Shown here: positions 1 to 64,000 of the stretch, piece by piece
Layout of the letters: each line of letters opens with the position of its first letter
Position numbering within the stretch: position 1 is the first letter of the stretch
Origin: Owenia fusiformis
Lineage: Eukaryota
DNA length: 64,000 bases
Direction: 5' to 3'
Assembly (NCBI GenBank): GCA_903813345.2
Contig: CAIIXF020000001.1
Location: 2,170,001 to 2,234,000, forward strand
Notes under the pieces: model-generated
Database searches by the model: none
The model's input: only the letters and a program-made list of their open reading frames with translations
Told to the model about the DNA's origin: nothing
Program-made: the position numbers and the translations under genes

Positions 1-474
1 AGTCTCTGAGCCTCAGTTTCAACTAGACTTACGTCTGGCCAAGGTGAAATTATCCAATGATTGTTAAAATCAGTATCATTATGGACTTAAAACAGTAACT
101 ACATAACAGAACAACAAACAGTATGTTTTTTTCAGAGTATTCCATTTCTTTATTATTTTCAAAATTCCACATAATGTTGTAAACAAAGGCAATTATTTAG
201 TTTGTACAATCGATTTTGAATAGGTATATATATATGCTATTAATTAATTATAAAAAGCATCGGGCAATCCCACTAGGCACACATTAAAAATAAAGTGTCT
301 AATAATGGAATGATTTCATGTGTTTTTTTATTAATCATATTCTGTGGCTTTGTATTTTGACATCAGAAGCCAGGATTTACCATTAAAATACATATGGTGA
401 AATACTCAAGAAAGAAACAACAATAACATATTACTATTTCCCATTGACTCATTGTCTTTTTCTCTTGTTTGTAG

Positions 475-3400
475 TGGTCTTGAACTAAACTATGAGAGCT
501 GTGCAATGAAAGGCAACAACCTGGTGCTCAAAGGCATTGTGGCAATAGGCAGTGTACCAACTAACACTGGCAAGGTAAGACTTTATGTATTACAGTAAAA
601 TCTCTAATCTGATCAAATGTGAACACTTTCTTTGGTCCCAATTTATTACCCTCTATTGATTTACAAATTAAGAAACTTGGATATGTGAAAACCTGCTAAT
701 CTGAATGTTTAACAGCCATTTTGGAATTGAACAGGTTTTACGGTACATCACATTGAACATAATAGCATATGGCATTATCGTATTATTACATGGTGTCACT
801 AAATTGAAGTTTCTAAGCATGATCAAAGAACAAAAATCATAACATTATTATTATTGAATATAATGAATCACAGGTTGATTATTATTGAATGATATGATAA
901 CTCTAGTATCAGTCAGGTATTCCCTCTTAAAAATAAGAAATAAAAAAGGTCATAAATGAATAAATTAACTCAGTTTCTCAAATTCTGATTCTACTTTACC
1001 AATAACCTGTTGTAGAATTTCACACTAGAAGTAAAGATTGCTGGACTAGAGTTCCCCACCCAGACATTGAAGATCAGAATGTTACCTGGTAAGTAAAATT
1101 TTACTTTTGAGTTTAATAATAAATGTTACCTAGGAGGTTTAATAGAAAATGTGACCTGGTGAGATCAATAATAATGTAACCTGGTAAGTAAATTTTACCT
1201 GATCATTTTGATAATAAAAAGTGCTTGTCGCTTTTTTATTTACCTACTTTTGAGAAATATTCCTCTATCAATTATTAGTTGCATAACTTTTATCCTTTTA
1301 TCGATTTGTAATCTCAAATCATCAATCTTTGATTCAATATTGCACAATCTTATGCTCGAGAAGGAATTTTCAATATGGCTGCTCAGTTCCAAAAGGCTGC
1401 CATTTTTCATAAAAGATGTAATCTTTGATAACTCAAATATCAGTTGATGGATGTGACTCGTATTTTACATGTCGGTACCTAGAGACAAAAGAGCCATGCC
1501 CAAGAAGAAATTTTCAAGATGGCTCCTGAATTTCAAAATAGCTGCCATTTTTGTAAAAATTGTAATCTTTGATAACTCAACTTCAGCAGAAGGATTTTTA
1601 TGATGCCTACAGACTAGGGACAAAGGAAGTCAAGAAGAATTTTTCAAGATGGCTACTGCCTTTCAAAATGTTTCATAAATAATTTTGATATTTTGGTTCA
1701 AATTTTATATACTGATGCCTGAGGGTCATATAAACTCTATTTACAAAGTAATTTTCAAGATGACCATTCAATTCAAAATGACAGCCATATTTCATAAAAA
1801 GATAAAATCTTTGGTACCCTGATTTGACGAATTTGATTCAAATTTTCATAAAAAAACCCAGCTTTGAATACCAGTTAAAGGATTAGGTGCAATTTAATGC
1901 TTCATGGTTATTAGACCTTTGCTGAAGAATGAATTTGATACATGGCTTCCCATCATGTCATGAGTGTAGAATTTGCCAAAAGGAGACAATATTGCTCATT
2001 TATTTTCTGGTCAGGGAGCATTTCAAAAGATCAATGCCAGAAAATTTAATTTAATTGAACAGTTAGGGAGGAGGGGGTTATTAAAGGATGTATATAACTA
2101 TCTAGGCCTTAGAAAACGTTAAAAATGACTTTTTGAGGATAATCATCAATTTGATTCCTATTAATTAACTAAATCTAATAAATGCACTTTCAATTTTCAA
2201 GTATGTCAAGGTGCCCTAATGACGAAAGTGAAAGTGTTTGGCCGTTGTCAGGAATCCTCCAAAACAAATGTCACAATGAATGTCGTCATATCATCCAACA
2301 TATATTGATGACGTAATACTCGCAGCCCGCTTTTGTGGAAATCCAATGTAATATGACGTCATTTCCGTAACGACGATATATTTGGAGAAACCTCCCAACT
2401 CTTAATGGATTCCCCAAATTATTTTACATTTATAATGAAATGTTCAAAATGAACCCTAACTAGGGTATAATAAACGTTCTATCATATTGCAATCGATTCG
2501 TCATATTTAATATTAATATATGATAATAAAAATGCATTATGCTTTCAAGTAATAAGCCCAAAAACGGAAATGTTATTGTATTTGATTTAAAGCAGAACTA
2601 ATGGTTGGCGCTCTGTTCATCTCAATATGTAGCTTTATGTGTAATTGATGAAATAAAACTAAAACTTTTTAAAAAATATATTAGGTTAAGTGATCATATT
2701 TAAAATAATAGTATCAATTGACCCACTGACATAGTTGATGAAGATAGCCATTTTGCATCAAGGCCACCGGAAGTGTGACGTCATATCGACGTTGGTCGCT
2801 ATATTGTAACCCAAAAGATGGTAAAATATGCCCCACAACATATTTTGACAAACTCAATAATTGACTAACTCGCTTTATTTAAACATATTCATTCATTCCA
2901 GACAAAATTCAAATAGTTTTGGTAGTGTAATACAGCTTTAATAAGCCGATAAATACAAAATAGTGTCACAGTTTGACCCCCGAACTTGAAGAGACTTTTA
3001 ATGAAAAAAACATCAGAGATTGTTGGTTAATTTATGATGTTCAATGACTTATTAATAGGATAGTTTCTAAATAGCAGAAAAATCAATGAAATCTTGTGCT
3101 GCCATCTTTTATTCAGCTTTTAATTTGAGCTAGAGTTCCATTCACTTACATGCTAAAATCTTGGAAAAGTGGCTTCATTTCATGATTTATCAAAGTGTTA
3201 TTTGAATCTGTATAAAACTTGAATGATATACTTCATGATGACCCTGTTTATGTACATGTTGTGATTAAACATGTAAATGTTGATTGACATACAAATAATC
3301 CAAGGTTTTAAAGAATTTTAGCATTGCATCTATGGATATTTGGCCCAAGTTTTTTTTAAATTGTCATAGAAAATTATTCAAATTACATAACTGTGTAAAT

Positions 3401-6400
3401 CAAAGCTATTATAGGAGAAAACATTTGACTGAATTCAAATATGCCATTTAAAAGAAGGTAATGTAAGTCATTAGAGGTCTAATATGCAAGTCTCTTAAAA
3501 TCTCACGAAAAACTAGATTTAGCGAGATTTCAAAAGCTATATGGAAACTATACTATTGATAATAGTGGCATATTACCACTTTACATCCAGTCATTTATGT
3601 ACTGTGTATGTCTTTTTACTGTATTTTAATGATTTCTTACCATATATAGGATGAATTTTGATGTTAACAGCAATATTTGAAAAAAGGGAAGCCCATCTTC
3701 AATTCTGCTCAATTACTTTGGCAACTTCCGGCCTATGTTTTCGTGAATTTTTCAATCAGTTTTTCTTTTCCTGAGTTCAATTGAGAAGTATTACCTTTTA
3801 AAATTAATACACTGAAGTGTAAAAATGATGAACTCTCAAAAAATAAAACCCAGTTTTTTCAATTCTTAATTTCATGTCATTGTTTCTAACAAGTCACCCC
3901 TTTCTTTCTTTTCATATATTTTGTCAAGTCAAAATCGGAGTTTAATAACCTGGTTTCTTTACAAGCTATGCTTATGTAAGTATCAAATAACATGAAAAAT
4001 GTTAAACCTCACATCTTACATTGATTTGATGTGAAATAGTGATCATTGACATGATTGTTCGGCTGTTATGTTTGGATCTTTTAATTTTATTTTACCAGAT
4101 TTCTTTTTTTCTCATAGTCAAACTTGATCCTTGATCTCTGTCGATGTGACGTCACTCATTAATTATGCACGCATGCACAGTACAATAAAGAAGGCAATAT
4201 GGCAACTAACACAATTCTGAGCCAGAGTTGATATCTCCAAATTGAAATGAATATGTTTGTTTATGCATCTATCGAGGACATATGTAACCCAACTAATCTT
4301 TTTAATGATATACTTAATATTTCAATGAATTATACTTACTTTGTGAGCTTATTATCCCTTTAAGGTGGGCCCCTCGTTAAATACACTGGACGAAATGTTC
4401 TGAAAATTGCTAAAAGTAGAGGTCATTGTAACAGCTCCCACTCCGTCAATATTTTTTGAATTTACATTTTCTTCATATGGAATGAAAGATGAATATCTAC
4501 TCTAAATGTAATGAAAAGTATTATACATACATGGCAACATGCTGAATTAAGGCTTTGAAAAGGTGTCAAAAACTCTTTCATAGTTATATACAACCTTTAA
4601 CCTTAAAAGTTATCTTTCCAACATTGAATAATTGACTGCATTACATATTGTGTTAGATATAGTGTGACCAATGAAATAATGCAGATCAACATTTCTCAAA
4701 CACAATTATGATGGGGAGGGAGGGTGGTCACATATGAACTGTTCAAATACAGTTAGGAATACAACATTGAACTTTGAGATGTTTTCTTAGTTCCTTATTT
4801 CTACCATGTAATGTTCAAAATCATAGCACAATATGTTTATTAAAATATGTTTGGTTGGATTTGCTACTCTGGAGTTGCTGTTTAGTAGTTGTAACAATAT
4901 GGATTGCTACAATTTATCATTATGTATAATAGGATATTATTAGTACTGATGCCCTTTTAGGGCCAACCGTACATCTGATATATGATAATATATATCTGCT
5001 AAATGATACAATATGGATTGCTACAATATATCATTATGTATAATAGGATATTATTAGTACTGATGCCCTTTTAGGGCCAACCGTACATCTGATATATGAT
5101 AATATATATCTGCTTAAATGATACAATATGGATTGCTACAATTTATCTGCTTAAATGATACAATATGGATTGCTACAATATATCTACTTAAATGATACAA
5201 TATGGATTGCTACAATTTATCTGCTTAAATGATACAATATGGATTGCTACAATTTATCTGCTTAAATGATACAATATGGATTGCTATAATATATCCGCTA
5301 AATGATACAATATGGATTGCTACAATTTATCTGCTTAAATGATACAATATGAATTGCTACAAGATATCTGCTTAAATGATACAATATGGATTGCCACAAT
5401 AATAATAACTAGACTTTGGAAATTGAGCAAGTTCAATTTCAGACTCCAGATTATGACCTTTTTTAGCCAAGTCATCCAGAATAAGCCGAGTCATCCAGAA
5501 TAAGCTGAGTCATCCAAAAAAAGATGGATGAATAAAATAGGAAGGTAGGATAGGATAGAATAGGAAGGAACGATAGGATAGAATAAGAAAGAAGGATAGG
5601 ATAGAATAAGAAGAAAGGATATGATAGGATAGGATAGGAAGGAAAAGATACGAAGGAAGGATAGATAGGAAGGATAGGATCAGATAGGAAGGATGGATGA
5701 ATTTTTCAATATTTTCTTCTCTACTCTTGACTTTCTATCAGGATACCATCAGATCGGTTTCAAAACGCCATAACTTCCAAACCGGCAGTCAGATCCAAAT
5801 TTGGTTTGCAGATTCGGATTCCTGACAAAATTCTACCCCTGATTCAAAACTCATACGTTAAATTTAGAAACTTTTTATTTTGACCTACTTTTTGGACACG
5901 CCATAACTTCCGAACCGGAAGTCGGATCGAAATTTGAATTGCAGATTCGGATTCCTGACAAAATTCTACACCTAATTCATAACTCATACTTTAAATTTTG
6001 AGATTTTTTTATTTTGACCTACTTTTCGGACACCATATCTCAAAAGTGGGTCAAAATACTTTCTGATTGTAAAAGGCTAATACTATTAGCACACTCTTGG
6101 CTACATGTATACACAATTTCGAAGAATATTATTGAAGTGTAGTGTCAGAAACGCAAAAATAAGGAAAACCTTTGAATTTGACCTAGATTTTGACCTAGGC
6201 ATTTTGGTGTCCAAATTTTGAAACTAACTGGCTTTTGAGGTCCCCTTCTTTTGAAGGCTTTCATTAAATTAAGCTGAACTCAGTCTATATTTCGTATTTC
6301 TCACTTCCAAAAAATCTTTTTTTCCATTGACTTAACATGGGCACCAAATTTAGCGATTTTTGAGCTTTTAAAACGCCATAACTTCCGAACCGGAAGTCGG

Positions 6401-9400
6401 ATCGAAATTTGGTTTGCAGATTCGGATTCCTGAAAAAATTCTACCCCTAATTGATAACTCATACCTTGAATTTGGAGAACTTTTTATTTTGACATACTTT
6501 CTGGATGCCATATTTCAAAATCGGTAAGAGTAATCAAAAAACGGATGGCACTTACATGAAAGGGCTGTTTCTAAGCTACATGATGAAAAAAAGATGAAGA
6601 CGTTTCGATAAATAACGACTAAGATAATAGACAGAAGGTTGAAAATGTAAGATTTGACCCAGTTCTAGGATAGGATAGGATATAGAATAGGAAGGAAGGA
6701 TAGGATAGGAAGGAAGGATAGATAGGAAGGATATGATCAGACAGGATAGGAAGGAAGGATGGATGATTTTTTCTATATTTTCTTCGCTACTCTTGACTTT
6801 CTATAAGGATATCATCAGATCGATTTTTCTCGAAATTTCAAAACGCCATTACTTTCGAACCGGAAGTCGGATCGAAATTTGGTTTGCAGATTCGGATTCC
6901 TGAGAAAATTCTACCCTAAAGTCATAACTCATATGTTAAATTTGGAGAACTTTTTATTGTGACCTACTTTCTGGACGCCATATTTCAAAATCGGTAAGCG
7001 TAATCAAAAATCTAATGTCATATCTTTGCTTTGGGTTTTTCTAAGCTACATGATTTAAAAAAGATTTAGGAGTTACGATAAACAACGACGAAGATAAATG
7101 AAAGAATGTTGAAAATGTAAGATTTGACCTAGGACTTGACCTTTGACCTAGATAAAAATTTGACCCAATTTCCGAGAAACTAGATCTAGGACCTAAATGG
7201 ACCATATATAAGACTTGACTCAATATCTTCTAGTTAACGAGAAAACTGGGAAAGAATAATAAACAAAGAATAATAACTAGACTTTGGAAATTGAACGAAG
7301 TTCAATTTCAGACTCCAGATCTAGACTTTTTTAAGCCCAGTCAACTAAAATAAGCCGAGTCATCCAGAATAAGCTGAGTCATCCAGAATAAGATGGATGG
7401 ATAAAATAGGAAGGTAGGATAGGATAGAATGGGAAGGAACGATAGGATAGAATAAAAAAGAAGAATAGGATAGAACAGAATAGGAAGAAAGGATATGATA
7501 GGAGAGGATAGGAAGGATAGGAAGGAAAGGATACGAAGGAAGGATAGATAGGAAGGATAGGATAGGATCAGATAGGAAGGATGGATGAATTTTTCAATAT
7601 TTTCTTCTCTACTCTTGACTTTCTATCAGGATACCATCAGATCGATTTTCCGAAATTTCAAAACGCCATAACTTCCGAACCGGAAGTCGGATCTAAATTT
7701 GATTTAAAGTTTCGGATTCCTGACAAAATTCTACCCCTAATTCATAACTCATACGTTAAATTTGGCGAATTTTTATTTTGACCTACTTTTTGGACACGCC
7801 ATTACTTCGGAACCAGAAGTCGGATCGAAATTTGGTTTGCAGACTCGAATTCCTGAGAAAATTCTACCCTTAATTCATAACTCATATGTTAAATTTGGAG
7901 AACTTTTTTCTTTGACCTACTTTTCGGACACCATATCTTAAAAGTGGGTCGAAATACTTTCTGACGGCAAAAGGCTAACACTATTAGCACACTCTTTCCT
8001 ACCTGTATACAAAATTTTGAAGCAAATCATTTAAATATAGTGTCAGAATCGCAAAAATAAGGAAAAACTATGAATTTGACCTAGATTTTGACCTAGGGAT
8101 TTTGGTGTCCAAATTTTGAAGTTGGCTAGCCTTCTAGGTCCCCTTCTTTCATAGGCTTTCATTATTTTAAGCTGTACTTAGTCTATATCTCGTATTTTAC
8201 ACTTCAAAAAAATCTTTTATCCCATTGACATAACATGGGGCACCAAATTTAGCGATTTTTGAGCTTTCAAAATGTCATAACTTCCGAACCAGAAGTCGGA
8301 TCGAAATTTGGTTTGCAGATTCGGATTCCTGAGAAAATTCTATACTTAATTCATAACTCAAACGTTAAATTTGGAGAATTTTTTATTTTGACCTACTTTT
8401 CGGACACCATATCCCAAAAGTGGGTCAAAATACTTTCTGATGGCAAAAGGCTAACACTATAAGCACACTCTTGGCTACATGTATACCAAATTTCTAAGAA
8501 TATAATTAATCTGTAGTGTAGTGGCGGAAAGGGTTATTTTTCTATTTTAAAGAACCTTACGGGCAATAAAAGCTGCAAATCGCGAATTCCAGTTCTGATT
8601 GACAGAAATGGCATCCCATCAACTCTTAGTAAAGATAAGGCCAATATTCTTTTAAGACACTTTATTAATAAATATCATATAGAAGAAGAGCTTCCAAATA
8701 TTGCCTTTCCCACTCGATGCAATGCACTCCTCAATCCCATAACAACCACCCGAGATGAGATACTTAAGATTCTAACGGGATTAAATGTATCAAAAGCACC
8801 GGGGCCTGATGTGATAAACAATAATATGATGAAAATAGCTGCGCCTGAACTATCAATAATCTTATCTAAGTTTTTTAATAAAATATTTTTGTGCAAAACT
8901 TTTCCTCTATCGTGGAAAATTGGCAATATAATACCAGTCCACAAGAAAAAATCAAAATCTGATGCTGCTAATTACCGACCTATCACGCTCTTAAGTTCAA
9001 TGTCAAAAGTGTTTGAACGCGTTATCTTCAACCGGCTCTTTCAACACTGTATAGAAAATCATACCCTATATAGCCTTCAAAGTGGGTTTCTACCAGGGCA
9101 TAGCTGTGAACGCCAGTTAATTTCTATAATTGATTACATAACTTCCTGTATAGACAATGGTGATGAAGTATCTGGTGTGTTCTTAGATATTTCTGCGGCA
9201 TTCGATACAATGCCTCATAAATATATTATTACAAAATTGAAAAGCTATGGTTTTGGCCCCAATACAATTGATCTTTTATCATCTTATTTGTCAAATAGGA
9301 AAGTTCGCGTATTGGTCGACGGTCACGAATCTAACTACTCAGCTGATTCTTATATAAATGCAGGAGTGCCACAAGGGTCGATATTAGGTCCCCTTATGTT

Positions 9401-12400
9401 TCTACTGTACATCAATGATATGCCAGACAAGTTAACAAATACATCCTTTCTTTATGCCGACGACACGTCCATTTATTGTCCATATAATAAAGATAATCTA
9501 ATTGATAAAATGACAACTCTTCAAGAAGACATGGATATTATTAATGACTGGTCAAACCTATGGCATCTCAATTTCAATGCAACTAAGAGTGCCCATCTGA
9601 TATTTCATGGAAGAAAAATAATTGAAAACATTTATCCTCTTCATTTGGGAAATACGCGTATACCTAAGTATGATCACCATAAGCACCTTGGACTTATATT
9701 AGACGGAAATCTAAAATTTAGCCATCACATTACTGAAATCTCGAAGCGCATTGACAAATTAATCAATCCCCTGAAAGCCTTAAAATCAAAACTTAATGGT
9801 ATCCACCTATTAAACATCTACAATACATACATAAGGCCACACTTTGAATTTTGTGATATAATCTATGGCTGCCCAAATATAAACAAATTAAAATCCCTTG
9901 ACTCACTAATGTACAAAGCTGGTATTATTATATCCGGTACCATCTCAGGATCTAGCTCAGCCAAAGTCCTCAAGTGCCTAAACTGGTTACCGCTCGAAAC
10001 TAGAAGATTCCACCGCCGCATGAACATGATGTATAGTGTCACAAATGGAAATAGTCCAAATTATATACTTGACATCTTCAGAAAGTTCCAACGTCCTGAC
10101 AATAGACGCGTTCTTCGCAACAAACCATCATATATCCTCCCCACAAAACGTGCTATTATTAAATCAAAATCATGTGTTTACAGAAGTATAAAAGAATGGA
10201 ATGATCTACCTCTGAAAATTAACACACTTGATACATTTAAACGTAAAATGGCCTCCAAATCACTACCAACTCCTATAATAGCAAGTTTTTCATTAAATCT
10301 TACCAGACATCGGGAAAAACTCTTGAACCAACTCCGATGCGACCTAGTCCTCAAAGCGCAACTACACTCACACAATTTTAACAATGTTAATTCCCCAATG
10401 TGCGCTTGCGAACTAGAATCAGAAACACTCAACCATTTTCTTTTCAGATGCCCCCTCCATGTAGATGATTTCAAGTTGCTTAACGATAAAATAACACGTG
10501 AAAATCCAATGATAAAGTTTAACTCTCTAACTCGAGCCAATAAGGCTAACACTTTACTATTTGGTCATCATCTCTGTAATAAAAATGAAAATTCACGTAT
10601 CATCAAATCATTTGCTGAATATCTAGACATAGCATTTTCTAACCGCTGAGTCATTCTTTAGAGCACCACCAACATGCTACTAGTCGTGCGAGCCCCACTT
10701 GGCTGTATACCTTCAACTATGTAACACCGATGTACGTCAACTCCTATATTTCTGTAAAAATGGCTCATAATGTCAAGTTGACCGAGCCACTGACTTAAAT
10801 ACTAAATAAATAAAAAAAATCAAAAAAATCTGTAGTGTCAGAATCTCAAAAATAAGGAAAAACTTTGAATTTGACCTAGATTTTGACCTAGGCATTTTGG
10901 TGTCCAAATTTTTATGAAAAGAAGGTTTTGAGGTCCCTTTCTTCTATGGGCTTCCATTATGTTTAGCTGTTCTTAGTCTATATCTCGTATTTTATACTTC
11001 AAAAAAATATTTTTTCCCATTGAATTAACATGGGGCACCAAATTTAACGATTTTTGAATTTTCACAACGCCATAACTTCTGAACCGGAAGTCAGATCGAA
11101 ATTTGGTTTTCAGATTCGGAATCCTGAGAAAATTTCCTATAAGACTGATATCCTGGACATTGGATTCGGAGAACTTTTTTTGGACCTCGTTTTCGGGCAC
11201 TGATATCTCGAAATCGGTTTGAGATACCAAAAAACTAAATCGACCCTAGATTTTCTACATTTTTATGAGGAACACAATGAAAAAAACCCGGATCCAAAAT
11301 ATTGAAGGACGACCGAGAAAATCGAAAAAAGTGACAAAGTACTGGATTTGACCTAGTTCTTGACCTTTGACCTAGATAAAAAATTGACCCAATTTCCCAC
11401 CAACTAGATACTGAACCTAAATAAACTGTATTATGGTCCTTACTGGATACCTCATAGTTATTGAAAAAACTCCTAAAGAATAATAAGAATAAGAAGAATA
11501 CTGGCAAAAACAATAGACTCCAGATTGACATCTGGAGTCTAATAATAAAGAATACTGGCAAAAACAATAGACTCCAGATTGACATCTGGAGTCTAATAAT
11601 AATAATATATATTTCATTTTTTAGTCGATTTTTACAATAACATACAGTTTTTATGGAAAAATAATGAAAATGCAATGACACTTAAAATAAGTGTATTAAA
11701 TTACACAATAGTTTTAATAAATGTTTATTGGAAATAGAAAAGGTACAAAAGAAAAAGAAAAAGGGAGTCATTTGAAGGGAGAGTTTGCAATTATGGGTAT
11801 TCAGGTTCAATGTGTCTAATCTAACAAGAACAATAACAATAATGTATAACAATAATGTATAACAATAACAATAATGTATAACAATCATCTATGTTAGTCA
11901 ATGATGCAGTTTAACCCCTGGTTGGCCCATGTACCCCCCTAGGATGTCACCCTGCACCACTAACCAACATGTATATATATATGCATAAATGATACAATAT
12001 GGATTGCTACAATATATATGCATAAATGATACAATATGGATTCTTACAATATATCTGCTTAAATGATACAATATGGATTGCTACAAAATATCTACTTAAT
12101 TGATACAATATGGATTGCTACAATATATCTGCTTAAATGATACAATATGGATTGCTACAATATATCTGCATAAATGATACAATATGGATTGCTACAAGAT
12201 ATCTGCTAAATGATACAATATGGATTGTTGTATTGACTCTATATTCAATTGCTTCTCTAGAGAGAGCCTATGACACCCTATGCAGACAGAGCCTGTGGGA
12301 AATATTGGGTGCGGAGCAAATGAGCGGAGGGTGCGGAGCTAACGGTCATTTTTGAATTTAAAGGACGGGTGTCATTAAGGGCCCTTTTTAGCCCCCAAAG

Positions 12401-15400
12401 ATATCTGATAATAATGCATATCATATTGAAGAAAAATCATTTGTGCTTTATAAAAATACAATTTCAGCGAATTTTGACCTTTGATGTTCACACAACAGTC
12501 ATTTAAAGATCATATACCATTTTTGGTGTTTTTACAAAAAATTCTTTATTTATTGTTGTCTAAGTAAATAGTATATCAATATTAACCAATTTAAATATAT
12601 TAAAATGTAATATATGAAATACTGAAGAAAAGATACGATTAAAATTGTTTTCATGGAAAAGCACATAGGGCAATATTGACAAAATGCAAATGCTATTTTG
12701 GTAGGTTCTGGGCTAGCAATGGGTACATCTCAACTGTGACTGTAATCGATTACTATTGACTTTTATCAACATCACAGGGCAACATTTAAGCAACTTAAAT
12801 ACAAGGAAAATCAAAGATTTCCTCTCATTTCTAAAACGAGGAACAAAAGCATGAATTCAAGGAAAATAAATGATGGCCTGTGCCAAAATATATAACATAT
12901 GAGAAAGTTGTAGCACAGTAAAGGATATGTATAGGATATCATATGATTTTAAATGATTTTACCTTTATCTCCGAGTTGATATCAATATCTTGCCAAGTTA
13001 GCATAGCGAATTAGCGCAGATATTGATATCAATGAGTTGGATTAACACAATATCACGAAAATTCATAGGATGTTCTATTTTTCCCATAGTTCACCTCTAA
13101 AACTAAACAAAGCATATCAAAACAACATCCATTCATTCATTCATCCCCCTGATGTCATGAAATCACTATGTACAGAACACATCATATTGGTGGTAGTTTT
13201 CAAATCCCTGCCAAAAGGTAATATCTGTGAAACATTTTCCGTATTCCACAGATATCACTTTTCCACACATTTGCAAAATATCATAAATATGTTTTCATGT
13301 TACCTAACAGAGTTCAACTATGGGATAACGAATAAAAAATAGGTACATAATTGAATTACCACTCCAAAAATATTAATAAATATGAGAGAAAGAAAGAATA
13401 TTGAAGATTCAAAAAGACAAGTGGCCTCATGTCTCACATTACCCAAACACCAGATCCTCGATGTCATATATACTTGTATACTGTATATCAATGTTATTTA
13501 CTGGGAGGATTAAATATGGAGTGTATATAGCAATGGTCAATACGATATTTCCAGATGGATATTTTTTTCCCTAGAAGCGGAACCCAAACTCAGTCATGAC
13601 ATAGAAGCTAACTTTTGCAATTAATAGAAACTTGTTTTTTATTATATTTTTGTGTTCTATATTTGAGATGAAATAATATGAGATTTATTTCTACAAGAGG
13701 ATGGAACGAATGTGAACTTGCAGATTGAACTATACTCCTTTTCTGAATAAACAGAACAACATTTTATCCAAGCCAATTAAGAAAACCAAGGCCAATGAGT
13801 GTAATTTATGCCCAGTTAAACTAACACAATAACAACTTTTTGTCTGGACTCACTTATTATGTAAGAATGAATTGTATTACTGTTTACTGCATTAAATGTC
13901 AAGTATACTATCTGTATTTAATTTCAAATGCCTATCTCACTTATCGAAGGTATACAAGAAATTTTATTTTGAAACAAATTCAGCACAACCAAAACCATGT
14001 CCACATAATATGACAAATCCAAGATGGCTGCCACAATTTTAGATCCATGCACATGTGAAGAAGTTAGAAATACACATGGTCCACAAGTTCCATCCCCAAT
14101 AAAATGTGAAGTTTAAGGTTTTCACACATATCAACTCTATTCCTATATACTTTATATTTGTGGTAAGGCTTGTGATCTAGGTAAACTTAGCATGTTCATG
14201 TACCTCCTATCATCTGAAGCTAAAAACAGAAATAGTGACTTCAATTGAGAAAAATGAATCTTATGGGCTCCATATACACTTTGAGTGGCTGTCCGGCTTA
14301 AGTTAGATACTACTGATAATCTGAGATTGAAAATTATGTCAAGTTTAGTCCTCAGCCTCTCATAACGGATAATTTCGAGGTAATCGTGTTGTTACTGCAA
14401 AAACCTCTATTTCTTCATCACAAATCTACCATCTTTTGCATCTGTCAAAACCCTTCATTTCATGTTAATTTTCAGACTTTTGCTTGTGCCATCATTAAAT
14501 ATATATATTCAACTTGTTATTCAGAATATTTTAAGAACTTTTCATGATTTTTTTTATTTTGACACTTTTGAAAAAATGACTAAGTCAGAGAATGGCCTCT
14601 TAATGGCATGTCCCCTTTGGGATATTTCTGAAATTAAGCCGTTTTGGGACTTCAAATATACCAAGATATGTGTATTTGACACCAAATATCAATACAATTA
14701 TGAAAATAGTAGCGCAATTCATACTATAGCGACGCAGTGTGCCTTAAACCTTTCCCAGACCTATATCTTTTGAAATTATCCTTTTAATACTGAGTCCCCA
14801 GCATTCATAAAAAATGGTGTTCAAGGTACACTATCTATACAAATTATTTTTGCATCTTGGAAGCCAGGCAGTATCCGTGTGATTTTAAAAAAATTAGGAA
14901 ATGTTCTTCAGATATGAGCCCCCTCTAAATACTGGGTGCGGAGGTACGTTTATGGAGCTCCTCCGCACCCAATATTTAGAGGGGGCTCATATCTGAAGAA
15001 CATTTCCGAATTTTTATAAAATCACACTGATACTGCCTGGCTTCCAAGATGCAAAAATAATTTGCATGGGTAGTGTATCTTGGACACCATTTTTATGAAT
15101 GCTGGGGACGCAGTATTAAAAGGATAGTCTCAAAATATATAGGTTTGGGAAATGTTTAAGGCATACTGCGTCGCTATAAAATGAATTGCACTACTATTTT
15201 CACAATTTTATTGATATTTGGTGTCAAATACACATATCTTGGTATATTTGAAGTCCCAAAATGGCTTAGTTTCAGAAATATCCCAATTTTAAATTCAAAA
15301 ATGACCGTTAGCTCCGCACCCTCCGCTCATTTGCGCCGCACCCAATATTTCCCACAGGCTCTGTCTGCATAGGGTGCTATGAGTGAGCCACATGATAAGG

Positions 15401-18400
15401 GATATTTGGCAAACTTTAAATGAATATACTGATTTATTCATTGGAATAATTCTTTATCTTAATGATAGGTGTCACTGCACAAACATAATTTATACTGTAG
15501 TATTGCATACATTTTGTAAACATATTACTCAATGTTTTATTTGAATTACTCATTATCATCATTTTTTAGCGTTCATTAGAATAAGCATAGTGTTTACTTT
15601 TAGCTTATTATTGATAGTTGATATTAATAGCATCAATGAAATATTAATTAATGCTAAGAAATATTCAATTTGGATAACTTCCTACACACTTATTTTTGTG
15701 AATTCATTTTCTATTCAAAATCAGTTCTGTGTTTGCTGATGCAGAGGGGAGCTGTCTTGGGAGACTGATTTTCTGACTTTTTTTGGAGAGAAAGGTAAGT
15801 AAGTAAGCGCAACAGTGGGCCACCAAAGCCGCAGCTGCGCAGCCGCAGCGGCCGCCAAACTACGCAGCCTACGCAGCCTACTTAGCCGTGGTGTATGTTC
15901 TTTAAAACATATGAATAGGGAACAGTATGATCTTGAACAAGCAATATGAACAAGTTCAACTTGATCTTCTAGATTTGATGTGAAGCATACAATAACCACT
16001 TTATCTTCAAGTCCTCTAAAGTTTCTAATTGTGTCCAAAGTGATATTACTGCAATTTTTCGCCTTTTCTTTGGCATTTTGAAAATAGTACTTATTGTCAC
16101 ATTTTTCCTTGAAGTTTAATATGTCTTTATCATTTTCAAATAGTATTGTTGTGTGATGCTTTTCTGTTTGATCAATCAAGCTCAATACAAACTCTGGTGA
16201 ATATCTTTCATATATTTTTACTTCGGGTCCTACCACATTATGTCCAACTGAAATATTTCTTCTATCCATGGTGTCATATGCTTTACAATTATCAGTTGTT
16301 TGTGAGGTCATTCGCATTATTGTTTTTAATTCCGGTACATAGGCATCAGTTTTGGATCTATATAAGAAATCTTCACCAATGGTATTGGAATACTCTTGCA
16401 GTATTTGAGCTTTATCAAGGAACAACCAGAAGAATCCTTCAGTCTTGGAAACAATAATATTTTCTTGAAGGTATGAGATGGTTTCTTTGAGAATATCTTG
16501 CGATTCATCAATGAAAATGTGGTTATATTTTGTTTCGCCACCTTCAGGGTAGTTTGCCCGTGGATCAACTGACTTCACAGTAACTCTCAAATTCTCTTGC
16601 TGGAGATCAAGTTCTATTTTCATTGCAATGGCCTCACCGACTGTGATTATAAGAATAGTGTCATTTGGATTGGTTTCCAAAATTTTCCTGACCTTCAGTA
16701 CAAGAATCTGAGTTTTACCTGACCCTGGTGGACCATCAATGTATTTGAAGCGAGTTTCATCATTTAAAAGATTCAATTGTTCTGGTATTAAAAGAAGCCA
16801 TTCTTCTGATGTAAGCTTAGAGGCAATATCTTCGTAAGCCTGGCTTGTCAGTGCTGCAGGTCTTCTATTGTTCCCTTCATGAGTTAAGTGGCGAATGTAT
16901 ATATATCTGCAAACAATCAGAAAATGCAAACATGAGAGAGCGTTAATTGTCATAAGATATACAGTGGAACCGTCTAATCCAAATGCCTTTTGGGCCATCT
17001 AAAAGTGTTCGGATTAGTAGGTGTTTATAAACATGAAAGGAGATAAAATAAAGGATCTAGTACACTCTCCATTATGACTTCCCCATGAACAAAATGAATC
17101 ATTTTTAGGTGAAACATGAAGAATGCAATGGATTTTGACAGACACAAAAATACTTCCTGGTTTGGAATCTATGCCTCTACATTTCATGATTGAATTATGA
17201 TCCTAATAAGTGGCCTATACATCAATACAATGCTGAATATAGGTCAACAAGATTCTAGTGTGCATATAAATGTAATAATAAAAGCATACTCATTTTGAAA
17301 AATCAGATGAACAAATTTTTTTTCATGGAGAGATAATAATGGAGAGCGCACTACTTCCTTTGGGGCTGAGGAATAGTGTTCACATTAAGGTGGTCAGATT
17401 AGAGAGCTATTCAGAATCAGATATAAAGGTTTCACTGTACAGAACTGGCTACTACTAGTAAATGTTAAGGCGGCCATTTTGGATTTTCCGTCCTAAAATC
17501 TTGTCTGTTAAGGCTTGTCTACAGGTTTCCAGCCAAACCGTTTGAGGGATTCATTTGAAATTCCCAGGGATGTTTCTACCTATGAAAGTTTAGAACTGAT
17601 TAGTTTTTCGGCATTCTGGGTAAATGTTAAGGTGGCCATTTTGGATTTTCTGTCCTAAAATCTTGTCTGTTAAGGCTTGTCTACAGGTTTCCAGCCAAAC
17701 AGTTTGAGGTATTCATTTGAAATTTTCAGGGATGTTTCTACCTATGAAAGTTTAGAACTGATTAGTTTTTCGGCATTCTGGGTAAATGTTAAGGAGGCCA
17801 TTTTGGATTTTCCGTCCTAAAATCTTGTCTGTCAAGGCTTGTCTACAGGTTTCCAGCCAAACCGTTTGAGGGATTCATTTGAAATTCCCAGGGATGTTTC
17901 TATCTATGAAAGTTTAGAACTGATTAGTTTTTCGACATTCTGGATAAATGTCAAGATGGCCATTTCTGTTCAAGGGTGCGATATTGTTCACCATGTGTTT
18001 TATTTTTATTTTATTTTGGGGTTGATTCAAGTCTTAAAAAGCAGAAAATAGAGAAAAGTACATCATTTCCCATGTTATTTTCCCATGAAGAAAACTAATT
18101 GTATCTGTTGTTTTCATGTCAATTTTGGATACCTATACATCTTACATACCCCGGAGAAGAGAATCGTGTCTTAAAACTAAATTCATTTATATAAAATGTA
18201 CTAAACATTGAAAAACAGTTGGTATTTATGGCTTTTTAGAAAAAAAACTGATGCTGTGATTTAACCTCTCTTATTCAATTGTTTGATTGTATTATCCTTG
18301 TTCCCAATACTTTAATTTTCAGTGGAGTGACATAAGAGTTTCAAGCAAATGGAGAGGTCTGTGTTTGTTAAGTCAGTCTGATTTAATTATAGACTTTGGC

Positions 18401-21400
18401 TAATTTACTCCCAACACCATTCATATTTACATCTGTCACCTCATTTTCGTTAATTCATTATATTTTATGTCATCTACAATTCAAAGTGTGACTTGGTTTC
18501 TGAAAAGATAGCTTTGTTTACACTCTTTATATTACTACCTCCTATGTAAAGAGAAACTTCAGAACTTGACATGCCAGCAGAGCTTTCAGTCACCAGAATG
18601 ATGATTTTCTTTGTATGGTTATTCTTTCTGAAGTGCATTGTTTACCTGGTATTAACTAAAATTTAAACATTATTTGAATGTGTTTCTTTCTGTTTACTAA
18701 TTGGTTCGAAAAATTCTCAGTGACAAGTTTTGAATTGATTTAACTAACCACTTTGTTCAGGGTCATCCTCAAACACTATTCACCTGCATTAGAATCATTT
18801 AATGATTAACTTGATCTTTATGATTTTTATAGACTTATTAAAACCCGCTGAAGGTAGTACACAATAGACCAAACAGTTGATTATTTTTCACGAATCTACA
18901 GCTACAGGGGGTCTGCGAGGATTGCAATCAGGAAACAAAAGCAAATCTTTTGTTTAGTGAGTGCAATCACAGTGGACCCCCTGCAACTGTGGATTCGTAA
19001 AAAAAGAATCCACACTTTATGCCAACAACTGTATGCTGATTGGTTTTACGTCCGTCCAATCCAGCAGCCTTACATAATCGCTCCATAGTCTTTGAAAGCG
19101 TATTTATCCCAATTGGTTGTAAACTAAACCACATGATATGTTGGATGTTTCGACACTGTACCGTAAATCAAGTGTGCCAATTTCACTACTATCTATTTCA
19201 TATTTATTTACTACTCCTATAAGTTCCCCAAGAACGTTCTCAAGATCTTCATCAGTGTTGATATCTGTCAATTCCTTGAAGGTATCCTGAGTCAAGGTAT
19301 CCATCCTTTCATATTCCATGCTTCTTCTCGAATGTTCAACTAACTGTACTGAACACAGCGTTGAGACCCCGACATACATGCAATACATACAAATCCAATA
19401 CTAATCACCATTGCCCATTCAAATGATCACGGGTCAGTGCACTCACTACGCTTACTATAGTTCATTGAAAATTGGCTATTACTAGAGCGTTTAGGTCACT
19501 AAAGATTACTCGTGAGAGTTAATTCTTTGAAATTAATGGTTCGGCTAACGCCTCACCGTTATTTTCAAAAAATCAACTCTCACTCATGCTTTCTCTATAA
19601 CTTAATCATTCACTGATAAAAATTCACTGATAGGACCATTGACTGTTGGACCCATCATGCATTAAGTTTACTTTTTTAACCGCATTTATATGAGATAACA
19701 GTCTTGACATACCAAAGAGGACATGTGACTCCAACGATTCTAGTGCCTTTTCACTCTTTAGGTTTTGAGCTTCATAATAATTTCTTGGTGCAGCCTTTAG
19801 GTGTTACTCACTTGCAAACATTGCTGTCGTATGTTTCAGTTGATTTGTGGGGAAACTGAGTGTTTTGCTTGAAGCACTATAAATCTTGAATCAAGCATGC
19901 AAATGTTCAGCTTTATGACACCATGATCTCATGATATCAAAATTTACAAAAAATTTGAATGGTTACATAATTTTGATGAATTTTATGAAGTATACCCAGT
20001 AATAGGATTAATTTTTCAATGCATTTCTGTTGCATAAATTGTATTTTTTCTATTGTTCAGTTTTGGAGTTTATCCCATACTCTCCTATTCCATCTGTGAC
20101 ATCAATTTCCTATTTATTACTTGATTGTAAAACAGATACACTGAAGTTTTTCAGATTATTTCACTGACTGATAAAATACAGGGAGTTCCTAAAGTTCTTG
20201 CAAAAGTCCTCTAAAATTTCTGTATCTCAGTCAATCTGGCTGAAATTTTCACTAAGTATACCTACACTATTCATAAATGTGTAACTTGAATTATAATGAA
20301 TAGGTCCTTGAAGATAAAAAGATATGATTGCTATATTAACACGAGTCAGGGGGAGGCGGAGCAGCATTGAGAAAAAGAAAAATTTAGATAAAAGATATGG
20401 GTTAGAGGTAACTTTAACATACTTTAAAGTATCCTTGAAAATACAAAACAAGCTAAAGTTACCATATCAACACTAGATGATGTCATATGATGACATCACA
20501 GTTGAAATTTCTTTGATTCACAACATCACTCATGGTATCATAGTGACCAATATTTGTTGATGACATCCGACTATGTGAAAGGCCTCGTCAATTTTATTTT
20601 TGTGAAAATGGCTGCAAAAGGTGATGATTTGCAATTACAAATATTCGGTAGCATCGGGATGTATGTTTACTGGGAAATTCAAGAAAACAAACACTTGAAG
20701 ATATTCATAGGGTGTATGGGAAGGGGGCAATGGTCAAAAGAACCATTTACAAAATGTGCTAAGACATTTACTGGTGGTAGAACAAATGGTAAGGAAAATG
20801 CTAGATCAGGCCATCCAAGAACGAAATCCAGTAAGGATAAGATGACGTTAATGAAAACTATCCATACAAAGATCAATCGCAAGAAATTTTCCAAAAGGAT
20901 TCTTCCATCCGTTTGAGGAATGGTAAATAAGACAGCAGAGGTGTATATATCATGATGGACACTATTTCGAACACCTATACTCTTGAGATACTGTTATTAA
21001 AGTAAAAAGGACAAGTTAAAAATATTTCGAACATTCAAACAAAACATCCTTTTTTGCCTGCTCCGCCTACCCCTGACTCATGTGACTATAGCAACCATAA
21101 CTTTCTTTGCTCAAGGACCTATTAATTATAACTTGGCATTTCAATTTATGAATAGTGTAGGTATACTGAGTGAAAATTTCAGCCCGATTGACTGAGATAC
21201 AGAAATTTTAGAGGACTTTTGCAAGAACTTTATGAATGCCCTGTATTTACTTACTTTAGTCATTAATATCCAAACTGGACACAGCAAAGAAAATCATGCT
21301 ATAATAAAAAAGAACAAAAACTTACTTTGCAGAAAGAAAGTTGTACAGTTCATCACTAAGGAAGTCTTCTGTATCTCCTGTGGTTCTGTCCCACCAATCA

Positions 21401-24400
21401 CTGAAGGCCTTGTCATTTTCAACATCTTCTTGGTATAGCCTTTTCGTCTCACTATTGACTGTATTTGACTTTTCATTAAGATTTGGAGTTGCAGTTACTA
21501 GTTGTAGATGGTAGCCATTTGACAACAGGGATTGCATTTCTTTGGCAAGATCTTTGTCTTCAATGTTTTTTGTGATAACTTCCAACATCTTTTTGTCCTT
21601 TTCAAGCTGCTTGTTTGCTTTCGATTTTACCTTCCTTTTGTTTTTTACGTTACTCGAAGACTTTACTTGAATGAACATAATGCCTTTCCGATGTATTACA
21701 ACAAAGTCATGATCACCTTTATGCATTTTTTCTTCTCCATATGATCTATAATAATCAGAGAATTTCATTCCTCTTATGACAAACATTGGTTTGTTCAGAT
21801 TTTCGAATCGCTTAAATATGAGTAATTCTGCTTCATCACATTTTGTTTGTGAATCACGTCTCTTCCTCTTTTTAACATGGGCATCAGCATAGTTCTTGGC
21901 CTCACTTGGTGGCAGAGGTGTTTCTCGCTTTTCATATTCAGGCCTTTCATCTTTATAAGAGAAAATTGGCGGAACTATTTTGACTATGTTTTCATTTGTT
22001 TTAAAATGTTTCTCATAGAAATCAACTGCTTCTCTGTCCAATTGTACATGCCGGCATCTTGACTGTTTAATGTTTTCTGAAGGTGACTTGATACTGATCC
22101 AATCAGGAATCACTTGATTCCAATGTAGTAATTTCCATGTTTCCACTGGAAATACTATCCCATTGGCTAACTTTTCTGCCATCTGATTCTGTCGATTAAA
22201 TCTTGGCTGTTTAATGTCTTCTAAAGGTAACTTATTCAAAGTGAATTGTCATCAGAATCATTATCTGCCATTGTCTTTGTCTTCCTGTAGTGTCTTGAGA
22301 CAGCACCCCCTTCCTGTCTATAACGTAATCTTACACTGTTTAAAACTATGCATTTTTAAGTATATCCATTTCACATTAAAAAGGGTTCAAAGTCCAAAAT
22401 ATATTAGCCTCAGATAATGTTAACTTAGATATCATTGGTTTATTTTTAATGGCTATGCAAGGACCAATGACATTATATTTTTTATTCAGTTTTTGATATA
22501 ATCATGAGCAAATAATAATGACAAACAATTGCATCAGATTTCTTCAAGTATCATGACATGTTGTGAAATCAAACTTCAGAATAAATCCTCAAAAGCCCAG
22601 CCTTAACCCCTACTTTTCAAAATACACAATATTATCTCAAAACACTTGGGATTCTAATTTTTTTAGATAATGAGTAAGCAAATTGTCCCATTATTTCCAC
22701 ATTGTTACAATTGCATTTTCGCTGATATTGAGAAAGCAGAGGTTGAAGTTTAGGTCTTCATAACTTTTGAGTAGAATTTTTTAAAAACTTAATTTTTCGT
22801 ATAGGTAATCATTTGTATATGAAGGCCTTGCAGAGCAAAAATCACTGATTAACAATTAATTCACCTTTCCCCAAAGTCCAAAGTGTACTCATTTGACCGC
22901 TGCGCTGATTGGTTGGTGAAAATCGATGACGTCAAAGCAGGGCACTTTTCGCGCGAAAACTTCATTTACTATTAGATCGCCCAATGAGAAAAATAAATCT
23001 CATCTAAAATGATATCAAAACTAATTGAAATTTATTTTTCTGACTTTTTTGTCTTCGGCTGTGTATTAAATACACTACCCGGTAAACAAAACCATAGGAA
23101 TAATTTTTGATATGAGTGCTGGTCTTCTAATAAATTGAATCCAATTACCGTACCAAAGACAAACAATTATTCAGACAAGACTGTGCATATTATAGAAACA
23201 TTCATTTAACATAAATATCCAAATACATGATTATGTTTCTAATAAAAAATATAACATATGAAGAACAGTTTTTAATGTAACAGAGGCTAATGATGTTTTT
23301 CTCATGCTTGCACAAACCTAATAAATAATTTCCAAACTCACCGCCTCTAGTGCGTTGGATTGTTGTATGGCATTAGGGTCGTGGAAAATTAATTCATTTT
23401 AGATGCAATTTGAAGGAACGAATAGTCATCATAGCTTGTATTTTTAAATTCTCCCTTGAAGGTATTACGTCCATCGTGAATATTCTCTCAGTTCTATATT
23501 TAAAAAAAAACGCCAGGGTTGCAGTTGGGGATAAGAAGACCAAATGACTCAGGTATCGAATCTTAAATAATTCCAATGTTGCGATTATTGTCCTTGTTTT
23601 GCTGCATACGATTAAAGATTCTTTTTCTCTGGTTACTACAATTAGTCGTATTCATATGTGGAACATCTACCCAACAATCAAAAACATGAGGTACAACATA
23701 TTTTTCAGGGAACGTTTCTTACTAAAACCATGATATTCAAAATCATCATCAGTGAAGTGTAAAGAACAAACTTTACAAGAAGGTTTCAACTGAAATGATT
23801 TATCTTCCATTCGATGGATAGCAATTAACCACTTTCTTTTATCATTCTCTTAAACCTTTACAAATGTTATGACCTTGTCCCATATGAGGTGCATCTTGGA
23901 ACTATGCAATGTGTTTGTATGTACATGTCTTGCGATTCTTGGAACTGTCACCAAAATATTTATTTTCGAGTTCGTTTAATAATGTGAAATTGATGATATG
24001 CTGCCGCATCCTGAAATCAATTGAAGAAAATTATAAATGGTAGTGCATTGAATTATTATCAAGCACTGATTCACGAGTTGAAAAAGTTTTCTTTAAGCCC
24101 CCCCCCCTGGAGTTAATTAATTAAGCCTCTTGTTCAAACTCCCCATTTTAATTTCTATTTCCCTGGCTGGATGTACATCAATACTTGTTCATTAACTGGA
24201 GTGTACGCAAGACTCTAGTAGGCCAAAACCTTGATAATTTACCCCCCTCCCCCAATACATATGACTCGTTTTTATAGTTGATTGATCAATTAATATCTAT
24301 TTCATCTAACACTATGAGAAAATATAGCACAAGCTTATTATTACAGTGCAGAAGTCAATGGTATGTTGACAGTAAAGAAGTACATATCAGGGTCAATGTG

Positions 24401-27400
24401 CTGTAAACATTGGACTCGAGAATGAGATTCCATCACATTTATGATACAGATAATTAAGTACTCACCATAATTCAACAATTAAATGAGCCCGTCTCTGTCG
24501 CTATTCACATTGACTTGTAATGGGTTCAGATTTTGCCGCGAAGATCTGCCCTACTCTGACGTCAGAGATTCTAGATTTGCTAATTATAATATTCATGAGC
24601 TGACTTTGGGGAAAGGTGAATAAAACACATCTTTTTTATGGTTTCTTGTTTTTGAAATATTGAAATAACCCTGAAAACTGAATTTTAATTCACTTCCATT
24701 TTGTTATCGTCTCGTATACCATTATTCTGCCCATCTAATTATAAAAAAAAATATGACTCCTTTTCCATTTTGACTGATAAGGGTACTGGATGAGCTTGGT
24801 CCATGTTTTAGCTTACAGGATTGCATTTCTCTAATTATGTTAATTATGTGAAATATATCATTTCTCATTGATTTTGAAAATAATAGGGTCTAGTTATTCA
24901 GCATCTGCGAATTATTGCCATTTATACCCCCTGGCTACTTTATGAGGGGGCACTATGATAATCATCAATTATTTCTGTTATATACCTTCAATAACATTCA
25001 TATTTCTAGGGATTATGTATATACCTATAATTACTTGCTATGCCAAGTTTGATAATGATTGGTCAAGTGATTGCCATAACAACACAACTTAAGTGCGAGA
25101 AATTGTAAATATTTTGGATAAATCTACCAGATCTTTAAAAGGTACACGACAAAGGTAAAAAAAGGCCATAACAGGGTCAGTAATTGATTAAGTAAACTGA
25201 ATGAACTTTTTTTGTTACAAATAATGTCAAATCTGCTTTCTTTTGTTTGTACTACATGTATGGTGTCATGATTTATGATCTTCATTGTTAATTACCTGCA
25301 AAGTGTACTTGTAAGAGATTGTCCCATTATTTCCACATTGTTATAACTATTTATCACATGATCAAAATTATGTATCTGATTGCCTACTCAAAGGTGGGCC
25401 TAATTTTTTCCTCATCTTGCACTTATAACAATGTGGCACTGGATATCTCCAAAGGGAGATGAAATCCATTGAAATGGACCTCAGAAATGAATTCCTTGTG
25501 AAAAATTTAGAAAGATAGTATACTTATCTCAAAACCTGTAAAAAGTGAGTTATAACAATGTGGAAATAATGGGACGAAATATATACACGTATGCCTGTGA
25601 ATCAAGTGTATGGTGTTCATCGTGTCTTTAATATCTTAAGGTTGTAGGATTGCATCGGATTTGCCATAGACTAAACACAAAGTAATCTCCATTTTATGCT
25701 TGATCTATTTCACTCTGAGTTGTACAATATGGTAACATTATAATCAATACAGAACTATATGCAGATATGTACATTTTGGTAATGGCACAATCAGTGCTAG
25801 CACAATCAAGTTATTACATTTTCCTCTCCTTAGAGAAATGTCTTTAATGATGATGTTTTACTAAAAACACGCAATTAATGTCATATAAGCAGGTTTTTGC
25901 TTGTATTGCTGAAATAATAATTAAGCAATCATATTGCTGTCTTTAACACAAAAGTAATTGTTTTTAAAAACTGAATCGTCATCTGTTATAATGCACTTTT
26001 CACATAGTCACTTTTAGGCTATTCATAGTTGAGTCTCTTAGGTGGATAGCGAGTCCTTGTAGGGTAGCGTTTCTCTGTCTGAGGTAACGGCTGATCTCCA
26101 CTAGAAGTATCTTCAGCGCCAACTCCAACTGGTACTCGGGTATGAGGCGATTCTGGTTGATCGGTGGATTTTAGATTTTGATTATCTAAACCCTGTGAAC
26201 AACTGTAGGTTTGAACAACCTGTACCCTTTGGTGATTCAATAACTGGAATTGGATTGGACAGAACTGATGCTGGGGAGATAACTGGTTGTGTTGGTTGAA
26301 CTGGTACAACATAATCACTGTATGATTCTAGATTGGTGACAGGAGTCTTTGATACTAAATCAGGCTCACCCGAAGAACTGATAATGTGATCAATATGAAT
26401 ATACCGATTTTTTCCTAACACACTGACAATATAGTTTAACAAACCACATCGTTTTACTACTTTGCCTTGTAACCATTTCTCTTTTCCTCCTTTTGGATTT
26501 TTGACAAAAACTACCTGACCAATTTGGAGTTCTCGCAATTTCTTTCTGCCTTTATCATGCTGAATTTTTTGTGAATGCTGTTTTTTCTCAACATTCTCAG
26601 TCAAATTTGGCCTAATCAAACTTAGTCTTGTTCGCGGTTCACGTTTCAAAAATAGCTCAGCAGGTGTTCTATTTGTAGTGGTTTGAGGCGTGATCCGATA
26701 TTTGAACAAAAATTCAGATAGCCTATGTGAAACATCTCGTTTGTCAGATACGTCTAACACTTGTTTTAGAAGCGCGCTTTTAACAATTTGAACGCTTCTT
26801 TCTGCAGCGCCATTTGTGGCTGCATGATATGGCGGAATAAGTATGTGTGTGATACCATTTCCCTGAATGAAGTTCCTGAAGGAATCACTTATTCCTTTAA
26901 AGTGGTTAACTGTGTGTCAAAACGCAACATATTGATGCAAGAAAAATTAAAAAAGCAAGGATGGAAGGGGTTGAAAATCAGGAAAACATTTCAGAAAAAA
27001 CATGTGGGTGGGTTATTTGCATCTACCCTGTCTCAAAGTCGAAATTATTTTATCATCTTTAGAAGTGATTTTCCTGGAGGTAACACATTCGCCTAACATA
27101 TGCACCTGTTTAAATCCCCAAGAAATGGCCGAAATCAAACATATGACTGTCCAAAATCTGTTGCGCTAACTTCCCTCCTCCTTTTGGTAGTATATTCACA
27201 ACATCTATCTATTTTACATGTATTCTGTGTTTTCCAGCATGACTCAGGAGCCATGTATGGGGGGGGGTTGTTAATTTTGAGATCTTTGTAAAGTATAGCT
27301 TTATTATACTCAAATGAAAGGCAATTTAGAGTAGATTGCAAATATTGTATTGCTTTTCTGATTCAGACATCCTAAAATTCAAAATGGCCCCTTAATCTGG

Positions 27401-30400
27401 TATTTCGCAATAATTTTCTGATCTTTTCAAAGTATGACTATATATAATACCCAAAATTGAAGAAATTTTAGAGTAGATGACAATGATGGTGTTGTTTTTC
27501 AGATTCTTGCTTCAGAAAATTCAAAATGACTGCCTGAAGCATGAACTCACTATTACTTAGATATCTCTCCAAAGTATGGTTACATTTTACTATACTATAT
27601 CTCAAATATTGTATTGTCTTTGTGCCTTTGAAACTCCTAAATGGTCACCCAAATGCTTAAACCGGAAATTCTGATATATCTCTAATGTATATCTCTAATA
27701 TCTGCCAATTTAATCAAGGGTAGAGAATATGGTAAATATTATATTGTGACATAAACAGATTCATGAATATAGCGTTCGTTAGGATTTGCTACTCTGTGGA
27801 GTTACCAATTTCTAGCAGCAATACTTTACAGGGTTTTTATACTCACCAGGTAACATTTACTATTAACTCACCAAGTAAAACTTTACTCACCATTTAAGTT
27901 ATGAGTTCAGAGTTTTATGATAAATAATAGCTGAGGGATATTTGCAAACATTTTTGGACAGCTTTATTTTTTTTGACTGGGAATATTGTTGGACCCCACA
28001 TTCCTCGTTTTACATTAGAACGATATGAATTTTACTGATAGATTGTGGATAAGTATGCCCATCTCCTCAGTTTTTTCCTCTCATTTAAAAAAAAGATCTC
28101 TTTTTCTCATTTTAACCATATAAAAGGGGTATGGAAAATTGACATATCCCATGTTATTTCCCCATGGGGAAACTCATACGGTCCATTTTTTATATCACAA
28201 TTAATACAAATGGTGACATATTGTTATAGTCTCCAACTTTTTGTGGACAAGTATTGGTAGGCGGTGGTCGGCGTCTGTAACGAATTTGCAGGTGGTGAGA
28301 TTTTGCCTTGTTTCAAATGGGATAATATCTCTAAAATTAGGCTTTCTATACCATTTTACATTTTCAGGAGCTTTTAGATCTCTTCTTGTTTGAGATATAT
28401 TGTATTTATGAAATAAAAGAAGATGAGAGAAATAAGATCTTCTTTAATGAGGAAAATATTTCTGAAAAACTAAGGAGGTGGGCTACTAATCAATGACCTA
28501 TTGGTTTAAAATAAATGACATTTTTATTATTTTTTGTGCTCAAGTTGTTTGCAATACACTTTCTGTTCTTATCCCACCGAACGAAGTTCGAGGGGGATAT
28601 AGAGAAGCCGTCCGTATAGGCTTATGCCTTATGAGTGTAGGACCTCTGCTCGAGAAGGATTTTTCAATATGGCTGCTCAATTTAAAATGGCCACCATTTA
28701 TCGCAAAAAATGTAATCGTTGATAACTCAAATACAAGTTGACGGATTTGGTTCAAATTTTATATGCTGATGCCTAGGGACAAAGGAGTTTCGCACAAAAA
28801 TAGATTTTCAAGATGGCCGCTTAATTTCAAAATGGTGGCCATTTTTCGTAAAAATATGTAATCTTTGATAACTCAAATACCAGTGAACGGATTTGGTTTA
28901 AATTTTATATGATGATGCTTAGGGACACAGTAGCTACGTTCGACAAAAAATTTTCAAGATGGCCACTTAATTTCAAAATGGCGGCAAAAAACGTAATCTT
29001 TGATAACTGAAATACTAGTGAACAGTTTTGGTTGAAATTTTATATGATTATGCCTAGGGACACAGTAGCTCTGTTCAAGAAATAATTTTCAAGATGGCGG
29101 CTGAATTTCAAGATGGCGGCCAATTTTCGTAATAAACGTAATCTTTGATAACTCATATACCAGTGAACGGATTTGGTTCAAATTTTATATGATGATGCCT
29201 AGGGACACAGTTGCTATGTTCGACAAAGAATTTTCAAGATGGCCGCTTTATTTCAAAATGACGGCAATTTTTCGTTAAAAAAACATAATCTTTGATAACT
29301 CAAATACCAGTGAATGGATTTGGTTCAAATTTTATATGATGATGGCTAGGGACACAGTTGCTTTGTTCAAAAATGAATTTTCAAGATGGCCACTTAATTT
29401 CAAAATGGTGGCCATTTTTCGTAAAAAAAACGTAAAATTGTTTGAATCAGACTGTAATAATGAATCATTTCTCTTGTATTTCGGATCTACTCTGTCTCAT
29501 TTGTTAATAAAAAATGCACTTTTCTTTGTTGTTACCATTTATTGCATTATTTTTTTTGTTTCATATTTATCCATAATATAAGTGTGTCAAAAATGTGGAT
29601 TTTCATGTTCGATTTTACCAATGCAATATTCTACTATTTATGGAACCTTTAACTCTTTCGACTGGGAATTAGCAAATTTGCTACATTGCTAAGGTCGGTA
29701 ATTAATTTCCTGAAAATTGTCTACTTTTGACCGATTTTATTCAAACAGTCATAACTTTTTATCTAGCTATCAGATGTTGATGAAATTTTCAGTACATGCT
29801 GTCAATATATTGTTCTAACATTTCAAACCATAGACTAGCATATTAGTAGCATATAGACTAGCAATTACATCATTGATCATGATATCAATGAGAAAAATAG
29901 AATAAAATTAAATAATATTCTATGTGATAATAAAAATAAAATAATACCATCCAAAAATCCAAATTAAATCATAATTTTTACCTCGTTTTATCAAGTATCG
30001 TTTCTACTGTCCAAATCATTGAATATTTGATCAAAATTGTCCTCAGTAGCCCTAATACACATGAGAGTTCGAGCTCTAGCAGCAGCCATTTTAAATCCCC
30101 TTTTCTTTATTTCAAATAATATCAGAGAAAACATAGGTTTATTCTATGAAAAAGTGACGAAATATGATAAACTTCCTGTTACATTTATGTTTCATCCAGT
30201 ACAAACATAATCCACTAGGTTAGACATAGCCTGACATCTATAAATGCAACGAAAAACTTATTAGCGTAGTACGTGTATAAAAGTCGACTGTAGTCGACAT
30301 CCCGCACTTACCAATAGGATGAATTAGTCGACGTCCCGGTCAAAAGAGTTAATCTCAGATTTAAGAGATGTCTTGGTGACAAATAAGAATAGATTAGGGA

Positions 30401-33400
30401 AGAGAAATCCTAACATCTGACTTAAAATAAAAAGATGTACTGAAACTTCAAGTGCTAGAAAAAGAATTTTTTATGATAGCATGTCACATCATAAGTATTC
30501 ATTTTGGCAAAAATGAGATAATACTTCTCTTCTATTTCCTGGTAATTTCTATCATAGTATTTCTAAAATAACAAGAAAGTACAGTATAAGTAGTATAAGT
30601 TTCGTTAGGTGGGATTTGCTACTCCATGGAGTTGCTGTTTTTCTAGTTAATAGTATAATTAGAAAAATAATGATGTTTCCCTTTTTGTAGGTCCTCCAAG
30701 TAAGATATTTGTGAAACAACAAGGTGAGATTGAGCTGGAGAATAATGGTATCCCTTCTTTAGATGTTGAGGTACAAGACATTGCAGGGAACCCTACTGCT
30801 CAACCTAAACTCAATGTTGTATGCAAGGTAAATAGTCAGAAGTCATACATACTCTATTGTGTTTGTATTCGTTAATGTATAAGTTCAATCAATTCCCTTG
30901 ACTATGCATTGTATAGTATCAACCCCCAAATTCTACAATTTATTAATATATTGTGATGTCACTTATATTTAGAATGATATAGTATTACTTAAATATTTGT
31001 ACATAAATCCAACTTGTACACATTACGAATTTCAATTTTATTTTATTTTAGTTTCAAGGAGTGCCAGGTCTCCCAGTATATACAGTGGACTGCTCCAATA
31101 CAGGGGGTGGCACTCTGACTGGTGATCCTATACAAATCAAACACATGAAAGGAGAACAGAAACTCATAGCAAAAATAGAATTACCTGTAAGTGAACTATT
31201 GATTAATTTATAATTTTATTTGCTGTTATTGGTGTTAGTAAATCTAGAGAAATGTGTGATGCCTTTAACTGCTTTCTAAACCAGTGTATTTCCTAAGGAA
31301 AAATTGCTTGCCGGACATACGGACCTGTGATTTCAGAATATCTCTGGTCCGTACCATCGTTTGCCGGACATACGGACCTGTACTTTTAAAACATGTCCAG
31401 TCCGTATCAACATCAATCAGACCGTAAATAAATTGCATTTATAAGGGATTTTCTAATGCCTCTAAAGTTTTGAAACATCGGATAAGCCTTCAAGATCAGC
31501 ATCACAGCCCTACTGATCAATAATATAAGCCACTGTCATTCTACTCTAAATCAGAACCAGAGCCATATAGGCTCTACTATGATCTCCCGAGACCGCTTTC
31601 ATTTGGAATTGTACCAAGCGTAACTCTAACTCCGCCTAGTTTGCACCTCTACGATGGAGCTTTGCGCTTGGTTGAAAACATTTTTAGAAAAAATGTTTAA
31701 CAAATCTCAACTCATCACCAATTAAGGTTATCTCGTCCCAAGACTATCTCTACGTTCTAGTCTTGCGAACGTCTTATTCTTTTGTCTGTACGATTACAAC
31801 ATGGGAGAATTTTCTACGCTACTTACACTTAAGATACCTATTTCAATAGATTCCTTGGTATTTTAGCTTTCTTTTTGTGTAGTTGAATCCACAATTGTGT
31901 GGGTTTATCGGCAGAATGAAGAGGTTTTCGTTTTTGATAGCAATATTTGCGTGTAATATTTAACTTATTTCAACCGTCAAATTCCTCCATTCAGTTCCCG
32001 GCATGCACTAGTCATAAGGAAAATCCCTGGGGAATTCCCCTTCCGACATTTTGAAAATTGCTGATATATTTCCGATGTAAAAACTAAAATCTCTTCGTTC
32101 TGCCGATAAACCCATACAATTGGCGATCTAACAACATAAAAAGAATTCTAAAATACTCTGGAATGTATCGAGGTAGGTCATTTAATAGTGCAATGCGTCG
32201 TTCATTCTCCGACATTGTAGAAAGACAGGCTTACCAATGATACCGGCGTACGACCACAATCTAAAGGGGTCGTAGGATGCGATAACAATTAAGGAATCCT
32301 AAATACATAAACATAACGCTAATTAATTCAACTCAAAACATAAGCAAAGTAAAAGAACATGAAGTCAACTACCTTGGAGAAGATGTGTATGAAGTGGAAC
32401 TGACACATAACCATCAGTATTTGAGTTATATTGTGCAAATTATCCTTGCCGATAAACCGGAAGTGAAAATCGAAAATGAAATTTCTTTATAATCTACATG
32501 ATTTGGTGTCTTTGAACAGGTAAACTATAACAATTATTAAATGTTTATGGTCAGGATCGTTAATATGATTTTAAGCAGAGTTTCAGCTCCCCTAGGAACC
32601 CGCAGGTGTCCTACGTTTACGAAATTAATGACAAAAGTCAAGAGAATAAATGTATGTCAAAGATTATAGGGGATTCCCCTTGTGCATGACCTTCACGCTG
32701 TTGCCAATATTACAAAACAACGATCCGAAATTTACCTCTCGTCTTGAAAACAAAATTTATTTGAAACATTTATTTAATTTTTTGCATTAATCAGAGTTGT
32801 CATTAGTATAGTGTGGAAAAGTCAGCTTCCAATCGTCGGACATGACTTGGAAAGTATGTTCACATGTCCAGTTAAGCCATCGGTCACGCGGTCCGGTAAT
32901 TTTCAATTTTTATAGGACCGTACGAAAATTGGTCGGTGTGGTCCGACAGTCCGGCGCTTAGGAAATACCCTGTTCTAAACATTCCAGAGCTCAGTTTATG
33001 ATATCAGCTTATATTTCAGAGATATTCAACAAAATGTCTTAGAACTTCTCTGCAACCTATCCAAAATGTCCATAATTATACACCTGATAAGAAAAAATAT
33101 TAATAAGGAATATGATTCATGTTGCACAAGAGGTGACTTTGGTAACAGAGGTGGGTGAAGATTCTTTTGATAACTAGATTTGGTATATTGACTAAAAACA
33201 TTAAATCAGTGGGAAGGTTGATTGTCAAGGAGCCAATGATTGGTTCTTCTTTGCTTGAACTCTTTCTGCCCTCCCCAGGGAATGATGAGTTGACCTTGCT
33301 GGGTGTGGTGGCTAATAACTACAAGGGACCCAATCGTAATGTTGATACCAATATTGTTGCAGGGTGTTAAAGGTGTTAACCCGACTGAAAGGATCCTAAG

Positions 33401-36400
33401 AGTGTTACCCAGCAGTCGACCATCTACCCTTATACTGACCTACACAGGGGAGGATGAGCAAGTTGTGGCCATCAAGAATAACCAAGAGTTGCACCGGACT
33501 GCAGGGGACTACCTTAAGGGATTAGGTAAGTTATCGGTATGATACTGTACTCCTGGTAATTTATAACGCTATGATATTTCACTGCTGTAAATTTTCTCTG
33601 ATTTGTGATTCAATAATAAATTCTATATTCTCTTCTTCAATGTTTTTCTTCAAATGAGTTATGTTCTTTTACTATTTAGCCTGTCGGCAAGCAAATCAAA
33701 TATATTATTACAGTATTCTATAAGATATTGATCTTTGCTCACAAATTGTGATTACATATATGTAATTTGTTGTCATTTGCTTCTTAAATGAGTCACTGTT
33801 TTCAGCATTCAAAGTGAAAGATGAGGCAGGGAAGGATATTGATATTGACAAAAAATTAGCTGATAAGATTAAGGTAAATCAATTTATGAAGTTGAAAAAA
33901 TGTGTAGTGAAAAGGTGTTTTGTTAAGATATTATCAAAAGTCTGTTAAAACGTTTCTTTATTTGTTTTGTTATAAATCCTGAGATATGCCTGTTTAAAAT
34001 ATGCTTATCTTTCATTGAAATTTTCACCAATCGATGGTTTTCAGTAGTTAAGCATAGATGACCCTGGTTATTTACTTAGTAATACTTGTTCTCACAGGTA
34101 AACTGGACATCCCTGAAAAACTTAAAGGAGTTTATTCTGAAGGGGACCTTACCTGATGTTCGTGTCCCAAACTCAAGTGCCGACAGCAAATATTGCCATA
34201 TGAACTTCACAGATGGTTCAGGGCTTGACTTCTCATTTACAATAAGGTTAGTTATCTTTTGAAGAACATGTCTTGTATTGTCATCTACACTCTTAAATTA
34301 AGAGTTTAGTATCATATTTCTTTGATCTTGCCAAAATATTCTGCTACATTCGTTCAAATACAAAATAACATGCATAAACACCTGCCAGGGGGTTGGGCCT
34401 TCATGAAATTAGTTCCTCAAAAATAAAACAATATGAACCTGTTTATTTCTCCAGATCTGAACCTGGTAAAGCTGCTATCATGAAGTCCAAGTTTGTTGGG
34501 GGTGTAGCAAGTGTCCGGATAGGGGATGTGTTGAACTCTCAAATCCACATAGTAGTCAAGGACAAATATGGAAATGAAGTAAAACAGGTAGGTACAATGA
34601 TGGTATTGTGAATTTCTAGTATAATGAAGTAATTTAAAGCATAATTTTACAATCAAAAGAGTCTGACATTGGCTGGCTAAAAGTACACTAGTGAGATCTT
34701 TGACTCACGGTTACATTTACATGATTTTGTGTTTACTGGTAACATGCATATTAGTCGTCCTGCTGAATTCATTTACTTTAATATTGTCTTTGTTCATTCC
34801 CTTATCTATTTCTCAGTCCAGACTCTTACAAGGATTGTTTTTGCTGCTATGAACTATTTAAAACCTTTAACTAGATGTATGTAATAGTCTATCCATACTG
34901 TCTTGATGTTGCTGAGAAATAAACACATACATTGCATAACATAGTACCAGTTACATACATACAGTTGATATGATCATATTGCAGCTCCCCCCAGAGGCTG
35001 CCAATGAACTAGAGGTCACTGGCGATGGTCTCAATGTTCCTGAGGTGGAGACATCTTCAAAGGTAAACTATTATGGATTACTAATTCATATAAGATTATA
35101 AAATCAAAATCATTTCAGTTCATTGTATTTATACAAGAAATGCAATGTACGCATGATCATACAGGCATCAATTGTATCGTCAATTTGCAACATTTTGTTT
35201 TAGGGCAGTTGTTTTGTTGTGACGGGTGTAAGATTTGAGGGTGGTAATCTAGGACTGCGTGAGGTGACATTTACCTGGAGGGATATAACAGACTATGTGA
35301 GGGTTCAGCTGCAGCCAGGAGCACCTTCCAAGATTATATTACCTGGTTGGAACATGGAACAGGTACAACTTAATCATTCTGAATGTTCTATATTCTGAGA
35401 GCGAGTTCTAAACTCCATTTCATTTTGATTTCGCTTCAGGCCTTATTTGGAGAAGCAGTTGTCTAGTTAGTTAAATTGAAACAAGGATCGAATCATATGC
35501 TAAGGGCTGATGTGAAAAAATCCACCGAAAAAAACACACTTCACCTTGGTGGGAATCAAAGGCACAACCTCCCGATTAAATCCAGCGTTCTAAAACAATT
35601 GTGACACATGCTGTATAGTGTACATTTTGTATATGTATTTGAACAATGATGTGGAGATTTCATTATTTAGCCCCATTTGTTTATATTCAGCCATTATCAG
35701 TGACTAATCTCAAGAAGTTATCTACTCCAATAATGGTTCAGTTGACTGACAAATCTGGTAACCCAACACATGAACCAAACCTAAGAGTGCAGCTTGCTAA
35801 AGATGTCGGCCTCAAGGTATGTAGGGGGGTGTAGGCCAGGGGTTTGATGTTACAACTATTATTATTCATACGTCGAAATAGGATATTATATACCTCACTG
35901 TAATCTACATAAAGTTTGTCCATTTAATGAAATTAAGTTGATATGTGATAACAGGCATATCCCCACAATATCAATAATATCTTTCTTTGAGGTAAGTTTA
36001 AGTTATTTTCATGAATACATTCCTGATATTTGAAAACTCTCATAATATTTCCTCATTGTAAAGATAACATTTACATGTATTATTAACCCGGAGCTTGTGC
36101 TGAGGACTTGAGAGAAACTGGAGAGGTTAAGCTATTTGCATTTATAATCGAAACTGAACCTGTACATATCACTCGACCATATACAAATTCATGTAGCCTT
36201 CTCATATAAATAGCCGTTCAAATCCAGTGTTTGTTTAGACTACACCATAGCGTGTAATGATTCTATAGTATGTCATTGATGCGGTTTTATAGCTGGTTTT
36301 CTAATACATATTTTAAACGAGCTCGTTTCGTAAGATTTTTGGCGCTAAATCATGCATGACATACATCATCGTGTTCAGCAAGAATTCAACTGTGCATCGA

Positions 36401-39400
36401 AATCAAAATTGACAGCATAGTGTTCAATAGACATGAGTAAAATGGTTCCCGTTGACCCAAATCTCCCGTTCTAAACCCGAAACTCTAAGCTGAAAGAGTA
36501 TCTGAAGTAGACTAAGCGCGCATAAAACTATGAGCGCTCGATACATTCCTTTGTTAATTTTTGTACTTTGCGTTCACGGTTACGTTGTGAAAAACATCGT
36601 TAGCTTAACCTCTCCACTGATGAAAACAACTACAGACAAGATCCAATGTTGTCTTCATCTATCAATGAAAATATCAGCTAGACTATTTCTATAGATGACT
36701 AGTTTAATGTCTATCGATGATTAACCCTTTGGGACCTGGATGAATCAGCTCATGCAATATCTTACTTGAATGATTCTATGATTGAATTTTCAGTTGACTC
36801 CTGCGCCCATACCATTAAAAACTGATGCAAAAGGTTGTGCTAACTTTGGACAGCCCTGTGTAGAGGGAAAAAGGTAGACACAGTCTCTATTATGTTTATA
36901 GTCTCTGATGTATTAGTAAATTAAATGAAAAACTATAAATTATATTGATGAAATAAATTGTTGAGATATGTTATTGACTTCATTTCAAAATGCACAAAAT
37001 GCATAAAAATAGTTGCATCTTATAGAAATTCTATATTTGTTTTATCAAAGCAATTGTTCATTACATTGTTTTACAACAAGTAAATGGCAAAGTTTGTTTG
37101 CAATCTACCAGAATCATTTCCAAAATTTAACTTTATTGTTCAGTTTATATGCACATGTTGCTTCATTTACTCCAGAGGGCTATATGAAGTGCAGCCCAAG
37201 GCATTTATAGGAAGAAATTGTATATCAGGACCCAAGATCAGAATAAGTATTCAGCCAGATTCATCTAAACCTTCAGAATTGGTTGTGGAATATGACAAGA
37301 ATGTAGAGTTCAACATTGGGGGAGTTCTCCCAGGTTAGTTTCAATTTATTTTATGTTTCGTTTTTTCTACATGGAGTTTTCATGTGTTTAGAATATTTTA
37401 AATTGTGATCTTTTGTACATATTTTGTGACTCATTGGTCTAAAAAACATCACATATGAACAAGTATATCACTGTGATTTCCTTCAAATATTGTTATACGA
37501 GTAATGAACAAATTTGATAATATGCTTGTGGTTTCAATGCGCACTGTGTATTTGTTTTATATGGCAACATTAAGAAATAGGAATGGTGATAATTGCGCAC
37601 TTTTGTGGAGTAAACTAGTGCTTGATTTTTGATTAACCGTATCTAACTGGAGTAACTAATCCTAATTGATATACTTTAATGAACTTCCAGATTATGTAGT
37701 AAAGGTGCTATCTGAAGATGACACTCCTATGAACACAGCAAAGACATCAGCATTACATATGTACATGTGGCCAAAACCATATGCCCAAAAGTCAGAAAAG
37801 ATCCCTCCATATGTAAGTGTTTTTATGAAGACCAAAAGTGATTTTTATAACCTACAATAAATTATAATGTTAAACTTGTGTAGATATCAAGGACTTTTAA
37901 GTCATATGTTTTGGAAACATTGGATAATAAATCGACTGCAGTTTCTTCATCTAGATAGTTAAATGGTGTTTATTTGTGCATACACTGAATTTAATACTTA
38001 TATTAATTTTGCAGGCTTTGAAACAGTCCCCAGACCCCAGAAGAAGGAATGATGAAGGTGGAGTCTTTAGGTTCAGGTTAGTTTGCATTCATTATTTCAT
38101 TTACTAAAATAAACTCACAATATGTTCCATGGTTGAAGACTTCATTAAGGAAGAATTATCATTCACTTAATTCAATCTTCCAGTTTGGTTTAGTTTCAAT
38201 ATTGTTGCTTATAGGCTGAATCCTGTCCAGTTTTTTAGAAATCAGAAATTCTAATTAGGCAACATGCTGAAGGGTAAAAGGTCTTGCAGAAGTAATGTTT
38301 AACAGTTGATATACTTTATTTTTACATTTTCAGAGAGAGGAAAATCCCTGAGAAAGCAGTACCCCATTGTATTGTGTTCAGTTACCAGGATGGCAACATT
38401 GACATCCAGACCAATCAGATCATGATTAATATTAACCCCGGACCTCCTGCTAAATTGTGCCCCAATGAGAACATGGGAATGCCAGTGGTGTCCAATGCAA
38501 AGAATAAAGATCTGAGATGCGTTTTCAAAAGTTTAACATTGAGCATCCAAGTAAGTTTTTTTCATAATTTGGTGTCTAATTTCAGTGTCTGTAACATGCT
38601 GGTTAAATTACTTGGCAGCCATTTTGAATTTGGTTGTAGCTTGTTTGGAATAAACGCATGTAGTGACTGAGGTACCTTTTGTTTCTAGGACACCTATGGT
38701 AACCAGGTTGGTGGTGACTTAGATGGCTCGGTTACCATTGAGATCATAGGAGACAAGAAGACCAGTGAGATTCCTCTGTTCCAGGGCAAGTCTAATACTG
38801 TCACATGTGCCATGACCAAGGGGACTTCATGTATACAGGTGAGCATTTGGAAACACAGTAACACCTGTCTAATTTAAACACCACTTGGGCTGGCCAAAAT
38901 TGATAACATTCGCAGATTTTTGATTTGAATTACATGAAAAAACTGTTAGAATGGTATTTTGATAATATAGAGAGATGGTTGGGTATGCCAATTTCATTTT
39001 TCATGCACATGATTGAATATATGGGTGACCCATATTATTTGGTAACAAAACACAACCAAAATATTATTTCATGTTTTTATTAATATTCAATATTCAACTC
39101 CTGAATGTATTATTAGCCCTCCCTGAAGGGCTATTTTTAATAAGAAGTTGAAAATACTAGTGACTAAAGTGTGAAAATTGTCAAAAGTTAAGAGCAATTG
39201 CAAATAACACATATGTAGACATTTTATTTATAAAGTGTATTTGAAACACTTTATTCCATTTCTCCTAATTTCTTCTTTTACATGTTCCCATAGAGGGGTT
39301 TGTATTGGCCCAATCTCATATGAAACTTAAATTTCAACCCAGGACTGATTTAGATGGGAAGTGAGGAACATATAGTGCATACATGATTTGATTTTACTTT

Positions 39401-42400
39401 GTAGAATATTTACTTAGAGGAAAACAGTCCAGGAAAGGATAACCACCAATACACACTCCGCTTCACTGTTAAGTGTGCCAGCATACCTAAGAATAAAGCC
39501 ATTCCACCTTATGAAACAACCTTCCAGTTCCACAATAGTAAGTACTGTTCTCATCATAATAAAAACATGTGGAAACAGAGGCTTTCAACTTTATTTTGAT
39601 TTTATATTACATTTATTAAGTATTTGTTTAGTAAGTAAAGTAATACATGTACATAAAATGATCATATTAGTATGTACTTAAGATGAATTGTCTCTTTTTC
39701 TACTTGGTTGTATACTTTGAAACAGAAATGTTGGCATTTGGTGCAATATGTTGTGGCATGCATGGCCCTTTTATATTTAATGCAGGTAACACCTGAGAAG
39801 ATTTTGAAAAGCTTTACAAGTGGGCCAAAAAAAATTTTTGATTTGGCATATTTTCATCTGTTTTTTTTCATCAGTTTAATTCCAAAATACAAACTATGAC
39901 ATTTAAATAAACATATCTTATAACATGGCAATAAAACAAACATAAATACTGTACTTTCTCATTTATTAGTGTAAATAAATATTATATGTACAAAAATATT
40001 AAATTGATAGTGAGTTTATTGACGTGGAATATATAAATAGCAAATAATGTACTTCTGGGTATAAATGAATATTAAAACGGCACCAAGTAGCATCAGTTCA
40101 AAACTTGAGCTAAATGAGAAAGATGCATATAAAATCATGTGTTATCATGTGTAAGATATTGTTTATTCATATGTGACATACAATTTCTTTATAATTACAA
40201 TATTATGCTATTAAAAAACGTCCTCATATACAACGTATAACACTTGTTATATGAAAACATTTTAACTTGAATTTGAATATACATGTACATATGTGATTCT
40301 CTCCCTTTAGTGAAATTTACTGGTCTCCAGTGACCAAAGTCATCATTGCAGGACATGCATTAACTGTGCTTGTTCAAAAAGTTTCATGAGGAAACTCTCT
40401 TAACTCAGTTAACAGAATGGACCTATTTCATATTTGTATGGGAGATTATACATGTAGTATGTAAACTATGTAAAGTGGTGTTTAGCCTCATAGCCCTGTT
40501 GAAAGATATAAAATCCATCTGCACCAATAGTTCATATGGCTATTCCAGGTAACAATATCTCAAAAACTGTTCTACTGATCTACATGCCTTGTATTTACAT
40601 TTTTCCTTTGTTAGCACAGCACCATATCTGAAACATTTATTAAGTTATTGAGATGTAGAAACATTGGAAAAGGTTACTTCTATACTTAGCAGTTATGTCC
40701 CTATCATTGAATATATGCCTGAGGTCTGTTATCAATATAGCCCAAGCTTGCGAGGGCTATATTACGACAGACCGAAGGCATATATTCAATGATACGGACA
40801 TAATTGTTGTATTACATACCTTTATTTCCATGGCTACGTTATATCAATGACATCACACGTCCGTTTGCGAGTGAAATTTGGACAAAGTGAAACATGACGT
40901 CATTAGATTGTCATGGTAAAAAAGTTTGGCGGCTGTACAGGAATATATAGCCGACCTTCAGCTCCATTGCCTTCCATACAAATGATTCGCTAGGTATGTA
41001 ATACACATACATATCCAATTCATATCAGTCAGTGTCTGGTTAATAATATCAGTAGTGTCTTCTTGCAGTTTGATGAGTGGAAAATATATGAATTTTAGTA
41101 ATTGAAATAGAATTATTTATCCAGTATTTGGACATGTTTGACAGCAATTTTTTCAAAAAATTTCAGCAGCAAACTGGATATGGCTGATTGGGCATACATA
41201 TTATATCACCACAGGAAGATTTTCATTAAAATTTTGGACAAAATAAGATTTTGGAAAAAAATAATGTTTCTTAAAGCTTCAAATATGAGTGTGTAATGAT
41301 CAAACAATGTAGTTATAATATAACATTCCAACTTACCCAGAGAAATGCCATGTTTGTATCATGATATAACCATTCCTCATTCTATATCCTGTTTGGGCCG
41401 GGACCACTGTGTTATCTCTGTTGTATCTGACCACATGTAGCCTCCCCTTGTGGGCTATAGGTGGTGCTGGGATCATCAGCGTGATGGGCTCCATGAATGA
41501 TGTATCTGGCTGATGTGTGATATGTACAATGTCTCCTATACTAAGTATATTGTCTATAACAGCACTGGTTTTCTTAGCTCCTAATACAACTTCTTGATCC
41601 ACTCTCTCAATCTGGAACAACAATTATCATAGGCTAAAAGGCGATAGAAATAATTTTGGAAATAAAGATGGCCATGCAATCAATCTGGTTTACAGATTTT
41701 TCATTTTTAGTAGAGAATATAATAAGATTCTACCACTGCTGCCATCTTTATATCAGCCTTATGAGCAAAACGTTGAAGGAATAAATAATAGGAGGCATAT
41801 TTGTGTCATCAATCAAACTAAAAGGTTGCAAGTTGAGTTTCAAGTAAATGCAAGAAGTCACGCATCCAATATTGGTTCAATGCCAGTGAGATCACCATAT
41901 TCCCTTCTGATGCAGCCATACAAAGTGTCAATACAAGTACTAGTATAGGAAGAAATGATTTAAGAATTGTAGGATTACCTGCATAGTGAGTTCAACGTGA
42001 TCCAATACAGCCCTTACTGGGTATGTGATCCTGATGTTAGGGTCATGCCTGGACCTATACACCCCACCTACATTGGTCACATAGTAACAATCTTTTTTAA
42101 GCCTGTGTAGGCCTCCAAACCTGCTATGTTGTTTCCTGCGCTCCAAATCAGGGGAGATGACCCCATGGTCAGGGCTCTGTGGTTGCCCATCTATAAAACT
42201 AGAAACAGAAATAAATACACATTTTCTTCTGCCCAACTCTAAATATGGGATTTGTATGCATTTTACATTTTTTCATGGAAGAAGTGACATTTTATATTGG
42301 TTGACATGTTCATTTATATAATAGGGGTTTGTATTGTTTCATTTTCAAATGTTGCCATTTGTCTTTTTCATTTTACTGAGGATTTTTGATCTCTTACCAC

Positions 42401-45400
42401 ATCATTGGTTACAAGACTGGGTCCTCTGTTTCTCTTAAAGAAATATTTGGCTTGATTCAAGTTCTATATTTGTTGTTGCAACAATTAAATGACCTACTTT
42501 TTGTTGAATAATCCTTTGTGTGAGATGACAGGTTGAAGTAGTTCCTCATTCAATAATGCCTCCACTTGGTTACATACACCCAGTAATTTAAAGTCAGTAC
42601 CCTTAACAACCCTTTCTCCTCCATTGAGATAATCTGCAGCCCTTGGTGTTGTAGATTCAGTATAACTTGGTCTTGATGGTTCATCCTGGAGATATTGTGA
42701 TCTATGTGGATTGCTATGGTTACCATCACTATGGTAACCCAATCGTTCTTGTTCATCAATCATATAGTCTGGTCTTGGTGACTTTCTGAAGTCTGAACTC
42801 TGTGGGGGTTTGGTGGGGTGTGATAGGGGATCAGGATCAAGAGAAAGGATATCAGTCATTGATGTGTTTAGAGTGAATGCTGTGTCGGTGTATTCCAATT
42901 CAGTGTCACTTTGTATTGCACCATGAGTGTAGTGTCCATGCCTGTCAATAGCCATGTCCATGTATTGCTTGTGCTTTGGAAAATACATTGCATGTGATTT
43001 CCTACCAGTTGGGTAATCAGGAACTAAGTTTTCAGTGTCTATATCTGTGATATCAGCCTCACTGTGGCGTATTGTACTCCCATCATTGGCAGCCAGAGAT
43101 GAGGCAAGATTCCTATGATGTACATCGCCATTTGGTGTGAATTGATTTGAACGATACATCAAATCACCATTTGACTTAGATCTATGTTTCAGCTTGAGAT
43201 CACCATTATGTTGAGCTGTGGGTTGTTTGTGCCTTATATCACCATTAGCGTGTGCTTTGTATTGTTTGTATTTGAGATCACCATTGGATCGAGATGACAC
43301 CAGTTGTCTGTTGCTATAGGTTGTACTGGATGGGAAGGTTTTAAGGGGTATGGTCGATTCATCCAAATCTGGCTTGGAAGTATATAAGGAGACTGGGCTT
43401 GGCTTGGTTGAGAATCCATATGAATGTCTGTCATGTTGACTGAGTTTGTGGTGGTGTTGTAGATCTTGCTCTATATGCTCATTCTGGCGCCTTCTCTGCT
43501 CCATGAGGTAACGTTCTTTCACCTTAAATCAGAAATGACAATATTTCATTTCAAGGATAAGAATCTTTGAGTTTCTCTTTTTCCTTAGTGAGGAACAAAT
43601 CAGATATTTTATTGTTGGCTCTTTTAATTAACTTAATTTATGGTTCAGACAGTGCAATATAGCATCATCCATGTTTATAACTTCATGTACAGCATACTAC
43701 TTATATGATTTGTTCAGATATGCGATTGTGAGATTCCTAGTCAGAGAGCATCTTTTTCATATATCACAATTTAAGAACATTTCTGGCTCATTATTCCTTG
43801 CCATTTCTATTTTCTAAAAAACATGATTGGTCCATATTTTATTTCATGGAATCTAGAGTTGAGATTTTAGAGATTGAATCCATACTAATAATTGAAGAAT
43901 TTGATCATCCAAGTTTTAAATCGTAATTTGATATAAACTGTGTAATAAAGTACTACAGTTCCCTATAGCTTTTTAATAACTCTTTTATTTTAAACTGACC
44001 TGTCTTCTTCTATACTGTGAGCTTGAACTGTTAACTGTGGCCATCAGCGATGATGTCACAGTCTCATTGTCATTGTAGAATTGAGGTTTAACAATACTGT
44101 CAGGGCTGTTATGTGCTGCCAAGGCTAAATTATGTTTGGGTTTCACACCATTATGGGCAGCAGCGTGGTCATTCTTCTCATAGCCTTTTCTACCAGTCTT
44201 GGGTGTTCTACAAAAGTAATTGTAGCAGAGTTATAGTAGTTATTTATTCATGTACAATCATTATACAAATGGTGCAGAAACTTAGATCCCCAATAAGGTA
44301 ATAGATACGGATGCTTCAAATGTAAGCAGGGATCTTCTTAATTTTAAAGCATGTGCTCAACCCACTTGAGATTTTGAAGAGGCTTGCACCAATCTGAAAA
44401 TCAATTTATGCTCACTTGAAAATACTCAAGATAAAGTTTGGTTGGGATTACAAACATGAGAATTTTTTACCCATTTGAAAAATACTATTTAGGAAAAACA
44501 CTGCATTTCATTTTTCATTTGTTTCTTCTCAGTATACTTACTTTTGGTGCTGATTTTTCCCATGGTTGTCATACTTCTTGTAGTATTTGTTAATCTCATC
44601 TTTGTATTTCTTATCATTGCTGCCAGGATTGCTGTTCCTTAACCTGTTCCTTGTGAAGAACTTTGAGAGAGTTTTCTGCCAGAAACTTGGTCTTCTCGCA
44701 TTATTAACCTGACCCTGTCCATCTGAATCAGCGTCATCATAAACGCTATCTGGTATTTCAGATGGTGAGTGGATTCTGTCACTTACAGGAATATGGTTCT
44801 GTTCTGGTGGTCTTGATTCATCTGGGACTTCAATGTTACAATGAGATCTTGGTGTTGGTTTAATAGAGTTGATATCATTAGTGTCGGGGTCTGTAAGTTT
44901 AATCACATTTCCTCTGTGTTCAACCTTATTTCCCTTAATGTTGAAAAACTCAAGGTTGTCTAATTCATCAATGACTTGAGGTAAGCTGGTTAATTTGTTG
45001 TTCCCCAGGTCTAATGTCTTCAGGTCTTTCAGCAGTATGATATCCTGGGATATGTATGATATGCGATTCCCATTTAGCTTCAATCTCTCTAAATTAGGCA
45101 GGTTATATATACCAACAGGCATGCTTTCTAGGTCATTATTGTTTGCATTTAGGTATGATAGCCTCTTCATTTTGTTCACTGAGAAATGCTTCATTCTGTT
45201 GTCCGCAATGTTTAGGTATTCTAATGACTCTAGGTTATTTGGTAGAGCCAGGAGTTCATTCCCTTGGAGCTGGAGAGTCACTAACTTGGTTAACTTCGTC
45301 AGCCTGGGTGGCACATATCTTAACTTATTATCTGCTATGTTTAATACATGGAGATTCTTCAATGTTGAGATTATTGGTGGTATTGTTTCCATTTTGTTAC

Positions 45401-48400
45401 CTCCAATATTTAGATCCTTAAGGTGTTTCAGGTTTCCCATTTCAGATGGGACATTCAACAACTTGTTATTTTTCATATTGAGAGTTTCTACATTTTTCAT
45501 TGCACATACGCAGAATGGGATTTCCTCAAACAAGTTGGAGCTGAGGTTGATATGCTTCATATGTCTAAGACTCTGCAAGGAGAATGGTAGATGCCAGAGT
45601 CTATTCCCCTCCAAGTTAATATACCTGAGGTTATGACACTCTCCCACTGCATGAGGAATGCTCTCAAATTGATTATGGGAAATATTGAGAGTATGTAGAT
45701 TCTTGAAGTTTGAGAAACGTGCTGGAAGAGATGTGATGTGATTATTGTGTAGGTGTAACTCCTGTATGTAATGACAGTTTGTGATTGTATCTGGGAGAGA
45801 TATCAGCTCATTATTATGTAGATCCAGCACTTTTAGATGGTGCAAGTGTGACACTGCAGATGATAACAACCGAATCTTATTCCCATGCAGTTTCAGAATC
45901 TCGATACGTGAGAAATTGAAAATCTCCTTTGGAGCTTCTCTGAAGTCGCGATGAGCTAGATTAAGCTCTACCAATCCTTCTTTATTGAGCGTGACATGAA
46001 TTCTCATCCTCCTTGGGTTGGTCCTAGGGGACTTAATCATCTCATTTTGACCGCTATAATCATCCATATGTCCAAGCATATAGGGGATTTCTCCAGCCAT
46101 ACTTGTCTTTGGTTTATCTTGCTAGGAGTGATACAGTTTACATAAGCATTGTCTTCATCAGAATTCTTCTTTTAGAATATTTATGTGGTTGGTTTACAAA
46201 ATCATCTTCTTTTAGCATTTTGTTGCTCATCATGTTAGTTTGCAGTTGGTGTTATCTGAAAAACATTTAAGCAATATGTTTGAATATAGGATAACTAACA
46301 TAGCTTTAATTGCAATAATCTAATATATCATTGCTCAGAATGTTAGCTTTACCTCACTAATCCCTCATCATATGTTTGTCCTATTAAGCCATATTAGTAC
46401 AAATCAGAGAATTTAAATAAATATATACATAACATGTAACTAGTGAGATGTTAGTCATACTCATCTACGCAGTGTTGTTTGTTATTTTGAAAATGGAATT
46501 GATTATTTATCGATTTTGTTTGACCTTAATTAAAAGTAGATGTATATAAAGGTCTATAAATCTCCCATAATTGTGAACATTAGGATTCTTAATATATTCT
46601 AAGTTTATTTAAGGGAATGTAACATCTGCAGAGTCTGAAAATTGATTTTAAATCATTCTGCTGTATACAAATTTTGTAATTCTATGCAAATCCATGTATG
46701 CTTATGCACAAAGATAGTCACTGTATAGGATAAAGATGCCTACAAGCTATTCTAAGTAAAAAGGCACAATCATAATATCTATTTTCCAATAGTGGAACCT
46801 CGGATGATAGTTTGATTAGGTTTGGATTAGGTATGATTAGGTTAGGATTAGGTTACATGAATGAGCATGATAGAAGAAAGTTGATATATTTTGTTTTTCT
46901 TTTGTGAAGGATAAAAACCATGTTGTTAATATTGATTTCCACTGCAATTTATCAATGCAAATGAACAGGTTTAGTTAATAGGAGCAAATTAATGAAATTG
47001 CGATACAGAGTATTGATCCAACAAAAATGTGTTGCCATTTATTTATCTGATAATGCAATTAATCAGAATAATTTGAGATTTGTATTGTGTGGTTTAGACA
47101 GAATATTTAGATTTTGCATGAAGCGATATCTGTGTTGTTGTCTAAAGGAATGTCATGCACCAGCTGTCTCAGATAGAAATTTAACATGTTTATGGTTTAA
47201 TATAGAATGTTTAATTATTTTTTAGAACTTTGGGTATGATATCCAGGATACATTGGTCCATTTAATTCTTTCATTGAACTTTCTTCTACCATTTTACCTC
47301 TGCAAGTCAACTGAGTTACTGTTGGCTAATATTTTGAATATTAAACTGCTACATTACCTTTCAAGAGGGGACAAAATTGATACCCCTAATGTTTTTAGCT
47401 CGTGATTGTGAGATGTGATTGTTGTTTATTTATTCCATATATTCCAAACATAAGTGATGATGACTGAAAATATCTACATTGACTGGAATCTGAATGCAGG
47501 GTACATCTCTAATAGTCTCTCACCTAATTGATCCTATGTTGTACCTTATATTACCTATTGCTCTGAGTTCCATATCAAACAAGTAGGTTAACGCAAGTTT
47601 ATCCATATCTGATTCCAGTGAGTACTACTTGAAACTTCCTGGAGTTATTGAACCTATTAAAGACCTTGTGTATGTCACATGACCAAATCAATAGCAGGTC
47701 ATGTGACTTGTAAGCAGGGCTAATCAATTTCACATCATGTCATCTTTGTATATCCGATATTTTTAGCTGCTTTTCAAAAGAAGCGTGTTTCAAATAAAAT
47801 AACATAGGAATGATGCATTGATTGCTACCGAGGAAAAATCATTCTGCCTTGACACCAGTTTACTTTTCCGATGTTTTCCTATATGCAATGAAGAACTCTA
47901 TAGCATAGGAATGAACCATATATGAAATATTCATGGGCACAATCCACATGGGAATTGTTTAGTTCCATTTTAATTAATTTCTATTAGCTTGTTGCATGCT
48001 GTAAGATTGGCGTTATTATTTCAAAGAACTCAGATTTGAGAAAGTTTCCTTCCATAATATATAAGTATATGACCCATATTATTTATCAATTTCATGAAAA
48101 TTAAAAACTTCTAGAAACATACCATACATATTACCAATTCTAAGACATTTTTGTATATCTAACTATAGTGCACTAATTTTGAAATTTCAACTTTCACAAT
48201 GGAAAACTTCTATATTCTTTTTTATTACTTTACATCATTTAACATGTGCAGTTGTGAACTTTAAAGAGTTTACATTGACTCTTGAGAGAAAGCCACAGAT
48301 GACTTTTTAACATTATTTTAACAATAAACTTATACCTGTCATCCATAGCTATTGCAAGTGCACTCCATTCAACTCTTGATATTCCAAAATTTCATGATAT

Positions 48401-51400
48401 TTTTAACATCAGTTCAGTTGTAAACTGTAATCCAAGGGAAAGCAGAATTTCACTTATAAGCTGTTTATTCAAATGTGTTCCTTACAAATCTTGATCTGTG
48501 TAATCTGCTAATGTGCTCACCACTCCCTTCGGCATCTTTCAAGTCTTAGTTCCCCATCGTAAATAATTAAAAGACATTGGAACGAGATTAATTATTTATA
48601 TAAAGTCTCATGTAGAAATCATATAACTGTAGCTAGTTATAATCAATAGAACTATGCTGAACCAATACTATCATGTATTAGTGTTTCATTAAAAGATTAA
48701 TAAAATGATTTATGGGTATGTAGGCCTTTGAGTTGCTGGGTTGTGGAGGTTACCTTGGTTACGCATCAATGTTGTTCCTAATAAACTGTTTAAATAGTGT
48801 AATTGCACTATAATGTTTTCAGGAAATATACGATTTTCCTATTAGAAGACAAGTTAGACATAAAAATCTACTTCTCGTAAGAATGAATAATAAAGTATAT
48901 AGTGATGGTTTCTAAGATTTGGAAATTGCTATGTGATGTACTTTTGTTGATTATTATTAATTTGAAAACATGATTAACGTACAGCAAAACCCAATTTGTC
49001 TTATCTGAACACTTTTTGGACCAGCCAAAAGTATTCTGAATAACAGGTGTTCACATTTCAAGGTTTCTTTAACAAAGAAGCCAATGGGAGATTAATACAG
49101 AGAAAGTGTTCACATTGAGAGATGTTCCCATTACAGAGGTGTTCAGATATATAAAGGTTTTACTGTATTTGTTATATATTATCAGAGAGAAACATACTGT
49201 GATTTAAATGTACTTGTTGTCACTTAGCAGAAGCTTCATATTTTTGTCACAAAGCACACATCAGATTAGTGTTCTTTTATTCTCAAAATGTCACATTATA
49301 TTATTATAATATTTGGCCTATTAATCATGCAGCATGTGTATGTGTATTTAAGATGTGAAGAAACAGAGCCAGATGGCCTCCTTTAGTAAGGAGAGGGACA
49401 CTTTAAAAGACACCATAGAGGCCTATAGATCATGGTTTGAAACAGCCGAACAACTTGTCAATGAGCTAACAGGTAGGTGGTTATAGAATACTGTTGCTGT
49501 AGCATTAGAAACAATTCACTATGATGTCAACTATGATCTATAGCAATGATGCATGCTGGGATTTAATACAGTGCATATTAGTGAATTTGTTCGGTCTCAT
49601 AAAGAATCCCATCCGAAATCTCAACTTTGATGCTTTATTCATATTACATAAGAATATTCTGAGTAACATTTATATCATGCAATTTTATGTTATGTTTACA
49701 TTGTAATGTTATTCAGCATTTACATTACAATCATATGTTATGTTGTTTTTATGTGTATTGTAGTGTCCAAGCATGAAGCTAACCTAGAAGAACAAAGATT
49801 GAGAAATGAGTTACGTAAACAGAATGTTCCTGTTTCTCACCTTGCTTCTGTGAGTATTCTACAGTCTACTAGATTTAACATTATATTTACTTACGGTCAA
49901 ATCATTTAAAATTGAAAAAACGTCGACCTTTTCAATTTTCGGGTAACATCAAACATCATAGGATTAACCTGACATAAAGTCAGAATAGTTGGATGTTTTA
50001 GAAAATAGGCATGGCAATGCTTTGTCATGGCAACTTGTTCTCAAACTTCTAACCAAATTTTATGTGTTAGCAGCGCAGGCCCGTAGCCAGGATTTGCCAA
50101 GGGGGGTTCAGTTTTCAAAAATTTCCAGGGGGGTTCACATTTGACAATTTTGGCCCAAATATGGCTAAAATCACTTGAGAAATGCTCAAAATGGTGAAAA
50201 ACTGCATGATTTTGAAAGAATTTTTGGCCAGGGGGGGGGGGTTCGCCCGAACCCTGCGAACCCCCCCTGGCTACGGGCCTGCAGCGTAACAATTGTCATA
50301 GTGATTACAATATTCCAGCCAAATACAGTAAAGGGTCTGGTAGCAACACGGACAGCTGAGCGAGACACCATGTTAGATAAGCCTCGTAGAATGTGTGGAC
50401 TGCAACCAGCTCCTAAACATAAAGAGGTTTTAGGAAAGGTCAGTCATCTTCTTCGATTTTATTTATATATTCTGTAAACTGTATTGGAAAAAATGTTATG
50501 AGATTTTTCTGAGTTTTGAATTCTAAACAGCAGGAATTTGTAAGTAAATAGGAGTAAACAGTCTGTCACTTGTTCAGTGATATCAACTTGTTGGAGTGTA
50601 CTATATCACTGTTTCGTAGAAGCCTTATTATAATGATTACATATTCTATGTTTTAGATTGCTCACCTTGCTCAGGTAGAAGATGCTGCAATAGCTCGTGT
50701 GTTGTCCTGGCACATGTCGGCAGACATGGACTGCGTAGTCACATTAACCACGAAAAAAGCCAAGGTTAGTTGAAAGCAGTGTTCGGTTCATTCTGGGACT
50801 GTAGATGTGAACTTGTAAATCCCTTTTCGTTTGCTTGGCATTTGATGGCGTTTAATGAAGCTGTGCTAAACAGGAAAATAGTTTCAATTAGGTCCCAGTA
50901 TAAAGCATTTTAGTTACAATTTTGTCTTCACTTAGCTGAGATATGTTGTTCCTCTCTGCTATAAAGGGAAGTACTCAACCTTACAAAGCCAGATTACTTT
51001 TATGTTTAAATGTTTTCTAGGCAAGAAAGATATGAGGCCACCATATTATATTTAAGGATATTTCTATTTTATTGTGTTGCAGGAAATCTACAATGTCTCC
51101 AATGGCAAACAACAGGTGCTTCCCATTGACAGTATTTACAAGAAAAATGTGCCAGATTGGAACAGGTAATACAATTGGATTATTATATCAGTTAGAATGA
51201 AATGATGTATGAGTGACAGTGACGCTTAATTCTAGAGGCTTTTGTTTTACATTAGCTGTTTCAGTATCATCAATGCACTTCCAATCTTCATTTGTTTCAC
51301 CCAGTTCAATTCAGATCGGTAGGGAATCAGGGTTATCACATCTTACTCACTGATACTGTCAGCTCAACACATAACACATTATCTGTCTTATCCATTGTCA

Positions 51401-54400
51401 TAAACTTTGAAATATACACATAAGGATATGATAATATAAATGTTGTAGACCGATGCCTCACAGCAAAGTGAAGCCAGGTTGGAAACCCCCTGGACATCCT
51501 GTTTATGCAAGACATCTCCTAGAGTTCCCATTGGAAGAGGAACATTGTAGAATAGGTAAGTCCTGTTCACATTTGTTTCTGAATCAATTGATCTCATATG
51601 AATGATTTGTATGCATGAACCATAAGTTTTTAAAACAGAAGGTCACATATTGTTAAATAGCCATTTGTAGGGATTTGAATTTCGTGTCTGTATTTAGACA
51701 TCTGTAATTCCACTTTTATAACCATTTGCAAAAAAACACCAAGGTGTAACATTTAATGCCTTGTATTTTCTTACTTTTATTGTGGATATAAAGCTAGACA
51801 TTGCAATTAGATGATATAGGCTTGTATATGTTCTTTCAGTTTTTGGTATGCTGTTAGGAGACACACTCATTCTGGACACCCTAGATCATGCAAACTCATA
51901 CAGACAAGAGGTATTCAAATCTCATTTATTACCTTGCATGGGTGAAATACTCATACATTTCAAATCCTCCAATTCCATTCGAAATGTGTCTTTTTTGAAG
52001 TACCATAATGTTTTCTGTAAGTGGCATCTTAAAAGCTTGACCTGATTCCAAATTTTTCCCAAAATTGATCCGAATATATCTCTTGCATAATCACCAACTT
52101 GTACTATGTTTCACAATTGTGTACTTATATTTCCTAATTGCAGATAGTCAAGTTCACCCACTGTCCCACTATACTGACAAGAACTGGAGATCGAGTACGC
52201 AGTAATGGCAAGTTTGGAGGGATGATGAACAAGGCAGTGCCAATAGAGAAGTTAAGGGGGGCTGTATTCAGTGAACCATTACCAGTGGCCTACCATGCAG
52301 TCTGCACACAAATAGGTAGGCAATAGAGAAGTTAAGAGGGGCTGTATTCAGTGAACCATTACCAGTGGCCTACCATGCAGTTTGCACACAAATAGGTAGG
52401 CAATAGAGAAGTTAAGGGGGGCTGTATTCAGTGAACCATTACCAGTGGCCTACCATGCAGTCTGTACACAAATAGGTAGGCAATAGAGAAGTTAAGGGGG
52501 GCTGTATTCAGTGAACCATTACCAGTGGCCTACCATGCAGTCTGTACACAAATAGGTAGGCAATAGAGAAGTTAAGGGGGGCTGTATTCAGTGAACCATT
52601 ACCAGTGGCCTACCATGCAGTTTGCACATAAATAGGTAGGCAATAGAGAAGTTAAGGGGGGCTGTATTCAGTGAACCATTACCAGTGGCCTACCATGCAG
52701 TCTGTACACCAATAGGTAGGCAATAGAGAAGTTAAGGGGGGCTGTATTCAGTGAACCATTACCAGTGGCCTACCATGCAGTTTGCACACAAATAGGTAGG
52801 CAATAGAGAAGTTAAGGGGGGCTGTATTCAGTGAACCATTACCAGTGGCCTACCATGCAGTTTGCACACAAATAGGTAGGCAATAGAGAAGTTAAGAGGG
52901 GCTGTATTCAGTGAACCATTACCAGTGGCCTACCATGCAGTTTGCACACAAATAGGTAGGCAATAGAGAAGTTAAGGGGGGCTGTATTCAGTGAACCATT
53001 ACCAGTGGCCTACCATGCAGTCTGTACACAAATAGGTAGGCAATAGAGAAGTTAAGGGGGGCTGTATTCAGTGAACCATTACCAGTGGCCTACCATGCAG
53101 TCTGTACACAAATAGGTAGGCAATAGAGAAGTTAAGGGGGGCTGTATTCAGTGAACCATTACCAGTGGCCTACCATGCAGTTTGCACACAAATAGGTAGG
53201 CAATAGAGAAGTTAAGGGGGGCTGTATTCAGTGAACCATTACCAGTGGCCTACCATGCAGTTTGCACACAAATAGGTAGGCATGTCAGACTAGGAACACG
53301 CATGTACTGGAGCTATGAAAAGAAAACCTTAGATAATCAGAGAATAAAATAGATCCTGTTAAGGGGTCCCGTTAATGCTTGTGGTAAAAAGTACTCTCAA
53401 CTGTAAAAAATTTAGGAGCGAGTTCATTATGTAGCAATTTGTTATGAATTGATCACCGACATAATATCAATCAGTGGATCCACATTAAGATCTGTATCAC
53501 TAATATGTACAAATAATGGTAATATTCAGGATTCAGTCTCTTTGGAGCTATAACATTCCCAGAAACAAATAACTGTTTGGAAACCATGCACTACAAAGCA
53601 ACCAACCACTGTCTGCCTTCTCTATCCCATATACTCTATCCCATATACTTTAGCTCCCATTGACTTTTTTCAGATACCTTACAAGACTATTGCAATGCCA
53701 TGGAGAGGAACATCTCAGCAACCAATGAGCTTCAAGAACAGCTGGAAAAGCAGAAGCAACCAGATGAACAGGCAAAGAAACGTGAATATGAAGAAGCCAA
53801 GGAGCAACTAGCTGAGATTGAACGAAAAATGGGTAGGGCTTAGATTTTAACAACCAAATGCTGCTGAAATAAATCTTGAAAGTATTTGCTTTCTTTTTTA
53901 GAAGTGCATGTTAGTGGATCATTTGTTGATCTTATTGATCTTATTAATGTCCATTTTTCTTGGAATGATACCTAAACTGTCAATATGTTGAGTATTAAAG
54001 GACCAGTAATAGAACTACTTAGAATTGTTCTTAGATATAAGCCTGGTGAATTTGCCTTTTTAATGACTTCATACGCTTGATTAGGAAATACACCTTCTTA
54101 TATTTGGGTCACAAGTATGACATAGACCAATCAGAGAGTTGGTGATATGACAGAGAAGTAATATTGTATGTTATGTGTAAAATTTTATGTTATAAGTTAA
54201 AGTAGAAAATAAAAATATACGTGCATGTAACATCTAAATGCTCTGCTTGCAGGGATGATACCACCAGTAATGAAGCGATCAGCAAGCAATCACGATGAAG
54301 AGCCTGTTGTAAAGAAACCAGCCTTAACACCAGCAAAGTCACCCAAACAATCAGGTAACATGTCACCCTTCAACCCTTGTATGTGTTAAAAACAACAGTC

Positions 54401-54819
54401 TGTAAGCTTTCATTTGATATATAATATATGTCATAAACATATGAACTGGCTGTCATTAATCAAAAATGAATTTTGACAAAAATATTTGTCTGTCAAATAA
54501 CGCAGTTTTACATGAATTAAAGATACAAAATAAAGTTGTTACATGTACTTGTATTACTTGACTGCTTATGTTAGTGAAGAGAATAAGTGCATGGATATGG
54601 TGTGCATTGACTCTTACAGGACTGTATCCCACTGATTTATTAAATCTGTAAGATCAATCTATTTGCTTAAGTTAATGTTGCAAGCTTATATGGATTCAGA
54701 ATAATAAATTAAAAATTTCTCAAAGTTTCACAATTTCTTTTTCAGCCTCCATGCTCGGGTCTCCAGTCACACCAACAAGACAAAGTACAAGGAAACTTAC
54801 GAGGAAAACACCTCATTGA
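475..54819 (+). CDS. SMCHD1: SMCHD1 orthologue (structural maintenance of chromosomes flexible hinge domain protein 1), 3' part; 5' GHKL ATPase exons lie upstream of the window
   Basis: 29 AG/GT-bounded exons with matching phases: 475-574, 1016-1088, 30691-30827, 31052-31186, 33363-33525, 33806-33873, 34098-34246, 34455-34587, 34985-35062, 35204-35362, 35691-35816, 36794-36873, 37176-37333, 37691-37812, 38015-38076, 38334-38550, 38689-38838, 39405-39537, 49353-49472, 49764-49849, 50319-50438, 50657-50764, 51083-51165, 51449-51555, 51840-51910, 52144-52315, 53674-53832, 54253-54354, 54746-54819 (TGA). The translation is colinear with vertebrate SMCHD1 as recalled, e.g. [104 protein letters not shown] (hinge). 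Confidence 0.96.
1350..1850 (+). repeat. Degenerate tandem core repeats of a HINE-like family (same family as 28640-29430)
   Basis: Recurrent ttttcaagatggc..aatttcaaaatg..tctttgataactcaa. A matching 3' end motif gatttgctactctggagttgc lies at 4858-4879. Confidence 0.6.
4894..5400 (+). repeat. 37-bp minisatellite (aaatgatacaatatggattgctacaatttatctgctt) with two longer ~114-bp variants at its start
   Basis: Visible tandem units, e.g. starts at 5116 and 5153. Confidence 0.9.
8520..10826 (+). mobile_element. 5'-truncated non-LTR retrotransposon (CR1/L2-group LINE) with uninterrupted RT reading frame
   Basis: Frame open from 8520 to the stop at 10649 ([42 protein letters not shown]-terminal CxC..ET..H...C). 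A-rich tail at 10803-10826. 12-bp TSD aatctgtagtgt at 8508-8519 and 10827-10838. No endonuclease domain. Confidence 0.93.
8811..10649 (+). CDS. LINE reverse transcriptase (truncated ORF2)
   Basis: 612-aa ORF with RT motifs including YADD and a C-terminal zinc-knuckle-like motif; it is part of the LINE above. Confidence 0.9.
   Translation: MINNNMMKIAAPELSIILSKFFNKIFLCKTFPLSWKIGNIIPVHKKKSKSDAANYRPITLLSSMSKVFERVIFNRLFQHCIENHTLYSLQSGFLPGHSCERQLISIIDYITSCIDNGDEVSGVFLDISAAFDTMPHKYIITKLKSYGFGPNTIDLLSSYLSNRKVRVLVDGHESNYSADSYINAGVPQGSILGPLMFLLYINDMPDKLTNTSFLYADDTSIYCPYNKDNLIDKMTTLQEDMDIINDWSNLWHLNFNATKSAHLIFHGRKIIENIYPLHLGNTRIPKYDHHKHLGLILDGNLKFSHHITEISKRIDKLINPLKALKSKLNGIHLLNIYNTYIRPHFEFCDIIYGCPNINKLKSLDSLMYKAGIIISGTISGSSSAKVLKCLNWLPLETRRFHRRMNMMYSVTNGNSPNYILDIFRKFQRPDNRRVLRNKPSYILPTKRAIIKSKSCVYRSIKEWNDLPLKINTLDTFKRKMASKSLPTPIIASFSLNLTRHREKLLNQLRCDLVLKAQLHSHNFNNVNSPMCACELESETLNHFLFRCPLHVDDFKLLNDKITRENPMIKFNSLTRANKANTLLFGHHLCNKNENSRIIKSFAEYLDIAFSNR
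11987..12226 (+). repeat. Second array of the same 37-bp minisatellite
   Basis: About 6.5 copies of aaatgatacaatatggattgctacaatatatctgc(t/a)t. Confidence 0.9.
12274..15376. mobile_element. TIR element with ~90-bp TIRs (CACCCTATGCAG...), 6-bp TSD and a large internal palindrome
   Basis: Near-perfect TIRs at 12274-12362 and 15287-15376. TSD ctatga at 12268-12273 and 15377-15382. Inverted arms at 14617-14944 and 14960-15286. Confidence 0.85.
15721..22182 (-). CDS. Nested antisense gene: NERD-like PD-(D/E)xK nuclease fused to a Schlafen-type (DUF2075/UvrD_C-like) SF1 helicase, about 680 aa
   Basis: Exon A 22182-21326 (donor GCA AA|gtaag, phase 2) splices in phase to exon B 16906-15721 (acceptor tttgcag|A TAT). 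Exon [36 protein letters not shown]. Exon [59 protein letters not shown]. The start codon is uncertain; the first in-frame ATG is at 22182 and the frame is open past 22239. Confidence 0.85.
16962..17437. mobile_element. pogo/Tigger-like MITE (related short copies near 593-743, 48981-49165 and 55030-55225)
   Basis: ta|cagtggaacc ... ggtttcactg|ta termini with gtgttc(g/a)gatt internal motifs. Confidence 0.55.
17459..17965 (+). repeat. 162-bp tandem repeat, about 3.1 copies
   Basis: Unit starts taaatgttaagg at 17459, 17621 and 17783, with a partial unit near 17945. Confidence 0.93.
18870..19600 (-). mobile_element. Internally deleted Crypton-like (DUF3504 tyrosine recombinase) remnant
   Basis: Minus-strand peptide [32 protein letters not shown] at about 19134-19039 matches the W..P.G.NTL..M...C..AG..G..TNHS motif. 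It is flanked by imperfect hairpins at about 18884-19005 and 19512-19583. Confidence 0.65.
20179..21243 (+). mobile_element. Non-autonomous mariner-type element
   Basis: TA-flanked CAGGG..CCCTG ends, ~180-bp TIRs, and a decayed transposase HTH fragment ([19 protein letters not shown]) near 20760-20830. Confidence 0.82.
22861..24619 (-). mobile_element. Decayed THAP-encoding DNA transposon (possibly ISL2EU/PHIS group)
   Basis: Perfect 18-bp TIR tcacctttccccaaagtc flanked by AT on both sides. Frameshifted minus-strand THAP signature [27 protein letters not shown] at about 23926-23670. Confidence 0.7.
25600..26889 (-). mobile_element. Gypsy/Ty3 LTR retrotransposon 3' fragment (integrase C-terminus, PPT, start of 3' LTR)
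   Basis: [60 protein letters not shown], with one frameshift near 26200. Polypurine tract AAGGAGAGGAAAA immediately before TG at 25818. The LTR end is approximate. Confidence 0.85.
28570..30646 (+). mobile_element. Second HINE-like family element with ~145-bp core tandem repeats (28640-29430)
   Basis: 5' palindrome tatcccaccgaacgaagttcgagggggata. 3' subTIR ggtgggat, then hairpin gctactcc-at-ggagttgc, then CTAG. About 5.5 core units. Confidence 0.65.
29653..30348. mobile_element. piggyBac-type MITE nested in the HINE-like element
   Basis: TTAA on both sides; TIR ctctttcgactggga / tcccggtcaaaagag. Confidence 0.7.
31282..32972. mobile_element. Non-autonomous hAT-type element containing a nested TTAA-flanked palindromic element (about 31726-32288)
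   Basis: TIR cagtgtatttcctaag / cttaggaaataccctg. 8-bp TSD ttctaaac at 31274-31281 and 32973-32980. Subterminal ccggac repeats. Confidence 0.85.
40540..46100 (-). CDS. Nested antisense gene: leucine-rich repeat protein with long low-complexity middle and C-terminal ZU5-like domain (PIDD/LRRD-like), about 1124 aa
   Basis: Six phase-consistent exons: 46100-44542, 44207-44000, 43522-42498, 42198-41979, 41611-41337, 40627-40540 (TAG). About 15 LxxLxLxxNxLxxLP repeats in exon 1. ZU5-like segments [27 protein letters not shown] and TWHFSG/YG at the C-terminus. Confidence 0.88.
40692..41003. mobile_element. Short palindromic non-autonomous element
   Basis: ~55-bp-arm hairpin centred on atagccc-aagcttgcga-gggctat (40692-40805) and a second inverted pair tattacatacc / ggtatgtaata. 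Confidence 0.55.
50076..50281. mobile_element. GC-rich MITE with 5-bp TSD (hAT5-like)
   Basis: TIR caggcccgtagccagg / cctggctacgggcctg. TSD cagcg at 50071-50075 and 50282-50286. Confidence 0.85.
52241..53280 (+). repeat. 80-bp tandem array, 13 copies, derived from the 3' end of an SMCHD1 hinge exon plus its splice donor
   Basis: Unit caatagagaagttaag..cacacaaatag|gtagg repeats exactly every 80 nt. Copy 1 is coding. Confidence 0.97.
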
Positions 54820-55388
54820 TACTGAAAATATCTGAGCTTGTTTCAAAGACTTAATTGCTCGCCATAAACAAATCGGTTGTGTCATAAGGATCTCAGACCT
54901 GGCCATACTTGAATTATGGACCAGTCATGTTTTCTTGAACATGGTTAAAAAATCAAAAATCTGGGCCAGATGGAAATGTACTTATTCAAGGCCAGTGTTG
55001 ATGTTACACTCTGGATTTGAAACTCTTGTATAAACAGCAAACCAAATGATCTTCCATAAATCTTGCGAAATAGAGTACAGCATAACTTGTCTTATTCAAT
55101 CGCCACTGGGACTGGCTGGTGTTCAGATTGGCAAGTGTTGCAAGATTAAAAAATGGAACAAACAAAACATGTTCACATTGAGAGGTGCTCAAATTAGAGA
55201 GGTTTGGATATACAGGTTTTACTGCATATATATACATAATAGTATGGATCATACATTGCTTATTTTCTGTAAAATATGTTTGCTATTAAGATGACTCGTG
55301 GCTCGTGTATATGAATTTAAAACACCCTATTTGCTTATCCTGATATGATAGTACCCCGGACAGGTTGAATGATGCAGTTGTGTTTTTA

Positions 55389-56406
55389 CTCTATATTTCC
55401 AATAGAACAACCATTCTTAATGAAATTTTTGTATTTGATTCTTGAGACGATTTCCAACATGGAAAATAATTATTTTAAAGAATTTCCAAGTTTTATGATT
55501 TTCATCGTTTTTTTCCAAAAGATGCCACTATCAATAAAATACAGGTTTTTTCTTGAACAATTGAACTTTTAACGTCATTTTAAAGATTGTCAAGCTATTG
55601 AACTTTTGGCTGCCTAAAGTCTTTTTAGATGTATTTGATGCCATATTAATTATGGCTGATTATTGTTATTCATTTTTATCATATTCAATAGGCCTAATGT
55701 TATTACAGTACATTAGGCCAATGGAAAACTTGTCACTCTGGGCCAAGTTTCCTCGGATAACGCACCTTTGGTTTTTCCGCCACTGGGTTTTTCCGCTGCT
55801 GTCACTCAGCATGCAACCCTGTTGCACGCTAATTGTTCAATGCTTTGAATATGTCAAGTTTCCCTGACAATTCCATGATAGAATGTGACACAGCTATATT
55901 AACATCTCTGAAGGATCTAATGCCAGAAACACTTGAAGTTGGAGATTTTTACCTCATTTTGGACAGTATTGAACAGTTTGATCAGGCTGAACTCCTGTCC
56001 ATTGACAAGAAGATTGACCTCCTCAATCTGGGCTTAATGTAGGGAACGCTTCACAAAATGAGACCCAGAGCAACAAGATTGGTCTAATGCACTGTAATAA
56101 TATTGAATATGACTAAAGTGAATAACAATAATCAGCCATGATTATTAATATGGCAACAATTATATCTGGAAAGACTTTAGGCGGCCGAAAATTCTATACC
56201 AAGACAATATTTAGAATGACGTTATAAGTTCAATTGTTCAAGCAAAAACCTGTATTTTATTGACAGTGGCATCTTTTTTAAAAAAGCCGATAAAAATCTT
56301 GAAATTAGGAATTTCATTAAAATATTTATTTTCCATGTTGGAAATTGTCTCTAGAATAAATCTTTAAAATTTCAATAAAAATGGTTGTTCCATTGCAAAT
56401 ATAGAG
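55389..56406. mobile_element. TA-flanked Tc1/mariner-type MITE with long imperfect TIRs
   Basis: ctctatatttccaatagaacaaccatt..aaagatgccact is mirrored by agtggcatcttt..aatggttgttccattgcaaatatagag; TA on both sides. Confidence 0.72.
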
Positions 56407-59400
56407 TACTATGAAAAAGTCTCAAATTCTATAGTCAAAACACACTTTATTATATAGGTCAACTTGCTCAGTCAGTGTTCGCATTGTTTTCAATGCAGTT
56501 TATTACCATTTAATGTATTACCCAAGACTGGGTTGAAGACTGAAGAACACAAAACAAAATCAAAATATTGTATTATATTGCTTTTTGGAGGTGTAATGAT
56601 ATTTTTAAAATATCAATAAATTGTCATTTTTAGAAGCAGGATATGTGTTCACAGTTCAGTTATATAACATTTTTATATTGCTTCTGAAAGTGGGTTAGGT
56701 TCTGGAAATACATTAGAAAAATTATATTAACAAATTACACTCCCCTCCATAAGTTTGGCAGTTGAACGTTTTCATCAAAGCTTTTCAGTGTTTGAATCTT
56801 CATTTTTGTTCATTTATTATAATAGTTATGAAATTTATGACTTTGATAAATGTTTTCAATTGCCAAACATATATTTGAGGAAAATAAGGAACTCTTTTTA
56901 TACTTTTTACATAAACCATCCATAAATAGTGATGGCCATTTCAAGGTATTTCATGTTTATTTTAATTGCTATAGTAACTTGTGTTCTGATGGTGTGGTAC
57001 TAGATGAACATGAATTTACATGTAATATAATATTAATACTGTGACATGTAACAAAGTTAAAACTTTGTGTACAAATGTACAAGCATATAGTCTTGCTAAG
57101 CTTTTATAACCCCCTCAACATTCTCCATTGGACAGAAGATGGATGGGGAGGGGGGGGGCAGACGCTTAATGGAAGACTGTTAGTAGTCATTTCTAGGTTA
57201 ATTTCAAGGGTTAATTTCTCAGGCCTCAGGCCAATCATCTTAATATGGACATGAAAGATGGTTGTCCCTGGTATTCAATAGAAGCAGGTTTAGGAGATTA
57301 TGGTGCTTTATTCAATTTTTCATCTGTTTTAAAGATGGCAGTACATGTTCATTTTGGTTTCATCCATCCAAACCTCAAAGGCAGAGGATATAAAACACAC
57401 TATTGATGAAATAATGGAAAGTGGAAACATGGATTTTTGTGGTTTATTGAATAAATTGAATATTTACATATTTTTTCAATTCCTTTATTTCATGTGGTCA
57501 AAAACCTGCTCAAATTGTTGAGCAGTCAGTGGTGTGGTATTTTGAATTAAAATAACACTGTTATTAGCTTGTAAATAGAATATCATGTTGGAGCTGAAAA
57601 GTTCATTTATGCAATGGAATGAATGAAATATCTGTGTCAAAAATTGTATTGCCGTAGGTCACAAAAATGAACTTTCATGCCTCTCGGCTGAATGCAACCG
57701 TAATTCGCAAATGCAGAATGAACAATAAAATAGGTTTTATGAATTATTTTATAAACACATCCATTTATTTCTATTTTGTCAATAAACAGCATTACGTTTT
57801 GTAACAAAAATGTAAATAAATACATTAATACAGAGTATGATAGCATTTTGTGTTGATTATTTCGAGTTCACCTTAATAATAATGTCCTGTCCTATCATAA
57901 ATCCTTCTCATATTTTGTGCAAGGTTATAAGAAATTGGCACATCAGAATAGAAACTAAAATATTTGAACATTATTTTGAATCCATTTCTGTTCAGTTACA
58001 ACATGATCTAGCTCCATAAGAATCTTATTAGTTTGAATGGAAATGTCAAAGATACACATTCCAATGAACTATGTATGTTCCAAATGATTCCTCATTTTGA
58101 TGATGATACAAATAGGAATAAAAAGACAATATTTGAAATATATTTTTAAGCCTTTCATTTGGAATGTTTGAGTGTCAAATAAGGGCAGAGACAATGAGTC
58201 TTAAAGTGATTATAGAAATATAGTGCTAAATACATGTACCTTTAGTTTTCATACCTTTGATAGGATTGTTATCCTAATGAACAAAATCCTATGAGGTATT
58301 TGCCAAGATTAAACATTGTAAGATTGTAGACTGGTAGACCACATGATACAAAAGGAGTTCATGCAAGAACTGCACTCATGAGTAATAACATTTTCATAGT
58401 ATGGAGATATTACAAATGGACTGACATAGGCCTGGGTTTATTTGATGGGCTTTTTAGAAGGCCCAAGCTTGAACTAATTTCAGACAAGCGCCATGCTCAT
58501 TTCTGCAATGTAGTTGACAAGTCTGTAACACCAGTTCCAGTGTTTACCCATTTCTTGTTGCTAAGGCAACCCAGCCCTAATGTCTGCATATTGAAATTAA
58601 CAGCTATTTAGAGATTGACTAAAATATGTGTCTTGTGTCATATTTCAACTTCTGTACATTTAAAAACATAATATAGGTCTGAACAAAACAGAAAATTTTT
58701 AGGCGATCGCACCCCCCTGACTGAAAGCTAGCTACACCCCTGTGTCATCAATGTTTTTCTCATCAATGTAGATAAGTCCTAACATTTTATTTGTTTACAT
58801 TGAAATAAGCAAAAATGAGATCTATTATATCCATATTTGTGAACTTGAATTTGCTTGACCTTTAAACACAACATAAATATACAGTCAAATATATGTTAAC
58901 ATTGAACTTAACAAAAATACGTATATATTGCTGTTTCACTCAAAAGTAATATCATGAAATAGTATAATGTAGAATCTCAATTATCACATCAACGGAGACA
59001 GACAGCCAGACAGGAGATAATTTCGCAAAAAGAGTTGCTAATAGAAATATTGTTTTTGGCTCACATTATTAATTTGTTTGCTCAACATTGGAGTATTCAT
59101 TTCATGAAACAAATATACACTCCCCTTCAAAAGTCTGGCAAATAGAATTTCTCTTACAGACCACATGTTTGGTGATTAACTTCAACTCAGAGGAACAAAA
59201 TTAGATTAAAACATAAACTGACTTTAACACTATCCAATGGGAATTTAGTATTATTGAGGGGTGTATATGTTAAACTTCATGTGGCCATAGCAAAAAACTA
59301 CATTTTTAACTTTTTCCTATTCTGAATTGAAAATTGAAGTCTCTAGAATTAAGGTGGCCCATAATGTTGTTCATGTTTTGTAGAGCCACTCAGTAAAATT

Positions 59401-59558
59401 ATGATCTCTGCATCATCATGTCCAATCAAGAATGGGCCACCTTAACAGAACGTTTGAATATGTGCATTCGTGTAAATGGCTTATTGTTCTTTTTTCCTCT
59501 ATGGCAGGTTCTCCCTTGACTACTGGCCAACAATTTTTACCCATTATTAAATATGACA

Positions 59559-62500
59559 TCACAATGATGTGGACTCTGATACTGTGGGTATATGGGTTTC
59601 TTCTACCCTTGTTTCACTATCCAGGTCTTTAACAATATTTTTAAAATGAGCATGAAGTTTATCAAAGGTATCAGCATTTTCTATGTGAGTATCTAATTCA
59701 TGTTTAGAATTGTCAGCACCTAAATCTGAATCCATAAGTAGTTCAAGCATATTTAAGTCACCCTTTTCATGTTTATGAGTGGAGTCCTCTCCTTTCTTAT
59801 CTATTGCAGTATCCTTTCTATCACAAACAGCACCAGTGCTACTTGTTTCATGTTTATTAATGTGGTCTTCTCCTTTCTTACCTATTGCATCTTTCCAATC
59901 ACCAACAGCATCATTGCTACTTGTTTCATCACCCTCAGCACCACTCAAATTGGGCTTGATACCACTTCCATTGTTGTCTTGGTCCTGTTTGTTTGATTTG
60001 TGCGTTTTCTTGTTTTCACTATCAATTTTCAAATCATTATCTTTACATGTTTTTCCTTCATGCTTCACGCTCTCATTGCTTTTCTTGCGCCTTTTACTTC
60101 CATTTTCATTGTCTTTACCCTTTCTTCTCATCTTGGCCTCATCTGTTTGACCTTGACCTTCATTGATGACCTTCACCTCCTCATCATGACTAGAATCATC
60201 AAAGAGATTGTTAAGAGTATAAACATCGGCACTAACAACTTCTTGACGTGAGATATTCTCTTGTGACGTGTCCAGATATGAGTTCTGTAGCTCTAAGTCA
60301 TAAATACCAGTAGGTGGATTAGAGATATCTAATTCATCTACATAGCCCATCGAATAATCTGAAAACATAAAACAATTTGAAGAAAATATTAAATCAGTAA
60401 ACTAAATATATGAAAATAATCAAAACCAAAGTAAAACTAGATAACAGCAACGTCAAGGTGCAGCAAATCCCATCAAACAACCATGGCTGCCATTTTTACA
60501 AAATCCCTCCACTTCTTTTTCAGTTATAGCAAACATTGTGAAATAACAAACAGAAAAATGGCCACAATTTTTCAAAATAAAATTTCAACAAAATTGCTCC
60601 ACCACTTTTTGAGAGAAAAAAAGTAAAAAAGACAGGTAAAATGGCCACCATTTTTAAAAATGACCACTCGCTAGCCAAATTGTAAATAGAAAAGTGTAAT
60701 ATGTTTCTGAGAAGACACATTAAATTTCAACCAAATCACTACTTTTTGAGTTACAGTAAAAACTGTAAAATAAATAACACACATAAAAATGACTGCCATT
60801 TTCATCTAGCTATTGCCCAGATGAATGTAGGGGCAGATGGATGGAGCTTTTATCTTTAGCAAAAGAATTTCATAAATATTTCATAAAATGGGAATATTGA
60901 CAAGCCTATGACAATGTAGAGAAGCAATTGCAAAGATATTGGTCTCCTATCAACAGAAAACTCAAACTTTAAGGAACTTTACTTTAATATTTGACAAAGG
61001 AATCTAAAAACCAACACAGATTACAAAATGATTCTGCAGACTTAAGATATAACTTGTGTTTAGTCATAATATAAAATAGCATTAAATCATATACAAGAAG
61101 GGCTTTTTAGGAGTTTTTACAAGATTAAAATTGGTCCTCTGAAAATTGAGAAATCATGTACATACAGTTTGTAGTTTTACACACAATCAATGTTATGTGT
61201 ATTTTTCATTGTTGTTATAACAATGCCTCTTAACACATTTAGCGCATGTTTAATAAAAAGCTCTTATTGCCATCTTTAATGTAATATTTACTAAATTGAC
61301 AACTGTTTTCTAGCAACTGAGCAACTAGTGATACATATTACAATAATTGTGTAATTAGAAAATTGCAAAGCAATACATAATGCTACAAACTGACAGTTAT
61401 ACATCTTTGTTCATCCAGTGAAAATGTCTAATCACACATTGAGTCTAGGTCCATTAAATGCTAAGATTTAAGATATGAAACATGCCAGAATGATTGTACA
61501 TGTACAGACCAATAATGCTACATACATTTTTTTTGTGATTCAAAAAGCTTAACAAACTTTAATATCCCCATTGAAAATTACTATTGTCCTAAATGTTTTT
61601 ATTTATAAAAAACCTTTCAAATTATTTTAAATCTTTACGAAAACTAGTTTTAAAAATCTACCAGAAAAACGGAAATTTTTGTTATCTATGTATTTTTTTT
61701 TATCTATACTAACTTTTCTTCTTTATGGCATGGAACATCTCTCGCATAATCTCTCTATTTTTCCTCTGTTGCTTTATGCGTTTCTTTTCCTTCAACTTCT
61801 TATGGAGTTTATAACTGCCAATAAAGGGAGCAGCTACAACTGCAACCCCTGCGAGGACTGCACCCGCACCAAGAACTAACCCCACCACGGCTGGTGCAGC
61901 TAATATCATTCCACCTAAAGCAAAAATTTGTTAATTATAACATGAGAATATACATTTAATAAGAAAAAAATAATAATAATGTCACAATGTAATTATGACA
62001 ACTGCAAATAGAATATAAAACATTGGCTTTTTTGAAAAAAGAAATGTTTCAAATATGTCATCAAGAGATCCATAGCTGCACAACTGTCGATGGCAATCAC
62101 TTTTCACTTTTGGCAATTAACTTTGAAAAAAATTATTTATTGGGCAATGGTCTGTTAAATTGGGCAATCATGTTTTCAAACTGTAATGAACCTTGACATC
62201 TTACCTAGTAAAGAACCTCTGATGAACTTCCTCATTGCAGGCTTAGTTGGCATGAAGCGATACTTGCAGCCAAATATACTCAGCTTCGTGTAATGATCCC
62301 CGAGGAACTTGAACGCTCGGAACCTGTCCCCGCAGAGGTAGCAAAAATCTGTCTTACATTTGGAACATGTCATATGGTCGCACCCCATTGATCGCTGGAT
62401 AAAGATCTGTAATAAAAGAAGGTTAATGGTGGATTAAAATAATGTTTTTTAAAAATAAACATAAAGTGGGTCTATTTTTGAAAGAAAAACCCTATATGTA

Positions 62501-62744
62501 GGTCCATTTTTAGAGAAAAAAATCCCCCCCTCCCCCCGGGAGTACAGCACCTTAAGCAGTGTGAAAAATGTCTGAAGACATGAAATCATTACCGACAGAG
62601 AATCAGCATTCAGTATGCTGTTATTGGCTAAAAGTAATCAGATTTCTAGATCATTTACTTACATTACACCGTGGACATTGCTGCGCATTACGTTGACCAA
62701 AATGTTGTTCCTTTGCCCAACTTTTCAGCAGTCTCTCTCCTTTC
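59559..62744 (-). CDS. RNF217: RNF217-like RBR E3 ubiquitin ligase, 3' exons (RING2, transmembrane segment, long charged tail); 5' part outside the window
   Basis: Exons 62744-62663 (KGERLLKSWAKEQHFGQRNAQQCPRCN), 62406-62205 (IFIQRSMGCDHMTCSKCKTDFCYLCG..LSIFGCKYRF), 61914-61714 (hydrophobic TM followed by a basic stretch), 60358-59559; all splice phases match. Motifs match RNF217 as recalled. Confidence 0.9.
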
Positions 62745-64000
62745 CTATAATACAAATGAAATGTTAATTTATAATAGCAGCAAAAGATCTGTCAATGACA
62801 TATCTGATTAAATACAGACAAAAATGGTGTCCAAAAATGAAAAAGTCATTGTACTGAAGTAATAAAGGGCTAGATATTAATTTACAATTATTTGGGAGAA
62901 GAGTGCCCATGTTTATTTAGCAAAAACATTATATTTTGACTTGGGCACTGATGAGGCTTAAAGTTACAATATCTTTTTAAGTAAAACAAAATATCAGAAC
63001 AATTAAACATGAGCCATAAGAAACTATTTGCCCCTACTTGTAATTAAACTAGATGTCCCAGTCAAAAAGCATGCCACAATAGTTCAAATGACAAAATAGC
63101 ATGACATGCATTCTTAATACTGCTCATAAAAGTGAAACATATGAATTGGGCATTATTGTCTTATAAACAGACTTTATATTATCATGTTTCCAATTTTTCA
63201 AAATAATAATGTTTACTATATCTTTCTCCATATGGTATTATGTTCTGGGTATCTTTTGTTCATGTTTCTTTATCATAGTTGAACTATTTTGCAGACTTTT
63301 GGTTCATATAATCATTCATTATATGTTTTTCTTCTGCTGTTGCTCATTTACCCCCCCCCCTCCCTTCCCCCTTGTTTGTTGCGGATCAGTATGCCTCTCT
63401 GGGTGTGCCTCTTATTTCCTTAGCATTTAAACGAGTTCTCAATTTAAAACTTATTTTGACAGTGCTATCTATTGTTTGAAAAATCATGAAAAATTGGCAT
63501 ATTTTACCAACTAATTGCAAACGTGAGAAAGTGAAAATGTGCCAGGGGAGAACATTGTATATATATATATACGTATACTCCAACATGTACAGAGATCAAG
63601 TAACCCTATCAAGAGTTTAAAAGATACTTCACATAGGTACTAATCAGACAGGTAATCAGAGTTCAAACATAAATGATATTTGATAACAAGGATGTACTGT
63701 ATAATCCAATTCTATCATTAACTTTGAACCACATATATTTTGATTGATCTACCTGTACATGACATGAAGATCCTGGTGCAAGAAGCCAACAGCAAACATA
63801 ATGTTTGTTTACCTTTCATCATTGATTTATTCGTACAATCCCCTCCTCCTTTATGGCTTTTACCCTTTGGAATACCTTGACTCAATCTAATATATGACTC
63901 TTTATTTTGGAGATAATTTTTTTTTATCTCCAGATCAAACATCCAACAATGATCAATTAATATTCAATCATCAAGAGCAGGTCATTGACCCTCCCTCCCA

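Follow-up and report, generated by a model that had tools for sequence, protein, structure and literature searches.

The SMCHD1 gene of the annelid Owenia fusiformis carries a whole protein-coding gene on the opposite strand in each of its two largest introns: a nuclease-helicase in intron A, and a protein with leucine-rich repeats (LRRs) and a ZU5 domain in intron B. These are probably two independent, ordinary nestings of different ages, functionally unconnected with silencing by SMCHD1. Intron A would have served as a landing spot into which a member of a NERD nuclease-superfamily 1 (SF1) helicase family was copied antisense to SMCHD1, in an undated insertion within the annelid lineage; because the coding intron is retained, the copying would have been DNA-mediated, and repeats and retrotransposons would later have swelled the intron. 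Intron B would be an old lock-in, in which a single-copy adaptor composed of LRRs, a disordered region, and ZU5 has probably lain antisense since before the annelid/mollusc split. It would remain there because leaving would damage two single-copy genes, and the opposite-strand orientation would survive because mis-splicing of the host is avoided. Between host and guest, weak interference in expression or none would be expected, and an old nesting does not imply coupled expression.

The host gene and its introns

The window, a stretch of 64,000 nucleotides without any N, holds the last 29 exons of SMCHD1 (Table 1), which join into a single open frame of 1,147 amino acids and a stop. The hinge exon (52144-52314) matches mouse Smchd1 (6n64, E=2.2e-19), and the full-length Branchiostoma SMCHD1 (P0161) is collinear with the worm gene from residue 16 to 1980. 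Upstream of the window, this collinearity begins at a distance of about 18.8 kb, and the same collinear gene includes the GHKL ATPase exons, located as far as about 19 kb before the window. The residues of P0161 are continuous across both large introns (919-943 then 938-1001; 1592-1654 then 1636-1674), and the Owenia genome (G000) contains one copy of SMCHD1. In mammals, SMCHD1 is a chromatin silencer of repeats and clustered genes, a function that is putative in the annelid. Neither guest gene is known to sit inside human SMCHD1.

The initial annotation had given the two introns as 29.6 and 9.8 kb, and its coordinates are exact (29,602 and 9,815 bp, with GT-AG ends). The other 26 introns in the window measure 138-2,176 bp, which agrees with the 0.1-2 kb stated for most of them; since upstream of the window no gap exceeds about 4.4 kb, introns A and B are the two largest of the entire gene. 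A complete multi-exon antisense gene had been described in each, and both genes are indeed intact, with six coding exons for LRR-ZU5 but just two for the helicase; its anatomy and its domain names were correct. Nesting refers here to the coding exons, all of which lie, for both genes, within a single spliced intron.

The sequencing runs used for comparison are four contig sets, none on record as RNA, whose cover excludes the intron A junction. One contig (X11 record 15) fits the exact splicing of SMCHD1 exons 13-16, and another (X7 record 31) has a length that implies continuation past intron B, in a part outside the stretch compared. Contigs of X1, and in part of X2, cross exon-intron borders, and genes were therefore neither ranked nor compared by depth; bins of X7 and X11 without cover (NERD exon 1, the LRR-ZU5 3' end) were not counted as evidence.

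Table 1. Features of the SMCHD1 locus, in window positions
Feature	Position	Strand	Remarks
SMCHD1, last 29 exons (Ig-like linker, coiled coil, SMC hinge)	475..54819	+	GT-AG splicing, one open frame
SMCHD1 intron A	1089..30690	+	29,602 bp, phase 1, GT-AG; at least 37% repeated sequence; CpG o/e 0.56
LINE-type reverse transcriptase frame, 710 aa	8517..10649	+	CpG o/e 0.82
NERD-helicase coding exon 2, SF1 helicase	15721..16906	-	Walker A 344, DExQ 419, motifs IV-VI to ~612
NERD-helicase coding exon 1, NERD / PD-(D/E)XK-like nuclease	21326..22182	-	E near 117, D..QxK 159-174; start Met is the C9 paralogue start
LTR-retrotransposon-type integrase fragment	26182..26916	-	rve_3 match below cut-off
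SMCHD1 intron B	39538..49352	+	9,815 bp, phase 1, GT-AG; 4% repeated sequence; CpG o/e 0.26
LRR-ZU5 last coding exon	40540..40627	-	invariant CKYKAC helix and stop
LRR-ZU5 exon 5	41337..41611	-	second half of ZU5, W-H-F-S at end
LRR-ZU5 exon 4	41979..42198	-	first half of ZU5
LRR-ZU5 exon 3	42498..43522	-	disordered, conserved helix at its end (aa ~898-920)
LRR-ZU5 exon 2	44000..44207	-	disordered
LRR-ZU5 exon 1	44542..46100	-	start codon, ~15 SHOC2-type LRRs (aa ~35-390), disordered region begins
SMCHD1 exon after intron B	49353..49472	+	in-frame Met is the 8th full codon

A nuclease-helicase of a dispersed family in intron A

The two coding exons in intron A encode 680 amino acids with no internal stop, and one contig of run X2 starts exactly at the donor, 21326. 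The Met that matches 22182 is where the C9 paralogue begins, and an upstream, frameshifted start at 22269 was rejected on that ground. The product is most likely, from its sequence, an ATP-driven enzyme that unwinds and cuts nucleic acids. SF1 helicase motifs I, II, and IV-VI are all present, as is the nuclease motif, with the NERD profile scoring 19.9 bits in the window copy, under the cut-off of 22.1, and 25.7 and 25.2 bits, over it, in paralogues. A single-sequence structure model of the nuclease (pLDDT 40) is too poor for a fold search. The second exon ends with a 55-residue tail absent from paralogues; this tail matches the genome once, which leaves its origin as a repeat insertion unsupported. 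Relative to the C9 copy, dN/dS is 0.60 (95% bootstrap interval 0.47-0.77; 577 codons).

Six loci of this small, dispersed two-exon family were found in the genome, four of them antisense within introns of SMCHD1, RINT1, arginyl-tRNA synthetase (ArgRS), and plexin. The C9 copy, 63-65% identical, lies inside a RINT1 intron of about 24 kb whose flanks correspond to residues 64-145 and 145-193 of the RINT1 Pfam profile, and the C3 copy lies inside an ArgRS intron of about 14 kb, where the exon ends on both sides join to match yeast ArgRS; two upstream ArgRS exons gave no match when searched singly. The C5 copy, inside the plexin intron, is broken. The remaining loci are C8 and C1:16.85 Mb, neither of which is counted as nested; for the latter no host gene was found. 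All four two-exon copies share the intron position, and C9 and the window copy have no shared flanks that would mark a transposon vehicle. A targeting bias is not claimed, as four of six is within chance at an assumed background of 0.3-0.45 (a hand estimate). Since relatives sit alike in unrelated hosts, and this one in a repeat-rich intron, the nesting of the helicase says nothing about SMCHD1. The earlier idea of a sensor-like guest linked to a silencer is thus unsupported for the nuclease-helicase, and the fallback offered with it, that nesting can be incidental, fits this gene.

Intron A consists mostly of repeats and transposon remains, content that the initial annotation had omitted; about 6 points of its repeat share come from matches between the nested gene and its paralogues, the gene itself covering just 6.5 kb. 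No endonuclease domain was found in the 710-residue LINE frame, which is a 5'-truncated element.

A single-copy LRR-ZU5 gene in intron B

Intron B lies between the linker of SMCHD1 and the exons for its coiled coil and hinge, and is filled by the LRR-ZU5 gene, present once in this genome. Its six coding exons (46100-40540) encode 1,124 amino acids identical to the annotated protein P0001, and poly(A)-signal hexamers lie at 40167-39595. The ZU5 domain is detected by Pfam in four of eight orthologues, not in P0001 itself, and by Atlas with a score of 0.93; the structure model contains a beta-sandwich at about 960-1102 (pLDDT 71-87). A fold search with the full model retrieved LRR proteins only and is hence silent on the ZU5 fold, and the ZU5 exon has no sequence match in the PDB. 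No death-fold or TIR effector domain was found in the protein, which ends 30 residues past its single ZU5 and HFS motif. Orthologues end similarly: among 14 sequences with a comparable end, three have HFS and 12 have S, T, or C in third place, while two more sequences lack that end.

The two introns differ in repeated sequence (37% in A vs 4% in B), and CpG o/e rises from SMCHD1 exons (0.20) through LRR-ZU5 coding sequence (0.23) and NERD coding sequence (0.45) to the LINE. This gradient is compatible with a long residence of LRR-ZU5, and shorter residence of the NERD gene and the LINE, in a methylated gene body; the depletion might instead stem from methylation of the LRR gene itself.

Age of the LRR-ZU5 nesting

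Among 13 matches, 11 mollusc sequences and one brachiopod sequence are LRR-ZU5 orthologues, a range that is a lower bound (a search from P0008 missed P0001) and carries no claim of absence outside Lophotrochozoa. The ZU5 region of P0001 retrieved only its own sequence (one of 972 candidates), and the LRR exon, used as a query, returned overwhelmingly generic LRR proteins. Both accessions were seen in two species, one of which has them linked: in Elysia, the SMCHD1 fragment GFR98419.1 and the LRR orthologue GFR98426.1, whose accessions are 7 apart and not adjacent, share a contig of 288,387 bp, whereas in one assembly of Mytilus edulis the SMCHD1 fragment is on a contig of 4,004,397 bp and the LRR orthologue on a separate one of 154,734 bp. 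That the nesting is species-specific, an outcome the initial annotation had allowed for, is probably not the case for LRR-ZU5 because the linkage is kept in Elysia, if not in that Mytilus assembly.

Of 17 SMCHD1 fragments with internal starts, four have that start at the exon following intron B, three of them mollusc genome models; the fragment of the annelid Ridgeia begins elsewhere (aa ~959). An in-frame Met lies near the start of this exon in the worm and in the four fragments, and by itself could lead gene finders to place a start there. A metagenome scan of 194 stretches gave two loci, of which L041 holds the last LRR-ZU5 exon; the 1.66 kb within reach after it contain no exon of SMCHD1. 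The other, L040, is an unrelated LRR gene. We consider it likely, on sequence comparison, that the LRR-ZU5 nesting predates the annelid-mollusc split, nesting within molluscs being suggested by linkage and gene models.

Alternative explanations

It is rather unlikely that each nesting arose only in this annelid lineage, in which case LRR-ZU5 would long have been adjacent to SMCHD1, would have been taken in here by local engulfment or insertion, and would still lie beside it, not within it, in molluscs. The accession gap in Elysia and the separate contigs in Mytilus would agree with such a history, as would the observation that un-nested ancestral partners are often close neighbours, at a median of about 10.8 kb (PMC5174743); three mollusc SMCHD1 models nevertheless break exactly at intron B, which has few repeats and a CpG depletion on a par with that of the host exons. 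A misassembly that put foreign sequence into SMCHD1, also raised by the initial annotation, has almost no probability: no read or contig was seen to span intron A in compared stretches of up to 20 kb, but the intron ends are exact GT-AG phase-1 borders between collinear exons, the host is single-copy and without gaps, spliced contigs match the exon model, and SMCHD1 and the LRR gene are linked in Elysia.

Intron B is positioned right before the coiled-coil and hinge module. The old nesting could have been kept since it regulates the host, either through a bidirectional promoter whose short SMCHD1 RNA, starting from the Met of exon 49353, would encode the hinge only, or through transcriptional interference with full-length SMCHD1 in cells that express LRR-ZU5. 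The conserved position of this Met would suit such a role, and one fragment that starts at the exon, P0191, is from a contig of 2,031 bp holding 414 codons; in C. elegans, nested ceh-10 induces a short polq-1 RNA (PMC12274878). That same paper, however, prefers a functionless by-product, predictors that do not allow nested genes account for split gene models (PMC10282587), and 46-49 kb contains no CpG-rich promoter (o/e at most 0.61, vs 1.2-1.35 at the SMCHD1 start), so we regard host regulation as unlikely. Its fuller form, in which LRR-ZU5 has been antisense in the same intron since the annelid/brachiopod/mollusc ancestor and is kept as its promoter drives a putative hinge-only isoform that dimerises with and damps full-length SMCHD1 in specific cells, appears quite improbable, the functional isoform being its weak link; if true, a chromatin silencer would carry a nested switch shared across phyla. 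Still further down the scale, and very improbable, is a silencing and defence unit in which both guests act as sensors or effectors of immunity and share their regulation with SMCHD1. The helicase does resemble Schlafen group 3 and anti-phage Nhi/AbiO/NERD-helicases, the LRR-ZU5 layout and HF/S motif recall PIDD, and contigs of run X2 fall on all three genes. Against this, RINT1, ArgRS, and plexin host members of the helicase family just as SMCHD1 does, the guests are unlike in age and copy number, and LRR-ZU5 is conserved, single-copy, and without a detected death-fold or TIR domain. An immune role for the guest genes is a matter of resemblance.

Two ordinary nestings thus remain the preferred reading, and their importance is modest: antisense nesting in the largest intron is a known norm, and no regulatory circuit centred on a silencer emerges from present evidence. 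Should mollusc DNA bear out the nesting there, SMCHD1 and LRR-ZU5 would form a nested pair shared across phyla. Such a pair would provide a microsynteny marker and account for several mollusc SMCHD1 annotations split at one place. Two uncharacterised families are flagged as well: an LRR-ZU5 adaptor conserved in lophotrochozoans, whose motif is PIDD-like, and dispersed animal NERD-helicases resembling bacterial anti-phage enzymes.

Comparison with known systems

Worm and vertebrate SMCHD1 (hinge 6n64) share a GHKL ATPase, a long linker, a coiled coil, and an SMC hinge, and the single-copy worm gene is collinear with chordate SMCHD1. The term SMCHD1 was not found in the searchable supplements of two annelid papers.

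Bacterial NERD-SF1 helicases (PADLOC RTasNERD-Hel, Nhi, AbiO) and group-3 Schlafens (SLFN11/13 type) likewise combine an N-terminal nuclease with an SF1 helicase with intact motifs. The helicase part matches bacterial anti-phage helicases in PADLOC (E 1.7e-13, 1.9e-10, 2.4e-10), whereas the nuclease exon has no PADLOC match, and the best Atlas cluster is SLN13 (score 0.98). In contrast to the bacterial genes, the worm gene is a spliced animal gene, and in contrast to Schlafens, its nuclease is NERD/PD-(D/E)XK-like, and neither an AlbA-type core nor a SWADL region was found; the N-terminal exon matches NERD/PDDEXK_9 only, not AlbA_2. By its domains, the protein plausibly acts in innate defence, like Nhi/AbiO and group-3 Schlafens.

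PIDD1 (LRR-ZU5-ZU5-UPA-death domain) and LRR-ZU5 both have N-terminal LRRs and a ZU5 ending in H-F-S, described in PMC3210808 as the PIDD self-cleavage motif. The worm protein differs in its single ZU5, the roughly 560 disordered residues before it, and the lack of UPA and death domains, and the motif, which is not invariant among orthologues, is a likeness of sequence only.

Nested genes favour the host's largest intron (PMC11694760), and 71% of them are on the opposite strand, usually as young duplicates with divergent expression (PMC5174743); gains of nesting exceed losses, and old nestings correlate poorly with the host (PMC3240667). Those of Drosophila and mammals share the largest-intron, opposite-strand setting, are often duplicates, and can be several per host (PMC5174743, PMC11694760). 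The helicase departs from opposite-strand nested duplicates in keeping its own intron, so it is not a retrocopy, and LRR-ZU5 in being old and single-copy. Closer to the latter are the TipE cluster in CG18675 (PMC3240667) and ceh-10 in polq-1 (PMC12274878), in which an unrelated host and guest have also long been kept together, the host polq-1 being, comparably to SMCHD1, a genome-maintenance gene. These pairs are confined to insects or nematodes, whereas SMCHD1/LRR-ZU5 would span two or three phyla if nesting in molluscs is confirmed.

SMCHD1 and its two guest genes

The window corresponds to C1:2,170,001-2,234,000 of a 499.5-Mb animal assembly. Within it, SMCHD1 is read from 29 plus-strand exons, picked by eye and then set to GT-AG borders (the exon 5 acceptor lies at 33363), which give a single frame of 1,147 aa and a stop. 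With its hinge exon, a search hits mouse Smchd1 (6n64) at E=2.2e-19, and the 13 matches of this exon in the assembly all fall at this locus. In an exon-wise alignment, the Branchiostoma SMCHD1 protein (P0161) covers the gene from a point 18.8 kb before the window as far as the hinge, and neither of the large introns coincides with a gap. The remaining 26 introns measure 138-2,176 bp, and upstream of the window the largest gap between exons is ~4.4 kb. The nesting is real, and the initial annotation, which had placed a complete antisense gene in each of the two large introns, described it accurately, with exact intron coordinates.

Two further observations concern the 3' part of the locus. The 80-bp array copies the 3' half of the hinge exon with its splice donor; every extra copy has an in-frame stop, so that only the first donor yields an intact protein. 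Downstream, a gene convergent with SMCHD1 contributes a charged, low-complexity exon in which a Pfam scan found no match.

Features of the locus and of its paralogues (window positions unless an assembly contig is named)
Feature	Coordinates	Strand	Description
SMCHD1 intron A	1089-30690	+	29,602 bp, phase 1
SMCHD1 intron B	39538-49352	+	9,815 bp, phase 1
Helicase exon 1	22182-21326	-	coding; NERD/PD-(D/E)XK-like
Helicase exon 2	16906-15721	-	coding; SF1 helicase, motifs intact
THAP-like frame	23690-24010	-	broken; upstream of helicase gene
Repeat blocks	4894-8519, 10831-12229, 17458-17965, 28661-29435		nested, flanking LINE; tandem arrays of 37-bp, 162-bp, 145-bp
H-F-S	41337-41345	-	end of LRR-ZU5 exon 5
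Possible LRR-ZU5 5' UTR exon	48336-48550	-	donor ~48335; acceptor 46254
Hinge-exon array	52241-53282	+	80-bp unit, 13 copies
Charged exon	59559-60401	-	280 aa
C9 paralogue	C9:9450520-9459850	+	antisense between two consecutive RINT1 exons (minus), ~24 kb apart; LINE adjoining
C3 paralogue	C3:33280006-33283713	-	antisense between two consecutive arginyl-tRNA synthetase exons (+), ~14 kb apart
C5 paralogue	C5:22388295-22389087	-	antisense in 1.2-kb plexin intron (+)
C8 paralogue			in duplicated FN3/fibrinogen unit, same strand as unit
RINT1 exon repeat	C9:9440263-9442352 (L028)	-	acceptor and first codons, ~6 copies
LTR-type retrotransposons	C9:9420114-9436099 (L039, L031)		two near-identical tandem copies, ~10.6 kb apart

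The NERD-helicase guest

The guest of intron A encodes 680 aa in two coding exons. The NERD Pfam match of exon 1 is slightly below cut-off in this copy and over it in two paralogues. For exon 2, the closest entries in Atlas are Schlafen group 3 and bacterial NERD-helicases; those in PADLOC are RTasNERD-Hel, Nhi and AbiO. Against the C9 paralogue, dN/dS is 0.60 (0.47-0.77) at a dS of 0.41; the gene is constrained yet fast-evolving. It takes up 6.5 of the 29.6 kb of the intron, in which repeated sequence amounts to at least 37% (compared within the window and 220 kb of other DNA of the assembly), about 6 points of this being paralogue matches; the reverse transcriptase frame of a LINE and part of an integrase have to be added to this. 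The THAP-like frame is presumably a DNA-transposon remnant.

Family searches of the worm's own genome returned 5 matches among 9 candidates and 10 among 12, which are lower bounds, and place the family at no fewer than six loci: the window, C9, C1:16.85 Mb, C3, C5 and C8. The first four copies are two-exon genes with an identical intron position, the C9 copy having a frameshift within a poly-A run; those on C5 and C8 are broken. Four of the six loci are antisense and intronic, in the unrelated hosts SMCHD1, RINT1, arginyl-tRNA synthetase and plexin; C1:16.85 Mb and C8 are not counted among these. For the C3 host, the flanking exon ends, when joined, match yeast arginyl-tRNA synthetase. The guest of intron A is a member of a roaming family, and with such a diversity of hosts the link between silencer and immunity, which the initial annotation had suggested from two immune- or sensor-like genes nested in a silencer, is not supported. 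A literature search found no paper on this Nhi/AbiO-like family in animals.

On C9, one of the two LTR-type elements retains an unbroken pol frame of 1,384 aa. Minisatellites at splice boundaries, such as those of the SMCHD1 hinge exon and the RINT1 exon, seem to recur in this genome.

Transcript-like contigs

Four of 11 sequence runs were compared, over 21301-41300; all consist of contigs that are RNA only by guess, and X1 and in part X2 run over exon-intron borders and may include DNA. In X11, record 15 skips 999 genomic bases within 183 of its own, exactly as expected of SMCHD1 exons 14 and 15 spliced. Record 31 of X7 continues for 948 bases beyond exon 16, where only 283 exonic bases are left before intron B, which would imply splicing across that intron, to a piece outside the compared region. 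Record 16 of X2 starts exactly at the helicase donor 21326, with 9 unplaced letters, a hint that this gene is spliced; contigs of X2 also cover the LRR-ZU5 3' end. In helicase exon 1 (21303-22158), contigs of other individuals are ~5-7% off the reference (28/554, 23/315), against 0-2.5% for the SMCHD1 exon pieces listed for X7 and X11, reflecting either high polymorphism or a close paralogue.

The LRR-ZU5 guest and the age of its nesting

Six coding exons in intron B give 1,124 aa identical to the database protein P0001, which carries the label of the annelid Owenia fusiformis and whose predicted layout comprises an LRR solenoid (~35-390), ~560 disordered residues, a beta-sandwich (~960-1102) and a terminal helix. 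Pfam finds ZU5 in four of eight aligned orthologues, P0001 itself having no match, and Atlas gives ZU5 at 0.93. Both protein ends, including an invariant CKYKAC, are common to seven aligned orthologues, and the gene is therefore complete. It is single copy in the assembly; a search from the snail orthologue returned 13 matches (11 molluscs, Lingula and a spurious one at 13% coverage). Repeated sequence makes up 4% of intron B. CpG o/e is 0.26 in intron B, 0.23 in LRR-ZU5 coding sequence and 0.20 in SMCHD1 exons; the helicase has 0.45 and the LINE 0.82. Should the possible 5' UTR exon, a reading of the sequence, be true, LRR-ZU5 would start at most ~1 kb from the SMCHD1 exon at 49353.

Synteny was judged through protein accessions. 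The Elysia SMCHD1 model GFR98419.1 and the LRR orthologue GFR98426.1 of Elysia marginata both derive from a 288,387-bp contig, and conserved linkage is close to certain. The SMCHD1 models of Elysia, Batillaria and Mytilus edulis, and one protein from a 2-kb contig, start at the exon after intron B; they are four of the 17 representatives, in a set of 83, that start between model residues 62 and 876. Names were looked up for 17 of the 83. Annotation is known to suffer from gene predictors that do not allow nesting (PMC10282587), and such prediction would split the host models. Against conserved nesting stand an in-frame Met in that exon, at which predictors would readily begin a model, a different start for the Ridgeia fragment, a distance of 7 between the two Elysia accessions, and the location of the Mytilus edulis genes on different contigs. 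Another SMCHD1 protein, P0158, is unbroken across the junction, which is neutral, as it is a RefSeq model. On balance, conserved nesting is likely, and the guest of intron B is probably an old, cross-phylum resident.

Probable origin and possible consequences of the nesting

The helicase gene was probably copied into a tolerant SMCHD1 intron by a DNA-mediated route, antisense guests surviving because mis-splicing would be avoided, and the older LRR-ZU5 would have become locked in. From their domains, the helicase guest would act as an enzyme and LRR-ZU5 as an adaptor. It is improbable that LRR-ZU5 regulates its host. The boldest reading would be a promoter firing in both directions and yielding an SMCHD1 RNA of the hinge alone, comparable to what ceh-10 does for polq-1, where the authors prefer a by-product (PMC12274878). 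No CpG-rich promoter was found in the region, and a functional hinge-only isoform is very doubtful.

Comparison with known systems

The ZU5 of the guest ends in H-F-S, 30 residues from the C-terminus, a motif known as the cleavage site of PIDD (PMC3210808) and exact in three of the 14 sequences having this end. Cleavage there, if any, would free a peptide that contains the CKYKAC helix, which is invariant. Despite this likeness, the protein is not a PIDD, because it has a single ZU5 and lacks both the UPA and the death domain.

Among the openly available papers listed in literature searches, none was found on SMCHD1 as a host gene, on the nested pair or on either guest family. Gene nesting in itself is common: hosts of nested genes account for 12-17% of mouse and human genes, with the largest intron preferred (PMC11694760), and of the nested pairs in Drosophila, 71% lie on opposite strands and many are young duplicates (PMC5174743). 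There are also nestings that have been kept for a long time although guest and host correlate poorly (PMC3240667).
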